Part shown: in pieces, positions 1-64,000 of the stretch
Position numbering within the stretch: position 1 is the first letter of the stretch
Layout of the letters: each line of letters starts with the position of its first letter
Source of the DNA: Candidatus Flemingiibacterium sp.
GTDB lineage: Bacteria > Bacillota > Clostridia > Oscillospirales > CAG-272
Direction of reading: 5' to 3'
NCBI GenBank assembly: GCA_045579745.1
Contig: JAZNMQ010000020.1
Coordinates: 4,108 to 68,107 of the forward strand
Length of the DNA stretch: 64,000 nucleotides
The notes under the pieces: model-generated
Database searches by the model: none
The model's input: the letters and a program-made list of their open reading frames with translations, nothing else
Told to the model about the DNA's origin: nothing
Made by a program: the position numbers and the translations under genes

Positions 1-41
1 TTGCCAATCACACAATATACAAAATAATTTACAAATAGGCG

Positions 42-69
42 TTGATATTTAGAGATTTTATGTTATAAT
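42..69 (+). promoter_or_regulatory. sigma-A-type promoter for the GH9 gene
   Basis: TTGATA at 42-47, a 16-nt spacer, then extended -10 TGtTATAAT at 61-69. It lies about 100 nt upstream of the ATG at 171. Confidence 0.5.
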
Positions 70-170
70 AAAGTTTGTAGGAACATATTTACAAAAATAT
101 TTCAACAGACTTTTTAAAAAAACAAATCACGATAGGTATGTGCGTGATCAGATCGAAAAGGAGGCGTTGT

Positions 171-2714
171 ATGTTTTTTAAAACAATGCGCAAATACACA
201 TCATTGATTGTTCTTGTCGGCATTCTGGCAGCAGTTTCAATCGGATGTGACAGCACGGCAAACGATAATATGGGGGATGATAGCATGAGCAACGAAAATC
301 AGATGATCGACCAAGCAGGAAATGCAGATATTGATTGGGTAAGCCATCCATTTGAGGGCAAAGCAAGCAATCTTAACGATATTCAGCCCGTTTGGGAAGG
401 CAACGGTAATATACTGCGAGTATGCAACATTTCAAACGATATTCTATCCCTATACATGGAGGATGGATATTTAACGGATGTACAGCTTATCGAATATGTG
501 CCCCAAAGCGGCGATTCGATACAATCGTACACAGAATGGAGAGGCTTTGAGGTAAGAGAGCTTTTCCGCAAGAGATCCCGTATTGGCATACTCATTGACG
601 GAGATAAGCAGCTGTCGATTCCTGAAAAGTTTGTTGGCAAACAAACGGAAATTGCACAGCTCGAAAATGCACAGAATTACACGATCTATTCGCACGATGA
701 CCCTGATTACAACAAGTATGTGAAGCCTGCAGAGGTGTGGATAAAGTCTATACCAGGCAATTACAGCAGCCATACAACCGAGCATGTTACAAATAATACA
801 GTATATTTGAAGTTGGATAAGCCCATGAAGGAAGGGTGCAGCTACTACATTGTACTTGACAATATCAATGTAGAGCAGACTGCCGGAGTGTATAAATATG
901 ATACAAAAAATGTTGTATCAGAAGCTGTACATACAAATCAAGCAGGCTACAGACCTGATGACCCCGGTAAATGCGCGTACTTGTCTGTATGGCTTGGAAC
1001 CGGCGGAAAAATGAAATATCCAACCGGAATGAAATTCTATATTGTCAACGAAAACGGTGAGGAAGTATTCACCGGCAAGACAAAGCTTGCATTGGCAAGC
1101 AGCGTGCCGGAGTTCTCGAGTCAGAAGAATCTAAACTTCACTGATGTTTACCGTATGGATTTCTCCGACCTCACAACGCCTGGTAAATATACGCTTTATG
1201 TAGAAGGTGTCGGTGCAGGCTACGATTTTGTTATTTCAGATGACGCATGGGAAGACGCTTTGAAGATATCGATGAAAGGCTTCTATAATCAACGCAGCGG
1301 TATTGAGCTCTTGCCGGAATATACAGATTATGTTAAGCCTCGTTCTATGCATCCGGATGACGGATTTGTAGTTTATGCATCCACATGCTCCTTGCTTGAT
1401 TCCGGAAACGGATTAAATGCGCTTGGAACAGACGAGGACAACTTTGGCAATCTTGTTGCCGGACTCACCGATGAAGTTGTTGAGAACGCTTGGGGCGGAT
1501 ATTTCGATGCAGGTGACTGGGACAGACGTATTACTCATTTGGAGGCCACTCGTCTGCAGCTTGAGCTGTTCTTACTTAATCCTGATTATTTTGAGGGATT
1601 GGATCTGAACATACCCGAGTCAAGCAATAAAATTCCGGATATGTTGGATGAAGCGATGTGGAATATCGACTGCTATAAGAGAATGCAGCTTGAAGATGGC
1701 GGTATACGCGGAGGAATTGAATCCGCGGAGCATCCGAAGACATCTGAAACGAGCTGGACTGAATCGCTCACTATTATGGCATATGCTCCTGACCATTGGT
1801 CGGCGTACCTCTATACCGGAGCTGCTGCAAGACTTGCCTCCTGCCTGAAAATCGTTGGCGAAAACGAGCTAGCAGATGAATATTTGCAAAGCGCAATTAA
1901 GGCATTTAATTGGGCAGAAAAGGAATATGCTGTCTGGAAAGACAGAACGGACGTTACCGAAAAATCAAAGGCAAAATGTGTAACAGAACGTCTTCAGGCA
2001 TGCGCTGACTTATACTACGCAACAGAAGATAAAGTATACGGTGATATTTATAAATCAGCCTTGCCTTTGAATGGAAGCAACAGTATTAATAGCTTGGGTG
2101 ATTACGAGATCGAAGACGCTGTATTTGCTTATACAATGCTTCCGGAGGAGCTGCGTGACGAAGAAGTATACAAAATTTGCTCGGATGCTATTATTGAGTT
2201 GGCAGAATCCACAATGCAGTTTCAGGCTTCCAACGCCTTTAATATCGCCGGCAGAAATGCATATGAGTATCGTGGATGGGGCTTCTACGGCTCTCCTAAG
2301 GCAAATGCTCTTGCCAGAGCCCACCATTTAACGGGAGAGAATAAATATCTGTTATGGCTCGTAAGAGCTACTCAGTTCGCTACAGGCTGCAATTCGCTGA
2401 GCATATCCTTTACAACAGGACTTGGTGAGAATGCAGTACGCTATCCTCTGATCGTAGACCAAAGAAACGGTGGCCTTAAGAACCCGCCTGTAGGAATAAC
2501 AACATACGGTCCGTTTGAAAAACAGTATACCGGTGGCATGTGGTTCCTTGCAGATAAGAAGTATATTCATAATTATATTTATCCTGCGTGGGAACAATGG
2601 CCTGATCTTGATTCCTATCTTGACACCTACAGATTTGCAGACAACTGCGAATTTACCGTACACGGTTCTATGGGCATAAGCGCTTATTTGTGGGGCTATT
2701 TAGCTCAACGATAA
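171..2714 (+). CDS. glycoside hydrolase family 9-like secreted lipoprotein
   Basis: ORF 138-2714. I moved the start to ATG 171 because AAAGGAGG at 157-164 precedes it. Signal peptide with a lipobox-like AVSIGC. GH9-type motif GGYFDAGDWDRR in a long catalytic domain. Confidence 0.75.
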   Translation: MFFKTMRKYTSLIVLVGILAAVSIGCDSTANDNMGDDSMSNENQMIDQAGNADIDWVSHPFEGKASNLNDIQPVWEGNGNILRVCNISNDILSLYMEDGYLTDVQLIEYVPQSGDSIQSYTEWRGFEVRELFRKRSRIGILIDGDKQLSIPEKFVGKQTEIAQLENAQNYTIYSHDDPDYNKYVKPAEVWIKSIPGNYSSHTTEHVTNNTVYLKLDKPMKEGCSYYIVLDNINVEQTAGVYKYDTKNVVSEAVHTNQAGYRPDDPGKCAYLSVWLGTGGKMKYPTGMKFYIVNENGEEVFTGKTKLALASSVPEFSSQKNLNFTDVYRMDFSDLTTPGKYTLYVEGVGAGYDFVISDDAWEDALKISMKGFYNQRSGIELLPEYTDYVKPRSMHPDDGFVVYASTCSLLDSGNGLNALGTDEDNFGNLVAGLTDEVVENAWGGYFDAGDWDRRITHLEATRLQLELFLLNPDYFEGLDLNIPESSNKIPDMLDEAMWNIDCYKRMQLEDGGIRGGIESAEHPKTSETSWTESLTIMAYAPDHWSAYLYTGAAARLASCLKIVGENELADEYLQSAIKAFNWAEKEYAVWKDRTDVTEKSKAKCVTERLQACADLYYATEDKVYGDIYKSALPLNGSNSINSLGDYEIEDAVFAYTMLPEELRDEEVYKICSDAIIELAESTMQFQASNAFNIAGRNAYEYRGWGFYGSPKANALARAHHLTGENKYLLWLVRATQFATGCNSLSISFTTGLGENAVRYPLIVDQRNGGLKNPPVGITTYGPFEKQYTGGMWFLADKKYIHNYIYPAWEQWPDLDSYLDTYRFADNCEFTVHGSMGISAYLWGYLAQR

Positions 2715-2779
2715 GTTGAAAGCTCTTCAGCACTTAACTTGGGAATCGTCGTACAGACAAAGCTTTCCATAAATTTGAT

Positions 2780-2820
2780 ATGCACCCCGGAAGACAGACA
2801 CTTTTGGGGTGCATGTTTTA
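2780..2820 (+). terminator. intrinsic terminator after the GH9 gene
   Basis: Hairpin ATGCACCCC (2780-2788) / GGGGTGCAT (2806-2814) followed by a T-rich tract. Confidence 0.6.
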
Positions 2821-2905
2821 TGCTCAAATCGAAAGAAATACTCCTAAAAACCTGAAATATATTAAATAATTACCGCAACGCCGTAACAGAGTTAGGCTTT
2901 TCCTG

Positions 2906-3340
2906 TTATTTTTGTCCCGTGCAATGATCATCAGATTTGCCGTGTTTCATTAAAACAGCATGAAGGAGCTTTAGTGTACCAAGGTAAATTAGTTTACCGA
3001 TAATCGATATTATAGTGTAACATACGCCGAAAACCAGACCGCATACAGCGCTTCTGCCAATGGCTATGCCGTCAATCGCTAAACCATTCAGAAAGAATGT
3101 AAGGATCAACATGAGCAGTGTGGTCGCAAAGTAAAGTCGTTTCTGTGATGGTTCCAATATAATTCCCGACAACACCCCATGAATCAAAAAGAAGATAGGA
3201 AATATATTGAAGGCCAACCAAGTATCGTAGTCCCCATAACCTACACGATGATTTGGCATGGATTCCATAAACAGTACGCTCACGGCTACGGTAAAAGTAA
3301 ATAGAACAAAGATTATAGCTCGAAATGCTCGATTTGACAT
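2906..3340 (-). CDS. small integral membrane protein, function unknown
   Basis: ORF 2906-3370. ATG 3340 is preferred over the TTG at 3370. About four hydrophobic spans are visible in the translation. No recognisable family motif. Confidence 0.55.
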   Translation of the reverse strand: MSNRAFRAIIFVLFTFTVAVSVLFMESMPNHRVGYGDYDTWLAFNIFPIFFLIHGVLSGIILEPSQKRLYFATTLLMLILTFFLNGLAIDGIAIGRSAVCGLVFGVCYTIISIIGKLIYLGTLKLLHAVLMKHGKSDDHCTGQK

Positions 3341-3526
3341 TTTGTGATTCTCTCTTTCAAATAAAGACAACGCGGATTATATGCCGCGAGTTAAAAGAAC
3401 AACCAATATGCGTACAGAATGCTGCATATACCGATGGCAAACAGTATGTAAGTCGCTGTTTTCCTATTCTCGGCTGTAATAATGCAGTTTTGCATGATGT
3501 TATCATTCAACTTATTCGCGATCTCT

Positions 3527-6391
3527 TTATGAAGCAAGCTTGCTCGGGATCACATCTTTTTCATTGATAAGATGCAGACTGTCATTCTCAATCCAACCGT
3601 AATATACGTCAGATGTTTCGCTTAAATCTATTTTAAGGAGCAGATCATGAGATTTATATTGCAGATTGGATTCAGTGTAAATCCAGAATTGGTGTGCTTC
3701 CGGGAAGATACTTTGAACTACGCTGTTGATATCACACTTGAGAATTGCACCGTTTTCGCGTTTGTATAGGGTAATAATTGCTCCCATAGAACCGTATGCT
3801 TCAAGCACCATATCCCCAACTGCAGTCGCACTCTTATTACAGACCAGTATCAAATTGGGATTGCTATTCTCGAATGTATAATAGCATATGTCAGATGAGT
3901 TCGCTCCGGTTTCATAGGAAAGGATAAGTCCGTCTTCGCCAAGTACATTCTCAAATGGCTGCCATTTGACCGTATCACGGTATGCAGGGCTGATTTCACG
4001 AAAAGCCGTGTACATATCATTGGTCTTTATTGCGGCATAAGTTTTTGAGCCTTTTGTGTCCACTATGACAAACGACATATTGTTATATGATATCTCGTTA
4101 TATTCACGGGCAATGTCTTCAGGCAGAATCGCGACGGTACTATCACCGTCAAATTTTATAGCTGTCCATGTGAATTGGTCGAGATCATGTATCTGATGAT
4201 CTTCAGCTTCTTCGGAAGATGGATAATATGGAATTACAGTTTCACCTTCAAACACCAGCGTCTTACCCACAAGGTGCTGATACGAGGGTGCATCGCAGGC
4301 GCGAATATCCATAAGCAATGTTGTGCCTTCGATTCCCATCGAGTACCCGAGAGTAAATTTCAATGTGAATTCTGCTTCCTTTGCCGATTGGCTGAGTGAA
4401 CGGAGCGTTGCTGTTTGCTCATAGCTAAGAGGATTTATGGTATATGTACCAACATAGCGGCTTGCATCCTTTTCGGATCCTATACCATCATCAAACTGTA
4501 TCTGTGCAGTTCTGGTGACGATAGAAAGGCGATATGAATGTTCGCCGTTATCATCTGTGTAACTGCTGTCCCATACGCCGTTGAATGTGTCATCCAAAAC
4601 CAATGTCGGCGAATCGGCATATCCATCCGTATTCGGTACAAAAGTCAGCGGAATAGGATCTTTTACAGTTAATGTATCAACACCGCTGCTTTCACAGATA
4701 AAGTGAACAAAGCCGCCGTATTCGTACAGTTTTCCTTTAACCTCAGACTCCGGATAAATTTTGATCTCTCCATTATCTGCATATCTGCCAATAAGCTTTG
4801 CGGTGAAATCTCCCGTTTCAACGTCATACTGATAGGTGCCTTCATAATTGATCGGGCCGCCTGTACCCACAAGACCGGCATTCGCATAAATGGTTCCGTC
4901 ATTTTGAATATAGATGGAATGGCTCCAGAAATCATAGTTGAAATTGCCCTGTATGAAACGGTATGCGAGGCAGGTAAACATTCCGTCAAGCTCTCCGGTG
5001 TACGGTTTTCCGTTTTTGAGAACCTTATCCTTTGTAAAGGTTTCAACTTCCTCCACAGATTCGATATTACCGTCTTGGGAAGTAACACGGTATGTTCGAA
5101 GAGATTTGAAGTTTCCCATCGACCACCACGAATTGCCTACACCCATAACGTAATACAGTGTTCCGTCTTCACCCGCATGGAGGACATTACCGTCAGGAAA
5201 GCGTGCTTCTGTCCCCTTGCCATATACACCGGCAACGGTTATGAAGTCCCGTTCATCTTCAAGAGGAATGTCGACCTTATATTGGGTTTTATCTTCGGTC
5301 GTCCCAGCATCCGTTTCGGGCGAGAACCGCTCAAGCGTCACTGTACGGGACGATGAATCTTTATCGATCGTAACATATATCTGCGTTTTATCATCTGAAT
5401 ATTTCAGCTCGCGTATATACTCTCCGGCATCTAATACCAAATCCACAAAAAACGTTCCATCAAAGCTTCTTATTGTATTCCAATAAGCGTAAACGATCGT
5501 GCTGATATCATCACCATAATATGTTGGAACAGAACCGGTAAAATGATGTTCGATCTTTTGAGCTTCGGGATTGATCACAGCAAAAAGGCTGATGTTCGGA
5601 TTGATATGTCCAGCTGCGATCACATATTCACCTATGCGTCCCCACTCCTCTACGCCGTTAACTCCGGAATATATCTCAGATAAATCATATTTGACTCCGT
5701 CATATTCGAACGTTTGCCAAGGTTTTGGCTCCACGGGCATCTGCCCCAAGGCTTCAAATAGCTTTTCTGCCATCAATTCAAACGACGAAAAGCGGATTTC
5801 TCCGTCTTCGGTCAAGGTATAGGTACAATACGCCGTAGCAGAGAGCTCACGGTTGTTTTCGGTCATAGTCGCATCAACTTTGACCGTATAATTGCCGTTT
5901 TCAGCGTTTTCAAGAGTAATATTATAGCTTTCTCCGACATCATATCCAAACAAGGCGGTATATCCGTCAAAACGGAACAGTCTGCCTTCAATCTCTGCAA
6001 AAAGCGGGTGCTGGTCTTCAACAGTTTTGGACATCAGCTCATCAGTGAGTTCTGCGCTGAAGTACTGTTCACAAAACTCACGAAGCTCAGCAAGTGTGGT
6101 GTACCCATTAATATCAACCTCTCTGTATTCAGCTCCGTCCTTGGAGGTTGTAGCATTTGTATAGATATCACTGCGGTAGCCGGTAAACAGGGCATACACA
6201 TGCTCTGCGTCATGGTAAAAATCCAAGAATTTCTCAGGCAGATCCGTGTCGGGAGATGAGCCTTGATGGAGATTGTTATCCGTGCTTTCGGTCTGAGTTC
6301 CATCATCAGAATCAGTGTCAGACGAACAACCTACTGCACTCAATGTAAAAATAAGTGCAAGGATCAAGCATATCCAGATGTATTTTTTCAT
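3527..6391 (-). CDS. large secreted lipoprotein, function unknown
   Basis: ORF 3527-6415. I moved the start to ATG 6391, which is preceded by GGGAGGGG. Signal peptide MKKYIWICLILALIFTLSAVGC with a lipobox. 954 aa with no catalytic motif I recognise. Confidence 0.8.
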   Translation of the reverse strand: MKKYIWICLILALIFTLSAVGCSSDTDSDDGTQTESTDNNLHQGSSPDTDLPEKFLDFYHDAEHVYALFTGYRSDIYTNATTSKDGAEYREVDINGYTTLAELREFCEQYFSAELTDELMSKTVEDQHPLFAEIEGRLFRFDGYTALFGYDVGESYNITLENAENGNYTVKVDATMTENNRELSATAYCTYTLTEDGEIRFSSFELMAEKLFEALGQMPVEPKPWQTFEYDGVKYDLSEIYSGVNGVEEWGRIGEYVIAAGHINPNISLFAVINPEAQKIEHHFTGSVPTYYGDDISTIVYAYWNTIRSFDGTFFVDLVLDAGEYIRELKYSDDKTQIYVTIDKDSSSRTVTLERFSPETDAGTTEDKTQYKVDIPLEDERDFITVAGVYGKGTEARFPDGNVLHAGEDGTLYYVMGVGNSWWSMGNFKSLRTYRVTSQDGNIESVEEVETFTKDKVLKNGKPYTGELDGMFTCLAYRFIQGNFNYDFWSHSIYIQNDGTIYANAGLVGTGGPINYEGTYQYDVETGDFTAKLIGRYADNGEIKIYPESEVKGKLYEYGGFVHFICESSGVDTLTVKDPIPLTFVPNTDGYADSPTLVLDDTFNGVWDSSYTDDNGEHSYRLSIVTRTAQIQFDDGIGSEKDASRYVGTYTINPLSYEQTATLRSLSQSAKEAEFTLKFTLGYSMGIEGTTLLMDIRACDAPSYQHLVGKTLVFEGETVIPYYPSSEEAEDHQIHDLDQFTWTAIKFDGDSTVAILPEDIAREYNEISYNNMSFVIVDTKGSKTYAAIKTNDMYTAFREISPAYRDTVKWQPFENVLGEDGLILSYETGANSSDICYYTFENSNPNLILVCNKSATAVGDMVLEAYGSMGAIITLYKRENGAILKCDINSVVQSIFPEAHQFWIYTESNLQYKSHDLLLKIDLSETSDVYYGWIENDSLHLINEKDVIPSKLAS

Positions 6392-6663
6392 AATGCCCCT
6401 CCCTTTCAGCAGCATAATATCAAGACAGTTTAAATTATTTATCAGTGATGAATTGTATTTACGCGTTATTCTGTCAATTAGACGAAATTCGCGTCATTTT
6501 TGTTCCCATCCAATGTGAAAAATCACAGATGGCACTGCAGAACAAAGCTATCGGGAAATACCCCTGACCGAATTCTGAAGTTGAGTACAGAATGATTGAT
6601 ATATTTTGCAAAAATGTATGTTCAAACGCTTCAGAAAGGCAGCGACTCATTACCTATAGACGA

Positions 6664-6692
6664 TTGACAATTTGACAAAATGGTGTTATAAT
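6664..6692 (+). promoter_or_regulatory. sigma-A-type promoter of the repeat-lipoprotein / kinase-like / PqqD operon
   Basis: TTGACA 6664-6669, a 17-nt spacer, then extended -10 TGtTATAAT 6684-6692. Confidence 0.65.
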
Positions 6693-6864
6693 ATATGGTG
6701 TATAAAAATATCCATTTGGTATTGCTTGCCACGGTAGAGTGCTGCCGCCTGAAAATTGGCAGTACAATTACCAATTTGCGCGAGATCTATGATTTTGACC
6801 TCGACCAATATCAATCAAATAAGGTCTGCCTTAATTGGCAGATAATTTTAAAGGAAGAGTAAAA

Positions 6865-7602
6865 ATGAAGAAACTGATTTTATTGATACTTACCCTTGCT
6901 TTGTGTATTTCGCTCGCTGCTTGCGGAGCTGATGACGAGAATAGCGGCGATACGGAAGCACCTGAGCAAGACATTAGTGAAAACACAAGCGATAATTCAG
7001 GCAATGCTGACGCCGATACAACCGCAGGTGATGAAGCCGCCGATCCCGATACACTCGAGTCGAGTGATACTTCTCCTGACGACACAACCAAGTCAGATGA
7101 CACAACTGCTGCTCCCGATACGACCGAGTCAACCGATTCTTCCTCTGACGACACGACCAAGTCAGATGACACAACCGCTGCTCCCGATACGACCTGGTCG
7201 AGCGATTCTTCCTCTGACGACACGACCAAGTCAGATGACACAACTGCTGCTCCTGATACAACCGAATCAAGTGATACTTCCTCTGACGACACAATTAAGT
7301 CAGATGACACAACCGCTGCTCCCGATACGACCGGGTCGAGCGATTCTTCCTCTGACGACACAACTAAGGCTGAGGACACAACCGGATCTCCCGATACGAC
7401 CGAGTCAACCGATTCTTCCTCCGAGGACACGACTACGGCTGAGGATACAACTGCTGCTCCTGATACAACCGAGTCAGATGATACTTCTTCCGAGGATACA
7501 ACTACGTCCGACGACACGACTAAGTCTGAGGACACAACTTCCGGCAGTGGAAACAGCGGCGGCAATCAAGGCAGTATACTATTGCCACCCGACGAATTTT
7601 AA
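6865..7602 (+). CDS. acidic Ser/Thr/Asp-rich tandem-repeat lipoprotein
   Basis: ORF 6835-7602. Start placed at ATG 6865, after AAAGGAAGAG. Signal peptide MKKLILLILTLALCISLAAC with a classical lipobox LAAC. The mature part is almost entirely D/S/T/E/A/P and ends in GSILLPPDEF. Confidence 0.8.
   Translation: MKKLILLILTLALCISLAACGADDENSGDTEAPEQDISENTSDNSGNADADTTAGDEAADPDTLESSDTSPDDTTKSDDTTAAPDTTESTDSSSDDTTKSDDTTAAPDTTWSSDSSSDDTTKSDDTTAAPDTTESSDTSSDDTIKSDDTTAAPDTTGSSDSSSDDTTKAEDTTGSPDTTESTDSSSEDTTTAEDTTAAPDTTESDDTSSEDTTTSDDTTKSEDTTSGSGNSGGNQGSILLPPDEF
7045..7527 (+). repeat. seven tandem 69-bp (23-aa) repeats inside the lipoprotein gene
   Basis: Unit PDTTESxDSSSDDTTKSDDTTAA is repeated in frame. 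Units start at 7045, 7114, 7183 and so on. The last units are degenerate. Confidence 0.9.
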
Positions 7603-7604
7603 TT

Positions 7605-8318
7605 ATGACGCAAACCTATAAATTAGCTTGCCACTCCTTTGCGATCTGCTCTTTTCATGAGGCGGTGCATCGGATGTTCAGAGATTACAAAACCGACGAG
7701 CAAGCCGAGTTTATCATTACAACCGAGCAGGCTGACATCGATTTTGAGCGAAGCCGTGCAACCTCTGACGGATTTTCCGACAGCTACCTCGAAACCCTTG
7801 CGGTTTACAGAAAGCTTTGCGAAAAGCTGATTGAGGACGATATAGTGCTGTTTCATTGCTCGGCACTTGAAATAGACGGCACAGCATATCTATTCACCGC
7901 GCCGAGCGGCACGGGAAAATCCACGCATACAAGGCTTTGGCGTGAGTATTTCGGAAGCCGCGTAACGATGATAAACGATGACAAGCCGCTTTTGAAGATT
8001 GACGATAACAAAATCACAGTTTACGGCACGCCCTACGGTGGTAAGGATAGAATTCAGACAAACACTTCGGCAAAAGTGGGCGGTATTGTCATTTTGCACC
8101 AGGCAAAGGAAAACACTATCCGCAGAATCACACCAAAGGAAGCCTATCCAATGCTGTTTAATCAAACTCACAGACCGAGCGATATATCAAAGCTCACTCG
8201 CACGATGGAGCTCGTTCAAGCAATTGCAAAACTGCCGATTTATTCACTCGGCTGCAATATTTCAAGCGAGGCAGTCGAGCTTTGCTACAACTCATTGACA
8301 GGAGATAAAAAGAAATGA
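7605..8318 (+). CDS. HPr kinase/phosphorylase-like (HprK-related) P-loop protein
   Basis: ATG lies 2 nt after the stop of the upstream gene. P-loop FTAPSGTGKSTHTRLW resembles the HprK C-terminal domain GxSGxGKS. Confidence 0.7.
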   Translation: MTQTYKLACHSFAICSFHEAVHRMFRDYKTDEQAEFIITTEQADIDFERSRATSDGFSDSYLETLAVYRKLCEKLIEDDIVLFHCSALEIDGTAYLFTAPSGTGKSTHTRLWREYFGSRVTMINDDKPLLKIDDNKITVYGTPYGGKDRIQTNTSAKVGGIVILHQAKENTIRRITPKEAYPMLFNQTHRPSDISKLTRTMELVQAIAKLPIYSLGCNISSEAVELCYNSLTGDKKK

Positions 8319-8581
8319 AATTAAAAGAGGGCGTATTTTTACACAAAACAGGAAGCGAATTCATGGGCGTTACTCAGGGCAAAGCGGCAAAGGCATTCAA
8401 CGGCTTGATTCGCAACAACGAAACTGCAAATGAGATCTATATTCTTTTGCAGAATGAAACCACCGAGGAAGCTGTGGTCGATGCCATGTGCGAAAAGTAT
8501 GACGCGCCACGAGAAGTAATAGCAAGGGATGTTCACGGTGTGATCGAACAGATTCGCGCCGCAGGACTGCTTGATGAATAA
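8315..8581 (+). CDS. PqqD-family protein (RiPP recognition element-like)
   Basis: ATGA overlap with the upstream stop. 88 aa. The length and C-terminal helix pattern (EVIARDVHGVIEQIRAAGLL) are typical of PqqD/RRE proteins. Confidence 0.7.
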   Translation: MKLKEGVFLHKTGSEFMGVTQGKAAKAFNGLIRNNETANEIYILLQNETTEEAVVDAMCEKYDAPREVIARDVHGVIEQIRAAGLLDE

Positions 8582-9011
8582 GCCATCGGTTTTGGCAGAC
8601 GAGCTGTCAAAGGGTAAGGCCGTACTGTCTGGCACATCTGGGGACAGCATGCAGCCGCTTTTGTATCAAGGGAAAACACAGATCGTTTTAGTGCCGATTA
8701 CTTCCCCGCTTAAAAAATGGGATTTACCCCTCTATCGCCGTCCGAGCGGTCAGTTTGTTCTGCACCGAATTATAAAATCGGACGATGAGTTTTACTATAC
8801 AAGGGGCGACAACAGGCATGGGCTTGAAAAAGTTCCTAAGGAATGGTGCCTCGGTGTGGTCAGCGAGATCAAGCGAGCAGGCAAAACCATATCCGTAACC
8901 GATAAGGGTTATCGTGCCTATTTGCATTTTTGGAGCCTGATTTACCCGTTTAGATACGTTTGGTACAGAATAAGAAGCATTATTAAATCTGTTCGCAGGA
9001 GATTAAAATGA
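8571..9011 (+). CDS. S24/S26-family serine peptidase (signal-peptidase-I/LexA-like fold)
   Basis: 11-nt overlap with the PqqD gene. Nucleophile motif SGDSMQPLL and a downstream TRGDN box. Confidence 0.65.
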   Translation: MMNKPSVLADELSKGKAVLSGTSGDSMQPLLYQGKTQIVLVPITSPLKKWDLPLYRRPSGQFVLHRIIKSDDEFYYTRGDNRHGLEKVPKEWCLGVVSEIKRAGKTISVTDKGYRAYLHFWSLIYPFRYVWYRIRSIIKSVRRRLK

Positions 9012-10168
9012 CAGACGAGAAAAATCAATCGATATACAATTTAATCTACCTCGTTGGCTGCGCTGTGACCGGAACTGCCACAGATCCCGAACGCGTGTCA
9101 AAAATGGATCTGCAAAAGGTCTATCATGCTTCAAGCCGGCACATGATGACCGCTTTGGTGTGGGAAGCTATCAAAAATTCACCCATAGCCGATAATGAGC
9201 TCATGGAAAAATTCTCCAAAAAGAGCGTCAAGGCGGCTCGAAAAAATCTGCTTCTTGACACCGAGAGAGCAAGGCTTTGCGCCTATCTCGACACACTCGG
9301 CGTTTGGAGAATTCCGCTCAAAGGTGTTGTACTTAAGGAACTCTACCCTAAGCAGGAAATGCGACAGATGTCGGATAACGATATTCTCTTTGACAGGGCA
9401 TTTGAAGAAGAGGTTCATAAATGGTTTTTGGGCGAGGGCTATGAAGTTGTTGTCTACAGAAGAACCAACCATAATACCTACAAAAAAGAACCCATCTATA
9501 ATTTTGAAATGCACACCGCGCTCATGGGAGCCTCAGCTGATGAGCGTTGGCAACGCTATTACGAAAATGTCAAGGAACGTCTTGTCAAAGACGACAGCGG
9601 CGAGTACGGCTATCATTTTACGGACGATGATTTTTATATCTATATCACAACTCACGCCTACAAGCATTACAGCAATAGAGGAACCGGACTTCGCTCCCTG
9701 CTTGACACCTTTGTATATTTGAATGTAAAGGGCGACACGCTCAATTTTGACTACATACAGGCTGAATGCGAAAAACTTGGCATTGCGGAATTTGAATCAG
9801 CACAAAGAAGCCTCACGAAAAGGGTATTTTCACAGCCCGACAGCTTTTCTCCTGATGATCTTTCCGAGGCTGTAGCCGAAATGCTCTCATATTTCGCGTT
9901 TTCGGGTACATACGGCACACAAGCAAATCACGTAGAAAATGCTCTAAAGGGAATAGGCGGCAAAAACGCCAAAATGAAATATATGATTTCAAGGCTCTTC
10001 CCTCCTATGGAATTTTATAAAAACCACTATCCGAAAATCTACAAAAGTAAGATCTTGATTCCGTTTTTCTGCGTATACCGCATTTTGAGGATCCCGTTCA
10101 AAGGTGCCAAACGAATTTGGAATGAATTAGGGCATGTACTTCGCAGCAAAGCCAATAAAACAGAATAA
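9008..10168 (+). CDS. uncharacterised nucleotidyltransferase family protein (PF14907-like)
   Basis: ATGA overlap with the upstream stop. Motif LKGVVLKELYPKQEMRQMSDNDILFD matches the KG..L...YP...R..D.D.L signature of this family. Confidence 0.65.
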   Translation: MTDEKNQSIYNLIYLVGCAVTGTATDPERVSKMDLQKVYHASSRHMMTALVWEAIKNSPIADNELMEKFSKKSVKAARKNLLLDTERARLCAYLDTLGVWRIPLKGVVLKELYPKQEMRQMSDNDILFDRAFEEEVHKWFLGEGYEVVVYRRTNHNTYKKEPIYNFEMHTALMGASADERWQRYYENVKERLVKDDSGEYGYHFTDDDFYIYITTHAYKHYSNRGTGLRSLLDTFVYLNVKGDTLNFDYIQAECEKLGIAEFESAQRSLTKRVFSQPDSFSPDDLSEAVAEMLSYFAFSGTYGTQANHVENALKGIGGKNAKMKYMISRLFPPMEFYKNHYPKIYKSKILIPFFCVYRILRIPFKGAKRIWNELGHVLRSKANKTE

Positions 10169-10188
10169 GTATTGAGTTCAGACAAAAA

Positions 10189-10220
10189 GCAGTAAATCCA
10201 AACGGATTTACTGCTTTTTT
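10189..10220. terminator. bidirectional intrinsic terminator
   Basis: GCAGTAAATCC (10189-10199) / GGATTTACTGC (10204-10214), flanked by an A-run upstream and a T-run downstream. It sits between convergent operons. Confidence 0.8.
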
Positions 10221-10355
10221 ATATAAATTGAGTTTAAATTTGAGATACAGCTATTGATAAATCGGTTTATCGGGAGTAAACCATATTAAATTTATTGACC
10301 GTAAACTAAGATGAGAGCTTATTATGGCTAAAAAATTTGGAATCGTGGAATGAAT

Positions 10356-10979
10356 CTACTTTATTTCATGCAGTGCATCTTCCTTCTGATAACGGATCAG
10401 CTCATTGCGTTCAAATTCTGCTTTTTTCCATAGCCAATAATATGGGATCATCAGGAGTGAACAGTACATAACAAGATACAACAGATAACATCCAAAATAA
10501 GCAAAATAATCTGCCGGGACATATTCCAAACCTTGTCTAATGCGTGTACTCGCATCCACCTTGAACATATAGAGAAACTCGAACAAATGACACGGTATAA
10601 TCGTCACTACAGCTGTACCAGCCAAATGGGAAAAATCTATAAAGCCGATCAAAAGCCGAACCACTTCACCGGGTATAACGAAAATTAAAAAGTTTCGAAG
10701 CCAATTATGTTTTCCTTCACTATGTTTATACTGATCCGAAACACATTTAGCGAAATAGATAGTTGATAAGCCAGCAGCTCCGATCATTGGCAAACTAATT
10801 AAAATACCGTGCCATACTGCCATTACTTGTCTGATACCAATTAATAACGGTGTCATAAGTAGGTTTTGTAGTATGACATAAATCCATAATGCTCCATAAT
10901 TCACAATAAAAGACACACAACCATAACCAAATATTTGTGCACCATCAACGCTCGGTACAAATGTTTTTTCTTTTTTCAT
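10356..10979 (-). CDS. integral membrane protein, function unknown
   Basis: ORF 10356-11015. ATG 10979 is preferred (GGAAGG upstream; it also avoids overlap with the ATPase gene). Multiple hydrophobic spans. Last gene of the metal ATPase operon. Confidence 0.6.
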   Translation of the reverse strand: MKKEKTFVPSVDGAQIFGYGCVSFIVNYGALWIYVILQNLLMTPLLIGIRQVMAVWHGILISLPMIGAAGLSTIYFAKCVSDQYKHSEGKHNWLRNFLIFVIPGEVVRLLIGFIDFSHLAGTAVVTIIPCHLFEFLYMFKVDASTRIRQGLEYVPADYFAYFGCYLLYLVMYCSLLMIPYYWLWKKAEFERNELIRYQKEDALHEIK

Positions 10980-10998
10980 ATCCGACGAACCTTCCTTA

Positions 10999-12891
10999 CT
11001 ATAATTTATGTACATTCAGCGCACGGATTGCATTTAGTATGGCAAGCACCATAACACCCACATCCGCGAAAATGCCGATCCACATTCCCGCCAATCCCAC
11101 AGCAGTCAACACAAGACATATCAGCTTTACACCAATTGCGAAAAATACATTTTGCTTTACGATTCTAACGCATTTTTTTGAAATTTTAATCGCCTTTGCA
11201 ACCTTCATCGGATTGTCGTCCATCAAAACTACATCGGCGGCTTCGATTGCGGCATCGGAGCCCATCGCGCCCATCGCAATGCCGATATCCGCGCGTGAAA
11301 GCACAGGTGCATCGTTGATTCCGTCGCCGACAAATGCAAGCCGTTCCTTTTTCGGTTTTCGACTTAATATTTCCTCAACCCTTGAAACCTTATCGTCAGG
11401 AAGCAAATCGCTGTAGTATTCATCAATTTTAAGAGCCTCAGCCACGCCGCTTGCAACTATATTGCTGTCGCCCGTCAGCATAACCGTTTTTTTGATGCCG
11501 ACTTTTTTGAGCTCTGAAATCGCTTTTGCAGACTCCCTCTTTATGACATCCGAAATCACAATATGTCCCGCATAGCGTCCGTCAATCGCAATATGAGTGA
11601 TCGTTCCCACTTTATGACAATCCTCATATGATACGCCGACATCTCTCATGAGCCTTACGCTTCCGCATGCGACCTTTTTGCCGTCCACCCTCGCGATTAC
11701 ACCATGACCGCTGATTTCCTCGATCTCGTCCACACGACTGCGGTCGAGCTCTCTGCCGTATGCCTTTTGAAGGCTTTTGCTGATCGGATGCGAGCTTGCG
11801 CATTCGGAAAGCGCGGCGTATTCAATCAGCTTTGCCGCTTCCATCTCGTTGTGATGTACGCCCGTAACTTCAAATACGCCCTCGGTAAGCGTGCCCGTTT
11901 TGTCAAATATAACATATTTAGTTTCGGATAGCGCCTCAAGATAGTTTGAGCCTTTAATCAGAATGCCCTCCTTACTCGCACCTCCCAAGCCTGCAAAAAA
12001 GCTGAGCGGAACACTGATAACAAGCGCGCAAGGGCAGCTTATTACAAGAAATGTGAGCGCTCTGTAAATCCAATCACCGAAATTCGCCTCAAAGCCTGCC
12101 GCAAGGCTGACAAGCGGCGGCAGTAGTGCAAGCACCACCGCTCCGATACAAACGGCAGGTGTATAAATTCGGGAAAATTTAGATATAAAGCTCTCCGATT
12201 TCGACTTTCTGCTGCTCGCATTTTCAACAAGCTCGAGAATTTTCGAAACGGTTGATTCGCCGAACTCCTTTGTTGTCCTGACGGTGAGCACACCGTTTAG
12301 ATTGATGCATCCGCTTATTACATCATCGCCTGTATTCACCTCACGAGGCAGGCTCTCGCCCGTCAGCGCGCTCGTGTTAAGGCTTGATGAGCCGTTTACA
12401 ACAACTCCGTCAAGCGGAATTTTTTCGCCCGGCTGAACGGTAATTTCACATCCCACCTCAACCTCGTCCGGCGAAACCCGAATAAGTCTTCCGTCCTTTT
12501 CGATATTAGCATAATCAGGGCGAATATCCATAAGCGCACTGATATTCCGCCTGCTTTTTCCAACCGCATAGCTCTCAAACCATTCGCCGATCTGATAGAA
12601 CAGCATAACTGCGATCGCTTCGTTGTAATCGCCCGTTTTGGAGTAAATTGCAAGCGCGATCGCGCCAATCGTCGCGATAGACATCAAGAAGCTTTCGTCA
12701 AGAACTCTGCCGTTTATTATTCCCTTTGATGCTTTTATGAGTATGTCATACCCGATTATCAGATAGCATGACATGAACAGCACGAACCTCAAAGCATCCG
12801 TTGTCGGAATGAGATTCAGAATGATTATAAGTACCGTCGAAACAAGAATCCGCGTTAAATTCTTTTTCTGCTTTTTAGTCATATCAAGCAC
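10999..12891 (-). CDS. heavy-metal-translocating P1B-type ATPase (Cd/Zn/Co-type)
   Basis: Motifs SCPCALVIS (CPC), DKTGTLT, SSHPISKS, TGDS and VGDGINDAP. Confidence 0.9.
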   Translation of the reverse strand: MLDMTKKQKKNLTRILVSTVLIIILNLIPTTDALRFVLFMSCYLIIGYDILIKASKGIINGRVLDESFLMSIATIGAIALAIYSKTGDYNEAIAVMLFYQIGEWFESYAVGKSRRNISALMDIRPDYANIEKDGRLIRVSPDEVEVGCEITVQPGEKIPLDGVVVNGSSSLNTSALTGESLPREVNTGDDVISGCINLNGVLTVRTTKEFGESTVSKILELVENASSRKSKSESFISKFSRIYTPAVCIGAVVLALLPPLVSLAAGFEANFGDWIYRALTFLVISCPCALVISVPLSFFAGLGGASKEGILIKGSNYLEALSETKYVIFDKTGTLTEGVFEVTGVHHNEMEAAKLIEYAALSECASSHPISKSLQKAYGRELDRSRVDEIEEISGHGVIARVDGKKVACGSVRLMRDVGVSYEDCHKVGTITHIAIDGRYAGHIVISDVIKRESAKAISELKKVGIKKTVMLTGDSNIVASGVAEALKIDEYYSDLLPDDKVSRVEEILSRKPKKERLAFVGDGINDAPVLSRADIGIAMGAMGSDAAIEAADVVLMDDNPMKVAKAIKISKKCVRIVKQNVFFAIGVKLICLVLTAVGLAGMWIGIFADVGVMVLAILNAIRALNVHKL

Positions 12892-12897
12892 CGTTAA

Positions 12898-13116
12898 TCA
12901 CAGCGTTATTTCAAAATCAGGCTCAATCCGTCTGCAGGCCTTGAGCACCGCCGAAAGAACCTTCTTTTCGTCGGCGTCGCTTTCAAATTCTATTGTCATT
13001 TTTTGTGTCATATAGTTTATATTTGCAGTCAAAACACCGTCTATTTTTGCAGCCGCACTTTCGCAGAGATTTGCACAGTTTGCGCAGTCTACTTCTATGG
13101 CGTAGATTTTTTTCAT
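12898..13116 (-). CDS. heavy-metal-associated (HMA) domain metallochaperone-like protein
   Basis: ORF 12898-13215. I moved the start to ATG 13116, which is preceded by GGAGA. Metal-binding motif CANCANLCE sits near the N-terminus. 72 aa. Confidence 0.75.
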   Translation of the reverse strand: MKKIYAIEVDCANCANLCESAAAKIDGVLTANINYMTQKMTIEFESDADEKKVLSAVLKACRRIEPDFEITL

Positions 13117-13290
13117 AATAATCTCCATTCCGCCGCGCTGTGGCGGCACAAATACTGAAGTTGAATTGATGTGCCGCTTTGCGGCAAAAATGGGACGAGT
13201 CCCATTTTTAATCAATTTAAGGCGTGAAATCGTTTACTTTATTACACGCTAAACTAAACTTTCACGCTAAATCCTCCTGACAGTTCATTT

Positions 13291-13349
13291 CGATCAAAGG
13301 CGTGTTTGATCGTTTATATCAGTATACTATGAGATTTCGGCTAAGTCAA
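13291..13349 (-). promoter_or_regulatory. promoter plus palindromic operator of the HMA/ATPase operon
   Basis: On the minus strand: TTGACT (13344-13349), a 17-nt spacer, TATACT (13321-13326). Perfect inverted repeat CGATCAAA-N6-TTTGATCG at 13291-13312, just downstream of the -10. Confidence 0.55.
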
Positions 13350-13413
13350 TACTCGACCGTCGGGTTATTCCCTTCGGATTATTTATTTTTGGAGAAAATT
13401 TTGTCAGTTTTAG

Positions 13414-13452
13414 AAAAAAGCGGTATAGCACGATTTGTTTCGTCCTATACCG
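13414..13452 (-). terminator. intrinsic terminator after the sugar-phosphate isomerase gene
   Basis: CGGTATAG (13421-13428) / CTATACCG (13445-13452), with a T-run on the minus strand (A-run 13414-13419 on plus). Confidence 0.65.
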
Positions 13453-13472
13453 TTTTGTTATGCTGTAAATAA

Positions 13473-14297
13473 TTACGGCATATAAACCTTGCCGTCCCAA
13501 GTATAGTCCTCAGGCATAATGTACGGTGTGATGAAGCGGATTGTGAAATCAACGCCCCATTGTCCGAGCACACCTCTCCAATTTGCAGAGTGAGGCTCTA
13601 TGGAAAGCATGCCGTTATAATGCTTGGTGTACAGTACATTCATTACTGCGCCCCAATTCACCTGATCAAGACCTGCAGGCGGGTCATCGTAACGCTCGCC
13701 GTCTATGTACAGAGAGCCTTTAATGTGGAAATGACAAATTCTGTCACCCCACTTTTTCATCTCCGACAGATAATCTCCGCCTCTGCCGCGGCAATGGGAT
13801 GTATCATACTTGATACCAAGCTCGGGCAGTGCACCAAGGACTACAGACCATGCCGCATCATCAACCACAAAGTTCTCCCAATGGCAGTTGAAAATGCAGA
13901 TTTTTACATTCTTGTCCTTTGCGTAATCAATCAGAATGCGGAAATATTCTATAGCAATAGCGCAGTTTTCTTCAAATGTTTTACCAGGCACCTCATTACA
14001 GCCCACATTGTAAACAGGACATCCGAGCGCGGATGCGGCATCGATAAGGTTTTTATCGTGCTGTAATGCGGACGGAATAATTTCACCGTTGTCGTCAATA
14101 CGCTTTTCGCCCCAACGGCCAATTGCGCCAACCTTTACATCATAGCGCTTGCTGTACTCGAGAATTTCATTGACATGGCCTGCGACCTCCATGCTGTCGT
14201 GATAGTGATTGCAGCAAAATTCCACGCCATGCAGTCCTTTTTTAGCTACATATGCAAAGCTGTGCTCGTCCCAGCCACCTATAATACCAAGATACAT
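13473..14297 (-). CDS. sugar phosphate isomerase/epimerase (xylose-isomerase-like TIM barrel)
   Basis: 274 aa. AGGAGG precedes the ATG. The overall pattern (HFHIKG, LSIEPH) is typical of the AP-endonuclease-2/xylose-isomerase-like TIM family. Confidence 0.6.
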   Translation of the reverse strand: MYLGIIGGWDEHSFAYVAKKGLHGVEFCCNHYHDSMEVAGHVNEILEYSKRYDVKVGAIGRWGEKRIDDNGEIIPSALQHDKNLIDAASALGCPVYNVGCNEVPGKTFEENCAIAIEYFRILIDYAKDKNVKICIFNCHWENFVVDDAAWSVVLGALPELGIKYDTSHCRGRGGDYLSEMKKWGDRICHFHIKGSLYIDGERYDDPPAGLDQVNWGAVMNVLYTKHYNGMLSIEPHSANWRGVLGQWGVDFTIRFITPYIMPEDYTWDGKVYMP

Positions 14298-14577
14298 AAT
14301 AACCTCCGGTTGTATGATTTTTTGTAGTTATTTTATTGTATCACAACCCGACGATCCTGTCAAGAGATGGAAGGCTTATACAGGCGTTATCCCTCCCCCG
14401 CAAAACTTCCAAACTTTGAACTTTACTTTTTATAATTTATCAGTTGCTTAATCGGTGTCAGATGTGATATAATCTATTTATAATACAAAAAATCTACGGC
14501 AACATTTAAAAATATTTGCGGCTTCTCAAATGAGAAACCCGAAAGCAATATATTCAGATTAAAAAAGGAGCTATCTT

Positions 14578-15600
14578 ATGCTGTATTTTATCAACGACTA
14601 TTCAGAGGGTGCACACCCGGATATTCTAAAGCGGCTTGTTGAAACCAATATGGAAAAGCTGACCGGCTACGGCACCGACAAATATACCGCCTCCGCAAAG
14701 GAAAAGATCAAGGCGGCAATATCAAGTCCCGATTCGAAAATCTATTTTCTCGCAGGCGGAACGCAAACAAATCAAGTGGTTATCGACTGCATTCTCGAGG
14801 ATTACGAGGGCGTAATAGCGGCAGAAAGCGGTCATGTTGCGCTTCACGAGGCGGGAGCTATCGAGTTCTCGGGACACAAGGTGCTAACACTTCCCCAAAA
14901 GGAGGGAAAAATTTGCGCCGACGATTTAAAAGCCTGTTTGGAGGGCTTTTATGCGGATGCGAACCATGAGCATATGGTTTTTCCCGGAATGGTATATATC
15001 TCCCATCCGACAGAGTACGGAACGCTCTACTCTAAAAGGGAGCTGACAGAAATTTCGGATATTTGTCACAGCTTCAAAATCCCCCTTTATCTTGACGGAG
15101 CAAGACTTGGATATGCGCTTGCAACGCCCGATACAGATGTTGCCTTGTCTGATATTGCGAAGCTTTGCGATGTTTTTTACTTTGGCGGAACAAAGGTAGG
15201 CACGCTTTGCGGCGAGGCATTAGTATTCAACCGCAGCGAGCCTAAGCATTTTGTCACAAGAATAAAGCAGCATGGCGCATTGCTTGCAAAGGGCAGGCTT
15301 TGCGGTGTTCAGTTTGATGCGCTGTTTACCGACGAGCTCTATTTAAAGGCAGGCAAAAATGCAATTGACGCCGCCGTTCGCATAAAAGAAGCTCTGAGGG
15401 AGCGCGGGTATCGCTTCTTTATCGATTCTCCCACAAATCAGACCTTCATTGTGCTCGAAAATGAAGCCTTGAAGGAATTTGCGAAAAAGGTGAAGTATGA
15501 TTTCTGGGAGAGATATGACGATAATCATACCGTCATTCGCCTTTGTACGAGCTGGGCAACGTCAAGCGAGGATGTTGACGCTCTGATTTCGCTGCTTTGA
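14578..15600 (+). CDS. low-specificity threonine aldolase / beta-eliminating lyase family (PLP enzyme)
   Basis: AAGGAG RBS. 340 aa. N-terminus FINDYSEGAHPDIL and FGGTKVG (PLP lysine region) are typical of the LtaE family. Confidence 0.7.
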   Translation: MLYFINDYSEGAHPDILKRLVETNMEKLTGYGTDKYTASAKEKIKAAISSPDSKIYFLAGGTQTNQVVIDCILEDYEGVIAAESGHVALHEAGAIEFSGHKVLTLPQKEGKICADDLKACLEGFYADANHEHMVFPGMVYISHPTEYGTLYSKRELTEISDICHSFKIPLYLDGARLGYALATPDTDVALSDIAKLCDVFYFGGTKVGTLCGEALVFNRSEPKHFVTRIKQHGALLAKGRLCGVQFDALFTDELYLKAGKNAIDAAVRIKEALRERGYRFFIDSPTNQTFIVLENEALKEFAKKVKYDFWERYDDNHTVIRLCTSWATSSEDVDALISLL

Positions 15601-15608
15601 GAATGGCA

Positions 15609-15863
15609 TTAAGCGTCCTCTCTTGCTTCAACGAACCATTTATCACCCTCATGAAAAAGATAGGATTCCTTCCCTTTTATCATGACTGTATAGCGAATCC
15701 CTCCGCCGCCCACCTTCTTTGACGATGCGCGGCACTTATAAAGAACCTGGTCTATTTGGAAGATACGGCCGTTCAGCCAACGAATGAAGCGAGGGTGTAC
15801 CATTCCCTCCTCATCGACATCCAAATTCACCGATACATATGCCTTTTTGCATTGAGCTTCCAT
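15609..15863 (-). CDS. small hypothetical protein, divergent from the XRE gene
   Basis: ORF 15609-15938. I moved the start to ATG 15863, which is preceded by GGAGGG. No family recognised. Confidence 0.5.
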   Translation of the reverse strand: MEAQCKKAYVSVNLDVDEEGMVHPRFIRWLNGRIFQIDQVLYKCRASSKKVGGGGIRYTVMIKGKESYLFHEGDKWFVEAREDA

Positions 15864-15903
15864 TAAAAGCGCCCTCCGTTCATAAAAATGTTGCAATTTT
15901 ACA

Positions 15904-16038
15904 CGAACAATGTTTCGCATAAGTATTGACACATACACCCATGTATGGTATCATATATACGAACAGTATTTCGTGCTACGCTATTATTATAACCTGAACA
16001 CGATTTCGTGTCAATAGGTTTTGACGAAAAAGTGTTCG
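15904..16038. promoter_or_regulatory. four LexA (Cheo-box)-like palindromes in a divergent promoter region
   Basis: CGAACAATGTTTCG 15904-15917; CGAACAGTATTTCG 15960-15973; TGAACACGATTTCG 15995-16008; CGAAAAAGTGTTCG 16025-16038. Each is within 1-2 mismatches of CGAAC-N4-GTTCG. A plus-strand promoter (TTGACA 15926-15931, TGgTATCAT 15946-15954) overlaps box 2. Confidence 0.55.
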
Positions 16039-16070
16039 TGTCAATAAAAAGCAATTGAAGGAGGTGCCTT

Positions 16071-16484
16071 ATGGGCTTCAAGGAACGGCTGAAGGAAAAG
16101 AGAATGGAAGCAGGTCTGACTCAGGTCGAGCTTGCGAAAAAGGTTTCCGTAACGGCAAGAACCATTCAAAACTATGAGCTCGGCACAAGAAAGCCGGGCA
16201 ATATGAAGGTGATCGGAGATATCGCCGCTGCTCTCGGTACAAGTGCAGACTATCTTCTCGGCAGCTCGGGCTCATATATTGTCGAAGCGCAGGAAAAGGG
16301 CGGTGCAAGGGCGGCAAAGGATATCGAGGAGCTGGTTGGTGAAGTGACCGGCCTATTCGCAGGAGGTCAGCTTTCCGAAGATGCCTTGGAGGGTGCTATG
16401 AAGGCTCTCAACGACGCATATTGGATGGCAAAGGAAAACAACCGAAAATATTCTCCCAAAAAATATCGCAATAAAGATAAATAA
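16071..16484 (+). CDS. XRE-family helix-turn-helix transcriptional regulator
   Basis: GAAGGAGG RBS. N-terminal HTH LTQVELAKKVSVTARTIQNYELG. Confidence 0.85.
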   Translation: MGFKERLKEKRMEAGLTQVELAKKVSVTARTIQNYELGTRKPGNMKVIGDIAAALGTSADYLLGSSGSYIVEAQEKGGARAAKDIEELVGEVTGLFAGGQLSEDALEGAMKALNDAYWMAKENNRKYSPKKYRNKDK

Positions 16485-16544
16485 GTTCGCTTTGTGGGAA
16501 AGCCTGTTAAATATTATAAACACAAAAGAAACGGAGGTGGAGCA

Positions 16545-17054
16545 ATGACAGCAAAAAAGCTCTCGGATATCGGCGAGTCGCTCGTAAGGCGATACGGCAC
16601 AAGAGATCCATTCAAAATTGCAAAGGAGCTTGGAATCAACGTCATCTTCTGCGACAACTTCGGATCTCTCAAAGGAATGTACCGCGTTATAAAACGCAAC
16701 CGCTTTATTTTCATCAACAAAGCTTTAAGCAGCAGAATGAAAGCTATCGTCTGTGCCCACGAGCTTGGGCATGACCTTCTGCACCGTCAGCTTGCAAGGG
16801 CAAACGGGCTTCATGAGTTCATGCTGTATGATATGGATACACGCGCTGAGTATGAGGCGAATATTATAGCCGCAGAAATTTTAATAGACACCGACGATTT
16901 GCTTGAATATATCTATAATTATCACTACTCCGCCGAGCAAATCGCCAGAGCCTTGCACACCGATATAAATTTGGTCGCGCTGAAAATTGCCCATCTGACA
17001 CAGATAGGCTATGACCTGCGCTCAATCGACCATAAAAGCGATTTTCTAAAGTAA
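16545..17054 (+). CDS. ImmA/IrrE-family metallopeptidase
   Basis: ORF 16494-17054. I moved the start to ATG 16545, after GGAGGTGG. Zinc motif HELGHDLLH. Confidence 0.8.
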   Translation: MTAKKLSDIGESLVRRYGTRDPFKIAKELGINVIFCDNFGSLKGMYRVIKRNRFIFINKALSSRMKAIVCAHELGHDLLHRQLARANGLHEFMLYDMDTRAEYEANIIAAEILIDTDDLLEYIYNYHYSAEQIARALHTDINLVALKIAHLTQIGYDLRSIDHKSDFLK

Positions 17055-17081
17055 CGGCGCACATTAAAATATGACAAAAAT

Positions 17082-17137
17082 TTGCCATTTCCTCGTATGA
17101 TGCGAAGAAATGGCAAAGCTGTCACTTGTGATATAAT
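17082..17137 (+). promoter_or_regulatory. 10-bp perfect inverted repeat plus extended -10 upstream of the Y-family polymerase gene
   Basis: TTGCCATTTC (17082-17091) / GAAATGGCAA (17107-17116) with a 15-nt spacer, then TGaTATAAT at 17129-17137. Confidence 0.45.
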
Positions 17138-17158
17138 TTGAAAGGATGTGACCGAAGC

Positions 17159-18667
17159 ATGAAGCAGAAAACCTATATTGCAATCGACCTCAAATCGTTC
17201 TATGCTTCGGTTGAGTGCCGAGAGCGCGGGCTCGACCCGCTTAATACCAATCTCGTTGTAGCGGATGAGAGCCGAACAGACAAAACAATCTGCCTTGCGG
17301 TAACTCCATCGCTGAAATCCTACGGAATTTCCGGCAGAGGCAGACTATTTGAAGTAAAGCAGCGTATCAAGGAAGCAAACGCCGGACGGCGTCACGATGC
17401 GCCGCGGCGGAGGCTTGAGGGCTCATCGCCGTTTTTTTCCGAGCTTCAAGCGAATCCCAATCTTGCGATAGACTTCATTATTGCACCGCCGCGAATGGCG
17501 CACTACATGGAGTACAGCACTCGGATTTATTCCGTATACATGAAATATGTGGCACCGGAGGACATTGTCGTTTACTCAATCGACGAGGTGTTCATGGATG
17601 TCACAAACTATCTTGATACCTATAAGCTTTCGCCGCACGACCTCACTATGAAAATCATCCTCGATGTGCTTGAAACCACGGGAATTACGGCTACTGCCGG
17701 CATAGGAACGAACCTGTTTCTCTGCAAGGTTGCGATGGATATTGTGGCAAAGCATATTCCTGCAGATAAAAATGGGGTGCGCATTGCTCAGCTTGATGAA
17801 ATGAAGTTCCGAAGCGAGTTGTGGTCGCATCAACCGCTCACCGATTTTTGGCGAGTTGGCAGAGGCATTGCAAAAAAGCTCGAAGAAAATGGAATGTTCA
17901 CTATGGGCGATGTGGCAAGGATGTCGGTTAATTACGAGGATCTTCTGTACAAGCTATTCGGCAAAAATGCCGAGCTCCTCATTGACCACGCGTGGGGATG
18001 GGAGCCTTGCACAATTGAAGCAATAAAGGCATACAGACCCGCAACCAACAGTCTTGGCTCCGGGCAGGTTTTGCACTCACCCTATGAAGCACAAAAGGCT
18101 AAGCTTGTGCTCCGAGAAATGACGGATATGCTTGTGCTTGATCTTGTGAGCAGGAGGCTTGTCACAAATCAACTTGTTATCACAATCGGGTATGATATTG
18201 AAAATCTTACCGATCCCGAGCGCAAAAAGAAGTACACGGGTGCCGTCGTAAAGGACCCATACGGGCGGCTGATTCCAAAGCACTCGCACGGCACCATAAA
18301 TATATGCGAGCACACATCCTCTACAAAGAAAATCATGAATGCTATGTCCGAGCTGTATGATAGCATAGTAGATAAAAATCTTCTCATTCGAAGATTAAAC
18401 ATCTGCGCAAACCATGTCATAGACGAGGAGTCAGCAAAAGCTGAGGGTGACAGCTACGAGCAGCTTGATTTTTTCACCGATTACGCCGCCCTGCAAGCAA
18501 AGCGGCAGGCAGAGCAAGCCGAGCTTGAACGTGAAAGGCGTATGCAGGAGGCTATGATAACCATAAAAGGAAGATTTGGCAAAAACGCGATCTTCAAAGG
18601 AATGAATCTTGAGGACGGTGCGACGGCAAAAGATCGCAATGGGCAAATTGGCGGTCACAAGGCATAA
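17159..18667 (+). CDS. Y-family (DinB/UmuC-like) translesion DNA polymerase
   Basis: ORF 17138-18667, start at ATG 17159. N-terminus YIAIDLKSFYASVE and SIDEVFMDVT are classical ImpB/UmuC motifs. Confidence 0.85.
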   Translation: MKQKTYIAIDLKSFYASVECRERGLDPLNTNLVVADESRTDKTICLAVTPSLKSYGISGRGRLFEVKQRIKEANAGRRHDAPRRRLEGSSPFFSELQANPNLAIDFIIAPPRMAHYMEYSTRIYSVYMKYVAPEDIVVYSIDEVFMDVTNYLDTYKLSPHDLTMKIILDVLETTGITATAGIGTNLFLCKVAMDIVAKHIPADKNGVRIAQLDEMKFRSELWSHQPLTDFWRVGRGIAKKLEENGMFTMGDVARMSVNYEDLLYKLFGKNAELLIDHAWGWEPCTIEAIKAYRPATNSLGSGQVLHSPYEAQKAKLVLREMTDMLVLDLVSRRLVTNQLVITIGYDIENLTDPERKKKYTGAVVKDPYGRLIPKHSHGTINICEHTSSTKKIMNAMSELYDSIVDKNLLIRRLNICANHVIDEESAKAEGDSYEQLDFFTDYAALQAKRQAEQAELERERRMQEAMITIKGRFGKNAIFKGMNLEDGATAKDRNGQIGGHKA

Positions 18668-18723
18668 ATTTCACAAAAAGCAATGAAGCATGAGCAAAAT
18701 AAGATTCGTCAGAGAGGGGTAAA

Positions 18724-19158
18724 ATGAGCAATACAAATGATTACAAGGATATAATAAATCTGCCGCATCATATCTCATCAACCCGACCGCAGATGCCAAT
18801 GAAGGACCGTGCGGCACAGTTTTCGCCGTTTGCCGCGCTAAACGGCTACGATGATGCCATTAAGGAAACGGGACGGCTAACCGACCAAAAGCTTGAGCTT
18901 GACGAGGAAGCAATCGCCCTGCTTGACAGAAAGCATGCTTATCTATCAGAGCATATATCAGAGCATCCGACGCTGTCCGTCACATACTTTCTGCACGACA
19001 GCAAAAAGTCCGGCGGAAAATATGTCAGTGTAGTCGGGAAGCTGAAGCAATTCGATGAATATGCTCGATTACTGATTTTTACCGACGGAAAAAAGATTCC
19101 GATGTATGATATCGCGTATATTGAAGGCGAAATTTTCCGAGGTGTGTTTCCCATTTGA
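18724..19158 (+). CDS. YolD-like protein
   Basis: Motif MKDRAAQFSPFAALNGYDD. Its position directly downstream of a Y-family polymerase is typical. Confidence 0.7.
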   Translation: MSNTNDYKDIINLPHHISSTRPQMPMKDRAAQFSPFAALNGYDDAIKETGRLTDQKLELDEEAIALLDRKHAYLSEHISEHPTLSVTYFLHDSKKSGGKYVSVVGKLKQFDEYARLLIFTDGKKIPMYDIAYIEGEIFRGVFPI

Positions 19159-19210
19159 AAATGGAGCGGAAATAAAAAAGTGATGTTGTGCTATGCGGCA
19201 CAAATGAAAA

Positions 19211-19238
19211 AATCCAAGTCTTTCGACTTGGATTTTTT
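19211..19238 (+). terminator. intrinsic terminator after the YolD-like gene
   Basis: AATCCAAGTC / GACTTGGATT hairpin with a TTTC loop, followed by a T-run. Confidence 0.8.
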
Positions 19239-19367
19239 GGCAGACACGTACAAAATCGATCCTTCTTTCGTCGCCGGAGGGTAGACTTATCCCTTGGCAG
19301 TAATGGGAATTGCACTTGACCGCTATCTGCCGGGGTGCTACTCCATGTTTGTAAACGAAGCTATGTA

Positions 19368-19853
19368 TTACTGTTGAGAATAATTAACTATCGTTGCTTC
19401 GATTTGCTTTTTCCATTCCTTGTTATGAGAAACCACTATAGCAACAGTGGAATTATTGGATGTACGTACAACTATTTGATTTCTATGTGTTTTTACCGCT
19501 TCTATCATGCTTGTCGGTATTATGATTTCTTTTGTTGAAATATTTATTTTGTGGGGATAGAATTCAATACCGTTTTCAGTCAGGAACATCCATCCACCGT
19601 TTCCGTTGATAGTTGCGCCTCCATCACAAAAGATCTTTCTTTCTTTTGCAATCTCTATACGCTTTTTGTCAAATTTTTTCTCCTGAAATTTGATAAAAAG
19701 AAACATTAAAAGCGTAAAAAGGAACCCACTGAGAACGCCGGAAATAACTCCAATCCAAAAACTTAACTTCGATAACCCAAAAAGAATCCCCATTGGGGCT
19801 CCGAAGAGGACTGTTGTAAGAAAATACTCTTTTATTCCGTTTTTGTATGTCAT
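19368..19853 (-). CDS. membrane protein with a C-terminal soluble domain (GRAM/PH-like?), function unknown
   Basis: 161 aa with two N-terminal hydrophobic spans. The gene is visibly AT-rich. Confidence 0.55.
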   Translation of the reverse strand: MTYKNGIKEYFLTTVLFGAPMGILFGLSKLSFWIGVISGVLSGFLFTLLMFLFIKFQEKKFDKKRIEIAKERKIFCDGGATINGNGGWMFLTENGIEFYPHKINISTKEIIIPTSMIEAVKTHRNQIVVRTSNNSTVAIVVSHNKEWKKQIEATIVNYSQQ

Positions 19854-19946
19854 ATTTACCCCCGAAAGTTTTTTATAATTATATCACAAATTTATGTTTT
19901 GTCAAGCATTTTGGTAGTTCGAATCCTTCGACTCGAAGAAAAGCTA

Positions 19947-20040
19947 CCTTACTTCTTCACTATTCACTATTACTTATTACCTTCCAAAAAATCCGTACAC
20001 GCCGATTTAGTGAAAAGTGAAGAGTGAAAAGTGAAAAAGT
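19947..20040. repeat. imperfect inverted repeat built from TTCACT hexamers
   Basis: Left arm TTACTTCTTCACTATTCACTATTAC. The right arm is the reverse complement of TTACTTTTTCACTTTTCACTCTTCAC. The loop carries a partial duplicate (AAAAAATCCGTACACGC) of the neighbouring terminator. Confidence 0.5.
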
Positions 20041-20075
20041 AAAAAATCCGCACACTCGCGTGTACGGATTTTTTT
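20041..20075. terminator. bidirectional intrinsic terminator downstream of tRNA-Trp
   Basis: AATCCGCACAC / GTGTACGGATT hairpin (20045-20070) flanked by an A-run and a T-run. Confidence 0.75.
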
Positions 20076-20150
20076 GGCAGGGGCACAAAGGCTCGAACTC
20101 TGGACACGCGGTTTTGGAGACCGCTGCTCTACCAACTGAGCTATACCCCT
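20075..20150 (-). tRNA. trnW: tRNA-Trp (anticodon CCA)
   Basis: The reverse complement reads AGGGGTATAGCTCAGTTGGTAGAGCAGCGGTCTCCAAAACCGC...GGTTCGAGCC-type T arm...GCCCCTGCCA. The cloverleaf folds by eye. Anticodon loop CTCCAAA. CCA is encoded. Confidence 0.9.
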
Positions 20151-20253
20151 TTGTTTTTAACAGATATATAATATCACATTATTAGACGTCTGTCAAGGGA
20201 TTTAGCAAAAATAATTATGATTTAGCCAAAAATTATTATAATCGAATGATTAA

Positions 20254-20883
20254 TTACTGCTCCGCGAACAGTTCGGGATGGGCAGACAGCCGATCGGCTT
20301 CTGTAATTTGGCGTATTACGCGGCACGGATTGCCGACAGCAAGGCTCATCGGAGGTATGTCCTTTGTAACAACGGAGCCTGCTCCGATTACACTTCCCTC
20401 TCCGATCGTAACTCCGCCGATTATCGTAACACTCGCAGCTATCCAACAGTTATCGCCAATTGTAATAGGCGCCGTGTACTCAAGATTCGTTACCGAACCC
20501 GGTTTTTCATTAAAGAACGAATTTCTGTCAAGATAATGAAGCGGATGCACGGCTGTCAGCAGAGATACATTTGGACCTATGAACACGGATTTTCCGATTG
20601 TAACCTTGCCCTCGTCAAGCACAGTAAAATTATAATTCGCAAAGCTGTCATCTCCGATTTCGAGATTAACTCCGCAGTCGATATAGATGGGCCCCTGAAG
20701 ATAGACATTCTTGCCGTGATTCGGGAGAAGCTCGTCAAGAATCTCCTCTCGCTTCTGCACCTCGGTGTCGAATGTATCATTATAAAGCTTGCAAAGACGA
20801 TGCGCCTTTGTACGCTCATCGGGCATTCCCTCGGAAAACGGATCGTAGATAAATCCTCTCGCCGCTTTTTCTCGCTCTGTCAT
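20254..20883 (-). CDS. maltose/galactoside O-acetyltransferase family (hexapeptide repeat)
   Basis: N-terminal Mac-type domain (EKAARGFIYDPF...LCKLYN) plus left-handed beta-helix hexapeptide repeats (IGDNCWIAASVTIIGGVTIGEGSVIGAGSVV). Confidence 0.85.
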   Translation of the reverse strand: MTEREKAARGFIYDPFSEGMPDERTKAHRLCKLYNDTFDTEVQKREEILDELLPNHGKNVYLQGPIYIDCGVNLEIGDDSFANYNFTVLDEGKVTIGKSVFIGPNVSLLTAVHPLHYLDRNSFFNEKPGSVTNLEYTAPITIGDNCWIAASVTIIGGVTIGEGSVIGAGSVVTKDIPPMSLAVGNPCRVIRQITEADRLSAHPELFAEQ

Positions 20884-20973
20884 GTTTTTGCATCCTTTCT
20901 GTATAAAATAATATTTTATATGAATATTACCAAATGAGGCTGCCGGTTTTACGACAGCCTCGAATTATTGAAT

Positions 20974-22041
20974 TCAGTTCTTTGCGAGTGTCTTTGCAAC
21001 ATCCATGAGATCAGCAAGATTCCTTGCCTTTTCATCGCATGTAGCCTTCATCTTCTCAATCTGCTCAGGTGTGAATTTGTTAAGGTCGCCGTCCTTAAGC
21101 TTGTTCTTGTACATACGGTCGAGCACAAGCGCATATCCGATTTCAGTCGCAACGATCTTGCCGTTGTTAAGACAAACTACAAGGTCAGACTTTCCATCAA
21201 GAATAAGGTCAACCGCATAGTCGCCCATACGCGATGCGATCAGTCTGTCGCGAAGAGTGGGAGAGCCGCCGCGCACCATATGCGCAAGACGGATAAATCT
21301 TGTGCCAATACCGGTTTCCTTTTCAATATTCTTCGCAAGCTGCTCGTTGTAGTCGCCGCCAAGGCCCTCGGAAACCACAATAAGGAAGCTTCTCTGGCCC
21401 TTTGCACGAAGCGCCTTAATATTTTCGATGCAAGCCTTTTCGTCAAATGGGAGTTCCTTAATGCCGATAGCATCTGCACCACAGCTGATACCGCATTCAA
21501 GCGCGATATATCCTGCGTCGCGTCCCATAACCTCGATAACCTCGATACGGGCATGTGATTCGCATGTATCACGAAGGCGGTCAGCCGCCTCAAGGACGGA
21601 ATTCATAGCAGTATCAAATCCGATCGAGTATTCGGTCGAGGTGATATCGTTGTCAATAGTACCGGGGATTCCAATGGTCGGAATTCCATGCTCAGAAAGG
21701 TCGGTAGCACCGCGGAATGTTCCATCGCCGCCGATAGCAACAATTCCGTCAATTCCGTTATCCTTGCAGGTTTTTACAGCCTTAGCCATACCTTCCTCGG
21801 TTGCGAATTCATCGCAGCGATCGGAATAGAGAAAGGTTCCGCCGATTCCGGCAATATTTTTTACATCTGCAGGAGTAATGGTTTTGATCTCGCCGCTTAT
21901 AAGTCCGGTATATCCCTTAGCAATACCAACAACCTCAACACCGCGTGCAAGTGCCGAAAGAACTACAGCACGCAGAGCCGCATTCATACCGGGAGCATCT
22001 CCGCCGGAGGTCAGTACACCGATTTTTCTGAAGTTTGCCAT
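20974..22041 (-). CDS. pfkA: ATP-dependent 6-phosphofructokinase
   Basis: ORF 20974-22083, start at ATG 22041. Motifs GVLTSGGDAPGMNAA, GGDGT and PGTIDND. Confidence 0.9.
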   Translation of the reverse strand: MANFRKIGVLTSGGDAPGMNAALRAVVLSALARGVEVVGIAKGYTGLISGEIKTITPADVKNIAGIGGTFLYSDRCDEFATEEGMAKAVKTCKDNGIDGIVAIGGDGTFRGATDLSEHGIPTIGIPGTIDNDITSTEYSIGFDTAMNSVLEAADRLRDTCESHARIEVIEVMGRDAGYIALECGISCGADAIGIKELPFDEKACIENIKALRAKGQRSFLIVVSEGLGGDYNEQLAKNIEKETGIGTRFIRLAHMVRGGSPTLRDRLIASRMGDYAVDLILDGKSDLVVCLNNGKIVATEIGYALVLDRMYKNKLKDGDLNKFTPEQIEKMKATCDEKARNLADLMDVAKTLAKN

Positions 22042-22157
22042 ATTTAAATCATCCTTTATCAAAAAATTCTTGATTGCAGTCATTACAAATTATTCTTAAC
22101 AGAAATCAAATGATTAAGCATATAAAATACACTCTGTATCAAAATCTGTCAGACTAT

Positions 22158-22186
22158 ATTTTACCTCTTTGACAGCAAATTGTCAA
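22158..22186 (-). promoter_or_regulatory. sigma-A-type promoter for pfkA
   Basis: On the minus strand: TTGACA (22181-22186), a 17-nt spacer, TAAAAT (22158-22163). The -35 is half of the palindrome TTGACA-N6-TGTCAA (22169-22186). Confidence 0.5.
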
Positions 22187-22290
22187 GGTTAAATTTAAAA
22201 TTATAGGGAATATTTTTCAAAATCTCTTGAAAATACGCAATAAATAAGCTATAATTATATTAATTACATTTTTTGGAGATTATTGTTTTT

Positions 22291-23565
22291 ATGTTAGACA
22301 GCGACAATTTAAGCATGATAATTGCAATGCTAATCCTTGTGGCATTATCAGCTATGTTTTCCGCAACCGAAACCGCATTCAGCACATTTAACCGTGTGAG
22401 AATCAAAAATATGGCAGCCGACGGAAACAAGCGCGCAGAGCTTGTTTTAAAACTGTCCGGCGATTTCGATTCTCTTATCACGACGATTCTTGTCGGAAAT
22501 AACATCGTAAATATCGCATTGACCGCAATCGCGACTGTTATGTTCGTAAATATATTCAAAGAAAGCGGTGCTGTGATTTCAACGGTGTTCACAACCGTTG
22601 TCGTTCTGGTTTTCGGCGAGGTGTCGCCTAAAAGCATAGCAAAGGAATCTCCGGACAGCTTCGTTCTGACCATCGCACCTGTATTTCGTGTATTAATATA
22701 CATTTTTTTGCCGATCACCTTCCTTTTCCGCGGTCTGAAAAAGCTGCTTGCCAAGCTTTTCAAATTAAACAAAAGCGACGCTATGACCGAAGATGAGCTT
22801 ATTACAATAGTTGACGAGGCGCAGGAGGACGGCGGCATCAACGAAACCGAGGGTGAGCTGATACGCTCGGTTATCGAGTTTGACGATGCAGAGGTTGCAG
22901 ATATCATCACACCGCGAGTTGATGTTGTTGCAATCGAAAAGGACATGAGCGTTGATGAAATAACCGATTTATTTTACCGTACGGGCTTTTCAAGGCTTCC
23001 CGTTTACGATGAAACCATCGACAACATAATCGGAATACTGCACGAAAAGGAATTCTACTATTTTTGCAGAATGCGGAATAAAGACATCAGTTCCGTTATG
23101 TCAAAGCCGTTCCGTGTTCCCTGCCACATGAAAATCTCAAAGCTTCTGTCATCCTTCCAAAAAGCGAAAACGCATATGGCGATAGTGCTTGACGATTACG
23201 GCGGAATGTTGGGCGTAGTTACTCTTGAGGATGTAATAGAGGAGCTCGTCGGAGATATTTGGGATGAGCATGACGAGGTCGTCGAGCTTTTTGAAGCTCA
23301 CGCAGACGGAAGCGTCACCGTTTCGGGAGATGCGCGTCCTATCGATGTTTTCGATCATTTCGAAACCGAGCCGGAGGATGAGGATTCGCTTCCGCAAACG
23401 GTCAGCGGTTGGGTAACGATGAAGCTTGAGAAATTCCCTGAGGTTGGCGCCGCCTTCGATGAAGGTGTGCTTCACATAGAGGTCGTAAAAACCGCAGATA
23501 AGCTTGTCGAAAAAATACATGTTTCCAAAATTGATGTTGAGGAGCAAGAATTGGAGGAAAATTAA
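22291..23565 (+). CDS. CNNM/HlyC-CorC family membrane protein (DUF21 + CBS pair + CorC_HlyC)
   Basis: ORF 22273-23565, start at ATG 22291 after GGAGA. N-terminal TM domain, a CBS region (ITPRVDVVAI...LPVYDE) and a C-terminal transporter-associated domain. Confidence 0.8.
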   Translation: MLDSDNLSMIIAMLILVALSAMFSATETAFSTFNRVRIKNMAADGNKRAELVLKLSGDFDSLITTILVGNNIVNIALTAIATVMFVNIFKESGAVISTVFTTVVVLVFGEVSPKSIAKESPDSFVLTIAPVFRVLIYIFLPITFLFRGLKKLLAKLFKLNKSDAMTEDELITIVDEAQEDGGINETEGELIRSVIEFDDAEVADIITPRVDVVAIEKDMSVDEITDLFYRTGFSRLPVYDETIDNIIGILHEKEFYYFCRMRNKDISSVMSKPFRVPCHMKISKLLSSFQKAKTHMAIVLDDYGGMLGVVTLEDVIEELVGDIWDEHDEVVELFEAHADGSVTVSGDARPIDVFDHFETEPEDEDSLPQTVSGWVTMKLEKFPEVGAAFDEGVLHIEVVKTADKLVEKIHVSKIDVEEQELEEN

Positions 23566-24572
23566 TGAACATGAACATGAAAAAATATATCACGCTAAAG
23601 GATGCAAAAAAGAATATATGCGGCCGTACAGTATATACCGAGAACGGCGCAATCTCGCTTAGCTGGAGCCTGAGCGGCTTTGAGATGAATATTCGTGCGC
23701 AAAGAGCTGTTATCCACTTTGTTCCCGATTACAAGGACGAGCAGCCGGTATATCTCCAGCTCACTCTTGATGGCAGAAAGACCAAATACGGTTTTTCAAC
23801 CGGCAAGGAAAAGATCGTTATCGAGGATCTTGGCGGTGAAGCTCATACAATCAAGCTTACAAAGCTTTCCGAGGGTCCGATGCCGATAAGCGTTGCCGCA
23901 ATCGAGCTTTTCGGCGACGACTGCGATGTACTTGATCCGCCTGCTCCGTCCGAGCTTCGCATTGAATTTATAGGAGATTCCATCACATGCGGAGTCGGTG
24001 CTTACACCGACAGCACGATAAACGAAAACAATTATTACGAGGAGGACGCAACCAAATCGTACGCGGGAATTACTGCCGAGATGCTCAACGCCGACGCACG
24101 CTTTATCGCTGTTTCAGGTCAGGGCATAATCAATAACTGGGCTGGACTTGAGGGTGTGCGAATCCCTTCATTTTTTGAGTTTAAGCTTCGCACCAACCGC
24201 GAGCAGTATGATTTCAGCGAATGGACTCCCACGGTTGTGGTTATCAACGCAGGAACTAACGACAGCAGCGGCCGCGCGCCTGCGGATGTGTTCATAAAGG
24301 GTGCTGATAAATTCCTTGACCGCGTCAGAGAGGTGTATCCTGACGCGTATATAATCTGGTTCTACGGCTTGATGGGCAAGCCGTACGATGCCGTTCTTTC
24401 CGAGCTTTTCGAAAAGCGTCGCGAATCGGATAACAAGCTGAGCTATATTCCAGTCGAATCGATTTACTCACATCCAGAGGAGATCGGCTGCATGGGACAT
24501 CCTAATTTGAACGGAGCACTTCGCGGTGCAAAGGTGCTCACCGAGGCAATACGCGAAATTCTGAAGATCTGA
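23565..24572 (+). CDS. SGNH/GDSL hydrolase with an N-terminal beta-sandwich (CE2-like carbohydrate esterase)
   Basis: TAATG overlap with the upstream stop; GGAGG RBS. Block I motif FIGDSITCG, GTND block, C-terminal GHP. Confidence 0.7.
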   Translation: MNMNMKKYITLKDAKKNICGRTVYTENGAISLSWSLSGFEMNIRAQRAVIHFVPDYKDEQPVYLQLTLDGRKTKYGFSTGKEKIVIEDLGGEAHTIKLTKLSEGPMPISVAAIELFGDDCDVLDPPAPSELRIEFIGDSITCGVGAYTDSTINENNYYEEDATKSYAGITAEMLNADARFIAVSGQGIINNWAGLEGVRIPSFFEFKLRTNREQYDFSEWTPTVVVINAGTNDSSGRAPADVFIKGADKFLDRVREVYPDAYIIWFYGLMGKPYDAVLSELFEKRRESDNKLSYIPVESIYSHPEEIGCMGHPNLNGALRGAKVLTEAIREILKI

Positions 24573-24759
24573 AACCGCCATCGGAAAGCCCGTTTTTCGG
24601 CATGACTGTCATATCTGTCAGGGCGATTGCAATCCACTAATCCGCAGGCTGAAAAAGCATCGGGCTAAAAAGATTTACAAAAAGTTCAATCTGTCGTAAG
24701 CCTTACAAAATTTGTTGAGAGTACAATTATAGTATTGAAATAATTACAGAGAGGTCAAA

Positions 24760-25632
24760 ATGTTCGGATACATAAGACCGGTCATCCCCGAGTTAAAGGT
24801 AAAGGAATATGAGCTTTATCGCGCGGTTTACTGCGGTCTGTGCGAGGTAATGGGCAAAAGCACCTCATGCGCCTCCCGTCTTAGTCTGAGCTATGATTTT
24901 GTCTTTTTAGCAATTGTTCGCATGGCACTTGCAGGCGAGGTCGGCGAAATACAAAAGCATCGCTGCCTTGCTCATCCAACAAAAAAGAGGTCTGTTCTCG
25001 TGGGCGCAGGTCAGCTTGACTACTGCGCAAGGCTTAGTGCTGTACTGACATATCACAAGCTTATTGATGATATTTCGGATAGCAAGGGAATAAAAAAGCT
25101 TTCGGCGATGCTTCTTCGCCCGTTTGCTTCGCATATGAGAAAAAAAGCTGGGCTTGGCGAGCATCCGGAGGATATAATCAAGCAAAAGCTTGGTGAGCTC
25201 GCGGAGCTTGAGCGCGAGGGATGCGCCTCACTTGACCGCGCGGCAGAGCCGTTTGGCGAGCTTATGGCTGCAGTCTGCGCCTTCGGATTCGAGGATGGCA
25301 GCACCGAGTACCGTATAGCGTGCGAAATCGGCAGACATGTGGGTCGCTTCATCTATATTATTGACGCGATGGATGACCTTGCTGATGACATTCGCGACGG
25401 CAGCTATAATCCTATTGTCCGCATGTACGGAAAAGAGGATGCAATCAGCAAATTCAAATCCGATGCGCCTCGCTTTGAGCGTGCGCTCACAATGGAGCTT
25501 GTAGGAATCGAGCGTGCCATTGAGCTGATTGAATTTGAAAAGGTTCCCGAATACGGGAGCATTATAAAAAATATTATTTATCTCGGACTGCCCGAGCTTG
25601 TTGAAAAAATCACGAAAAAGATTTCGGTATAA
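24760..25632 (+). CDS. DUF5685-like protein
   Basis: The N-terminus MFGYIRPVIPELKVKEYELYRAVYCGLC is characteristic of this clostridial family, as I recall it. Confidence 0.6.
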   Translation: MFGYIRPVIPELKVKEYELYRAVYCGLCEVMGKSTSCASRLSLSYDFVFLAIVRMALAGEVGEIQKHRCLAHPTKKRSVLVGAGQLDYCARLSAVLTYHKLIDDISDSKGIKKLSAMLLRPFASHMRKKAGLGEHPEDIIKQKLGELAELEREGCASLDRAAEPFGELMAAVCAFGFEDGSTEYRIACEIGRHVGRFIYIIDAMDDLADDIRDGSYNPIVRMYGKEDAISKFKSDAPRFERALTMELVGIERAIELIEFEKVPEYGSIIKNIIYLGLPELVEKITKKISV

Positions 25633-25680
25633 TAAAACAATCTCAAATATGAGCAGTACGGCGATTGGAGAAATTATTTT

Positions 25681-26286
25681 ATGAACGACCCTTACAAGGT
25701 GCTCGGTGTATCAAGCACCGCCACTGACGAAGAAATCAAAAAAGCATATCGTGAGCTTGCCCGCAAATATCATCCCGACAACTATGTAAACAACCCTCTT
25801 GCCGACCTTGTCGAGGAAAAGATGAAGGATATCAACGAGGCATATGACCAGATTCAAAAGGAACGCGCCTCCGGACAATCCCAAAGAACGGGCGGCGGCT
25901 CTTATTCATCCGGTACACGGGGAGATTATTCTCACATACGGGAGCTCATAAACTCCCGACGCTATTCCGAGGCGGAGCTCATTCTCGACGCTGTCGGTCC
26001 TCAAAGCAGAAATGCCGAATGGAACTTCCTGAAGGGATGCGTACTCATTCAGCGCGGATGGTATTTCGATGCGCAGAAATATCTTGAAACCGCATGCTAT
26101 CTCGACCCTACCAACAATGAATACCGCACTACCCTCGAGCGAATCCGCACGAACACTCAGAATTTCGGCGGCGGCTATCGTACCGCGCAGAACGTCGGAC
26201 GCTCGCCCTGCGATATTTGTACGGGGCTTATTTGCGCTGACTGCCTTTGCGAATGCTGCGGCGGCGATTTGATATCATGTTGCTAA
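25681..26286 (+). CDS. J-domain protein with a TPR-like middle region and a Cys-rich C-terminal tail
   Basis: J domain DPYKVLGV...[12 protein letters not shown]-terminus [25 protein letters not shown]. Confidence 0.85.
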
Positions 26287-26296
26287 AGGTAATGAT

Positions 26297-26821
26297 ATGA
26301 AAAAATCACGAAAAATTGCGCTTGCCGCGATGCTGTCTGCTCTCGGAGTACTGATTTTGCTTCTCGGCTCCGTTATCACGGTGCTTGACCTGACGATGGT
26401 CGGAATTTCTTCACTCCTTATATTCTTTGCGGTTATTGAAATCGGTGGTGCGTATCCATATTTGATCTGGCTCGTAACCGGCGTGCTTTCGCTTTTGTTG
26501 CTTCCGGATAAATTTTCAGCACTTCTATATTTATTGTTCGGAGGTGTTTATCCGATATTCAAAGCAATGTTCGAGAGGCTTCATTATATTGTAGCATGGG
26601 TGTTAAAGCTTAGCTTTTTCAATTCTGTGCTGCTGTTGCTGATCGCTCTGTGCAACAACGTATTCATGCTGCCCGAAACCGGACTCGGCTTCACCCTGCC
26701 TGTATTTGCAGTATGTAATTTAGCGTTCGTACTTTACGATATCGCAACTACAAAGCTTGTCACCTTGTATCTCATCAAGCTCCGAGCGTTGTTCGGACTG
26801 AAGAATTTCTTTCAAAACTGA
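26297..26821 (+). CDS. integral membrane protein, function unknown
   Basis: 174 aa with about five hydrophobic spans. It lies 10 nt downstream of the J-domain gene. Confidence 0.6.
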   Translation: MKKSRKIALAAMLSALGVLILLLGSVITVLDLTMVGISSLLIFFAVIEIGGAYPYLIWLVTGVLSLLLLPDKFSALLYLLFGGVYPIFKAMFERLHYIVAWVLKLSFFNSVLLLLIALCNNVFMLPETGLGFTLPVFAVCNLAFVLYDIATTKLVTLYLIKLRALFGLKNFFQN

Positions 26822-26902
26822 TCTAAGCCACAGAGCGTTTGTGCTCCGTGGCTTTTTTTAATTTCAGCACAAAAATATTCACAAAAAAATATTAAATCGC
26901 TA

Positions 26903-26931
26903 TTGACAATCACGCGACCGCATGATATAAT
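26903..26931 (+). promoter_or_regulatory. sigma-A-type promoter of the DUF1836-like/NfeD/flotillin operon
   Basis: TTGACA 26903-26908, a 17-nt spacer, extended -10 TGaTATAAT 26923-26931. Confidence 0.65.
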
Positions 26932-27000
26932 CTAATTACAGAGATATAAAAATTCACAGAAAGGACGCTTTGTAACCAAAGCCACGGTCTTGATAATGTA

Positions 27001-27597
27001 ATGAAGCTTGAAGTAAACAGTACGTTAATCCCCGGCACCTGCATGGATAAAAACAAAATGGGTGGGGTTACCGGGCTTGAATTCCTTGACAAGATATTCT
27101 TCATAACCGACGGCATTATGCTCTCTCAAATCCGCGAGATAAGCGGTATCGACGGTTCGACCCTTCAAAACTGGACAAAGCGAGGCTGGGTCGCGAACTC
27201 AAAAAACAAAAGATATGATAAAAACCAGCTCGCGCGCATATTGATTATAAACATGATTCGAGATTCCATGCAGCTTGAACGCATAGCACAGCTTCTCACC
27301 TATGTTAATGGCAGATTGGATGACAAAACGGACGACATCATTCCCGAATCCGAGCTGTATGACTATCTTTGCAAGATTATCGACATGCTTGTCAGCGATG
27401 AGCCGGCTCAGGGCTCTGCGAGTCTTAATGAAGTCATTGCCAAGGTTCTCTCGAACTACGAGGAGCTCGCCGGCGGAGCAGCAAAAAGACTTGAGCGAGC
27501 TTGCGGCATAATTATTATGGCGTATTACGCAACGCTCGTTTCGGGAAAGGCAAACAGCTTGTTCGATGAGGCAATTTCTCATAAACCACGGAAATAA
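27001..27597 (+). CDS. DUF1836-like (MerR-like HTH) protein
   Basis: Segment LSQIREISGIDGSTLQNWTKRGWV...KRYDKNQLARILIINMIRD resembles DUF1836. The start is uncertain (ATG 27001, 27043 or 27058; no clear SD). Confidence 0.5.
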   Translation: MKLEVNSTLIPGTCMDKNKMGGVTGLEFLDKIFFITDGIMLSQIREISGIDGSTLQNWTKRGWVANSKNKRYDKNQLARILIINMIRDSMQLERIAQLLTYVNGRLDDKTDDIIPESELYDYLCKIIDMLVSDEPAQGSASLNEVIAKVLSNYEELAGGAAKRLERACGIIIMAYYATLVSGKANSLFDEAISHKPRK

Positions 27598-27621
27598 CAC
27601 TGTAAAGGAGAGTTGATTTTT

Positions 27622-28209
27622 ATGGCAGCATGGTGGAATTCTCTGACGGCGCTTCAGCAGATTTTTGCCTTAATCGGCATTCCTGCAACGCTCGTTTTAA
27701 TCGTACAGACAGTTCTTCTTTTGTTTGGCATCGGCGACGGTGAGGCTGACGGCGATGTCGATATCGACGATTTTGATACGGCTGGCGGCGGCGACGGAGG
27801 CTTGACATTATTTTCAATTCGCGGAATTGTTGCAATGTTCTGCGTTGCCGGTTGGGCAGGAATAGTGTTCATTGATATTGGGCTTAATAATATCGTATCA
27901 ATTTTACTTGCCGCAGCTTGCGGATTTGCCGCACTTGTAGGCTTGGCTTATCTTATGAGAGCTGTGGTGAAGCTTCAATCCGACGGTACTATTCAGATAG
28001 GCTCAGCAATCGGAAAAATCGGAGAAGTCTACATCCCGATTCCTCCAAAGGGTCAAGGAAAGGGCAAAATTAATATCACCATTCAGGACAGATTTGTCGA
28101 AGTCGATGCTATCTCGACCGCCGAAGAAACGCTAGCCACAGGGCAATCGGTTCGCGTTGTATCAACAAACGAAGCCGGTCTTGTTGTTGTCGAGCGCATT
28201 GTTGACTGA
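27622..28209 (+). CDS. NfeD-family membrane protein
   Basis: ORF 27613-28209, start at ATG 27622 after AAAGGAGAG. TM segments plus a C-terminal OB-like NfeD domain (GKIGEVYIPIPP...GQSVRVVS). It lies upstream of the flotillin gene, as in known nfeD-flotillin pairs. Confidence 0.7.
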   Translation: MAAWWNSLTALQQIFALIGIPATLVLIVQTVLLLFGIGDGEADGDVDIDDFDTAGGGDGGLTLFSIRGIVAMFCVAGWAGIVFIDIGLNNIVSILLAAACGFAALVGLAYLMRAVVKLQSDGTIQIGSAIGKIGEVYIPIPPKGQGKGKINITIQDRFVEVDAISTAEETLATGQSVRVVSTNEAGLVVVERIVD

Positions 28210-28270
28210 CGGCGATTTAAAGGATGTCGGAATATGACAGCAAATTGAAATCCTATACGGAGGGAAGATA

Positions 28271-28513
28271 ATGAAATGCCCTTATTGCAGTGAGCAGATG
28301 GAAAAGGGACTTATACAAAATTCGCACGAAATTGCGTGGCTTCCCGGCGAAAAGCGAAAATTCTTTGGAAGAGCGGAATTTCACAGCGGCGCAGTTGTTC
28401 TGTCCGAATTTTCAGCAATAAAAGGCTCTGCTGTAACCGCCTTCATCTGCAAAAATTGCAAAAAAGTAGTTATTGACTATTCGGATTACAAATCTGATTT
28501 CAATAACAGATAG
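28271..28513 (+). CDS. small zinc-ribbon protein
   Basis: GGAGGG RBS. CPYC...CKNC four-Cys arrangement. 80 aa. Confidence 0.6.
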   Translation: MKCPYCSEQMEKGLIQNSHEIAWLPGEKRKFFGRAEFHSGAVVLSEFSAIKGSAVTAFICKNCKKVVIDYSDYKSDFNNR

Positions 28514-28588
28514 TACAGAATATATTTCTCGGAATATAGGCACCATTTTTGAAAATACTAAAAAATATTTATAAAGGAGAATAAAATT

Positions 28589-29995
28589 ATGCCTTACTCA
28601 ACTGGTTCAACCGTCTTAATTCTTGTATGCGTTATTGCGCTTCTTGTTCTGACGACACTTATAGTAATAGCTTCGCGCTACAAAAAGTGCCCGTCCGACA
28701 AGGTCATGGTAATCTACGGTAAAGTCGGAAACAATGCCGACGGTACATCTCGTTCAGCTAAGTGTATTCACGGTGGTGCGGCTTTCATTTGGCCGGTTAT
28801 TCAGTCTGTTGAATTTCTTGACCTGACGCCGATATCCATCAACGTCGATTTAAAGAATGCGCTTTCCAAGCAGAACATTCGTGTTGATGTTCCCTCTCGC
28901 TTCACGGTAGGTATTTCCACTGAGGCAGGTGTAATGCAGAACGCAGCTGAGCGTATGCTCGGACTCCGTCTCGACGATATTCAGGAGCTTGCAAAGGATA
29001 TCATCTTCGGTCAGCTCCGTCTTGTAATCGCTACAATGGAAATTGAAGAGATCAACACCGACCGCGATAAATTCCTCGAAGCAGTTTCCCGTAACGTTGA
29101 AACCGAGCTTAAGAAAATCGGTCTGCGCCTCATTAACGTAAACGTCACAGATATCACCGACGAGAGCGGATACATCGTTGCTCTTGGTAGAGAAGCGGCT
29201 GCTAAAGCTATCAACGACGCGAAGATCTCCGTTGCACAGGCTGACCGCGAGGGTGCAATCGGTTCCGCAAACGCAGAGCGCGATCAGAGAATCAATGTTT
29301 CGCTCGCAAACTCAGAGGCTATCAAGGGTGAAAACGAAGCTAAGGTTCAGATAGCAGAATCAGAGTCTATCCGTCGCGAGCGCGAGGCAGAGGCTCTCAA
29401 GCGTGCGACCGCAGCAGAGAAGATTCAGGCTGCTAAGGCTCTCGAAGAGGCTTACGCCGCACAGAAGGCTGCCGAGCAGGCTCGTGCTTCGCTTGAGCAG
29501 GCAACTCTCGAGGCTGATATCATCGTAAAAGCAGAAATCGAAAAGAAGCAAATCGAGCTCAAGGCTGAGGCTGAGGCTGAACAGATCAGACGTCGTGCAA
29601 AGGGTGAAGCTGACGCTACACTTCTTAAAATGCAGGCTGAGGCTGACGGTATGCGTGAAATACTCAAAAAGCAGGCAGAAGGTTTTGCAGAGATTGTTAA
29701 GTCGGCAGGCGGCGAGTCGAACGATGCTATCCGTCTGATGATTGCCGACAAGCTGGAGGAGCTCACTAAGATTCAGGTTGAGGCTATCAAGAATCTGAAG
29801 ATCGACAAGGTTACCGTTTGGGACGGCGGCAACTCGGGCGAAAACGGCAAGACCGCTACTGCAAACTTCCTCTCCGGCATGATGAAATCTATCCCTCCGA
29901 TGAATGAAATGTTCGACATGGCAGGCATGAAGCTCCCCACCTACCTTGGAACTGAAAAGACAGACGAGGTCGAGCTCTCCGACAAAGCGGAATAA
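28589..29995 (+). CDS. flotillin-family (SPFH/band-7) protein
   Basis: AAAGGAGA RBS. N-terminal TM anchor, an SPFH domain and a long Ala/Glu/Lys coiled-coil (flotillin repeat region). Confidence 0.85.
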   Translation: MPYSTGSTVLILVCVIALLVLTTLIVIASRYKKCPSDKVMVIYGKVGNNADGTSRSAKCIHGGAAFIWPVIQSVEFLDLTPISINVDLKNALSKQNIRVDVPSRFTVGISTEAGVMQNAAERMLGLRLDDIQELAKDIIFGQLRLVIATMEIEEINTDRDKFLEAVSRNVETELKKIGLRLINVNVTDITDESGYIVALGREAAAKAINDAKISVAQADREGAIGSANAERDQRINVSLANSEAIKGENEAKVQIAESESIRREREAEALKRATAAEKIQAAKALEEAYAAQKAAEQARASLEQATLEADIIVKAEIEKKQIELKAEAEAEQIRRRAKGEADATLLKMQAEADGMREILKKQAEGFAEIVKSAGGESNDAIRLMIADKLEELTKIQVEAIKNLKIDKVTVWDGGNSGENGKTATANFLSGMMKSIPPMNEMFDMAGMKLPTYLGTEKTDEVELSDKAE

Positions 29996-30012
29996 TCCCC
30001 AAATAATAACAA

Positions 30013-30819
30013 ATGCAAAAAGCTAAGAAAAAGGGATATATTAAGCAGCTCACAGATGAAATTCGTCAGAACAAATCGACATTTGCGCTGTTTATTATAC
30101 TTCGAACACTTGTAATTATTGTCGGAGTCCGTCAGCTCCTTAATGGAAACTATGAAAACGTATTTCTGTGTGCTGTCACCCTGGTTCTGTTCTTAGTTCC
30201 TCCGTTTGTTTCGAAAACGTTCCGCGTACGGCTCCCATCCGCGCTCGAAAATATTGTGTATATCTTTATTTTCGCGGCGGAAATCTTAGGAGAGATTGGC
30301 GATTATTATGTCAACTATCCGATGTGGGATACCATGCTTCACACGGCAACGGGATTTCTTGCTGCGGCGATGGGTTTGTCGCTTATCGACCTTCTCAATC
30401 GAAGTGAGCGAGTAAAATTCACGCTTTCTCCGTTGTTCGTTGCTCTCGTATCGTTTTGCTTTTCAATGACGATCGGCGTCCTTTGGGAATTTTTTGAATT
30501 CTTTGCCGATTATGTACTGCTCACCGACATGCAAAAGGATACGGTCATAACCTCGATATCGTCAGTATTATTAAATCCCGACCTTGTCAACTCGCCCATC
30601 AGAATTACCGACATAACCTCAACTTCGGTAAACGGGCAGGCGCTCAATATTGGCGGCTACCTCGACGTCGGACTTTATGATACCATGAAGGATATGTATG
30701 TCAACTTTATCGGAGCTGTCGTTTTCTCGATAATCGGATTCTTTTACACCAAATATTCCGGCAAAAACAAGAGTGCGAAAATCGTTGACAGCTTGATAAT
30801 CAAACGCAAGGGCGAATAG
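30013..30819 (+). CDS. integral membrane protein, function unknown
   Basis: 268 aa with multiple hydrophobic spans. Last gene of the flotillin operon. A hairpin terminator follows at about 30841-30876. Confidence 0.6.
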   Translation: MQKAKKKGYIKQLTDEIRQNKSTFALFIILRTLVIIVGVRQLLNGNYENVFLCAVTLVLFLVPPFVSKTFRVRLPSALENIVYIFIFAAEILGEIGDYYVNYPMWDTMLHTATGFLAAAMGLSLIDLLNRSERVKFTLSPLFVALVSFCFSMTIGVLWEFFEFFADYVLLTDMQKDTVITSISSVLLNPDLVNSPIRITDITSTSVNGQALNIGGYLDVGLYDTMKDMYVNFIGAVVFSIIGFFYTKYSGKNKSAKIVDSLIIKRKGE

Positions 30820-30994
30820 CCTATATTAAAAAACAGCAAATGAGCCGATATGGATTTAATTCCGTATCGGCTCTTTTCTATGGCACCGTCGTAACCGGTG
30901 GTGAGCAAGTGCGCGCTAAGGCTTCAGCCGTTTTTCTGACTAGCCCTGCTTTTGCGTGCAAAAAGCAATACCCCGCGCGAGGCGGGGCAAGAGA

Positions 30995-32227
30995 TCATTT
31001 CAAAATACAGACATTTGTAATAGTTTGGTAACCGAGTTCTGTAGAGTTAAACATACCACTTTTGTTTTCATCAGGTGTATTTGGGGTTTGTATATCGTCA
31101 ATCGGTAATGCGCCTTTTTCAAGGGCGGCATTGGTTACAAATTTGAAAGCATACTGATACAGCTCTTCGGTTTCATATTCCGGTAAAGCAGTAGTTACTA
31201 CGCAATTGTTTATGACAAATCCGTGTGCACTCTGTAAGCCTCCGTCACTTACTCCAATTAAGCGTACGCCTTTGAATATGCCGAACATAAATACGGAATG
31301 CTCGTTATTACCGAGTATATCTCTTTGATATAGCTCGTGCTTCAAATACTTTAACCTCGGAGAATTACTTCCTCGGCTCGGATATCGTTCCGAAAAGAAC
31401 TTTTCCACAAGATCGATATCATCATATTTGATAAGCCGCATGGTAATATCCTCTATGGGAGTGAGTACATATGGCTCGCCCGTATAGATATTGCTTTGAC
31501 GGCGATTGATATTATCAATCGTTACACCACGCTTTGAAAATTCATCTTTTATTTCTTCATCGGATTCCAAAGTGTACAGAACCATGTCAAAGCGCTTGTC
31601 TGAAAAGACCTTTTTATATTCAGCAATTTTATCCCAATCATCACAAATGATCTCTCCTTCAAATCGGTCATCCCATTCGGTAAACCAAACAAAACCTTCT
31701 TTGAAGTCTTCACCATTATATAGAGCGACACCGCCGTTGACGCGGAAGCAAACGGCGATATATCCGAAGCGGAGCGCATCCGTTTCGAGAAGGTAGTCGA
31801 TCACTTCATCGCTGTCAGCTATCTTGAAATTTTTGAACTCATGCAAAAGTCTTGCTCCAATTGTGTCGTTATAAAAATCACCGTAATAGGCTTCTATTTT
31901 TTCATACTTTTTTCTGTATTCGCTCGGTGACATACCGTATTGATTTTTGAATGCTCTTGAAAAACTTTCGTGTGCTTCATATCCGCAATCCAAAGCAATG
32001 TCAAGAATATCGTTATTCGTTCCTCGCAAAAGCTGGGCAGCCTTTTTCAATCGACTAAAACGTACATATTCCATAATATTAAATCCGGTGTGCGCGAAGA
32101 AAACACGGTTGAAGTAATCTGTAGAAAAGCCTGCATGGTTTGCTATGTCTTCAATGGTAATATCGCTTTTCTTGTTTTCCGCCTTTATATAGTTAAGTGC
32201 TTTTGTAATAAGCTCGCTATTTTCCAT
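30995..32227 (-). CDS. AraC-family transcriptional regulator with an N-terminal HTH and a large C-terminal domain
   Basis: ORF 30995-32254, start at ATG 32227. The AraC HTH pair (IEDIANHAGFSTDYFNRVF...YGMSPSEYRK) is at the N-terminus. The gene is AT-rich. Confidence 0.75.
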   Translation of the reverse strand: MENSELITKALNYIKAENKKSDITIEDIANHAGFSTDYFNRVFFAHTGFNIMEYVRFSRLKKAAQLLRGTNNDILDIALDCGYEAHESFSRAFKNQYGMSPSEYRKKYEKIEAYYGDFYNDTIGARLLHEFKNFKIADSDEVIDYLLETDALRFGYIAVCFRVNGGVALYNGEDFKEGFVWFTEWDDRFEGEIICDDWDKIAEYKKVFSDKRFDMVLYTLESDEEIKDEFSKRGVTIDNINRRQSNIYTGEPYVLTPIEDITMRLIKYDDIDLVEKFFSERYPSRGSNSPRLKYLKHELYQRDILGNNEHSVFMFGIFKGVRLIGVSDGGLQSAHGFVINNCVVTTALPEYETEELYQYAFKFVTNAALEKGALPIDDIQTPNTPDENKSGMFNSTELGYQTITNVCILK

Positions 32228-32326
32228 GAATAGCCCTCCTGATTTCAAATTCAAACGTTCAGCTGTATGTTTGTGATATCATTATAGCATACAGCTTTTA
32301 TATTGTCTTGACAGAAAACGCTGAAT

Positions 32327-32365
32327 TAAAAAATGGCGTACCTATTTTGTCGCAGGCACGCCATT
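32327..32365 (-). terminator. intrinsic terminator after the MetH-like gene
   Basis: Minus-strand hairpin ATGGCGTGCC / GGTACGCCAT (one mismatch) followed by a T-run. Confidence 0.6.
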
Positions 32366-32416
32366 TTGAATCATTTTCGGCTGTTTTTTCGATAATTTAT
32401 AGCCGCTATACCGCGA

Positions 32417-34141
32417 TTATTTTCCGACATTCTCGATATATCCCTCACAGCTCTCATCCTTGCCCGCAAGCATCAAATAGGTGCTGTATGCCTGCATCAT
32501 ACTGTTTGATCCGGGATTAACAATCGCAGCTGAGAGGCCGTTGTTGGCGGCGAGAACGAAGAATGTACTGTTAATCAGATCTCTCTTTGGAAGCCCAAAT
32601 GAAACATTCGAAATACCGAGCATCGTGCGGCATCCAAGCTCATCCCTTATAAGCTTTAATGCACGAAGTGTTTCGCTCGCCGAAGCTGTGTTCGTTCCAA
32701 CGGGCAATGCAAGTGTATCAAAGATAAGATTTTCTTTGCCGATTCCGAAGCTCTCCGCACGTGCAAGAATCTTTCTTGCAATCTCAAGTCTGTCCTCGGC
32801 GCGAGAGGGTATGCCGTTCTCATCAAGCGTGAGTGCAACAATCATTCCGCCGTATTTTTTCGCGATCGGAAGAATAGCATTCAAGCTCTCCTCTTTGCCG
32901 TTCAGCGAATTTATCAATGCCTTGCCGTTATAGCGGCGCACAGCTGCCTCGATAGCCTCGGGGTTCGAGCTGTCGATCTGCAACGGTATATCGACAATGG
33001 CTTGAAGCTCACATACAACATTTTTCAGCGTTTCAACCTCGTCAATTTCGGGAGTGCCCACATTTACATCAAGAATTTGTGCGCCCTCCTCCTTTTGAGT
33101 TATCGCTTCGTCGATTATATAGTCGATATCCTCGCAGGCAAGCGCCTCAACAAGCTCAGCCTTGCCCGTCGGATTAATGCGCTCTCCGATAAGTATCGGC
33201 GTATCCTCAAAAACAACTGTCTGCTTATAAGATGAAACTACCGCACGATTCTTTTTGACAAGCGGAATCGGCTCAATTCCACCACATTTTTGAGTGAGCG
33301 CACGAATATGCTCCATCGTGGTTCCGCAGCAGCCGCCCGCAACTCTCACGCCCTTTTTGATAAGCGATTTTACATTTTCCGCAAAATCATCCGGCATGAC
33401 GTCATAAACGGTTCTGCCGTCAGCCTGTCGCGGAAGCCCTGCATTCGGCTTTAGCAGTACGGGAATCGATGCACACTCAAGATATTCCTCGATTATCGGA
33501 GCAAGCGCATCAGGTCCAAACGAACAGTTGCAGCCAATAGCATCCGCTCCCATTCCCTCAAGCAAAGCAACCATCGCTGCAGGTGATGCGCCTGACATTA
33601 GTCTGCCGTTTTTTTCATAAGCATTTGAAACAAATACGGGAAGCTCACTGTTCTCTTTTGCCGCAAGGAGCGCCGCCTTTGTTTCATAGCTATCAATCAT
33701 CGTTTCTATCATGATCAGATCGCAGCCATATTTTACGCCAAGCTTTACCGTTTCAGCGAAAATCGAAACAGCCTTTTCAAAATCAAGATCGCCAAGCGGT
33801 GCCAGCATGCGTCCTGTCGGGCCAATATCAAGCGCCACCCATTTTTCCTGCTTGCCAACCGAGGCTTCGGCGGCGCGGCGTGCGTTATCAACCGCCGCTT
33901 TCACTATCTCCTCGAGCTCGTCGTATGAATATTTAAGAATGTTCGCACCAAAAGTATTTGTATTTACGACATTGCTTCCCGCATCAAAGTAGCTTCGGTG
34001 TATATTAGTGACGATATCGGGGTGGCTCAGATTCCAACGCTCGGGCAGCTCGCCTGCCTTTAGTCCGTTCATCTGCAAAAGCGTGCCCATGCTTCCGTCA
34101 AGGAACAAGAGGTTATTTTTCAAATAATCTGTAATCTTCAT
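32417..34141 (-). CDS. homocysteine S-methyltransferase + pterin-binding (MetH-like) protein without a B12-binding domain
   Basis: N-terminal Hcy domain (FLDGSMGTLL, GGCCGTT). C-terminal pterin-binding domain (ERINPTGK...ILDVNVG). The ORF stops at 574 aa, before any DxHxxG cobalamin module. Confidence 0.8.
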   Translation of the reverse strand: MKITDYLKNNLLFLDGSMGTLLQMNGLKAGELPERWNLSHPDIVTNIHRSYFDAGSNVVNTNTFGANILKYSYDELEEIVKAAVDNARRAAEASVGKQEKWVALDIGPTGRMLAPLGDLDFEKAVSIFAETVKLGVKYGCDLIMIETMIDSYETKAALLAAKENSELPVFVSNAYEKNGRLMSGASPAAMVALLEGMGADAIGCNCSFGPDALAPIIEEYLECASIPVLLKPNAGLPRQADGRTVYDVMPDDFAENVKSLIKKGVRVAGGCCGTTMEHIRALTQKCGGIEPIPLVKKNRAVVSSYKQTVVFEDTPILIGERINPTGKAELVEALACEDIDYIIDEAITQKEEGAQILDVNVGTPEIDEVETLKNVVCELQAIVDIPLQIDSSNPEAIEAAVRRYNGKALINSLNGKEESLNAILPIAKKYGGMIVALTLDENGIPSRAEDRLEIARKILARAESFGIGKENLIFDTLALPVGTNTASASETLRALKLIRDELGCRTMLGISNVSFGLPKRDLINSTFFVLAANNGLSAAIVNPGSNSMMQAYSTYLMLAGKDESCEGYIENVGK

Positions 34142-34289
34142 TTTATTCGGCTTTCGATCGAAAGCATCCTTTCGTAAACTTTAATTTTCATATAAACAGT
34201 ATACCATTAAAAATGCTCGGTCGCAATACCTTTTGCTTATTTCGATTAAAAATTTGCTGATTAGTTATAATATTATAGAAGCCTTTCAC

Positions 34290-34318
34290 TTGACTTTCTT
34301 GAATATTTGAGGTACAAT
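34290..34318 (+). promoter_or_regulatory. sigma-A-type promoter for htpG
   Basis: TTGACT 34290-34295, a 17-nt spacer, TACAAT 34313-34318. Confidence 0.6.
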
Positions 34319-34462
34319 ATATGGAGAAGTATTATATTTTATAAGCATGCAACGCTTTGATTTTTGCACATCATTCCCCTATCAGGGAAAAGCATAGAGC
34401 AAATTCAAGGTTGAATTTTAATTAAACTCAAATCATTTATAGCTATTATGAGGTACTGTAAA

Positions 34463-36313
34463 ATGTCAGAAGTAACCACGCAAAAGGGCGGAATCTCCGT
34501 CGAAATCGAGCACATATTTCCAATAATAAAGAAATGGCTCTATTCGGAAAAGGAGATCTTTCTTCGCGAGATAGTGTCAAACGCTTGCGACGCGATCACA
34601 AAGCTGAAGCGCCTGTCTTCGCTCGGCGAAGCTCAGATCGATGACACAAACTATAAAATTACAATAACAATAGATAAAGCGGCTCGTACTCTCACCGTTT
34701 CCGATAACGGAATCGGTATGACTGAGGACGAGGTTCGCCGATATATCTGTCAAATCGCACTTTCAGGCGCACTTGAATTTATCCAAAAATACGAGGGATC
34801 GGATACTGCTGACGGCATCATCGGCCATTTCGGTCTTGGCTTCTATTCTGCATTTATGGTCAGCGACACGGTCGATGTCATTACCCGTTCATTCAAGACC
34901 GAAAATGCGGTAAAATGGGTGTGCACCGAGGCAGGCGAATATGAGATCACAACCGACTACTATCGCGAGGAGCGCGGTACCGATGTCGTTATGCACATCA
35001 TGGACGACGAGGCTGAATTTCTCGAGGAAGCTCGCATCAGGGCTATCCTTGATAAATACTGCTCGTTCATGCCCGTTGAGATTTATCTCAACACAGCTAA
35101 TGCTGACGATTCCGAAGAGCCCTCCGACGAAAAGAAGCCTGTTAACGATATAAATCCTCTTTGGCAGAAGAATGCCTCCGATTGCACCGACGAGGAATAC
35201 AATAGCTTCTATCACAAGGTTTTCGCTGACTTCCGCGAGCCGCTTTTCCATATTCATTTGAACGCGGATTATCCGCTGAACTTCAAGGGTATTCTCTACT
35301 TCCCTCGCCTTTCGCACGAATATGACAGCCTTGAAGGTCAGGTAAAGCTTTACTATAATCAGGTTTTTGTCGCAGACAACATAAAGGAAGTTATCCCCGA
35401 ATTTCTGCTTATGCTCAAGGGCGTGCTTGACTGCCCCGAGCTCCCGTTGAACGTTTCGAGAAGCTATCTCCAAAACAGCGGTTATGTAGCAAAAATCTCC
35501 GCGCACATAGTAAAGAAGGTAGCTGACAAGCTCTGCTCTATGTTCAATCTCGACCGCGAGAATTATGAGAATCTTTGGGCAGATCTCAAAACCTTTGTCG
35601 AATACGGCTGTCTGCGCGACCGCAAATTCTATGACCGCGTAAAGAACGCAGTTATCTACAAAACGACCGACGGCAAGTACGTTACCCTCCCAGAATATCT
35701 CGAGAAGGCTAAGGAAAAGCACGAAAACACCGTCTACTATACAGCTGACATGACCGCTCAGACGCAGTACATTTCGATGTTTGCTGCGGAGGGCATTGAG
35801 GTAATCGTGCTTGACAAGATGATCGACACGCAGTTTATCAATGTGATTGAGCAGGATAACTCCGACGTTAAATTCGTTCGAATCGACGCAGATGTTGCAG
35901 GTGCGCTCAAGGCTGACGGAACCGCAGAGAACAACGAAAAGCTCACTGCGCTTTTCAAAGAGGTCAGCAAAAAAAGTGAGCTCAAGGTTAAATTCGAGCT
36001 TCTCAAAAACGAGGGCATCCCTGCTATTCTCAACATCTCCGAGGAATCCCGCCGCATGGAGGACATGATGAAAATGTACCGCATGCACGGCGAAAGTCTT
36101 GACGGCATGAGCTTCCCGATAGACCAAACGCTCGTCGTCAACGCTTCAAATCCGCTCATCAAGCGTCTTTGCACCGATGAGCTTGATACCGAGAAAAGCA
36201 GAAAAATTGCAAAGCAGATCTACACCCTCGCGCTTTTGGCACAGCGTCAGCTTACGGCGAATGAGCTTCAGGACTTCCTCGCCGACAGCTTCGACATGCT
36301 GGCAAGCATTTAA
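34463..36313 (+). CDS. htpG: molecular chaperone HtpG (Hsp90)
   Basis: ORF 34448-36313, start at ATG 34463 after GAGG. Motifs LYSEKEIFLREIVSNACDA and GQFGLGFYS-like HFGLGFYSAFMV. Confidence 0.9.
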   Translation: MSEVTTQKGGISVEIEHIFPIIKKWLYSEKEIFLREIVSNACDAITKLKRLSSLGEAQIDDTNYKITITIDKAARTLTVSDNGIGMTEDEVRRYICQIALSGALEFIQKYEGSDTADGIIGHFGLGFYSAFMVSDTVDVITRSFKTENAVKWVCTEAGEYEITTDYYREERGTDVVMHIMDDEAEFLEEARIRAILDKYCSFMPVEIYLNTANADDSEEPSDEKKPVNDINPLWQKNASDCTDEEYNSFYHKVFADFREPLFHIHLNADYPLNFKGILYFPRLSHEYDSLEGQVKLYYNQVFVADNIKEVIPEFLLMLKGVLDCPELPLNVSRSYLQNSGYVAKISAHIVKKVADKLCSMFNLDRENYENLWADLKTFVEYGCLRDRKFYDRVKNAVIYKTTDGKYVTLPEYLEKAKEKHENTVYYTADMTAQTQYISMFAAEGIEVIVLDKMIDTQFINVIEQDNSDVKFVRIDADVAGALKADGTAENNEKLTALFKEVSKKSELKVKFELLKNEGIPAILNISEESRRMEDMMKMYRMHGESLDGMSFPIDQTLVVNASNPLIKRLCTDELDTEKSRKIAKQIYTLALLAQRQLTANELQDFLADSFDMLASI

Positions 36314-36339
36314 CTAACAATTCAGAAAGGACTTCGCAT

Positions 36340-37428
36340 ATGGGCTCAGTATTCGGCACAAAATTAAAGCTTTCTGTTTTCGGTGAATCTCACGGGACCG
36401 CAATCGGCGTCGTGATCGACGGTTTTCCGGCAGGACTTGAGCTTGACTATGATTATATCGGCGCGTTCATGAAGCGCAGAGCTCCGGGCGGCAGCTTTTC
36501 AACCGCTCGTACCGAGGCTGATATTCCAAATATCGTGAGCGGTGTTTCAAACGGCATCACAAACGGTTACCCAATATGCGCAGTCATTGAAAACACGAAC
36601 CAACACAGCGCATCCTATTCGGACAAAATGACAGTTCCCCGTCCGTCGCATGCGGATTACCCGGCAGCAATAAAGTTCGGTGAGCATGCAGAGCTGCACG
36701 GTGGAGGTCATTTCTCGGGCAGATTAACCGCTCCTCTCGTTTTCGCAGGCGCGCTCTGCTCACTATATCTGAAGCGCTTCGGTGTTGAGATCGCGGCACA
36801 TATAAAGCAGATACTTGATGTTACCGACAACAGCTTCGCTCCAGACGTTACCGCCGCAGAGCTTGTAAAGCTAAAGGAAAAAGCATTCCCCACGCTTAAC
36901 GACAACGCAGGCGAAGCATTTGCGGATATAATCAACTCAGCAAAAGCAAAAGGCGATTCGGTCGGAGCCAAGCTCGAATGTATCGCTATCGGAGTTCCTG
37001 CGGCACTCGGCGAGCACATGTTCGAGAGTGCGGAATCCGAAATTTCACAGCTCATGTTTGCAATTCCCGCCGTTAAGGGCATCGAATTCGGCGCAGGCTT
37101 TGACTTCTGCCGCATGTACGGCTCAAGCGCGAATGACGCGTTTGAATACAAAGGCGGCAGAATCGTTACAAGAAGCAACAACTGCGCAGGTATACTCGGC
37201 GGCATGACTACGGGAATGCCAATCGTATTTTCCATCGCAGTAAAGCCAACCCCGTCAATTTTCCTCGAGCAGGATTCAGTCGACCTTGAAAAGGGCTGCA
37301 GCACAAAGCTCGCGATAAAAGGTCGTCACGACCCCTGCATAGCAGTCAGAGCTGTTCCGGTCGTCGAGGCCTGCACAGCAATAGCAATAACCTCACTTAT
37401 TTTGAAATCGGATGGTAAAAAGCTATGA
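36340..37428 (+). CDS. aroC: chorismate synthase
   Basis: Motifs GESHG, RPSHADY and the GRHDPC-type KGRHDPCIAVRA. Confidence 0.9.
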   Translation: MGSVFGTKLKLSVFGESHGTAIGVVIDGFPAGLELDYDYIGAFMKRRAPGGSFSTARTEADIPNIVSGVSNGITNGYPICAVIENTNQHSASYSDKMTVPRPSHADYPAAIKFGEHAELHGGGHFSGRLTAPLVFAGALCSLYLKRFGVEIAAHIKQILDVTDNSFAPDVTAAELVKLKEKAFPTLNDNAGEAFADIINSAKAKGDSVGAKLECIAIGVPAALGEHMFESAESEISQLMFAIPAVKGIEFGAGFDFCRMYGSSANDAFEYKGGRIVTRSNNCAGILGGMTTGMPIVFSIAVKPTPSIFLEQDSVDLEKGCSTKLAIKGRHDPCIAVRAVPVVEACTAIAITSLILKSDGKKL

Positions 37429-38387
37429 TTCAAAAAGCACGCCTTGATGAGCTAAACGCTATTATTGAAGATAATCTGACATTACTTGAAGCGGAAACTT
37501 TATCAGCATTCGAGCGTCGTTTTGTACAGCTTCGCGACCGTGCAGATATCATTTTCAGACGAGGTCAGATAATCGAAAACGAAAACAGAATCGACGATTT
37601 TTCTGCAATGTTCTCCAATGATATGGCTAATGGTAATATGCCTGATGAGTTTCAGGAATATTTCGAATCCGTCGTTGACACCCGTACCTTTTCCGACAAG
37701 CTGACGGTCTGCCGATTCCTGGCATCCGAATTCTCAAAACGCCAGCAGTCTGTTTTGACACAGCTTTTTACAAAAGATTCCGTAATTGAATCACCTCGCA
37801 TCGCATATTTCCAAAATGCCTACGCAGATGCGGCATTCCGTATTTTTTCCGAGGTTCTTGACACTCCGTCTGTAATCTACGCATCGGATTTTACATCCGT
37901 TTGCGAGGAGGTATATTATGGCCGTTCGGATATGTGTATGCTTCCTATGGACAGCTCGCGAGATGCAAAGCTTATAAGCTTCTATCGCCTCATTGACAAG
38001 TACGAGCTGAGCCCCGTGCTGTCATGCGATGTGATCTCTCCCGATGGAGAATTTACTACAAGATATGCGCTTTTGAAGCGTGCTATCAGCATTCCTACAG
38101 AGCAGCAGCTTAACAAATGCGATTCGTATCTGTTCGAATTTACAATTTTGCCTGACAACAGCACAGCACTTTGCGATGTGCTTGCAGCTGCGCGCGATTG
38201 CGGACTGACTCTGTACAAGGTCGATTCGCTTCCGCTTTCCTACAGCGACAGCGAATTTTCCTTCGACGTAATATTAAAGGTCGGAAAAATCGAGGAGCTT
38301 GAGGTCTTTTTACTCTTTTTATCGCTTGCGATACCGCAGTATGTTCCGCTCGGGCTTTATCCTCATATCAAATCGAGGGCTCGCTGA
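37425..38387 (+). CDS. divergent prephenate-dehydratase-like protein (PDT-like + ACT-like) with an N-terminal helical extension
   Basis: ATGA overlap with aroC. The region from RIAYFQNAYADAAF resembles a PDT domain. The C-terminal FEFTILPDNSTALCDVLAAARDCGLTLYKVDSLP resembles the ACT module, with ESRP replaced by DSLP. Confidence 0.45.
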   Translation: MIQKARLDELNAIIEDNLTLLEAETLSAFERRFVQLRDRADIIFRRGQIIENENRIDDFSAMFSNDMANGNMPDEFQEYFESVVDTRTFSDKLTVCRFLASEFSKRQQSVLTQLFTKDSVIESPRIAYFQNAYADAAFRIFSEVLDTPSVIYASDFTSVCEEVYYGRSDMCMLPMDSSRDAKLISFYRLIDKYELSPVLSCDVISPDGEFTTRYALLKRAISIPTEQQLNKCDSYLFEFTILPDNSTALCDVLAAARDCGLTLYKVDSLPLSYSDSEFSFDVILKVGKIEELEVFLLFLSLAIPQYVPLGLYPHIKSRAR

Positions 38388-39070
38388 TGTCAGATTACAC
38401 ACAGTTTTTGCGTGCGCTAAGACGTGAGCCGGGACGTCCTACATTATTTGAGCCGTATCCGTCAAGGGCTATCGCGACTCAGCTTATCTGGCGCAGGGGC
38501 GAACATCTTTGGGCAACACCCACCTCAAGAGCTGCCACACTTATTGAGCTGTATGCATACATAAAATCCGATGTAGCTATAATAAATGCGGATATAGAAA
38601 ACATCAACGAGATTTTATCATGCTCGCACATGCTCCCAAGCGGAATGAAATTCGTCATCGATTCCGCCGATGCCGAAGCATTGAAGATTGCCGACTGCGA
38701 TGACTCGGTCTGCGCACTTGCAAGCTCTGAGCATCTGCTTGGAAGCATTTTTAACAAGCCGCTTATCTATATCGCAAAGCACGATATTGACATCGAAGCC
38801 GCGATTGAGCGAGGTGCCGCAGGAGCTTATATTCCGCGTGGTGTAGAGGAGCTTTGGGAAAAGTATTCCTCGAAAATCGCGCTTTTAGGAGGGCTTGGTG
38901 CAGAGGGCATCAACAACAGCGAGCCGCTGGATATTCACAATCGTATAAGAGCTCTCCACGACATGACAAACGGTGCCGCCTATTCTATCGGAAGCGGCTT
39001 TTTCGATGGCGATACGGTTGAATATCTCGGCTTCATTTCAATGCTTGGAATATACCAGAAATTAATGTGA
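38387..39070 (+). CDS. hypothetical protein
   Basis: TGATG overlap with the upstream gene. 227 aa. No motif recognised with confidence. Confidence 0.5.
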   Translation: MSDYTQFLRALRREPGRPTLFEPYPSRAIATQLIWRRGEHLWATPTSRAATLIELYAYIKSDVAIINADIENINEILSCSHMLPSGMKFVIDSADAEALKIADCDDSVCALASSEHLLGSIFNKPLIYIAKHDIDIEAAIERGAAGAYIPRGVEELWEKYSSKIALLGGLGAEGINNSEPLDIHNRIRALHDMTNGAAYSIGSGFFDGDTVEYLGFISMLGIYQKLM

Positions 39071-39086
39071 TCAAGGAGAAATTATA

Positions 39087-39347
39087 ATGAGCAAAACAAT
39101 ATCCTACCGCACTACGGGAACCTGCTCTCAGCAAATCGATATTACGGTCAACGGAGATACCGTTGAAAGCGTCAAATTTGTCGGCGGATGCTCGGGCAAC
39201 ACTCAGGGCGTTGCCGCACTCGTTTCGGGAATGAAGATCGATGACGCTATTACAAGGCTCAAGGGTATAAAGTGCGGATTTAAATCCACATCCTGCCCCG
39301 ACCAGCTTGCATGTGCACTCGAAAAGCTGAAATCCGAAAACGACTGA
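39087..39347 (+). CDS. TSCPD-domain protein (TIGR03905-like)
   Basis: AAGGAGA RBS. Motif GFKSTSCPDQLACALEKL and an earlier GGCSGN. Confidence 0.75.
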   Translation: MSKTISYRTTGTCSQQIDITVNGDTVESVKFVGGCSGNTQGVAALVSGMKIDDAITRLKGIKCGFKSTSCPDQLACALEKLKSEND

Positions 39348-39355
39348 TATTTGAT

Positions 39356-39433
39356 TTAAGGAAGCACCGCACAATCCACGTCTGACGCATTGAGGCGCAT
39401 CTGCGCTATCAGAATCATGAGTAACTGCCTTAA
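39356..39433 (+). repeat. copy A of an ~80-nt structured intergenic element
   Basis: TTAAGGAAGCACCGCACAATCCACGTCTGACGCATTGAGGCGCATCTGCGCTATCAGAATCATGAGTAACTGCCTTAA. By eye it is roughly four-fifths identical to 60798-60876. Confidence 0.7.
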
Positions 39434-39527
39434 GTGTGCGAAAATTGAGCACCGATATTACTGCACCTAAAAATCAAGTCAAATTCGTGAGGAAGGAAGG
39501 CTTGCAACTGCAAGTCAAGGTTAAAAA

Positions 39528-41246
39528 ATGACCTACAGAGAAAATTATGAGCGTTGGCTGAACAGCGATAAGGTGGACGAAGCTACAAAATCCGAGCTTC
39601 GCGGAATCGCGTCAGACGACGAGGAGATCAAGTTCCGTTTTATCAAGGACCTGGAGTTTGGCACCGCAGGACTCAGAGGAACGATGGTCGCAGGCACCAA
39701 TGCGATGAATGTCTACACCGTCGCCCACGCAACGCAGGGTTTTGCAGACCTGATAAATAAAGAGGGAAAAGCTTCACGCGGCGTCGCAATATCCTACGAC
39801 TCGCGCAACAATTCCGAGCTGTTTGCGAAAACCGCCGCTTGTGTGCTCGCATCAAACGGCATAAAGGTCATGCTGTTCAGAGGCGTTCGCCCGACACCCG
39901 TGCTGTCCTTTGCAATTCGCGAGCTTCGGGCAATTGCAGGAATAAATATTACCGCATCGCACAACCCAAAGCAGTACAACGGCTACAAAGCCTATTGGGA
40001 GGACGGAGCTCAGCTCTCCCCCGATCATGCCGCCACTGTTTCTGAGTTCATCGACGCGGCTGACATTTTCGACGAGGTCAGAACGATGGACTTCGATACG
40101 GCTGTCAGCGAGGGCTTAATCGAGTTTATTCCCGATTCCATCGACGAAAAGTACCTTGCTAATGTACTTGCGGAAGCTGTAAATCCCGATATTGTCGCAA
40201 AGGCGGCTGACGAGCTTCAAATCGTTTATACGCCTCTCCACGGCGCAGGCTATAAGCTCGTTCCTGAGATCATGCGCCGTTTGGGAATCAAGCATATCGC
40301 AACAGTTGACGAGCAGATGGTGCTTGACGGCAATTTCCCGACAGCAAGCTTCCCGAATCCCGAGATACCCGATGTATTCAAGCTCGGTATAGAGCTTGCG
40401 AAAAAGGTCGGAAGCGACCTGATCGTGGCTACCGACCCTGATGCAGACCGCGTCGGAGTTATGTCGCGTGACAAAAACGGTGATTTCAAGAATTTGACCG
40501 GCAATCAGGTCGGCGCACTTCTCCTTGACTACATCATTACCGCAAACGAGTCAAAGGGAATGCCCGAGAATCCCTATGCTATCAAGACCATCGTTACCAC
40601 CGAAATGATTACGAAAATCTGCAAGGTGCATAACGTTCGCCTGTTCAATGTTCTGACGGGCTTCAAATTCATCGGAGAAGTCATCAAAAAGAATGAGGCA
40701 TCGGGTCACAACACCTATCTTTTCGGCTTCGAGGAGAGCTATGGCTACCTGAAGGGCACTTATGCGCGCGACAAGGATGCTGTGGTTGCGTCCATGCTCA
40801 TTTGCGAAATGGCGGCTTACTATGCAACCAAGAACATGACTCTTTGCGACGCGCTTCAATCTCTGTACGAGCGCTACGGCTACTACTGCGAGGGCGTTGC
40901 GAATATCTATATGGAAGGTCTTGACGGCATCGAAAAGATGACAAGGCTGATGGACGAGCTTCGGGAAAATCCTCCATCAGAGCTTGCGGGATACCGCGTT
41001 ATTGAACGCCGCGACTATTTAAAGGACACCGTTCTCGATATTGAAACGGGAAAGGTCACATCTACGGGACTTTCGAAATCGAATGTGCTTTACTTCAAAA
41101 CCGAAGCAAATGATGTTATTGTCATTCGTCCCTCCGGCACAGAGCCCAAAATCAAGACCTACATTCTCGCATACGATGAAACGTATGAAAAGGTAAACGA
41201 AAAGATTGCCGCTTACAGCAGGGTAACCGATTCATGGGTAAAATAA
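39528..41246 (+). CDS. phosphoglucomutase/phosphomannomutase family protein
   Basis: Active-site TASHNP, metal loop TDPDADR, 572 aa. Confidence 0.9.
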   Translation: MTYRENYERWLNSDKVDEATKSELRGIASDDEEIKFRFIKDLEFGTAGLRGTMVAGTNAMNVYTVAHATQGFADLINKEGKASRGVAISYDSRNNSELFAKTAACVLASNGIKVMLFRGVRPTPVLSFAIRELRAIAGINITASHNPKQYNGYKAYWEDGAQLSPDHAATVSEFIDAADIFDEVRTMDFDTAVSEGLIEFIPDSIDEKYLANVLAEAVNPDIVAKAADELQIVYTPLHGAGYKLVPEIMRRLGIKHIATVDEQMVLDGNFPTASFPNPEIPDVFKLGIELAKKVGSDLIVATDPDADRVGVMSRDKNGDFKNLTGNQVGALLLDYIITANESKGMPENPYAIKTIVTTEMITKICKVHNVRLFNVLTGFKFIGEVIKKNEASGHNTYLFGFEESYGYLKGTYARDKDAVVASMLICEMAAYYATKNMTLCDALQSLYERYGYYCEGVANIYMEGLDGIEKMTRLMDELRENPPSELAGYRVIERRDYLKDTVLDIETGKVTSTGLSKSNVLYFKTEANDVIVIRPSGTEPKIKTYILAYDETYEKVNEKIAAYSRVTDSWVK

Positions 41247-41269
41247 TATATAAATTATCAGAAAAGCTA

Positions 41270-41298
41270 TTGACTATTGATTTGTGAATTGCTATAAT
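41270..41298 (+). promoter_or_regulatory. sigma-A-type promoter for the ADP-ribosylglycohydrolase gene
   Basis: TTGACT 41270-41275, a 17-nt spacer, TATAAT 41293-41298. Confidence 0.6.
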
Positions 41299-41329
41299 GA
41301 AAACAATCAAATTTATGGAGGAAAATATT

Positions 41330-42709
41330 ATGTCTGCAAAAAAACTTACTCCCGATTATCAATATTTGCAAAATTCATCCTTTGGCTGGGATTTGTCGTC
41401 CAACGCAATCATGAGCGAATACAGACACTGCGTTGAAGAAGGCAAGGATGTTGAAAAATACAAGGGCCTTTTCGAGGCTGTAAACCAGCTTCCTGCCGAT
41501 GAGAACAAGGAGCGCATTTCTGACGTGATTTTCGAAATGATGTACGAAATGCCTATTCGCGAGGACTATGCTTATGTTGAGCCGTCCGACCTTGAGGGCA
41601 TTCGCGCATGCCGTCCCGCAAAGCGCCCCGGATTTGGCAAGCCCGATAACGAAAAGCTTAAGAAGCAGCTTCTCGGCGCATGGCTCGGCCGTACCTGCGG
41701 CTGCATGCTCGGCAAGACTGTTGAGGGCATAAAGACCCCCGACCTCACATATGTACTTAAATCAACCGACAACTACCCGATGCACCGCTACATCCTTTCA
41801 ACGGATATCACCGAGGAGATTCAGGCAAACTGCAAATTCAACTTCCGTTGGCGTTGCTTTGCAGATAAGCTTGACGGCTGTGCTCCGGTTGATGATGATA
41901 CAAACTACACTGTTCTCGGAAAGGTTATTATTGACAAATACGGCGTTGACTTCACTCCGAAGAATGTTGCAGACGCTTGGGTTGAATTTCAGTCCAAGAA
42001 CGCTTACTGCACAGCTGAACGCGTTGCTTTCCGCAACTTCGTTACAGGCTACTATCCGCCGGTATCTGCAGTTTACAAGAATCCTTACCGTGAGTGGATC
42101 GGTGCGCAGATTCGTGCAGACTATTTCGGCTACATCAATCCGGGTAATCCCGAGCTTGCAGCTGATATGGCATGGCGCGATGCTTCCATCTCCCATGTAA
42201 AGAACGGTATCTACGGTGAAATGTTTGTTGCCGCTATGCTCGCGGCTGCAGCTGTATGCGACGATATGGTTGAGATTATCGAAGCAGGTCTTGGACAGAT
42301 CCCCGAAAAGTGCCGTCTTACCGAGCGTATTCGCGAGCTTCTCGATATGTACGCAAACGGTGCTTCCAAGGATGAGGAGTTCAAGCGTATTCATGAGCTC
42401 TATGACGAATTCGACGGCCACGACTGGTGCCACACCATTTCGAATGCAATGATCGTTGTTGCTTCCCTCCTCTGGGGCAAGGGCGACTACTCCGAGTCTA
42501 TCTGCATGTCTGTTGAAACAGGCTTCGACACAGACTGCAACGGAGCTACTGTCGGTTCTATCCTCGGAATGCGTGATACCGATGCAACTGTTGATGAAAA
42601 GTGGACAGCTCCGATCAACGGACGCCTTGCTACTTCCATCTTCGGCGTTGGTACAGTTGAGCTTGCTGACATGGCTGAAAAAACCTACAAGGTTGCTACA
42701 AGAGAATAA
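41330..42709 (+). CDS. ADP-ribosylglycohydrolase family protein
   Basis: ORF 41297-42709, start at ATG 41330 after GGAGGA (the 41297 ATG lies inside the -10 box). Motifs VDDDTNYT and GFDTDCNGATVGSILG. Confidence 0.75.
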   Translation: MSAKKLTPDYQYLQNSSFGWDLSSNAIMSEYRHCVEEGKDVEKYKGLFEAVNQLPADENKERISDVIFEMMYEMPIREDYAYVEPSDLEGIRACRPAKRPGFGKPDNEKLKKQLLGAWLGRTCGCMLGKTVEGIKTPDLTYVLKSTDNYPMHRYILSTDITEEIQANCKFNFRWRCFADKLDGCAPVDDDTNYTVLGKVIIDKYGVDFTPKNVADAWVEFQSKNAYCTAERVAFRNFVTGYYPPVSAVYKNPYREWIGAQIRADYFGYINPGNPELAADMAWRDASISHVKNGIYGEMFVAAMLAAAAVCDDMVEIIEAGLGQIPEKCRLTERIRELLDMYANGASKDEEFKRIHELYDEFDGHDWCHTISNAMIVVASLLWGKGDYSESICMSVETGFDTDCNGATVGSILGMRDTDATVDEKWTAPINGRLATSIFGVGTVELADMAEKTYKVATRE

Positions 42710-42796
42710 ATATTACAATTGCGGCATGGGATTTGTTCCCATGCCGCTACTTATATAAAAAGAAAAACCTCTCTTGCTATTGCAAAAGAGGTTTAC

Positions 42797-42874
42797 TGGG
42801 GTGAATGAAGGGGGTCGAACCCTCGACCTCCAGGGCCACAACCTGGCGCTCTAACCAACTGAGCTACATCCACC
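42797..42874 (-). tRNA. trnH: tRNA-His (anticodon GTG)
   Basis: The reverse complement reads GGTGGATGTAGCTCAGTTGGTTAGAGCGCCAGGTTGTGGCCCTGGAGGTCGAGGGTTCGACCCCCTTCATTCACCCCA. It has the extra 5-prime G(-1) typical of tRNA-His. Anticodon loop TTGTGGC. Confidence 0.9.
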
Positions 42875-42887
42875 ATATGGCTTGTAT

Positions 42888-42964
<77 letters not shown>

Positions 42965-43285
42965 ATTGCTCAATCAACATACGATATTATACACTATATA
43001 AAATCGTTTGTCAAGGGGTTTTATAAAAAATATGCGAAATAATTAGCCCTTCATTGAGCAAAGCCGGCTCATCTAAGGCGGTGCTTTTGCATTTTCTCTA
43101 TAGAATTGACACTATATTTCCACAAATGTATTCCTTTGCTTGGATATGGGAATAATACAGCTTAGATATACGCCTTATATAAAGCACATTCACCGTCCAG
43201 ATTGCAAATTATCAACATTTTTCGGATATTTGTTTGAATGTAATTGTAATATTACAACAAATCAAAGTTTTATGCTAAAAATCTC

Positions 43286-43314
43286 TTGACAAAACGGGCA
43301 TCCCATGGTATACT
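43286..43314 (+). promoter_or_regulatory. sigma-A-type promoter of the ylxM-ffh-rpsP operon
   Basis: TTGACA 43286-43291, a 17-nt spacer, extended -10 TGgTATACT 43306-43314. Confidence 0.65.
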
Positions 43315-43357
43315 TGTAAAGTGATTTGCTTTACAGACCCCTTATCACTTAAATGAG

Positions 43358-43717
43358 GTGACCGCTTTGCATGAGAAGGATTTAGAAATCGGCTTGCTCC
43401 TTGATTTTTACGGAGAGCTGTTAAGCGACAGCCGTCGTGAAGCGGCAGAGCTTTATTACAACAATGACCTTTCACTTGCTGAGATCGCCGAGAACATCGG
43501 CATCACCCGTCAAGGCGTGCGCGACAGCATCACCAAGGCGCGCGAGCAGGTTATCTCGTTTGAAGCGAAGCTCGGTCTTGCGGCAAAGTTCAGAGCTATT
43601 GAAAATACGCTTCATGAAATTATTCCTCAGCTTGAGAGGCTACGCGAATCGGCAGATGCAGATACACGCGCAGCTCTTGATGAGATAATTAAAAAAGTCA
43701 GCACGATTTCAATATAA
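43358..43717 (+). CDS. ylxM: YlxM/p13-family putative DNA-binding protein (UPF0122)
   Basis: LLDFYGELLSDSRREAAELYYNNDLSLAEIAENIGITRQGVRD. The start is GTG 43358 or TTG 43367 (SD GAGGTG at 43356-43361). Confidence 0.8.
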   Translation: MTALHEKDLEIGLLLDFYGELLSDSRREAAELYYNNDLSLAEIAENIGITRQGVRDSITKAREQVISFEAKLGLAAKFRAIENTLHEIIPQLERLRESADADTRAALDEIIKKVSTISI

Positions 43718-43739
43718 ATGATTCACACGGAGGGTTTCG

Positions 43740-45080
43740 ATGTTTCAAAGCTTAGTCGATAAAATGTCGGAAGCTTTCAAAAAATTCAAGAACAAAGGAA
43801 AGCTAACCGAGGCAGACGTCAAAGCAGGCATGCGCGAAATAAAGCTTGCACTTCTTGAAGCGGATGTCAACTACAAGGTCGTTAAAGACTTTATAAAAAT
43901 AGTTACAGAGGGCGCGGTCGGCGCCGAGGTTCTCGAAAGCCTGATGCCGGCACAGCAGGTCGTAAAGATTGTAAACGAGGAGCTTTGTGCTCTGATGGGC
44001 GGCTCGCAGGCAAAGCTTAACATTTCATCAAGACCGCCTACGGTTGTTATGATGGTTGGCTTGCAGGGTGCGGGTAAAACTACTCACGCAGGCAAGCTCG
44101 CCGGAATGTATAAAAAGCAAAGCAAACGCCCTCTACTCGTCGCATGTGACGTATACCGTCCGGCGGCAATAAAGCAGCTTGAGGTCGTTGGAGGTCAGCT
44201 TGATATACCGGTATTCCAGATGGGAGATACTGCTAAGCCTGCCGAAATCGCAAAAGCCGGAATCGAGCACGCTATCAAGCATGGCCATGACATGGTATTC
44301 ATCGATACCGCAGGCCGACTTCATATAGATGAAGTTCTTATGAATGAGCTTGCTGATATCAAATCCGCGGTCAATCCTGCAGAAATCCTGCTCGTAGTTG
44401 ATGCTATGACGGGTCAGGATGCAGTCAATGTTGCACAGTCGTTTAACGATCTGCTCGATATTACGGGCGTTATTCTGACAAAGCTTGACGGTGATACACG
44501 AGGCGGTGCGGCATTATCCGTTCGCCACATTACGGGCAAGCCGATAAAATTTGTCGGTATGGGTGAAAAGCTCGACATGATCGAGCCGTTCTATCCCGAC
44601 AGAATGGCATCCCGAATCCTTGGAATGGGCGATGTACTCTCGCTTATCGAAAAAGCTCAGCAGAGCTTTGACGACAAGCAAGCGGCTGAGCTTGAGCGCA
44701 AAATGCGTGAGCAAACCTTTACTCTGACTGATTTTCTTGAACAGTTCAAGCAGGTTCGCGGAATGGGCTCGCTCGACCAGATCATGGGAATGATTCCCGG
44801 AGTTAATACCAATGCACTAAGGGATGTCAAAATAGATGAGCGTCAGCTTGACCGAGTCGAAGCAATTATTCTTTCAATGACTCCCGAAGAGCGCGATAAG
44901 CCGGATATCATCAGCGCTTCCCGCAAGCGAAGGATCGCAATGGGAAGCGGAATGAAGGTTGAAGATGTCAACCGACTCTTAAAGCAGTATGACCAGATGC
45001 GTCAGATGATGAAAAAATTCGCCTCAATGACAGGCGGAAAACGCTTCGGCAAACGAAATAAGATGAAATTCCCATTTTAG
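43740..45080 (+). CDS. ffh: signal recognition particle protein Ffh
   Basis: GLQGAGKTT, DTAGR and TKLDGD GTPase motifs plus a Met-rich C-terminal M domain. Confidence 0.95.
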   Translation: MFQSLVDKMSEAFKKFKNKGKLTEADVKAGMREIKLALLEADVNYKVVKDFIKIVTEGAVGAEVLESLMPAQQVVKIVNEELCALMGGSQAKLNISSRPPTVVMMVGLQGAGKTTHAGKLAGMYKKQSKRPLLVACDVYRPAAIKQLEVVGGQLDIPVFQMGDTAKPAEIAKAGIEHAIKHGHDMVFIDTAGRLHIDEVLMNELADIKSAVNPAEILLVVDAMTGQDAVNVAQSFNDLLDITGVILTKLDGDTRGGAALSVRHITGKPIKFVGMGEKLDMIEPFYPDRMASRILGMGDVLSLIEKAQQSFDDKQAAELERKMREQTFTLTDFLEQFKQVRGMGSLDQIMGMIPGVNTNALRDVKIDERQLDRVEAIILSMTPEERDKPDIISASRKRRIAMGSGMKVEDVNRLLKQYDQMRQMMKKFASMTGGKRFGKRNKMKFPF

Positions 45081-45131
45081 TGGATTTCAAATAAATAACA
45101 TTATTAATAAATTTTTCGGAGGAAAATTAAA

Positions 45132-45377
45132 ATGGCAGTAAAACTCAGACTTACAAGAATGGGCGCAAAGAAAGCTCCCTTCTACCGCGTTGTTGTTGCA
45201 GATTCCCGTTATCCCCGTGATGGCCGTTTCATCGAAGTTATCGGTACTTACAACCCCATGACCGAGCCGGCTGAAATCAAGATCGATGCAGAGAAAGCTC
45301 AGACTTGGATCAAGAACGGCGCTCAGCCCACCGAGACTGTTAAGGCTCTCCTTAAGAAGTCCGGCGCTATTGAATAA
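45132..45377 (+). CDS. rpsP: 30S ribosomal protein S16
   Basis: [26 protein letters not shown]. Confidence 0.95.
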
Positions 45378-45386
45378 TCAATACTC

Positions 45387-45623
45387 ATGATTGTTCTCAA
45401 GAATATTCTTATCGACATAGCCAAAGCCATTGTTGACGAGCCTGATAAGGTTGAGGTCATCGAAACATCTGAGGGCGACAATATAACCTTTGAGCTTCAT
45501 GTTGCCGAGGATGATATGGGCAAAGTAATCGGCAGACACGGTAAGATTGCAAAATCCATCCGTCTTGTTATGAAAGCCGCTGCGAACTCTGTTGGCAAGC
45601 GTGTTTCAGTCGAAATAAGATAA
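45387..45623 (+). CDS. KH-domain RNA-binding protein (YlqC-like)
   Basis: GKVIGRHGKIAKSIR (GxxG KH motif). Conserved position after rpsP. Confidence 0.85.
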   Translation: MIVLKNILIDIAKAIVDEPDKVEVIETSEGDNITFELHVAEDDMGKVIGRHGKIAKSIRLVMKAAANSVGKRVSVEIR

Positions 45624-45630
45624 AACGAAT

Positions 45631-45662
45631 AGGCTGTTGCTTTGATGCAACAGCCTGTTTTT
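45631..45662. terminator. bidirectional intrinsic terminator
   Basis: AGGCTGTTGC / GCAACAGCCT hairpin followed by GTTTTT. It sits between the convergent KH and barstar genes. Confidence 0.8.
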
Positions 45663-45672
45663 GTTTGTATTA

Positions 45673-45948
45673 CTAATCCTCGATTATCAAATCGAATACT
45701 CCATCCTGCGAAATATCGCGAAAAACCTCAATAATCCGTTCTGCATAATCGCCGAGCATTTCCCTCGCCTTATCGATATTTTTTAGCACGATTACAGTGC
45801 CTTTTTCCACCTCTGAAAGGCAATCGGCAAGCGCATCGAGATTTTTGCCGTAGTACATCGGAAAATCGAGCGCCTGCGAAATGTATTCATGTGCTGTGGT
45901 TTTCGAGGTCATCCTTTCGCAGTCAAAAACAATTATCTTCAAGATCAT
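45673..45948 (-). CDS. barstar-family ribonuclease inhibitor
   Basis: Motif YYGKNLDALADCL. 91 aa. ATGA overlap with the upstream RNase gene. Confidence 0.8.
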   Translation of the reverse strand: MILKIIVFDCERMTSKTTAHEYISQALDFPMYYGKNLDALADCLSEVEKGTVIVLKNIDKAREMLGDYAERIIEVFRDISQDGVFDLIIED

Positions 45949-46547
45949 TCCTCCCCATAAAGAAGTGTAAACGATTCGTAATGGTCATCCGTGTAGTAAA
46001 TCAGCCCATCGTTCGAAAACACGATTCGCTTTGCTCCGCGAGAGGAAGCACCGAGTGTATCTATATCGCATTCCTTGTAAACTCTACCGTTTTTCCTTGG
46101 CAAAAGCCCCTCGTAGTTTCCAAAGGTATCGCCTCCTATGGCGCAGCCCTTGGCGTATTTTTCAACCGAACCGCCTTCCCAGCCAAGACTTTCCGCCTCT
46201 TTTTTCGTTATGAAGTTTGACGGAAGCTTTGAGTATGTATGAATATATAGCGCGACATCATCTTTACTATAGTATTTTCCGTTTTCATCAATTGGCTTTT
46301 CCGTCGTATCAGTCGGTGGAGCTTGTGACGGTTGAGAGCCCAATTGCGCAGAATCATCGCCTCCGCCCGTAAAGGCGTCGGAGTCGGTTTTCGTCGCCTC
46401 ATCAAGCAGCTCGAGAACATCGCCTGCAACATCTATAGCATCTTTGACATCGGACAATTCGCATCCGATACACATGAACGCCATAACCGCGCAAAGCAAA
46501 AGCGCAGTTGGACGGGCAAATCGCCTGAGTATTGAAAACAACTTCAT
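45945..46547 (-). CDS. secreted barnase-like (microbial N1/T1-type) ribonuclease, lipoprotein
   Basis: ORF 45945-46559 (GTG). I prefer ATG 46547. Lipobox FMCIGC. C-terminal domain LPSNFITKKEAESLGW...GGDTFGNYEGLLP...YKECDI...RGAKRIVFSNDGLIYYTDDHYESF. Confidence 0.8.
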   Translation of the reverse strand: MKLFSILRRFARPTALLLCAVMAFMCIGCELSDVKDAIDVAGDVLELLDEATKTDSDAFTGGGDDSAQLGSQPSQAPPTDTTEKPIDENGKYYSKDDVALYIHTYSKLPSNFITKKEAESLGWEGGSVEKYAKGCAIGGDTFGNYEGLLPRKNGRVYKECDIDTLGASSRGAKRIVFSNDGLIYYTDDHYESFTLLYGEE

Positions 46548-46761
46548 AATAAAAATCACAACCTTCGCACAGCGAGGGGTTCCTTTCCGTAGAATTGGGC
46601 TGAGCGATATACGCCTACATTTAACCGTCAGAAATTTTTAACTTTAATCTCATTTATTTTAAATGATTTCGTTTCGCTCATAACCATACTAAAAGCATTA
46701 TTCAACATGTACATTATAACCTCATTATGCGATAAATTCAAGTGCGAAATTGTAAAATCTA

Positions 46762-46790
46762 TTGCAATTTTTGTTATTATAGTGTATAAT
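46762..46790 (+). promoter_or_regulatory. sigma-A-type promoter with a ~200-nt structured leader upstream of the AraC gene
   Basis: TTGCAA 46762-46767, a 17-nt spacer, TATAAT 46785-46790. The ATG is at 46995. Confidence 0.55.
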
Positions 46791-46994
46791 TAATACAACC
46801 CTGTCAGTGTAGGGTAATCGATTGTGAAGACGGGTCTGCGGCATCTTTTATCGAAGCGGCTCAAGCCGCGCGCTTCGCTCTGCACTTCACTTCGAAGCCC
46901 GTTATACTGCCAAGTGGCACCCGAGCGTAAAAATTGAACGGTATCGCAAAAAGCTAATCATGCTATATGTCGGCTTAAGAAAAAGGTGATATAA

Positions 46995-47819
46995 ATGAAG
47001 ATGATACCAAAATTAGGGCTATCCAATTTGAACGGCGAATTTCTGACTGTAAAAAAACGAAGCGGAAGAACCTCGTTTGAACTTCATCGCCATGATTATT
47101 ATGAAATTTTGATGTACAAAAACTGCAACGGCTGTTGTATACTTAACGGTAAAGAATACGCGATGTCGGGCGACTCACTTTTTCTTCTGACGCCCAAGGA
47201 TTATCACAAGATAATCAACATCGAAAACCAATCATCATATTCGATTAATGTATCGTTTTCCGAAAATATAGTAAACAAAACCCTCTTGACTGAGCTTGGT
47301 TTCGTTCCGAGAGTTATGACGAAGCTTAGTGAGGAAACGGTTTACTGTATGGAAATGATGCTTAAATATTATACAGAAAAAAGCCGATTCAAGGATATCA
47401 AGCTTAATGGCATGCTGAGTCTTCTTATAACGAGCGTGCTTGAAAACAGTGTTCCCTCGAAGGAATCCACGGGATTTTTCAGCTCTCAAATACGTGAAAC
47501 AATGGCATACATATTATCTGATCTGACAAAATCACACAAGCTTGAGGATGTGGCAAAGATCAGCGGCTTATCGGCTCCTTATTTCTCGCATCTGTTTCAC
47601 AAGGAAACCGGAAAGCCCTACAAAAGGTGGCTGACTACGGTCAGGATCGATTATGCAAAGCGGATAATTGAGGATAAGGATGCTTCTATAATTGATATCT
47701 GTTATGAATGCGGATATAATACGCCATCCCAATTTCTGAAAATGTTCAAGCGCGAAACCTCTATGACCCCTACGGAATACAGAAAGCTGTTTGCCGAAAA
47801 AACAAATCAAAACGAATAA
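46995..47819 (+). CDS. AraC-family transcriptional regulator (cupin + HTH)
   Basis: AAAAGGTGA RBS. C-terminal HTH LEDVAKISGLSAPYFSHLFHKETG...GYNTPSQFLKMFKRETSMTPTEYRK. Confidence 0.85.
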   Translation: MKMIPKLGLSNLNGEFLTVKKRSGRTSFELHRHDYYEILMYKNCNGCCILNGKEYAMSGDSLFLLTPKDYHKIINIENQSSYSINVSFSENIVNKTLLTELGFVPRVMTKLSEETVYCMEMMLKYYTEKSRFKDIKLNGMLSLLITSVLENSVPSKESTGFFSSQIRETMAYILSDLTKSHKLEDVAKISGLSAPYFSHLFHKETGKPYKRWLTTVRIDYAKRIIEDKDASIIDICYECGYNTPSQFLKMFKRETSMTPTEYRKLFAEKTNQNE

Positions 47820-47836
47820 AATTTTTGCTTTTTTGC

Positions 47837-47865
47837 TTGACACAGAGCGTCAATTAATATATAAT
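47837..47865 (+). promoter_or_regulatory. sigma-A-type promoter of the URO-D-like/SIS/GH38 gene set
   Basis: TTGACA 47837-47842, a 17-nt spacer, TATAAT 47860-47865. Confidence 0.65.
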
Positions 47866-47904
47866 GCTTATAAATACAAACAACTAAACTTTATGGAGGC
47901 ACCC

Positions 47905-49020
47905 ATGAGCAGAATTATCACACCAAGCATCAATTTTACAGATGAACAATACGAAAATCTTCGTCAAACATACCGCAAATGGTGGGCAGGCGAGCTTGAT
48001 CGCCCGATCGTTCCGATTTCCACCTTCGGTCACGAATCCAACCGCAAACCCACAGATGCACCTTTTCTTACCACAATGAACGCGTGGGATATGTCTATCG
48101 CACCTGAGGAATTTATTGAAGCATACGACTATCATTTTTCAAAAATGCGTTGGCACGGAGATGCTTTTCCCTATGTTTCAACCACTCAGTTTGGTCCGGG
48201 CGTGCTTGCCGCATTCCTTGGCTGCAAGCCTGTAGGTGCTGAAACAACCGTTTGGTTTGAGTCCGATGTAACGGATCTCCCGATCAGCGAGCTTCATTTT
48301 GAATACGACGAAAACAACCCCTACTTCCAGCGTATCATCCGCTTCTATGAAGCTGCTATGGAAAAATGGCACGGCAATGTCGTTGTCAGCATGGTTGATA
48401 TGGGCGGTAATATGGACGTTCTTGCATGGTTCCGCAGCTCCGAGAATCTTCTTCTTGACCTCTACGACGATCCCGACGAGGTTAAGCGCTGCATAAATGA
48501 AATTCAGGACATGTGGTTCAAGTGCTTTGACCGCATTAACTCTATAATGGCTCCCGAGGCACGCGGCTATTCGCAGTGGTTCAGAACCTTCCATGAAAAG
48601 CCCGGCTATGTTCTTCAGAGCGATTTCTCATATATGATCAGTCCTGACATGTTTAAGGAATTTGTAGCTCCCGAGCTCACCTCCTCGGCAGCACGTCTTG
48701 ACCATCCGGTATACCATATGGACGGCATCGGCGAAATACCTCATCTCGATCATCTTCTCGCAATCAAGGACCTTGCAGGTATTCAATGGGTAGCAGGTGA
48801 CGGCGAGCCCTCTATGCGCAACTGGGATGAACTTCTTACCAAGATCCTTGCCTCCGGCAAAAAGCTTCTCTCATGGGGTATGGATTACACAACTAAGAAG
48901 CCAAGACATTTCGTAAAGAATCCGGGACAGCTCTTCTACGACGAGCGCACCTACAAGCTCGAATGGCTCGAGGATGCAAAGAAATTTGCCGACATCTACG
49001 GCATCGAAATTAAATTCTAA
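47905..49020 (+). CDS. URO-D/MtaA-fold-like protein (tentative), function unknown
   Basis: ORF 47791-49020, start at ATG 47905 after GGAGG. Segments FGPGVLAAFLGC, SDFSYMISPDMFKEFVAPE and VYHMDG resemble the uroporphyrinogen-decarboxylase/methyltransferase TIM-barrel family. The HxC zinc motif is absent. Confidence 0.45.
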   Translation: MSRIITPSINFTDEQYENLRQTYRKWWAGELDRPIVPISTFGHESNRKPTDAPFLTTMNAWDMSIAPEEFIEAYDYHFSKMRWHGDAFPYVSTTQFGPGVLAAFLGCKPVGAETTVWFESDVTDLPISELHFEYDENNPYFQRIIRFYEAAMEKWHGNVVVSMVDMGGNMDVLAWFRSSENLLLDLYDDPDEVKRCINEIQDMWFKCFDRINSIMAPEARGYSQWFRTFHEKPGYVLQSDFSYMISPDMFKEFVAPELTSSAARLDHPVYHMDGIGEIPHLDHLLAIKDLAGIQWVAGDGEPSMRNWDELLTKILASGKKLLSWGMDYTTKKPRHFVKNPGQLFYDERTYKLEWLEDAKKFADIYGIEIKF

Positions 49021-49076
49021 AAACATATACGCGGTGTCATCGAATCACAAAGCAGACTTTGATATACGAATCCGAT

Positions 49077-49117
49077 TGGCAACAGTGCGGATTGGGACTG
49101 CACTGTTGCCATCTTGT
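49077..49117 (+). terminator. hairpin, possible (leaky) terminator
   Basis: TGGCAACAGTGC (49077-49088) / GCACTGTTGCCA (49100-49111) followed by TCTTGTT. Confidence 0.45.
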
Positions 49118-49167
49118 TAGATCCGAAAATATTTGCTGGCTAAAATACCTTTAATCAGGAGAATCCT

Positions 49168-50214
49168 ATGAGTTTTTTAATGAATGATATTTTAATCCAA
49201 CCAAACGAGTTAAAAAAAGCACTTGAATCCTACAAGAGTGCCGAATTCCAAAAGCGTCTTGAGGCTGTAAAGGAGCTTCAGTTCAGCGAAATAATTATGA
49301 GCGGTATGGGAAGCTCCCATTTCTGCTCCTTGCCTGCAGATGTTTATCTCGCATCTCACGGGATAAGAAGCCGTGTCGTATCTGCCGGCGAGCTTTTGCA
49401 TTACGAGTATGCACGAATCAAATCCGACACTCTGCTCTGCCTTATCTCACAGTCAGGAGAGAGCGCTGAGATAGTCCGTCTTCTTGAAAAGATACCAAGC
49501 GAAACTAAAATTATCGCTATCACGAACAATCCCGAAAGCACTCTTGGCAAGCGTGGTGATATTGTTTTCAATATCAATGTGTCAAACGAGAAATCCGTTT
49601 CCACAAGAACCTATGTTTCATCCGTAATTGTGACCATGCTTATCGCGTTTATGCTTACAGGTGAGGATACAATGGCATCCTGCAAGCGTTTTGACAGTAT
49701 TCTTGACGATTTTGCAGCCTACACCGAAAACAGCGCTGAGATCACAGCTAAGCTTGACGAATTTACAAAGGGTGTAACAAGCACGAATCTCATGGGCAGA
49801 GGTTATTCAATCGGTACAGTCCGTGCATCGGCGCTCTTTCTTCGTGAAGCGGGTCGTTCCTCGGCGACAGATTTCGACAGTGCAGAGTTCCGTCACGGTC
49901 CTATGGAAATGATTGAGAACGGAGTATTTGCGGTCGTGCTCGCTCCGTGCGGCATTGGTCAGGAGCTTAATGTAAAGCTTGCGAGAGATATCACGGAAAA
50001 GGGCGGCAAGGTTCTTCTGATCACCGACAAAAACGCTTCTTCCGTTGAAGGTGACACGAATATTCTTCGCCTTGATCTTCCCGTAGTTGACGAATGTCTT
50101 GCACCTGTTCTTCAGATACTTCCCCTGCAGCTTCTCACCGACATAATGGCTGTCAGAAAAGGAAATATAGACGGCGATTTCAGATGGGGCAACAAAATCA
50201 CAGCAGTAGAATAA
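49168..50214 (+). CDS. SIS-domain sugar-phosphate isomerase/deglycase-like protein (two SIS domains)
   Basis: CLISQSGESAE (SIS SxSG motif). 348 aa, similar in organisation to AgaS/FrlB/GlmS-C proteins. Confidence 0.7.
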   Translation: MSFLMNDILIQPNELKKALESYKSAEFQKRLEAVKELQFSEIIMSGMGSSHFCSLPADVYLASHGIRSRVVSAGELLHYEYARIKSDTLLCLISQSGESAEIVRLLEKIPSETKIIAITNNPESTLGKRGDIVFNINVSNEKSVSTRTYVSSVIVTMLIAFMLTGEDTMASCKRFDSILDDFAAYTENSAEITAKLDEFTKGVTSTNLMGRGYSIGTVRASALFLREAGRSSATDFDSAEFRHGPMEMIENGVFAVVLAPCGIGQELNVKLARDITEKGGKVLLITDKNASSVEGDTNILRLDLPVVDECLAPVLQILPLQLLTDIMAVRKGNIDGDFRWGNKITAVE

Positions 50215-50245
50215 CCTACAAACAAAATTAAAGGAGATAACGCAT

Positions 50246-52618
50246 ATGCCAAACTATCATGTTATAGGTATGAGCCACATTGACCTCGGATTTACCATAA
50301 CCGAGGAGGAGCTTGACGAGCAGCTCGAAGTGTTTATAGAGCGCATTCTGTACATTCTCGACCGCGAGCCTGAGGTTACCTTCGGAATCGAGCAGATGAG
50401 TCACTACAGAAAGATCAAAAGAGATCGTCCCGACCTGTTCAAGCGCGTTAAGGAATATATTAAAGAGGGACGCATCGAGATCATGGGTGCTATGGCATCC
50501 TCGATGGAAACAAACTTCCCTTGCGGCGAATCTTTTGTTCGAAATCAGAAGCTCGGCCTTGACTGGGCAAAGGAAAATCTTGAAGCTAAGCCTGACATCG
50601 CATGGCTTGTCGATACCTTCGGCACAAACGCTCAGGTTCCGCAGATTTACAATCAGTTCGGCTTCACACAGCTCTTTGCCAACCGTTTCGGCGGCGACAA
50701 AATGCACCAGGTATTCAAGGCGAAGGGGCTTGACGGCTCTGAGCTCGTAGTTATGGGCGTTGACGGATACTCACGCAATGTCAGAAGCACTCACCTTCTA
50801 TTCAGCTTCAACCGTGCATGGAGCAATATTGAAAACATGTTCAGACAGGCTGATCGCATGAAGAGCCCCGAGCCTAAGCTCATCACAAACTATATCGAAA
50901 ACGAATTCATCATGAGCATGCTCTATATCAAGCGCACAAAGGAGCGTCAGGGCCGCGAGGGTGAAAATTGGATTCTGTCTTCGCACAAGAAATATGTTGA
51001 AGACCTCATGAGCTACACCAAGGAATTCCCCGTTCTGTTCTGCGACCTCAACCCTGAATTTACGGGAACCTTTGCGCTTCGCACGCCTATCAAGCTTGCA
51101 AACCGCAAGGCTGAGAATGCTCTGCTTGAAGCTGAAAAATGGAGTGCGCTCATCACTCCCGAGGTCAAGTCCTCCGATTTCGCTGAATCATGGTGGACAA
51201 TGGCTTTCAACCAGTTCCACGATGTATTCACCGGCTCTCACACCGACCCGACCTACAATTCGGTTCTCGAGAGATACGACGAGGTAATCACCTCCTCCGA
51301 TAAGGCAACCGCATCAGCCCTCAGCGCAATTACAAAGGCAGACGAAAACGCGGTCACCTTTACAAACTCCATGCCTTGGGAAAGAACCGAATGGATTAAG
51401 CTCCCCGAAAAGTTTGGCGGCCGCAAGCTTTTAAATGGTACTGCTGAGGTCAAGACCGCTGTTCGAGGCGATGAGGTATTCGCTCTTGTTACCATGCCTG
51501 CAGTCGGTGCAGTTACATATACAGTTGGCGACGCATGCAGCACCTGCGAGCCCGCCAAGAGCGATTCCTGCCAAATCAGCAACGAAGCTCTCACACTCAA
51601 GGTCGACAAATCAACCGGTGCAATCACACTCACTCTCGCAGACGGTACCGTTATCATCGATAACGCGATCGATTACATCACGCTTCAGGAAGATAAAGGC
51701 TCCATGCAGATTGAAAACCTTGATGGCGGCGAAGCATACGTAACGCTCGGAGAGGTTAAAGTATCCCCCGTTCTGAAGGATGCTATGGGCGAGGAAGTCA
51801 CACTTTCCGGCAAGATTCCGTACATGGCTTGGAATGGCGGCAATAACCGCTTTGAGTGGGCACTTACATTCCGCGCAAACAGCGGCGAGGCTAATATCCG
51901 ACTCCATCTTGACGTTGATTGGCTCGGTGAGGGCACTCGAATCCGCCTCAACATCCCGACCACGATTCACAACTCCGACGCTGTCTATGAGATCCCGTTC
52001 GGCGTGGTTGAAAGAACCGCTTACCGTACAAGACCTACATCTAAGGGTGAATGGCCGGCACACCGCTTTGTTGCGTTTGAGGATACAGAGAAGGGTGTTG
52101 CACTTATCAACTCGGGCGCAGCAGGCGTTGAGTTAAACGGACGCACACTTTCCACATCGCTTATCAGAGCTTACTATCCGGGTCCCGGCGCGTGGGTCAG
52201 ACCTTCCGCTTTATCCTCACAGCATGGCAAGCATTCGTATGACTTCATGCTCGTACCTTACAATGGAAGCTGGAAGAATGCAGCTGTTCTGCGCATGGCT
52301 CAGGAATTTAACAGCCCTGCACGCGCATTTGAAGCATGCGCTGTAGATGGCAGATGCACTTCCTTCGCATCTGTAGACCGCGACAATATCGTTCTTTCCA
52401 CGATCAAAGCGGCAGATGACAACAGCGGCGACCTCGTGATTCGCGTTTACGAAAGCTTCGGCGAGGCTACTACTGCAACAATCTCCATTAAGGATGCCAA
52501 GAGTGCAGTTCTTTCGAATGTTAACGAAATTATCGGCGAGGACATTTCCTGCAAGGACGGAAAGATTGCTATATCCGTTAAACCGTTCGAAATTCTCACC
52601 ATCAGAGTTAAGAGATAA
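50246..52618 (+). CDS. glycoside hydrolase family 38-like (alpha-mannosidase-type)
   Basis: AAAGGAGA RBS. N-terminus VIGMSHIDLGF (HxD metal motif) and WLVDTFG. 790 aa. Confidence 0.6.
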   Translation: MPNYHVIGMSHIDLGFTITEEELDEQLEVFIERILYILDREPEVTFGIEQMSHYRKIKRDRPDLFKRVKEYIKEGRIEIMGAMASSMETNFPCGESFVRNQKLGLDWAKENLEAKPDIAWLVDTFGTNAQVPQIYNQFGFTQLFANRFGGDKMHQVFKAKGLDGSELVVMGVDGYSRNVRSTHLLFSFNRAWSNIENMFRQADRMKSPEPKLITNYIENEFIMSMLYIKRTKERQGREGENWILSSHKKYVEDLMSYTKEFPVLFCDLNPEFTGTFALRTPIKLANRKAENALLEAEKWSALITPEVKSSDFAESWWTMAFNQFHDVFTGSHTDPTYNSVLERYDEVITSSDKATASALSAITKADENAVTFTNSMPWERTEWIKLPEKFGGRKLLNGTAEVKTAVRGDEVFALVTMPAVGAVTYTVGDACSTCEPAKSDSCQISNEALTLKVDKSTGAITLTLADGTVIIDNAIDYITLQEDKGSMQIENLDGGEAYVTLGEVKVSPVLKDAMGEEVTLSGKIPYMAWNGGNNRFEWALTFRANSGEANIRLHLDVDWLGEGTRIRLNIPTTIHNSDAVYEIPFGVVERTAYRTRPTSKGEWPAHRFVAFEDTEKGVALINSGAAGVELNGRTLSTSLIRAYYPGPGAWVRPSALSSQHGKHSYDFMLVPYNGSWKNAAVLRMAQEFNSPARAFEACAVDGRCTSFASVDRDNIVLSTIKAADDNSGDLVIRVYESFGEATTATISIKDAKSAVLSNVNEIIGEDISCKDGKIAISVKPFEILTIRVKR

Positions 52619-52686
52619 TTTATAGTATTATGGCTGATAGTACAGCAACACTATCAGCCATAACTTCAAAAAACGGAGAACACGCT

Positions 52687-53916
52687 ATGTCACAAAAAGG
52701 CGAACTTTATGAGCTTGCAAGCCGAGTTATGGAGCTTGCAACCTCTGACGAAATGAACGAAAAGCGTCGTCTTTGGAGATGTTCAAACAGCTTCAAGGGA
52801 GATGCTCCGCTAATATATCTTCGCGCATTTGCATTCGATGAAAACTTTTCAAGCTCGGTATTAAAATGCACCGACCCAATGCTTCGCGGAGTTGAAAAAT
52901 CGCTTCATCAGGCAATCTATCGCGCGACTCTCGGCGACGATTTCATTATTGAGCCGTGGTATAAAATCGACGCGAGCTACACGACTTCAAATTCCATGCG
53001 ATGGGGTGTTCGTGTCGGTCTTGGCGAGAAAACTCAGTCGAACGGCGCGGCAGGCTATGCACCCATTCTGAACGATGAGGATTTCTCATGCCTCAAGCCC
53101 GCTTCGTACGAAGTTGACGAGAAAAGCACTGACCTCAGATATGAACAGCTAATGGAAGCTTTCGGCGGAGCTTTGCCCGTTTTCGTTTCACGTCAAGGGC
53201 AATTTACTATGTGGTGCGACGACATCTCCACCGATATTGCAAAAATGCGCGGACTTGAACAGCTCATGTGGGATGTTTACGACAATCCCGATTGGCTCCA
53301 CAGTCTGTTGGCTTTTATGCGCGACGCTATTCTCGAGAACCACCGTCAAGCGGAAGCGGCAGGCGGATTCTCACTCGCAGACCACGAAAATCAGTGCATG
53401 ACTTATGCCGAGGAGCTCGATGACCCCAATCCGAATGTTAAGGGAGTTTCACGAACGCAGTTATGGCGATTCAATGCGGCGCAGGAATATACCGGCTTCA
53501 GTCCGGAAATGTTCTGGGAATTTATTTTGCAGTATCAACAGCCAATCCTCGAGCAGTTCGGTATGAGTGCATACGGATGCTGTGAAAATCTCACGGGAGT
53601 TATACCGTACCTTCGCCGAATAAAGAATTTGCGCAGAATTGCAGTTTCGCCCTTTGCAGATGCAAAAAAGTGCGCGGAGCAGATTGGAAGCGACTACATT
53701 TTGTCATGGCGTCCGAACCCATCTTTGATGGTTGCAACAGGGCTTGACGAGGATTTCGTCAGAAAATATATGCGCGAGCACTTTGAGATTTTCAAGGCAA
53801 ACAACAACCATTTTGACATCACGCTGAAGGATGTTGAAACTGTCAGCCATCATCCTGAAAATGTGAAGCGTTGGACTGAAATCGTCCGCGAGGAAATCGT
53901 TAACTTCTACTCTTAA
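52687..53916 (+). CDS. second URO-D/MtaA-fold-like protein (tentative), function unknown
   Basis: ORF 52630-53916, start at ATG 52687 after GGAGAA. Segments FSPEMFWEFILQYQQP, YGCCEN and RIAVSPFAD are arranged as in URO-D-like TIM barrels. Confidence 0.4.
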   Translation: MSQKGELYELASRVMELATSDEMNEKRRLWRCSNSFKGDAPLIYLRAFAFDENFSSSVLKCTDPMLRGVEKSLHQAIYRATLGDDFIIEPWYKIDASYTTSNSMRWGVRVGLGEKTQSNGAAGYAPILNDEDFSCLKPASYEVDEKSTDLRYEQLMEAFGGALPVFVSRQGQFTMWCDDISTDIAKMRGLEQLMWDVYDNPDWLHSLLAFMRDAILENHRQAEAAGGFSLADHENQCMTYAEELDDPNPNVKGVSRTQLWRFNAAQEYTGFSPEMFWEFILQYQQPILEQFGMSAYGCCENLTGVIPYLRRIKNLRRIAVSPFADAKKCAEQIGSDYILSWRPNPSLMVATGLDEDFVRKYMREHFEIFKANNNHFDITLKDVETVSHHPENVKRWTEIVREEIVNFYS

Positions 53917-53939
53917 CACAAAAGAAAGGGACAACCACA

Positions 53940-55958
53940 ATGTTGAAAGAATGTTATGCAAGCTTTGATGCTGCAAGCGGAAGACTCACACTGGGTAACA
54001 GCCGCATAGAAAAAACAATGATCATCAAGGGCAGCTTTATTCGCACCGAAAAGGTAGAGGATAAATCAAGCTCGGTTAAATGGAATGGCGGCAAGCCCTT
54101 GTGGCAGCGCTGCCCTGTTCTCGGAGTTCAGGAATCTCCCGAAATCCGCTTTGAAGCCATTGAATGTGACGCTCCTCTTGCGATGAAGCCTCACCTCAAG
54201 GTATCACTTGAGCTTGCCGGAAACAGCGGTACCGCATGGTATGAATACATAATCTTCCCGAATATCCCGTTCATATACAGCCAAATAAGCATAGAAAAGA
54301 AGGGCGAGCTCGAGCTTGGTCTTTCACAATCCGATTTCAAGCAGAGTACAGGTGTCGAAACCGGTGCAGATAAGGTTTCTCAAAATGACATAATTTGCGA
54401 TTCCAATACCCTCGACTGCATTCCGCTCCGCTTTTCTCACCTCGAGGTTGAATCCTTCAACCTCTATGACAAAACCGATAACAACGATATGCTCGTTGAG
54501 CGTTCTACCTTCCCCATCTACAAGAGAGGCGTGACCGAACGCGAGGGCAATATCTTCAAAATCAACGATTACGCAACCGAAAACACGCTGATGATAATAA
54601 AGCATTCGCCTACTCACAGCTCTGAGCTTAACAGAAGCGGCAAGGATATCGTATTCCCGAACGCGGCATACGCGCTCCTCAGAGGAACAGGCGTTGACTT
54701 CAACGACATTCCCGAGGGCAAGGTTCCCTATTATGCATCGGCTATCGGCGTTTCGAAGACAGCTGATATCTCCGATGAATATTGGCGTTACAGCACAGCA
54801 TTCTCAACCGGCGATGACCGCGGTGCACTCTTTATCATGTCAAACACCTGGGGCGACCGCAGTCAGGATATGGCTATCTCCGAGGAATTTATCATGAAGG
54901 AGCTCGACCGTGCGAAGGAGCTCGGCGTTGACATTCTCCAGATCGACGACGGTTGGATGTCCGGTATCACCGCTAACTCCCTCCGCAAAAAAGGCGGTGC
55001 ATGGGGTAACTACTACGCATACGACAGCAATTTCTGGGACGTTGACCCCGAGCGTTTCCCGAACGACCTCTATCCTGTTATCAACAAGGCAAAGGAATAC
55101 GGCATCGAGATCGGTCTTTGGTTTGGTCCCGACTCGTCAAACGATTTCGCGAATGTCGAAAAGGACATCGAGATTCTTATGGATCTGTACAAGAAGTACG
55201 GTGTCAGATACTTCAAGTTTGACGGTGTGGGCATCAGCTCCAAAAAAGGCGAAATGGGCTTCATCTACATGATGAAGAAGCTGACCGAGCTTACAAACGG
55301 CGATATGCGATTCAATCTCGACGTAACCGCAGGCGACCGTTTCGGATACCTCTATCACACGCAGTACGGCACTCTGTTCGTAGAAAACAGATACACCGAC
55401 TGGGGCAACTACTTCCCGCACAACACATTCAAGAACCTGTGGCATCTTGCGTCCATTGTTCCTACAAGACGTCTTCAGATGGAGCTTCTCAACAACAAGC
55501 GCAATATTGACAAGTATTTTGATCTTAAGTATGCGCCCTCGCAATATGGCATGGACTACATCTTTGCAGTCACAATGCCCGCGAATCCGCTTGTCTGGAT
55601 GGAAATGACTCACCTTGAAGATGCCGATGTAAAGGTTCTTTCAAGAATTACCGATGCATACAAGCCGTTCAAGGCAGAGCTTTTTAGCTCACAGGTAATT
55701 CCGATAGGCGATGCTCCGAGCGGAAAGAGCTTCTCAGGGTATCTTTGCAGAAGTGAGGACAAAAAATCAGGACACATCATCCTTTTCCGCGAAACCACCG
55801 AGGCAGATACTTACACCTTCAAGCTTCCGCTTGACATCAGTAGTGCCGAAATTGAGGTGATTTACGACAGCGCATCCGCAGAGATCTCCAAAACTGCCGA
55901 CGGCGTTACCGTAAAATTCTCAGAACCAAGATCTTTCGTTTGGGCAAAGGTAAAATAA
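53940..55958 (+). CDS. alpha-galactosidase-like glycoside hydrolase (GH36/clan D-like)
   Basis: SNTWGDRSQD...LGVDILQIDDGW (DDGW catalytic region), KFDG. 672 aa. Confidence 0.55.
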   Translation: MLKECYASFDAASGRLTLGNSRIEKTMIIKGSFIRTEKVEDKSSSVKWNGGKPLWQRCPVLGVQESPEIRFEAIECDAPLAMKPHLKVSLELAGNSGTAWYEYIIFPNIPFIYSQISIEKKGELELGLSQSDFKQSTGVETGADKVSQNDIICDSNTLDCIPLRFSHLEVESFNLYDKTDNNDMLVERSTFPIYKRGVTEREGNIFKINDYATENTLMIIKHSPTHSSELNRSGKDIVFPNAAYALLRGTGVDFNDIPEGKVPYYASAIGVSKTADISDEYWRYSTAFSTGDDRGALFIMSNTWGDRSQDMAISEEFIMKELDRAKELGVDILQIDDGWMSGITANSLRKKGGAWGNYYAYDSNFWDVDPERFPNDLYPVINKAKEYGIEIGLWFGPDSSNDFANVEKDIEILMDLYKKYGVRYFKFDGVGISSKKGEMGFIYMMKKLTELTNGDMRFNLDVTAGDRFGYLYHTQYGTLFVENRYTDWGNYFPHNTFKNLWHLASIVPTRRLQMELLNNKRNIDKYFDLKYAPSQYGMDYIFAVTMPANPLVWMEMTHLEDADVKVLSRITDAYKPFKAELFSSQVIPIGDAPSGKSFSGYLCRSEDKKSGHIILFRETTEADTYTFKLPLDISSAEIEVIYDSASAEISKTADGVTVKFSEPRSFVWAKVK

Positions 55959-55963
55959 AAATC

Positions 55964-55997
55964 AGGAGCTGCTGCATTAAGTGCAACAGCTCCTTTT
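55964..55997. terminator. bidirectional terminator between convergent GH genes
   Basis: AGGAGCTG..TGCA / TGCA..CAGCTCCT hairpin followed by TTTT. Confidence 0.7.
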
Positions 55998-56002
55998 CTT
56001 AT

Positions 56003-57292
56003 TTACTTTCGTAATATTACAACTGCATCCATGCCTCGTCCTGCTCCGCGGTCAACAAATGATATCAGATCGCCTTCAAGCTTAACATTCGTCTTTGAAT
56101 ATTCACCGCTTGTAGGCTCAAACATCTCGACCTCGGCAGGCACAAAGCCCAAAGCCTCGAGATTCAGCCTTGTGGGAAGTCCGAACGGACAGTATATATA
56201 CGCGCTGTCAGCTCCAACCATCGCCGCAGTGTAGTTTGCATCGTGTGCATTGCCAATGACCGCATCCTCGCACGGAACATGAGCTGTGAGGTCATTTCGG
56301 GAGATAAAATCGGCAAAATATCTTATCTCACATGCCGCAGGGCGATTGAGTGCGGTTTTCCAGACGTTCGGGAAATATGAGCCCGGGCAGTCGCAAAAGC
56401 CCCAAACGCTGTGATGACCGTAAGTATTGCCTGCGCTTCCGGCAAAAAGATTACGATACATTGTAACGCGAACATCGCACGCGTCAAAATAGCCCCTTCG
56501 AGGGTCAAAGCTTTTCGGATGGTCCTCGTAGCATTGCTCGCCGTCCATAGTCGGGCGCGTCGGCTTCATATTATAATCCTTTGCGATGAGCTCGTAGCTT
56601 GTCGGAGTACACGGCTCATTATGCCCCGACTGCATCATGTTGAAATCGAGCCATGAGCGGTCGTTTAAATAGTGCGAGGAGGAAACGCATTGGTCGGGAT
56701 GAAATGTAATCAGGAATTTGCCATTGTCGCCCTCTCTGAGGCCTCGCGCCATCTCATCAATTATCGCGTAATGCCTGTCCTCATCAAGCGCGCGGTCGCC
56801 GCCGAGGATCCAAATTATATTGTCGTGGTGCCTGAGCATCTCAGCAAGCCATTTGCCATATACATATGCGTTTTCGGGAGTAAATATCTCGGGGCCCTTT
56901 CCGGTCTTAATGTTGAATTTATCTCCCCATGATGGGAGAACACCGACATACAGACCAAGCTCCTCAGCAATTTTTATTATCGCTTCAACATGGGAAAAGT
57001 AGCTGTAATCGCCACCAAGGTCGGGAAGCGTGGGAGAGTATTGTCCGTCTGCATCCGTCTTAAGTGGGAGCCGACCATATACATTCGGCACGCGAAGCCC
57101 ATCTGCCTCGGATAGAATTACCGCCTGAACAAGGTTAAAGCCTTGTGATTTTCTTGTTTTGAGATAAAGCGTGGCATCTTCAATGCTCGTTCTGTGAAAC
57201 AAGCCCCATGCAGTATCGCCTATCAGATATACATTTTCTCCCGCCGATGTGACAAATCGACGCTTATCCTCAGAAATTTGAAGTGTTTTCAT
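56003..57292 (-). CDS. DUF4038 / glycoside hydrolase family 140-like protein
   Basis: The N-terminus RRFVTSAGENVYLIGDTAWGLFHR and the overall TIM-barrel pattern are typical of DUF4038 (GH140) proteins. Confidence 0.65.
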   Translation of the reverse strand: MKTLQISEDKRRFVTSAGENVYLIGDTAWGLFHRTSIEDATLYLKTRKSQGFNLVQAVILSEADGLRVPNVYGRLPLKTDADGQYSPTLPDLGGDYSYFSHVEAIIKIAEELGLYVGVLPSWGDKFNIKTGKGPEIFTPENAYVYGKWLAEMLRHHDNIIWILGGDRALDEDRHYAIIDEMARGLREGDNGKFLITFHPDQCVSSSHYLNDRSWLDFNMMQSGHNEPCTPTSYELIAKDYNMKPTRPTMDGEQCYEDHPKSFDPRRGYFDACDVRVTMYRNLFAGSAGNTYGHHSVWGFCDCPGSYFPNVWKTALNRPAACEIRYFADFISRNDLTAHVPCEDAVIGNAHDANYTAAMVGADSAYIYCPFGLPTRLNLEALGFVPAEVEMFEPTSGEYSKTNVKLEGDLISFVDRGAGRGMDAVVILRK

Positions 57293-57537
57293 AACAAAAA
57301 TACCTATTCCCTTTGCAGAAATTTTCTCTCACTGTTTTGGTGTGAATTTTTTCTTTCTGTAATTAGAATAGCATTTTACGCAAAGGATGTCAAGCGATTT
57401 TTTGAAAAAATTATGTGGTTTTGTTTCCTGAGTTTACAAAAAAGAAAGAACACCATATTTACTTATTAATATTTATTTGCTATAATGAATCCAAGATTGG
57501 TGTTCTGTGTGAAAATAGTTTTTATAGGCATCTTTTG

Positions 57538-58497
57538 ATGATGGAAAGCGGTGCGAAAATGTCGAGCGACTTAAATAAAGCCAATCGTTTGACGAAGGCT
57601 GTGCTTCTAAAGGATAATCCTATATATCAGAATGTTTGTGCTTGTCATGACATCTACTCCCCCGAGCTTGCATCGGAAAGACTGAAGACTCACGACATTT
57701 TCGAGATAAGCATAGTTACTTCGGGAAGCGGCATCCATTGTATTCAAAATCAGGCGATCCCTTGCAGCGAAGGCGATATCTACATAGTAAGCGGCGATAT
57801 CCCTCATATGTACTTTTTGTCAGAGGACGGCGGTGAACTTGTTGTTCGTCACCTGTACTTTGATATCAAGGACTGGTTTGACGGTGATATAGTTTATTCA
57901 GGAAGTGTTCGCTATTGCTACGGGGTATTTTCGGACAACGCCCTGACAGCATATGCTATGCTGACCTCGCAGACACTTGCTGAAATCAACAGCCTTTGCC
58001 ATGAAATCGAAAAAGAGCTCGATGAGAGAAAAATTGAGTGGAACGAAGCTGTCAGAGCGCATCTTTCGATGATACTCATTAAGCTCGGCCGATATGTTAA
58101 AGGAGCAATTAAAAACGAGCCTTCACCCAATCACAAGGAATGGTCAATAGTTTCAACCGCAATGAACACTGTAATGGACCATTTCGCGGAATGCGAGCTG
58201 ACGCTTGAATCGATCGCCGAGAGCATGTTTATCAGCAAATCGCATCTCAGCAGACTTTTCAAACGCCTGACAGGCAGGTCATTCACGGATTATCTTCGCG
58301 GTATACGGCTTGAGCACGCCTGCCATCTTTTGGAGGATACTGACCTTAACATCGAGGAAATCGTTAAGCAATGCGGGCTTCGCGATATTCCCTCATTCTA
58401 TCGTTCGTTCGGCGAAAAAATGAATATGACGCCGAACTGCTACCGCAAAACACAAAAATCGAAATCCAAAAATATTTTTTATAAAGGAGAAACAACA
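57538..58497 (+). CDS. AraC-family regulator module (cupin + HTH) with no stop codon; reads in frame into the corrinoid protein
   Basis: Part of ORF 57415-59133. Start is ATG 57538, 57541 or 57559. HTH LESIAESMFISKSHLSRLFKRLTG...GLRDIPSFYRSFGEKMNMTPNCYRK. There is no in-frame stop before 59131. Confidence 0.7.
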
Positions 58498-59133
58498 ATG
58501 AGCATTTTAACCGAAATTTCCGAGAATCTTCAGAAGGGTAAAGCTAAGATCGTTAAAGAGCTTGTACAGCAGGCACTTGACGAGGGCGTAAAGGCTTCTG
58601 ACATTCTTAACGATGGCCTTCTCGCAGGTATGGGCGTAATCGGCGAAAAGTTTAAAAACAACGAAGTTTATGTTCCTGAAGTTCTCGTTGCAGCAAGAGC
58701 TATGAACATGGGTACTCAGGTACTTAAGCCCCACCTCGCTGAGAGCGGTGTTGAGGCTGCAGGTAAGGTTTGCATCGGTACTGTACAGGGCGACCTCCAC
58801 GATATCGGTAAGAACCTTGTTAAGATGATGATGGAAGGTAAGGGTCTTGAGGTTGTTGACCTCGGAACTGACGTTTCCGCTGAAGCTTTTGTTAATACCG
58901 CTATTGAGCAGAACTGCCAGATCATCTGCTGCTCCGCACTTCTCACCACAACCATGGGCGTTATGGAAGAGGTTGTTAAGCTTGCAACCGAGAAGGGCAT
59001 CCGCGACAAGGTTAAGATCATGATCGGCGGCGCTCCCACAACAACCGAGTTCTGCCAGAAGATCGGTGCTGACTGCTACACTGCTGACGCTGCAAGTGCT
59101 GCTGACGCTGCTATTGCTCTCTGCAAGGCATAA
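58498..59133 (+). CDS. cobalamin-binding corrinoid protein (MtaC/MtbC/MtqC-like)
   Basis: Internal ATG 58498 is preceded by AAAGGAGA (58483-58490). B12-binding_2 cap helix bundle plus the Rossmann domain motif GTVQGDLHDIGKN (DxHxxG). 211 aa, the normal size for this family. Confidence 0.85.
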   Translation: MSILTEISENLQKGKAKIVKELVQQALDEGVKASDILNDGLLAGMGVIGEKFKNNEVYVPEVLVAARAMNMGTQVLKPHLAESGVEAAGKVCIGTVQGDLHDIGKNLVKMMMEGKGLEVVDLGTDVSAEAFVNTAIEQNCQIICCSALLTTTMGVMEEVVKLATEKGIRDKVKIMIGGAPTTTEFCQKIGADCYTADAASAADAAIALCKA

Positions 59134-59167
59134 TTTCTCTATAATTTAATTAAAGGAATACTAACTG

Positions 59168-60172
59168 ATGAAACGTAACATGAGACAGTGGATAGCCGAG
59201 CTTCGCGAGTCGAAGAAGGCGCTTCCCGTTCTTTCCTTCCCCTGCGTAAGCCTCCTCGGCATCACCGTTAGCGAGCTCATCTCGAGCAGCGACCGTCAGG
59301 CAGAGGGTATGCGCATGGTTGCCGAAAAGGTTGATTCTGCTGCATCCGTTAGCCTTATGGACCTTTCTGTTGAAGCTGAGTGCTTCGGTGCTACTCCGCG
59401 TTTTTCTGACAGCGAGGTTCCCACTATCGTCGGCAGACTTATTCACGACGAGGATGAGGCCAAGGCACTTGAGGTTCCCAAGGTCGGTGCGTGCCGTTCA
59501 GGTCTGTATGTTGACGCCATTCGCAAGGCTGTAAAACTCATCGAGGATCGCCCTGTTCTTGCAGGTATCATCGGTCCCTTCTCCCTCGCAGCAAGACTTC
59601 TTGATGTATCTGAAATTATGATGGATTGCTATGATGAACCGGATATGGTACATATCGTTCTCGAAAAAGCTACCGAATTCCTCATCGAATACGCCAAGGC
59701 GTACAAGGAAGCAGGTGCTAACGGCATCGTTATGGCTGAACCGGTTGCGGGACTTCTCTCCCCTGCTCTTGAGGCTGAATTCTCTGCTCCTTATGTAAAG
59801 AAGATAGTTGACGCTGTTCAGGACGATGAGTTCGTTCTCATCTACCACAACTGCGGCGACAATACACCTTTAATGGTTGACTCCATTCTTTCGACAGGCT
59901 CTGCTGCTTATCACTTCGGTAACGCTATCAATATGCGTGAGATGATGGAAAAGCTTCCGTCCGATGTCGTTGCTATGGGTAATGTAGACCCCGCAGGTGT
60001 TCTTCGCATGGGCAACCCCGAAACTGTACGAAAGGCTACCCTCGATGTTATGGGCGATTGCTGCAAGTTTGATAACTTCGTTATCTCCTCAGGCTGCGAC
60101 ATTCCTCCTATGACTCCGTGGGAGAATATTGACGCGTTCTTTAGCGCAGTAAACGAGTATTATGGAAAATAA
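59168..60172 (+). CDS. MtaA/CmuA-family (URO-D superfamily) methylcorrinoid methyltransferase
   Basis: 334 aa. Zinc-ligand pattern IYHNCGD ... SSGCDIPP. GIIGPFSLAARL. Confidence 0.8.
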   Translation: MKRNMRQWIAELRESKKALPVLSFPCVSLLGITVSELISSSDRQAEGMRMVAEKVDSAASVSLMDLSVEAECFGATPRFSDSEVPTIVGRLIHDEDEAKALEVPKVGACRSGLYVDAIRKAVKLIEDRPVLAGIIGPFSLAARLLDVSEIMMDCYDEPDMVHIVLEKATEFLIEYAKAYKEAGANGIVMAEPVAGLLSPALEAEFSAPYVKKIVDAVQDDEFVLIYHNCGDNTPLMVDSILSTGSAAYHFGNAINMREMMEKLPSDVVAMGNVDPAGVLRMGNPETVRKATLDVMGDCCKFDNFVISSGCDIPPMTPWENIDAFFSAVNEYYGK

Positions 60173-60719
60173 AGAAATTTTCGATAAGCTTTGCGCCAAG
60201 GCTATTGAGCTCGGCGCATCCAATGTAGGTATTGTTGATGTTGACAAGATTGAAACAGACGCGGTTTTCCGTGAAATGTGCGCATCCAACGCTTGCGGAG
60301 TTTACGGCAAATGCTGGACTTGTCCTCCTGATATAGGTGATATTCATGAGCTTATGGCAAAGGTGAAATCCTTTGATTATGCGCTTGTTTATCAGACTAT
60401 AAGCGACCTTGAAGACAGCTACGACTTTGAGGGCATGATGGAGGCAGGCAGCCGCCATAACAAGCTTGACTGTGCTCTCAGGGAAAGCGTCAGAGCGATG
60501 GAGCTTACCAAGGTGCTTCACCTCGGAGCAGGCGGATGCAGAGTTTGCGAGGTTTGCGCAAAGCGCACAAACGAGCCCTGCAGATTCCCGGAGCTTGCAA
60601 TGTCTTCACTTGAAGCTCATGGCATAAACGTGTCTAAGCTTGCGGCTCTTGCCGGAATGAAGTACATCAACGGAACAGATACCGTAACCTACTTCGGCAC
60701 GGTATTCTTCTCTGTGTAA
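60162..60719 (+). CDS. DUF2284-like metal-binding protein
   Basis: 11-nt overlap with the upstream gene. Motifs CWTCPP and GGCRVCEVC. Confidence 0.65.
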   Translation: MENKEIFDKLCAKAIELGASNVGIVDVDKIETDAVFREMCASNACGVYGKCWTCPPDIGDIHELMAKVKSFDYALVYQTISDLEDSYDFEGMMEAGSRHNKLDCALRESVRAMELTKVLHLGAGGCRVCEVCAKRTNEPCRFPELAMSSLEAHGINVSKLAALAGMKYINGTDTVTYFGTVFFSV

Positions 60720-60797
60720 AACAGAGAAGCGTAAAATACCATCTCGCATTACTATAAAGATATTCACGCCTCGGATGTATAATAATTCGGGGCGTGA

Positions 60798-60876
60798 TTT
60801 AAGGCAGTACCACAAAATTCACGGCTGACGCCTTTATGGCGCATCTGGACTATCGGAATCATGCGGTACTGCCTTA
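60798..60876 (+). repeat. copy B of the ~80-nt structured intergenic element
   Basis: TTAAGGCAGTACCACAAAATTCACGGCTGACGCCTTTATGGCGCATCTGGACTATCGGAATCATGCGGTACTGCCTTAA. The terminal 13-nt arms TTAAGGCAGTACC / GGTACTGCCTTAA are perfectly complementary. Confidence 0.75.
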
Positions 60877-60901
60877 AATTAAAAACAAATGGAGATTTTT
60901 T

Positions 60902-62410
60902 ATGGAAAACAACCATAAAACAGCTTTAGTAACCGTCAACGGCAATGCTGTGGAAGCCACGCTCGGAAGCAAGCTTTCCTCGGTGCTTGAAATAGCTATG
61001 CCATGCGGCGGTCATGGAAAATGCGGAAAATGCAAGGTAATCGCAAGCGGTCACCTTTCCGAAATCAGCGATAGTGAGCGCAAATATCTGACAGCAGATG
61101 AGCTTGCAAAGGGTGTCAGACTCGCTTGCTCTGCTTATATCGAGGGCGACTGCACAGTTTCAACCGATACCAAGGCAGTGCACAGTCAGATTGTAACCGA
61201 CGGTCACATGCCGCTCATTTCTCTCAAACCGATTTTCGCAAAATACGGCGTGGCAATTGATATAGGCACGACGACGCTTGCCGCGCGCCTTTTCGATACA
61301 AACGCCAATGTGCTTTCACATGTGAGCCGGCTCAATCCGCAGTCGATTTGGGGAGCGGATGTCATTTCGCGTATTGAAGCGTCTATGCGCGGAGAATCCG
61401 AAAAAATGGCTCAGGTCATTTGCTCTGCACTTGATGAGCTTATCGTCGAGCTTGCAAGCAACGCCTTGATAGACGCGCAAGATGTTGACGGTATTGTAAT
61501 AACCGGTAACACCTGCATGCTTTATCTGCTGACCAATACCTCCACTGAGCCTCTTTCGCACGCTCCGTTTGCGGCAAGCAGATTATTCGGCGAAACTCTT
61601 GGTGCATCTGAGGTAGGATTAAAATCCGTACCTTCACAGACAACAGTTTATCTTCCGTCCTGCATTTCAGCATTTGTCGGTGCAGATACAACCTGTGCGC
61701 TTCTCGCAACACAAACCTGCGAATCCGACGATACCAATCTGATGGTCGATATCGGAACCAACGGCGAAATGGGACTTTGGCATGACGGTAAGCTTTATGT
61801 ATGCTCGACGGCGGCAGGCCCCGCATTCGAGGGAGTCGGAATATCTATGGGCATGGGTGGCTCAACGGGAGCAATCGACCGTGTTAAGGTTGTGAACGGA
61901 GAAATATCCGCACATGTTATCGGCGATACAGAGCCACGCGGAATATGCGGAAGCGGACTTGTTGACGCAGTTGCCGCCTTGTTAAAGCTTGAAATACTCG
62001 ACGAATCTGGCTTTCTTGAGGACGACGAGGCAGTTATTGCCGCTCCGGTAGTGCTCGAGCAGCAGGATATTCGCATGGTTCAGCTTGCAAAAAGTGCGAT
62101 CTGTGCGGGTATTAAGACTCTGCTCAAATCAGCCAAGCTCGATTCCGACAAAATCAAAGCAATGTATGTTGCAGGAGGCTTCGGAAGCTACCTTGATATG
62201 CACAGCGCAGGTGAGATAGGACTTATTCCGAGCGAGCTTGAGGAGCGCATCGATGTTGTCGGAAATGCGGCATTAAGCGGTGCGGCGATGCTTCTTTTAA
62301 ACTCCGATTTGCGTAAACTCTGCGAGAAAATGGCGAGGGACGCAATCGTTTTGGAGCTTTCCTCAAATCCCGTATTTGCAGATGAATATATGACGGGCAT
62401 GCTGTTTTAA
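60902..62410 (+). CDS. reductive activator of corrinoid enzymes (RACE/RamA-like; 2Fe-2S ferredoxin + ASKHA ATPase, DUF4445)
   Basis: N-terminal plant-type ferredoxin motif CGGHGKCGKCKV. ASKHA phosphate motifs GVAIDIGTTT and LMVDIGTNGE. Confidence 0.8.
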   Translation: MENNHKTALVTVNGNAVEATLGSKLSSVLEIAMPCGGHGKCGKCKVIASGHLSEISDSERKYLTADELAKGVRLACSAYIEGDCTVSTDTKAVHSQIVTDGHMPLISLKPIFAKYGVAIDIGTTTLAARLFDTNANVLSHVSRLNPQSIWGADVISRIEASMRGESEKMAQVICSALDELIVELASNALIDAQDVDGIVITGNTCMLYLLTNTSTEPLSHAPFAASRLFGETLGASEVGLKSVPSQTTVYLPSCISAFVGADTTCALLATQTCESDDTNLMVDIGTNGEMGLWHDGKLYVCSTAAGPAFEGVGISMGMGGSTGAIDRVKVVNGEISAHVIGDTEPRGICGSGLVDAVAALLKLEILDESGFLEDDEAVIAAPVVLEQQDIRMVQLAKSAICAGIKTLLKSAKLDSDKIKAMYVAGGFGSYLDMHSAGEIGLIPSELEERIDVVGNAALSGAAMLLLNSDLRKLCEKMARDAIVLELSSNPVFADEYMTGMLF

Positions 62411-62430
62411 TTATATTTATTAATCGAAAA

Positions 62431-62452
62431 AGGGCTAAACACAGCCCTTTTT
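62431..62452 (+). terminator. intrinsic terminator after the activase gene
   Basis: AGGGCT / AGCCCT hairpin followed by TTTT. Confidence 0.65.
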
Positions 62453-62503
62453 GTATTTTCATGCGAAGATTGTAAACAATTTGTTTAAATTTTCATACCG
62501 CAC

Positions 62504-62532
62504 TTGATAAAATCGTTTCAAAAGAGTATAAT
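62504..62532 (+). promoter_or_regulatory. sigma-A-type promoter for the MarR-ABC operon
   Basis: TTGATA 62504-62509, a 17-nt spacer, TATAAT 62527-62532. Confidence 0.6.
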
Positions 62533-62553
62533 TTAGGTACCTAATTAAGGAGG

Positions 62554-63048
62554 TTGATTACCATTCCTACAGATACTGAGCTTATGAGCCGTATGCGCAG
62601 ATGCGGTCATCTACTTCACCACCACTATCCTATCAACATGTCGCAGAACAGGATCCTTTTAATTTTAAAGAACGAAGGGCCTATGAAGCAGCGCGAGCTG
62701 ATGGAGCGTATGAATATCCAAGCCGGAAGCCTGAGCGAAATAATCGCAAAGGTCGAAGCAGGCGGTTTTTTAGAGCGTACAAGATGCGAGGGCGACCGCC
62801 GCAACTTTGAGCTGAGGCTCACAGATGCAGGTCGGGAGCGCGCGGAGATTTTTGAGCGAGAGCGCGACGAAATGGCACAAAAGCTCTTCTCGGTGCTCGA
62901 CGACGCTCAAAAGGATGAGCTTTTTGAAACCCTCAACATACTGCTTGAAAAATGGCGCGGCGATTTATGGCATTGCCATGTCAACTCAGGTGAATCGCAG
63001 GACAATGCGGCGGACAGCAAAAAGGAGTCAGAATCAAACAATGCTTAG
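62554..63048 (+). CDS. MarR-family transcriptional regulator
   Basis: Winged-helix region ILLILKNEGPMKQRELMERMNIQAGSLSEIIAKVEAGGFLER. The start is uncertain: TTG 62554 abuts the SD AGGAGG (62548-62553), and the next ATG is at 62584. Confidence 0.75.
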   Translation: MITIPTDTELMSRMRRCGHLLHHHYPINMSQNRILLILKNEGPMKQRELMERMNIQAGSLSEIIAKVEAGGFLERTRCEGDRRNFELRLTDAGRERAEIFERERDEMAQKLFSVLDDAQKDELFETLNILLEKWRGDLWHCHVNSGESQDNAADSKKESESNNA

Positions 63049-64000
63049 ACGATTTCTAAACTACTATAAACCACACAAAAAAATACTCATTCTTGATATG
63101 ATTGCATCGCTGATCGTTGCACTTGTGGGCATCGTTTATCCGATGGTCACGCGGACGATGCTGAACGAGCTCATACCAAACCGCGAGTACCGATTGATCG
63201 TAATTTTCGGCTTGTCGCTGCTCCTTTTGTATGTTATCAAGATGCTTCTCAACTATTTTATCCAATATTACGGCCATGTTATGGGCGTGCGAATGCAAGC
63301 GGAAATGCGCTCCGAGATGTTCGCTCACCTTGAAAAGCTTCCGTACAGCTTCTACGACAAAAACGAAACCGGTCAGATAATGTCAAGAATGACCAACGAC
63401 CTTATGGAAATAAGCGAGCTTGCACACCATGGCCCCGAGAATATACTTATTTCGACGATCTCGGTCTTGACAGCATTTGTCTACCTCGCGACAATAAACA
63501 TCTGGCTGACGCTGATAATTTTTGTATGCGTGCCGTTTTTGATTTTGATTGCCTATGTTTTAAACAAAAAGATGCGCGCCGCGTTCCTTGAAAGCCGTCA
63601 GTCGGTTGCTGAAATCAATGCAGCGCTCGAGTCAAGCATCTCCGGCATTCGTGTAACCAAGGCGTTTACCAACGCTGAGCGTGAGCAGGTTAAGTTCGAG
63701 GTAGGAAACTGCAAATTCATAGAAGCTCGCCGTAAAGCCTACAAGGCGATGGGACAGTTCCATTCGAGCACAGCATTTATTACCGATGTATTTAATGTCA
63801 TAGTGTTAATAGCAGGCGGTCTGTTCCTATACAACGGTCAGATCCTGTTCGGCGATTACTCGGCATTTATTGTATCTGTCGGCATGTTCATTTCGCCGGT
63901 TATGACTCTTATTTATTTCGTTGAGCAATATCAAAACGGTGTTACCGGATTTGAACGTTTTATCGAAATAATTGACACCGAGCCGGAGCGCGACTCTGCG
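63041..64000 (+). CDS. ABC transporter, fused permease/ATPase (MsbA/multidrug-exporter type), 3-prime partial
   Basis: ATG 63041 overlaps the MarR stop by 8 nt. My translation begins MLRRFLNYYKPHKKILILDMIASLIV... with a type-I exporter TMD. The frame stays open to the window end. Confidence 0.8.
   Translation, partial: MLRRFLNYYKPHKKILILDMIASLIVALVGIVYPMVTRTMLNELIPNREYRLIVIFGLSLLLLYVIKMLLNYFIQYYGHVMGVRMQAEMRSEMFAHLEKLPYSFYDKNETGQIMSRMTNDLMEISELAHHGPENILISTISVLTAFVYLATINIWLTLIIFVCVPFLILIAYVLNKKMRAAFLESRQSVAEINAALESSISGIRVTKAFTNAEREQVKFEVGNCKFIEARRKAYKAMGQFHSSTAFITDVFNVIVLIAGGLFLYNGQILFGDYSAFIVSVGMFISPVMTLIYFVEQYQNGVTGFERFIEIIDTEPERDSA

Follow-up and report, generated by a model that had tools for sequence, protein, structure and literature searches.

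The locus considered here, from Candidatus Flemingiibacterium sp., raises the question of which substrate is handled by four co-transcribed enzyme genes that encode a kinase-like protein, a PqqD-type RiPP recognition element (RRE), a peptidase and a nucleotidyltransferase, and that follow a lipoprotein gene. In the sequence-only reading of the window (the whole analyzed stretch of 64,000 nt) they were considered to be a non-lasso, so-far-uncharacterised modification pathway with the lipoprotein as its candidate substrate.

Organization of the operon

In agreement with that reading, the five genes, all on the plus strand, lie between a single perfect promoter and a single strong terminator, with tight coupling of the last four. 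The sigma-70-type promoter (6664..6692, TTGACA-17 nt-TATAAT with a TG extension, 12/12 match) is the sole perfect match in a scan of positions 5000-12000, where promoter-like sites occur at the chance level (15 found vs. 14.6 expected). The intrinsic terminator (10184..10219) is a perfect 16-bp hairpin with the 3' arm running into the U tract and dG of -21.4 kcal/mol (z = -9.2 vs. shuffles, 0/200 of which fold equally well); it is overlooked by a simple scan, because its T-run pairs with the upstream A-run.

The promoter is followed by a 5' untranslated leader of ~170 nt (6693..6864) with two short hairpins, which matches no Rfam family at the gathering threshold and shows no conservation with L086 and L088, the closest relatives examined having upstream sequence. 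Both these loci carry the lipoprotein gene and, as in the window, it has a strong promoter of its own, which in L086 and L088 reads TTGACA...TAAAAT and lies immediately 5' of it. The lipoprotein ORF of the window spans 6835-7602; translation probably begins at ATG 6865, with AAAGGAAGAG upstream, to give the N-terminus MKKLILLILTLALCISLAAC and a product of 245 aa (6865..7602, stop TAA 7600-7602).

The kinase-like gene (7605..8318) starts with ATG two bases past this stop. Its own stop, TGA 8316-8318, is overlapped as ATGA by ATG 8315 of the PqqD gene (8315..8581), and the peptidase stop, TGA 9009-9011, is overlapped in the same manner by ATG 9008 of the PF14907 gene (9008..10168). These junctions are as had been described, but the 11-nt overlap between the PqqD and peptidase genes is probably too long: the peptidase ORF opens with TTG 8571, while the more probable start is ATG 8574, which has GCAGGA 7 nt before it, and the overlap would then be 8 nt.

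The four enzymes and the LPP family

The kinase-like and peptidase-like proteins have no match in the local Pfam copy, and therefore structure and profile evidence was needed for them. The former (237 aa) is a P-loop protein with the HprK/PEPCK fold, its membership of PF27840 'ScmC' being taken from precomputed annotation. The AF2 model (pLDDT 94) matches PEP carboxykinase and HprK/P in Foldseek (E from 4e-7 to 1e-4), and NCBIfam yields weak matches to ScmC and HprK_rel_A/B. The Walker A motif is APSGTGKST, H84 and N124-D125-D126-K127-P128 are invariant in 30 homologues, and so is the DD metal site (cf. D158/D159 of PsmK). According to the fold and gene order, the protein is predicted to be a kinase of the lppK type.

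The next gene encodes an lppB-like discrete RRE of the PqqD family (88 aa, PF05402, 9.8e-14), which also matches lasso_PqqD_Strm (1e-7) and has the lasso RRE TbiB1 as the best PDB match. The hhalign comparison with the characterised LppB gives E of 2e-5, and the leader-binding residues of LppB, N33 (for Pro) and D70 (for Tyr), correspond to N35 and D72, which do not vary among 28 clostridial RREs. The product of the last gene is an lppN/psmN-like nucleotidyltransferase (386 aa, NTP_transf_5, PF14907, 1.5e-39) with G106, R119, D123 and D125 retained by 42/42 homologues; the intact DxD is equivalent to D134/D136 of PsmN, whose double mutant is inactive (PMC6993621). The Pfam profile search thus bears out the PqqD and PF14907 assignments made earlier, the motifs quoted then (APSGTGKST, GDSMQP, GDN and LKG..LYP..R..SDNDILF) are all found, and the kinase-like and nucleotidyltransferase-like proteins both keep their catalytic residues, invariant across homologues.

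The previous assignment of the peptidase to the Ser-Lys S24/S26 type needs revision. The lppS-like leader peptidase (8574..9011, 145 aa from ATG 8574 or 146 aa from TTG 8571) belongs to the S26 SipW/Sec11, Ser/His type; a Ser/Lys peptidase is rejected, since the conserved base is His65 in motif HR. With residues counted from TTG 8571, the catalytic set is Ser26, His65 and Asp80/Glu86, and G24, S26, P29, H65, R66, G79, D80 and E86 are invariant. Profiles match signal peptidase I and SEC11A, aligning GDSM, HR and GDN, and the top Foldseek matches of the AF2 model (pLDDT 94) are SpsB, the LexA C-domain, SipA and SEC11A. The comparison with the characterised LppS yields hhalign Prob 98.1 and E 1.1e-13, and the Ser-His spacing, 39 residues, is the same as that of the LppS catalytic S29/H68.

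The S26 fold and the Ser/His(/Asp) set are common to this peptidase, B. subtilis SipW (tapA-sipW-tasA) and Sec11, as are the GxSMxP, HR and GDN boxes (eukaryotic and archaeal Sec11 included), and, like SipW, it is a dedicated enzyme encoded beside its clients. It has amphipathic helices at the C-terminus and, unlike SipW and Sec11, no N-terminal membrane anchor, and therefore its catalytic domain is presumably cytoplasmic; the enzyme would cleave RiPP leaders presented by the RRE, and not Sec signal peptides.

An identical set of genes in identical order was published in May 2026 as the linear polyphosphorylated peptide (LPP) family and reconstituted in part (PMC13381572), so the pathway can no longer be called uncharacterised. 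In the cluster lppA-K-B-S-D-N from Paenibacillus alginolyticus DSM5050 (Popov et al., Nat Commun 2026;17:6633; PMC13381572), LppB, the RRE, binds to YxxP in the leader of LppA (knobs-into-holes pattern [Y/W]xxPx[L/V/I/F/A]), HprK-like LppK transfers several phosphates onto one Ser just past the cleavage site, and SipW-type LppS cleaves off the leader in an RRE-dependent manner, preferring the phosphorylated precursor. Export by an MsbA-like pump is predicted, and in the heterologous host the NTP transferase showed no activity (PMC13381572); its lasso-cluster counterpart PsmN is needed for hexose addition onto the phosphate. This route, defined by the dedicated SipW-type peptidase, yields a linear phosphopeptide without a cyclase (PMC13381572).

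Given the direct comparison with LppB and LppS, and the fold or family of K and N, the window enzymes are considered homologues of lppK-lppB-lppS-lppN, the homology of the peptidase to LppS being demonstrable. [quoted passage not shown] Unlike in the prototype, neither the leader-bearing precursor lppA nor the exporter lppD is found within the 64-kb window, and the clostridial branch to which the window belongs forms a separate similarity cluster in the dataset of PMC13381572, with LPP features 'not determined'.

The usual unit in the 80+ related clostridial loci is K-B-S-D-N plus small precursors. Small peptides with the leader (K)YExPxMEVIxFExEDVITTS, a variant of YxxPxVLxHQxIxFETxxS, the leader of LPP, are encoded in 40/86 loci; as in LPP, the leaders read YxxP...FE(T)...S and an MsbA-like pump is present, while the distance from P to F is 3 residues shorter and FE(T) is followed by the conserved EDVITTS. 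Peptides of this kind are regarded as the normal substrates of the cassette. We consider it somewhat better than an even chance that the operon is a reduced clostridial LPP RiPP cluster (KBSN, without lppD and lppA) with a partner lipoprotein.

Relation to lasso and SynChlorMet clusters

An HprK-like Ser-polyphosphorylating kinase, a PqqD-type RRE reading a [Y/W]xxP leader and a PF14907-like NTP transferase, required for the hexose on the phosphate, are also typical parts of the paeninodin/pseudomycoidin-type lasso clusters of Bacillota (PadeK/PsmK, B1 RRE, PsmN), and an ABC exporter is present both there and in most relatives. Together with radical-SAM genes adjoining the cassette in a few related loci (L014, L017, L038, L081, L084), and with one third of Bacilli SpI genes being linked to lasso genes, this would favor a module that tailors the product of a lasso or radical-SAM RiPP pathway, with the core enzyme elsewhere in the genome. 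Still, such a module is very improbable, as the window has no Asn-synthetase-like cyclase, B2 cysteine protease, radical-SAM or YcaO gene, no recurrent family or core enzyme is seen among 65 distinct large neighbours in 80 related loci (Asn_synthase occurs once), and the dedicated SipW-type leader peptidase marks the linear LPP route, for which a cyclase-free product has been shown (PMC13381572). The non-lasso character proposed earlier thus stands: unlike in lasso clusters, the leader would be removed by the S26 Ser/His peptidase, and a linear product is expected.

The SynChlorMet (SCM) cassette resembles the window in that a PqqD-family protein adjoins the kinase-like gene, the kinase being in PF27840 'ScmC' with ScmC TIGR04249 as the best NCBIfam match (6.5e-5). 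This match covers the P-loop region only and, at 22 bits, falls far short of the 125 bits set as the cut-off for ScmC, the ScmE/ScmF radical SAM/SPASM enzymes are absent from the window, and the taxa and the remaining cassette differ.

The lipoprotein as partner or candidate substrate

The acidic Ser/Thr/Asp-rich 'stalk' lipoprotein (lipobox LAAC) is 85% polar or small (S, T, D, E, P, G, N, Q) in its mature part, with D+E comprising 29%. The stalk is hypervariable between loci, while the extreme C-terminal tail is conserved (SILLPPDEF in the window, VVVLPPHEF in L086, IIVVLPPHKF in L088). In the window lipoprotein and its closest relatives, the stalk is filled with (E/D)(E/D)TT(x)S motifs, faintly recalling the EDVITTS phospho-acceptor region.

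An acidic Ser/Thr-rich lipoprotein is encoded directly 5' of K in 21/86 related loci, these 21 being spread across Oscillospiraceae and Lachnospiraceae, so a repeat lipoprotein does accompany orthologous cassettes, and the nearest relatives retain it more faithfully than the small peptide. It is a genuine, hitherto unreported partner of the cassette: neither the stalk lipoprotein nor the giant secreted proteins, which are part of the unit in many related loci, are mentioned in PMC13381572, and both distinguish the clostridial unit from the LPP prototype.

Within a locus, the tail and the C-terminal end of the LPP core are alike, and this similarity exceeds that between loci (permutation p = 4e-4). 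Examples are GELPFVPAE vs. IELPFVPAF in L071, PPEGKQVDPFAG vs. SPEGELLDPFE in L065, AIDLPDDLF vs. AVQLPEDSFF in L082, and NETDILSINQW vs. NELPILTVN in L091 (tail vs. core). In L009, the motif follows the signal peptide and a C-terminal TM helix serves as the anchor, and therefore the motif is always at the free extracellular end.

That the lipoprotein itself is the substrate, its Ser/Thr-rich stalk or tail being polyphosphorylated by the kinase before Sec export and capped by the PF14907 protein into a highly anionic surface polymer, with the RRE reading the C-terminal tail instead of a leader, seems unlikely. In its favor, no other candidate peptide or protein is co-transcribed in the window, L088 and L079, and a Sec lipoprotein would not need the ABC exporter missing from the same three; moreover, the common tail IELPFVP fits [Y/W]xxPx[L/V/I/F/A] with I/V replacing Y, and the acidic TT.S motifs are many. 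However, the lipoprotein has no Tyr, YxxP, WxxP or LPP-type leader, while LppA Y-16A and P-13A weaken RRE binding (PMC13381572), and with the window tail ILLPPD it would be Asp that enters the second hydrophobic pocket. Signal peptides are absent from the enzymes, whereas their supposed target undergoes export and lipidation; the tail alone is conserved; the L009 arrangement, with the motif at the mature N-terminus of a protein anchored by its C-terminus, suits display outside the cell better than a tag recognised in the cytoplasm; and the lipoprotein is missing from ~75% of cassettes. In 16/41 well-flanked loci, a recognisable precursor and the lipoprotein are both missing, and therefore the substrate range outlined here may be incomplete. 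A surface partner or tethered analogue would better fit the tail conservation and the likeness to the LPP core.

The absence of lppA and lppD from the window could also indicate a decaying or orphaned LPP remnant, with an unrelated passenger lipoprotein on the shared promoter, and L086 and L088 have lost lppN, while L005, L090 and L092 have orphan kinase genes without B/S/N. We regard this as quite unlikely, since the four ORFs are intact and translationally coupled with all tested catalytic and binding residues kept, the lipoprotein adjoins K in 21 loci of two families, and its tail is conserved and co-varies with core peptides.

As a reduced clostridial LPP cluster, the operon would provide four intact enzymes acting as in LPP on a leader-bearing LppA, assumed to lie at another place in the genome; Supplementary Data 1 of PMC13381572 lists split lpp clusters, with precursors and RREs 'elsewhere in the genome'. 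The co-transcribed lipoprotein would be an extracellular partner and not the substrate, namely a lipid-anchored acidic stalk, probably disordered, with the short conserved 'hook' SILLPPDEF at its free end. Because of its likeness to the C-terminal end of the cognate LPP core in sister loci, this hook would be an analogue of the secreted LPP peptide that stays tethered to the membrane, and hook and peptide would engage one and the same partner.

Operon organization and flanking genes

The five open reading frames of the cassette, their junctions and their motifs agree with the description in the sequence-only reading. The promoter at 6664-6692 matches the consensus in 12 of 12 positions, with a TG extension, and is the sole perfect match in the region, where the total of promoter-like sites is at the chance level. 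The terminator at 10184-10219 forms a perfect 16-bp hairpin (dG -21.4 kcal/mol, z = -9.2). The operon has a 5' leader of 170 nt (6693-6864) with two short hairpins, one at about 6734-6763 (ctgccgcctgaaaattggcag) and one at 6825-6842, right ahead of the ribosome-binding site (tctgccttaattggcaga); it matches no RNA family in Rfam and shows no conservation with L086 and L088, the related clostridial loci nearest to the window. A 55-aa ORF at 6695-6862 was rejected as a precursor, because 3 nt separate its start from the -10 box and a leader motif is absent.

The lipoprotein gene likely starts at ATG 6865, behind AAAGGAAGAG, and ends with TAA at 7600-7602, and the kinase-like gene starts at ATG 7605, encoding 237 aa. 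The start in the public protein record (P0001, 214 aa) lies 23 codons further 3' (leaving out window 7605-7673) and is too late, because the first 23 residues of the longer form align with 29 homologues. The start codons of PqqD (ATG 8315) and PF14907 (ATG 9008) each share an ATGA with the stop codon of the gene before. The peptidase ORF opens with TTG 8571 (146 aa), ATG 8574 with GCAGGA 7 nt upstream being the likelier start; the claimed overlap between the peptidase and PqqD genes is thus present, with a length of 8 nt rather than 11 nt.

Just 3' of the cassette there is a heavy-metal P-type ATPase gene (10999-12891, minus strand), with a small HMA-like ORF ahead of it (12898-13215, minus strand). 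An HMA/E1-E2 ATPase gene also lies 3' of the cassette in L086 (7766-10270) and L088 (5921-8422), and this synteny, kept in all three loci, supports their orthology.

Enzymes of the cassette and their LPP counterparts

The linear polyphosphorylated peptide (LPP) family was defined from RRE-associated archaeal-type signal peptidases in Bacilli (Nat Commun 2026;17:6633, PMC13381572), on the basis of about 126 sequences, mostly from Bacilli. Its conserved set comprises an SpI-like peptidase (LppS), a discrete RRE (LppB), an HprK-like kinase (LppK), an NTP transferase (LppN) and an MsbA-like transporter (LppD), and the precursor LppA carries the leader YxxPxVLxHQxIxFETxxS (PMC13381572). When lppA-K-B-S-D-N is expressed in B. 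subtilis, as many as four phosphates are attached by LppK to Ser3 of the core, while deletion of LppN causes no change in this host (PMC13381572). LppS (catalytic residues S29, H68, D93) cuts after T-1, which requires LppB as well as F-3, E-2 and T-1 of LppA and is inefficient without the kinase; N33 and D70 of LppB fix the Pro kink and Tyr of the leader (PMC13381572). LPP clusters are frequently found within capsule loci (PMC13381572).

The kinase-like protein has no match in the local Pfam copy, PF07475 included. Single-sequence PDB searches return chance matches alone (aspartokinase, VapB), and the kinase profile finds nothing useful among PDB sequences, so that a fold search was needed instead. 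In that search the structural model (pLDDT 94) finds ATP-dependent PEP carboxykinases and HprK/P, and the alignment shows no variation in Walker A (APSGTGKST), H84 or NDDKP, giving an HprK/PEPCK fold with an HprK-type P-loop plus a DD signature; therefore the name HPr-kinase-like, given from the sequence, holds as far as fold and signature go. The family, which bears the precomputed label PF27840 'ScmC', is very large: 7,854 of the 8,000 scored candidates have E <= 0.001, and >7,800 distinct homologues remain at 90% clustering, nearly always from uncultured or metagenomic sources (e.g. gut, rumen). Orphan ScmC/LppK-like kinase genes, with RRE, peptidase and PF14907 genes absent nearby, are observed in eight related loci (L005:8001-8720, L090:156-866, L092:5001-5690, L010, L013, L018, L029 and L070), some of them polysaccharide or cell-wall loci (Wzy_C, glucosaminidase), and therefore the kinase family may have clients other than LPP precursors.

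The window RRE is a plain Pfam match to PqqD (PF05402, 9.8e-14). Sequences for direct homology tests, covering LppS and LppB, were taken from Supplementary Data 1 of the LPP paper (PMC13381572). BLASTP detects no similarity between the window RRE and LppB, but comparison of the RRE family profile with LppB does (hhalign, E 2e-5, Prob 77), and LppB N33 and D70 correspond to N35 and D72 of the clostridial RREs, invariant in 28/28.

The peptidase-like protein has no match in the local Pfam copy. Its model (pLDDT 94) has an S24/S26 fold by Foldseek, the top structural matches being the signal peptidase SpsB, the C-domains of LexA and the lambda repressor, SipA and SEC11A, and the invariant residues are G24, S26, P29, H65, R66, G79, D80 and E86. 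The catalytic-Lys box of LexA and bacterial signal peptidases is occupied here by LHRI, with His invariant in 33 homologues, and this box aligns with HRV of SEC11A and AHRF of LppS. Hence the protein, earlier taken for a Ser/Lys-type peptidase, is by its residues a SipW/Sec11-type Ser/His enzyme; a Ser/Lys LexA-like autoprotease is excluded by the His base and the homology to LppS. In particular, the family profile matches LppS WP_029196374.1 (hhalign, Prob 98.1, E 1.1e-13), with S26/H65 aligned to the catalytic S29/H68 at identical Ser-His spacing. A Ruminococcus entry in the LPP paper's dataset shares 38% identity with the window peptidase; it falls there into a separate cluster by similarity, its LPP features being listed as 'not determined' (PMC13381572).

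The PF14907 protein, whose gene occupies the same operon-end position as lppN, is a plain Pfam match to NTP_transf_5 (1.5e-39), and all 42 homologues compared keep its G106, R119, D123 and D125, with DxD intact. Of the family assignments proposed earlier, PqqD and NTP_transf_5 are thus recovered by Pfam, while PF07475 and the Pfam peptidase families give no match; the catalytic residues of both the kinase and the PF14907 protein are preserved throughout. In two related loci the peptidase is fused to the PF14907 protein (L047:10974-12476 and L059:1143-2690; 500 and 515 aa), and in L082:11065-13149 it is part of a 694-aa protein; such fusions support physical or functional coupling of the components.

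By homology, the predicted enzymes of the window form an lppK-B-S-N set, as direct comparison shows for the LppS and LppB homologues and as fold, family and gene position make probable for the LppK and LppN counterparts. In general terms, the proposal of a non-lasso HprK/PqqD/S26/PF14907 pathway is correct, whereas its description as so far uncharacterised no longer applies: the cassette was published as LPP in May 2026 (PMC13381572), and as such it is therefore known. Literature searches on PF14907 with PqqD, on ScmC/SynChlorMet and on the peptide motif EDVITTS yielded nothing relevant. A SynChlorMet cassette is ruled out by the lack of a radical SAM gene in the operon (ScmE/ScmF missing); the window kinase scores 22.4 bits for TIGR04249 (ScmC), with the cut-off at 125. 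A lasso cluster is likewise ruled out, cyclase and B2 protease being absent among the window ORFs near the cassette.

Scanning species-representative genomes with the kinase alignment yielded 80 loci, mostly from Oscillospiraceae, Ruminococcus and Lachnospiraceae MAGs, plus Kandleria, and 12 further loci were added via exact-protein look-ups. In the unit that recurs, a kinase gene is followed by those for PqqD, the peptidase, an ABC exporter of about 570 aa (ABC_membrane + ABC_tran) and PF14907; in some loci the order is permuted or the peptidase and PF14907 genes are fused. Among the 41 loci with enough flanking sequence, the RRE is present in 36, the peptidase in 33, the exporter in 26 and PF14907 in 25. 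No core RiPP enzyme recurs: the 65 distinct large neighbours on the same strand contain any one Pfam family at most twice, and Asn_synthase once. A hidden lasso or radical-SAM pathway is accordingly highly improbable, given both this lack of a recurrent core enzyme and the absence of cyclase and B2 protease near the window cassette.

A radical-SAM gene is observed in six loci, adjacent to the cassette in L014, L017:8637-9998, L038, L081 and L084; the proteins are roughly 450 aa long (PF04055, Fer4_12, Cys-rich C-terminus), the peptide cores sometimes contain Cys, and these loci may be hybrid LPP/radical-SAM pathways. One or two extra genes are inserted between kinase and RRE in each of L001:8705-10278, L004:8736-9773 and L091:3853-5450, and one lies immediately 5' of the kinase in L067:703-1701. 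The extra protein (320-345 aa) has an N-terminal TM helix and a coiled coil at each end; in L001 and L091 a protein of roughly 200 aa follows, the L001 copy being a weak DUF4428/zinc-ribbon match.

Precursors, giant secreted proteins and the stalk lipoprotein

The clostridial precursors are small ORFs 5' of the cassette (38 curated examples; leader-HMM matches in 40/86 related loci), for which Pfam and NCBIfam contain no model. Each consists of a conserved leader, (K)YExPxMEVIxFExEDVITTS, and a short hypervariable core. As in LppA, the leader keeps YxxP and F-E-(T/A/S), but the spacer is 3 residues shorter and the conserved EDVITTS then follows. In 12/38 cores there is no Ser or Thr apart from the invariant Ser of EDVITTS, which is the obvious candidate counterpart of the phospho-acceptor Ser3 of LppA. 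By homology with LppA (F-3, E-2, T-1 | x x S3), cleavage after FE(T/A/S), leaving this Ser as the phospho-acceptor, is more likely, and cleavage after the invariant Ser itself is less likely. L023:2215-3220 has six precursor genes in tandem directly 5' of the kinase; their leaders are near-identical, and their cores are short, acidic and different (e.g. GIIDGDED, GELIEDGDED, VGDYEDGDTD).

Of 51 precursor ORFs, 17 lie tens of bases or less 3' of a gene for a giant secreted protein (500-2,300 aa), for instance in L001 (giant gene 1079-7051, precursor 7053-7178) and L086 (1693-5151, 5164-5295); the same pairing occurs in L020, L030, L033, L043, L057, L065, L066, L071 and L082. The giants share a C-terminal domain of about 220 aa (...LxKALYxYxxAAxxY), found in 22 loci and without a Pfam match. 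All 11 loci whose cassette-adjacent giants were first found by BLAST clustering also contain the stalk lipoprotein. This domain is not found in the window; it is also missing from a 962-aa lipoprotein encoded there in divergent orientation (3527-6415, minus strand; MKKYIWICLILALIFTLSAVGC...), which has no match in Pfam or NCBIfam.

The lipoprotein of the cassette begins with MKKLILLILTLALCISLAAC, a signal peptide with a canonical lipobox ([LVI][ASTVI][GAS]C). It has no match in the local Pfam copy, and lipoprotein models match it weakly, at the N-terminus alone. The lipoprotein gene lies immediately 5' of the kinase in 21/86 loci, and three lie elsewhere in the locus; the lipoprotein belongs with the cassette as a true companion, and the question whether a repeat lipoprotein travels with orthologous cassettes is answered in the affirmative. 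In the window, L086 and L088 a strong promoter lies right upstream of the gene.

The locus lipoproteins are 100-257 aa long, with an acidic low-complexity mature part rich in Ser, Thr, Glu and Pro. This stalk is not conserved, while the last 8-10 residues are, mostly as [IV]ELPF[VI]P followed by 2-5 residues. The window tail is SILLPPDEF, and the nearest relatives with upstream sequence have VVVLPPHEF and IIVVLPPHKF (kinases 61% identical). In L009, where a TM helix at the C-terminus serves as the anchor, the motif (AIDLPFVPYEE) stands after the site of signal-peptide cleavage; therefore the motif is always at the free extracellular end. The tail resembles the peptide core of the same locus: GELPFVPAE in the core and IELPFVPAF in the tail of L071, PPEGKQVDPFAG and SPEGELLDPFE in L065, AIDLPDDLF and AVQLPEDSFF in L082, GPIVPLS and LPIIPLN in L001, NETDILSINQW and NELPILTVN in L091. 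Same-locus similarity scores exceed those of shuffled pairings (p = 4e-4).

Possible role at the cell surface

Unlike the LPP prototype, the window contains neither an LppD-type exporter nor a YxxP...FET..S precursor: no MsbA-like pump is present in the 64 kb, and the HMM of 38 leaders, run in six frames over the whole 64 kb, gives a best E of 0.13. That the operon is a decaying remnant seems quite improbable. The intact YxxP pocket of the window RRE argues that a leader-type ligand exists. The four enzymes would then act on a leader-bearing LppA encoded elsewhere in the genome; precursors and RREs 'elsewhere in the genome' are tabulated in Supplementary Data 1 of the LPP paper (PMC13381572).

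The sequence-only reading took the lipoprotein as the substrate of these enzymes. It is the sole co-transcribed candidate in the window, L088 and L079, loci that also lack the exporter, which is dispensable for a Sec substrate. However, the window lipoprotein has no Tyr, no YxxP and no leader-like segment, and it is a predicted Sec/Lgt/Lsp client, while the four enzymes have no signal peptides, which makes this role improbable. The lipoprotein would rather be a partner of the LPP product, or an analogue of it tethered to the membrane, and the precursor of that product would lie elsewhere.

Tentatively, and with low confidence, we propose that in gut and rumen Clostridia the LPP peptides and the stalk lipoprotein could be two forms of one surface 'hook', which would share a short C-terminal peptide and differ in what carries it: an acidic stalk anchored by lipid in one case, a polyphosphate(-glycan) head group, the product of LppK/LppN, in the other. 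Each form would bind, or compete for, the conserved domain at the C-terminus of the giants encoded directly before lppA. If true, large surface proteins would be anchored or released through a non-covalent, RiPP-based system of a new kind, and LPPs would gain a biological role. The lipoprotein-only, exporter-less operon of the window is the simplest test case for enzyme action on the lipoprotein.

The window points to a clostridial branch much larger than the published LPP set. New here are this large branch with its own leader family, the operon form without precursor and exporter, the conserved stalk lipoprotein with a tail resembling the peptide core, and the close linkage of lppA to genes for giant secreted proteins. 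Together, these features suggest for LPPs a cell-surface function (anchoring, adhesion or biofilm formation) instead of an antibiotic one.

Follow-up and report, generated by a model that had tools for sequence, protein, structure and literature searches.

The locus described here raises the question of whether a corrinoid-dependent methyl-transfer system can draw its methyl groups from carbohydrates. The window, that is the whole stretch of 64,000 nucleotides that was analysed, comes from a gut-type Clostridia genome in which a methyl-transfer operon adjoins sugar-cleaving genes. The reading preferred here, judged from sequence and held at not quite even chances, is that the corrinoid operon may serve as a methyl shuttle for a carbohydrate-derived donor, with members of two divergent protein families, unkA and unkB, as its substrate-specific methyltransferases (MT1) and with a corrinoid domain fused to a regulator as its sensor.

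Organization of the locus

The region between 46.7 and 62.5 kb consists of about four transcription units: unkA alone; SIS-GH38-unkB-GH36; GH140, convergent with the preceding unit; and the corrinoid operon, in which an AraC::corrinoid fusion comes first, followed by an MtaA-like zinc methyltransferase, DUF2284 and a RACo activase. Every gene that an earlier note on this DNA had listed is present where it had been placed, and its AraC, double-SIS, GH38-, GH36- and GH140-like assignments are confirmed by Pfam, weakly for GH36. The features upstream of the corrinoid operon are the following.

46762..46790, + strand: promoter-like site 5' of the first AraC gene (10/12 consensus match)
46995..47819, + strand: AraC-family regulator 1 (Pfam: cupin-type AraC_binding and HTH_18)
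47837..47865, + strand: sigma-70 promoter 5' of unkA, perfect consensus TTGACA-17-TATAAT (12/12)
47905..49020, + strand: unkA, divergent URO-D/MtaA-fold protein of 371 aa, candidate substrate-side MT1
49077..49111, + strand: stem-loop 3' of unkA, terminator-like (14-bp stem, weak T tail)
49168..50214, + strand: double-SIS sugar-phosphate isomerase/deaminase-like protein (Pfam, two SIS stretches), resembling the C-terminal half of GlmS
50246..52618, + strand: GH38 alpha-mannosidase-family protein (Pfam, four GH38 domains)
52687..53916 (alternative start 52630), + strand: unkB, divergent URO-D/MtaA-fold protein of 409 aa, candidate MT1
53940..55958, + strand: very divergent GH36-like (Melibiase) protein (weak Pfam match, 30.2 bits for a cut-off of 27)
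55964..55994, no strand assigned: terminator-like hairpin where the GH36-like and GH140 genes converge
56003..57292, - strand: GH140 (apiosidase-like, DUF4038; Pfam 4.9e-92; PDB 8t9w 1.4e-80), divergent from the corrinoid operon

The consensus promoter at 47837-47865 is real, but it precedes only unkA and does not govern the hydrolases and both URO-D-like genes, as had been proposed; SIS-GH38-unkB-GH36 looks like a unit apart from the promoter-driven unkA. The argument previously made for rhamnogalacturonan II is not supported either, as it relies on a single GH140 gene and no other RG-II-specific family is found in the locus. No signal peptide was detected on the GH38 protein, and no transporter is encoded between 46.7 and 62.5 kb. 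The order SIS-GH38-unkB-GH36-GH140-AraC::CP is syntenic in a second genome (L169, 69% nucleotide identity), where the GH and unkB genes remain linked to the fusion gene. The arrangement is therefore not a chance juxtaposition.

This layout bears on an alternative that we regard as unlikely, in which the operon and the sugar genes are independent neighbours. The operon would then demethylate non-sugar donors, for example methoxylated plant phenolics (lignans, flavonoids, ferulate-type compounds), in the manner of known bacterial O-demethylases; the substrate-side role would fall to the MtaA-like protein or to an MT1 whose gene lies elsewhere, and unkA and unkB would be corrinoid-independent sugar enzymes of URO-D fold (e.g. 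a decarboxylase or an isomerase). The separate transcription units, with a regulator for each, agree with such independence; that unkA and unkB, each with an AraC gene of its own, lie outside the transcription unit of the corrinoid operon counts against a shared pathway. The linkage kept in L169 argues the other way. Moreover, to our knowledge GH38, GH36, GH140, GH10 and GH30 are not among the usual flavonoid-deglycosylating families.

A corrinoid domain fused to a regulator

The beginning of the corrinoid operon comprises the following features.

57458..57486, + strand: promoter-like site (extended -10) 5' of the AraC::corrinoid gene
57538..59133 (alternative start 57415), + strand: AraC regulator 2 fused in frame to a corrinoid-binding module, 531 aa
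58483-58489 (AAAGGAG) and 58498-58500 (ATG), + strand: nested Shine-Dalgarno and start codon inside the fusion ORF
58498..59133, + strand: predicted free corrinoid carrier of 211 aa, from the nested start (only loci that lack the nested ATG have a separate carrier gene)

The corrinoid protein at 58498-59133 had been described as a gene of its own. Its GDLHDIGKN motif is present, but the gene is not separate: no stop codon separates the second AraC from the corrinoid domain, and a single ORF encodes AraC_binding/cupin, HTH_18 and a corrinoid module (B12-binding_2 and B12-binding). This fusion had been overlooked. By its sequence it is a genuine ORF; full-length homologues of this architecture number more than 120 (57-66% identity), and the reading frame is also open in L005 despite differing junction DNA.

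The nested AAAGGAG and ATG probably also yield a free 211-aa carrier. The DNA motif AAAGGAGA is identical in the window, L005, L162 and L164, with an ATG 6-8 nt 3' of it in all four, and reads GAGGAGA in L166. At the protein level, 29 out of 32 homologues keep both the G-[E/D] encoded by the Shine-Dalgarno and the Met/Val position, whereas the other three have lost the two together. The loci with a nested ATG (n=5) contain no second carrier gene. The nested ATG is absent from L176 and L177, and both have a separate gene for a 211-aa carrier 3' of the fusion, 77-85% identical to the fused domain.

The methyl-transfer core and a possible acceptor side

The remaining genes of the operon, and one gene outside the locus, are listed below.

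59168..60172, + strand: MtaA/CmuA-type URO-D methyltransferase (Pfam MtaA/URO-D 1e-54; H227-x-C229...C310)
60162..60719, + strand: DUF2284 Cys-rich predicted metal-binding protein
60902..62410, + strand: RACo-type reductive activase (Fer2, Raco_middle and RACo_C_ter, i.e. 2Fe-2S, middle and ASKHA domains)
62427..62452, + strand: terminator-like hairpin with T tail, closing the corrinoid operon
32417..34141, - strand: N-terminal half of MetH, outside the locus (homocysteine S-methyltransferase and pterin-binding domains, no B12 domain)

The MtaA-like protein, whose H227-N-C229 and C310 are invariant among its relatives, accompanies the carrier as its conserved partner and is a candidate MT2. 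The DUF2284 gene, with its 11-nt overlap with the MtaA-like gene, is confirmed by Pfam and by coordinates. The module had been called complete. A core of carrier, zinc-type MtaA-like protein, DUF2284 and RACo stands, but not its completeness, as it holds a single canonical methyltransferase and no pterin-binding MT2 is found in the operon or elsewhere in 46.7-62.5 kb. The reported lack of MttB, MtaB and MtmB is upheld, with no match to these families among the genes of the same interval. The earlier note had also missed the MetH half without cobalamin domain (574 aa, 23 kb upstream), which is a candidate for an acceptor side acting in trans.

The presence of this MetH half in the window also suggests a split methionine synthase, in which the free carrier and RACo would serve MetH, the fusion would sense cobalamin availability with a CarH-like logic and the glycoside hydrolase neighbourhood would be incidental. 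In many environmental loci, carriers or URO-D::carrier fusions do have genes for homocysteine methyltransferases, MetH-N-like or pterin-binding proteins next to them, and a core-MetE-like gene is found in L122. We nevertheless consider this reading highly improbable: the MetH half is distant from the operon, and none of the fetched loci with a carrier of 70% or more identity to that of the window contains it; nor does this reading account for the presence in the operon of a conserved MtaA-like gene and of the variable URO-D-like genes described below.

The unkA and unkB families

Both proteins had been described as URO-D-like and devoid of the HxC zinc motif. The likeness is remote, as both score under the Pfam URO-D threshold, and the fold is borne out by structure prediction (AF2 pLDDT 95.1 for unkA and 92.9 for unkB) and by structure search, the best PDB match of each being Methanosarcina mazei MtaA (4ay7/4ay8), followed by URO-D decarboxylases. 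Profile comparison with MtaA-like proteins (hhalign) gives a probability of 50% for unkA and 92% for unkB. The canonical H-x-C...C site is indeed absent, which counts against an MT1 role: H-M-D replaces H-x-C in unkA, and G-C-C-E replaces H-x-C-G in unkB.

The surroundings of close orthologues favour independent neighbours. A corrinoid protein is encoded near an unkA-family gene in only one of 29 loci with at least 5 kb of flank on each side, and near unkB orthologues in none of three contexts. In the closest relative, the gene at the head of a GH10/GH10/unkA/unkA/GH30 locus is an orthologue of regulator 1 (65% identity); the unkA orthologues there sit between the GH10 pair and GH30, a sugar context in line with the preferred reading. 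The commonest neighbours of unkA orthologues are GDSL esterases (7/134 neighbour ORFs); GH28, GH95, GH36 and pectate-lyase-fold genes are also found, with no B12 proteins. GFO/IDH/MocA sugar oxidoreductases recurrently adjoin unkB-family genes. In a Capsulimonadaceae MAG, of an aerobic lineage, an unkA homologue shares an operon with an O2-dependent PhyH dioxygenase, so that a tie between the family and anaerobic corrinoid chemistry is not obvious. The founding URO-D member is itself a decarboxylase without cofactor.

Related corrinoid operons

Against this independence, relatives of both families lie inside homologous corrinoid operons at no fewer than seven other, independent loci (unkA family: L005, L162, L095 and L122; unkB family: L083, L086 and L177), often overlapping the carrier, DUF2284 or RACo genes. 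Across these operons the carrier (70-82% identity), the MtaA-like protein (58-73%), DUF2284 and RACo are constant, and the extra URO-D-like gene varies by locus: unkA-like in L162 and L095, unkB-like in L083, L086 and L177, another URO-D gene in L166 and L176. The operon of L005 combines an unkA orthologue (62% identity) with three more URO-D-like genes. Substrate-specific MT1 enzymes would be expected to show just this combination of a variable URO-D-like gene and a constant core. The earlier suggestion that unkA and unkB may be MT1 is favoured by the recurrence of their relatives in corrinoid operons and disfavoured by the distance of most close orthologues from corrinoid genes. The carrier gene adjoins sugar-type ABC transporters (CUT1 or CUT2) in L166, L095 and L122, and other operon neighbours include mutarotase-like DUF4432/DUF5107, an AraA/FucI-like isomerase, NAGLU, RhaA, GH43 and GH4; such a company, rather than aromatic-acid genes, also speaks against a phenolic donor.

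A carbohydrate-derived donor could also consist of methyl esters (e.g. methyl-esterified galacturonate or glucuronate) or of released methanol, and not of sugar methyl ethers. With Co(I) as the attacking species, a carboxylate leaves far more readily than a sugar alkoxide. The prominence of GDSL esterases beside unkA orthologues, the GDSL gene inside the L164 corrinoid operon and the nearby GH28 and pectate-lyase-fold genes point in the same direction. GDSL esterases, however, more often act on acetyl esters, and the locus of the window contains no pectin methylesterase, pectate lyase or MtaB family. Sequence data do not tell ester from ether donors, and an ester or methanol donor appears to us improbable.

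In the preferred reading, the operon would shuttle methyl groups from a carbohydrate-derived donor. Proteins of the unkA and unkB families, as substrate-specific MT1, would transfer the methyl group to Co(I) on the free 211-aa carrier, the working form, translated from the nested start at 58498. The MtaA-like enzyme would unload methyl-Co(III) onto an acceptor, tetrahydrofolate or a thiol, and the MetH half would provide pterin and homocysteine sites in trans. Co(II) would be re-reduced by RACo, with or without DUF2284. The AraC-tethered corrinoid domain, for which we purely infer a role as sensor and not as working carrier, would signal to the DNA-binding domain the state of its cofactor, as to methylation and as to holo or apo form, and this state would set transcription of the corrinoid operon and perhaps also of the divergent GH140 gene. 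It is plausible but unproven that unkA and unkB strip methyl groups from sugar-derived compounds without oxygen. O-methyl sugars, also a plausible but unproven donor, come first among the candidates and sugar methyl esters second.

Comparison with known systems

In marine Bacteroidota, 6-O-methyl-D-galactose is demethylated by a cytochrome P450 encoded in a glycan locus. The system proposed here would likewise remove a methyl ether from a glycan-derived sugar within a glycan-degradation locus, whereas the P450 route depends on oxygen and redox partners, and no P450 is encoded in the window.

The corrinoid O-demethylases (Odm of Acetobacterium and Desulfitobacterium, Mtv of Moorella), which consist of MT1, corrinoid protein, MT2 and activating enzyme, share with this system a stand-alone carrier with DxHxxG and cap domain, a RACo-type ATP-dependent reductive activator, URO-D-fold methyltransferases and a constant core with variable paralogous substrate-side enzymes. 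They differ in several respects: the candidate MT1s of the window score under the Pfam URO-D threshold, with an altered metal site; the operon is devoid of pterin-binding MT2; its context is one of glycoside hydrolases and sugar transporters instead of aromatic metabolism; a regulator is fused to the carrier; and DUF2284 is an extra conserved component.

The methanol system MtaABC of acetogens such as Eubacterium limosum has the PocR-AraC regulator MtaR (PMC13602510). In both systems an AraC-family regulator heads a corrinoid methyltransferase operon and an MtaA-type enzyme unloads the carrier; a PocR-AraC gene even adjoins the carrier in relatives where it is unfused (L084, L086, L088 and L095). 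The regulator of the window, in contrast, has a cupin-type AraC_binding sensor in place of PocR and is covalently fused to the corrinoid domain, and its operon has no MtaB.

Corrinoid modules joined to another pathway domain are known from CmuA-type proteins and other URO-D::corrinoid fusions, and URO-D::B12 fusions occur in L103, L110, L114 and L148; the partner here is a transcription factor and not a methyltransferase. CarH/LitR also combine B12-binding and DNA-binding domains in a single polypeptide, and the fusion gives a weak match to the NCBIfam CarH model (1.8e-06, far under the cut-off), but its DNA-binding domain is of AraC and not MerR type, and its corrinoid module shares 77-85% identity with a catalytic methyl carrier encoded alongside. 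That it shares its operon with genes for a methyltransferase and a reductive activase points to sensing of a methylation or redox state rather than to adenosylcobalamin photochemistry.

Organization of the locus

All the genes that the earlier note had listed for this locus were recovered by ORF listing and by Pfam and NCBIfam scans. The observation as a whole stands, but the gene model has to be corrected. The corrinoid protein does contain the reported GDLHDIGKN motif, but it does not occupy a gene of its own at 58498-59133: no stop codon follows the second AraC regulator, and the two are read as a single fusion.

Features of the locus (coordinates, strand, description, basis)
46995-47819, +, AraC regulator (araC1); ORF and Pfam
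47837-47865, +, perfect TTGACA-17-TATAAT promoter; pattern scan
47905-49020, +, unkA; ORF, no annotated family
49077-49111, +, 14-bp hairpin directly 3' of unkA; pattern scan
49168-50214, +, double-SIS protein; ORF and Pfam
50246-52618, +, GH38; ORF and Pfam
52687-53916, +, unkB; ORF, no annotated family
53940-55958, +, GH36/Melibiase, weak match; Pfam
56003-57292, -, GH140 apiosidase-like; Pfam, PDB 8t9w (1.4e-80)
57538-59133, +, AraC and corrinoid domains (fusion); ORF and Pfam
59168-60172, +, MtaA-type URO-D methyltransferase with H227-N-C229 and C310; ORF and Pfam
60162-60719, +, DUF2284, 11-nt overlap with the MtaA-type gene; ORF and Pfam
60902-62410, +, RACo-type activase; ORF and Pfam
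62427-62452, +, terminator with T tail; pattern scan

The carrier module matches PF02310 (1.7e-25) and PF02607 (2.2e-19), and its matches to the NCBIfam MtgC, pyl_corrinoid and MtbC models all fall below the cut-off. The activase combines Fer2, Raco_middle (3.1e-40) and RACo_C_ter (5.2e-66) domains. No gene of the locus matched MtaB, MttB or MtmB in Pfam or NCBIfam. A hairpin detected by the pattern scan also separates the convergent GH36-like and GH140 genes; the promoter and hairpin signals most likely define the following transcription units: araC1, unkA, SIS-GH38-unkB-GH36, GH140, and the operon with the corrinoid genes. Neither a cobalamin riboswitch nor any other was detected in the window.

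Other features can be observed in the surroundings. The locus is flanked by a barnase-like ribonuclease gene (45945-46559, -) whose product has a hydrophobic segment at its N terminus; a small ORF is close by (45673-45948). In the related locus L168 the barnase-like gene is paired with a barstar gene (L168 3085-3908). In three unrelated loci, ADP-ribosylglycohydrolase-family genes of 470-490 aa occur in the vicinity of unkA, unkB or corrinoid genes (window 41297-42709; L001 17931-19385; L083 6058-7533). Large ORFs without Pfam match are found in the window (3527-6415, -, 962 aa) and directly downstream of the corrinoid operon of L166 (16152-19271, 1039 aa). Elsewhere, the window encodes a GH9 cellulase containing a CelD_N domain, along with three tRNA genes (138-2714, +; 42800-42964, -; 20078-20150, -).

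A regulator fused to its corrinoid domain

From N to C terminus, the fusion comprises AraC_binding/cupin, HTH_18, B12-binding_2 and B12-binding domains, and more than 120 proteins in the databases, 505-540 aa long and 57-66% identical, share this full architecture. A sequencing error in the T6 run at 58475-58480, where a +1 or -1 slip would lead to a stop, was considered and rejected: these homologues are in frame as well, and the homologous locus L005 keeps the same open frame over different junction DNA.

The junction encodes K-G-E-x-x-M, and its DNA reads AAAGGAGA, followed after 6-8 nt by an ATG. The window shares this exact motif with three loci fetched from other genomes or metagenomes (L005, L162, L164), and a fourth (L166) has GAGGAGA in its place. 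Among 32 aligned fusion homologues, the G-[E/D] and Met/Val positions are both kept in 29 and both gone in 3. Two of these three exceptions were looked up, and in both of them (L176 10001-16585; L177 10001-16675) a separate carrier of 211 aa, 77-85% identical to the fused corrinoid domain, is encoded one or two genes downstream. The gene order is fusion, carrier, MtaA-like, URO-D, DUF2284 and RACo in L176, and fusion, unkB-like, carrier, MtaA-like, DUF2284 and RACo in L177. A gene for an FAD-dependent oxidoreductase of about 600 aa adjoins both operons. None of the five loci with the nested ATG (window, L005, L162, L164, L166) was found to contain a second carrier gene. This distribution, read from sequence comparison, suggests that a free carrier is always required. 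In the window, it would be produced from the nested start at 58498, and the tethered copy would assume a separate role, most simply a sensory one.

In relatives with an unfused carrier, a PocR-AraC gene lies beside the carrier gene (L084, L086, L088, L095), an arrangement comparable to that of MtaR in the methanol operon of Eubacterium limosum (PMC13602510); the fusion thus represents a derivative of a known layout in which the regulator comes first. A metagenome scan with the fusion alignment, which supplied L083, L086, L095 and L122, serves as a background set and gives no fusion frequency, since its patterns came from the corrinoid domain and retrieved mostly generic carriers. Whatever the substrate, the AraC::corrinoid fusion constitutes a widespread and apparently undescribed type of regulator; no paper on AraC::B12 fusions was found in the literature searched.

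Two divergent families with a predicted URO-D-type fold

Neither unkA nor unkB scored above threshold in Pfam or NCBIfam, and each falls within a large family of proteins annotated as hypothetical, with at least 1126 clusters for unkA and at least 2217 for unkB. Against PF01208, whose gathering cut-off is 23.9 bits, unkA reached 10.5 bits (E 0.29) and unkB 15.4 bits (E 0.0098). Weak or sub-threshold URO-D matches are given by 14 of 36 unkA-family and 17 of 38 unkB-family members (about 40%), the best E-values being 1.7e-5 and 3.1e-6. Because sequence searches of the PDB returned no significant match, with single sequences or with family profiles, the fold could be placed only by structure prediction and Foldseek. 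AF2 models built from the family alignments (pLDDT 95.1 for unkA and 92.9 for unkB) both retrieved first the corrinoid:CoM methyltransferase MtaA of M. mazei (4ay8/4ay7, E 1e-8 and 2e-5), followed by uroporphyrinogen decarboxylases, the TM values being about 0.5-0.6. Alignment by hhalign to the profile of the MtaA-like proteins of the operon gave a probability of 92% for unkB and 50% for unkA. According to these models, both proteins adopt the URO-D-type (beta/alpha)8 fold. The likeness proposed in the earlier note, which had called for classification by HMM and structure, is therefore borne out for the fold by AF2, Foldseek and hhalign, but not for strict membership of PF01208.

The same note was right that the HxC zinc motif is missing. 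The Y-H-N-C-G of MtaA aligns with an invariant Y-H-M-D-G in unkA and an invariant Y-G-C-C-E in unkB, so that H-M-D and G-C-C-E stand in place of the H-x-C of the MtaA zinc site (H-x-C ... C), and no counterpart of its second cysteine was found in either protein. Judging from these residues, a metal site may persist, though not the canonical one.

Linkage to the corrinoid operon

The SIS-GH38-unkB-GH36-GH140-fusion block is syntenic in the closest relative genome (L169), with 69% nucleotide identity; the relatives of the source organism are ruminant-gut MAGs of Clostridia/Oscillospiraceae. Where the carrier shares 70-82% identity with that of the window, the MtaA-like gene is conserved at 58-73% and a further URO-D-like gene varies. 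In L005 an unkA orthologue (62%) directly follows RACo and is flanked by three more URO-D-like genes. An unkA-like gene lies 3' of DUF2284 in L162/L163 and 3' of the carrier in L095, and an unkB-like gene overlaps the carrier start in L083; in L086 such a gene stands between the MtaA-like gene and DUF2284, and in L177 it separates the fusion from the carrier. The variable URO-D genes are of other kinds in L166 and L176. In known O-demethylase systems, a conserved core accompanied by a variable paralogue is the signature of an MT2 (the methyltransferase that unloads the carrier) and a substrate-specific MT1. On the basis of gene neighbourhood only, unkA and unkB are candidate MT1 enzymes.

The main rival explanation holds that the neighbouring genes are independent and that the methyl donor is not a sugar. 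A carrier or RACo gene was found nearby in 1 of 29 unkA-family loci covering at least 5 kb on both sides, and in none of three unkB orthologue contexts. In a Capsulimonadaceae MAG (L050 8128-11089, on a 713-kb contig), an unkA homologue lies directly 3' of a gene for a PhyH-type Fe/2-oxoglutarate dioxygenase, this pair being downstream of a divergent AraC gene; the unkA family thus also occurs beside oxygen-dependent chemistry. Overall, the interpretation of the earlier note is supported in part: the remaining 28 unkA loci count against it, and the corrinoid carrier and activase, the URO-D fold and the recurrence in corrinoid operons speak for it. We regard the rival as less probable than the main reading.

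DUF2284 is conserved, yet does not always accompany RACo: L162 (9804-12442) contains DUF2284 but, over the 10 kb fetched, no RACo, and L164 (10001-14817) contains RACo but no DUF2284. The DUF2284 protein may take part in activation, either as an alternative or as an auxiliary component; no paper on its function was found.

Carbohydrate context and methyl donor

The contexts of these loci point to carbohydrates rather than aromatics as the source of the methyl donor. A sugar-type ABC transporter is encoded directly upstream of the fusion in L166, and SBP_bac_1/8 and permease genes follow the unkA-like gene in L095. In L122, a monosaccharide-type transporter (Peripla_BP_4/BPD_transp_2) precedes the carrier and three URO-D genes, together with mutarotase-like DUF4432/DUF5107 proteins, an unkA-like gene and a short MetE-like gene. 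An AraA/FucI-like isomerase is found in L083, NAGLU in L162, and RhaA, GH43 and GH4 in L164. Two orthologues of unkA in the closest relative (77% and 73%) have two GH10 genes on one side and a GH30 gene on the other; GH10 and GH30 are xylan-degrading families, and glucuronoxylan bears 4-O-methyl-glucuronate. Most often, unkA orthologues have GDSL esterases, GH28, GH95 and GH36 as neighbours.

As side observations, L122 (446-18594) also holds a phosphotriesterase-family protein and a giant DUF5107-TPR protein, and GFO/IDH/MocA sugar oxidoreductase genes recur beside unkB-family genes and near corrinoid operons (L168 802-3063; L170 11745-12965; L174 8002-11227; L176 2605-3672; L177 5047-7655). 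In L174, two of them are co-oriented and immediately upstream of an unkB orthologue.

The contexts name no particular substrate. Sugar methyl ethers, the donors proposed by the earlier note, are candidates; sugar methyl esters would be chemically easier for Co(I) to attack. The earlier link to rhamnogalacturonan II was correct as to the presence of GH140, but the argument is weak and a degradation locus for this polymer was rejected. Such a locus would combine GH140 with GH137, 138, 139, 141, 143, 95, 106, 127, 78 and others; besides GH140, the present locus has GH38, a GH36-like protein and SIS, none of them RG-II-associated, and GH95, GH28 and GH78 occur only near some unkA orthologues elsewhere. 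No paper on corrinoid-dependent or other anaerobic sugar demethylation was found.

Acceptor side

The operon offers one MT2 candidate, the MtaA-type Zn methyltransferase, in which the thiol/zinc-type site is kept, and contains no pterin-binding enzyme. The only pterin-binding domain belongs to a MetH N-terminal half located 23 kb away.

Acceptor candidate (coordinates, strand, description)
32417-34141, -, MetH N-terminal half of 574 aa, homocysteine S-methyltransferase and pterin-binding modules

Along its whole length, this protein matches T. maritima MetH 1-566; it has no B12-binding or activation domain and would therefore require a separate corrinoid protein acting in trans. From the carrier it could take the methyl group and pass it to homocysteine or THF, a role suggested by its co-residence in the window; the gene was not found in the other close loci fetched. 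On environmental contigs, single ORFs of 583-631 aa join a URO-D-type and a corrinoid module (L103 2943-4703; L110 6159-7910; L114 2871-4766; L148 8864-10636), and each adjoins a MetH-N-like gene in divergent or convergent orientation.

Interpretation and comparison with known systems

The best explanation of the locus, held tentatively and at a little less than even confidence, is a carbohydrate-linked corrinoid methyl shuttle with MT1 enzymes of the unkA/unkB type and a corrinoid-sensing AraC regulator. A joint and more ambitious reading appears rather doubtful as a whole. According to it, enzymes of this type would be the first corrinoid-dependent, oxygen-independent demethylases of O-methyl sugars (or sugar methyl esters), feeding methyl groups from plant and algal glycans into the one-carbon and methionine metabolism of gut Clostridia; the AraC protein would respond to the methylation or redox state of the corrinoid domain covalently attached to it, and the nested start would let that gene produce the free carrier as well.

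Glycans of the diet and of forage commonly contain methyl-etherified sugars such as 2-O-Me-fucose, 2-O-Me-xylose, 4-O-Me-glucuronate, 6-O-Me-galactose and 3-O-Me-mannose, and the only sugar demethylase described to our knowledge requires O2. What is at stake is the fate of these sugars in anoxic guts. If proteins of the unkA/unkB type are corrinoid MT1 enzymes, two large hypothetical families would gain a function, and glycan breakdown in the gut Clostridia of ruminants and humans would be tied to B12 demand and one-carbon flux. The nested-start or duplicated-carrier arrangement opens to direct testing the idea that a catalytic cofactor is reused as a sensor.

Compared with the corrinoid O-demethylase and methanol systems of bacteria, the locus would work in the same way, and its carrier and activase pass the corresponding tests. 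It differs by its unrecognised candidate MT1 families, its context of carbohydrate metabolism, the conservation of DUF2284 in operons of this type and the fusion of the regulator to the carrier domain, four traits on which nothing was found in the literature searched. The fusion is not of the CarH/LitR type, which combines a MerR-type DNA-binding domain with a B12 domain; it carries instead an AraC-type HTH_18 and scores 27.5 bits with the NCBIfam CarH model, against a cut-off of 400. Nor is it of the MtaR type, in which an N-terminal PocR sensory domain and an AraC HTH are encoded separately from the carrier, whereas an AraC_binding/cupin domain is found here in a carrier-fused protein. The locus would be more than a variant of these known systems if sugar demethylation or the sensing of the corrinoid state is demonstrated.
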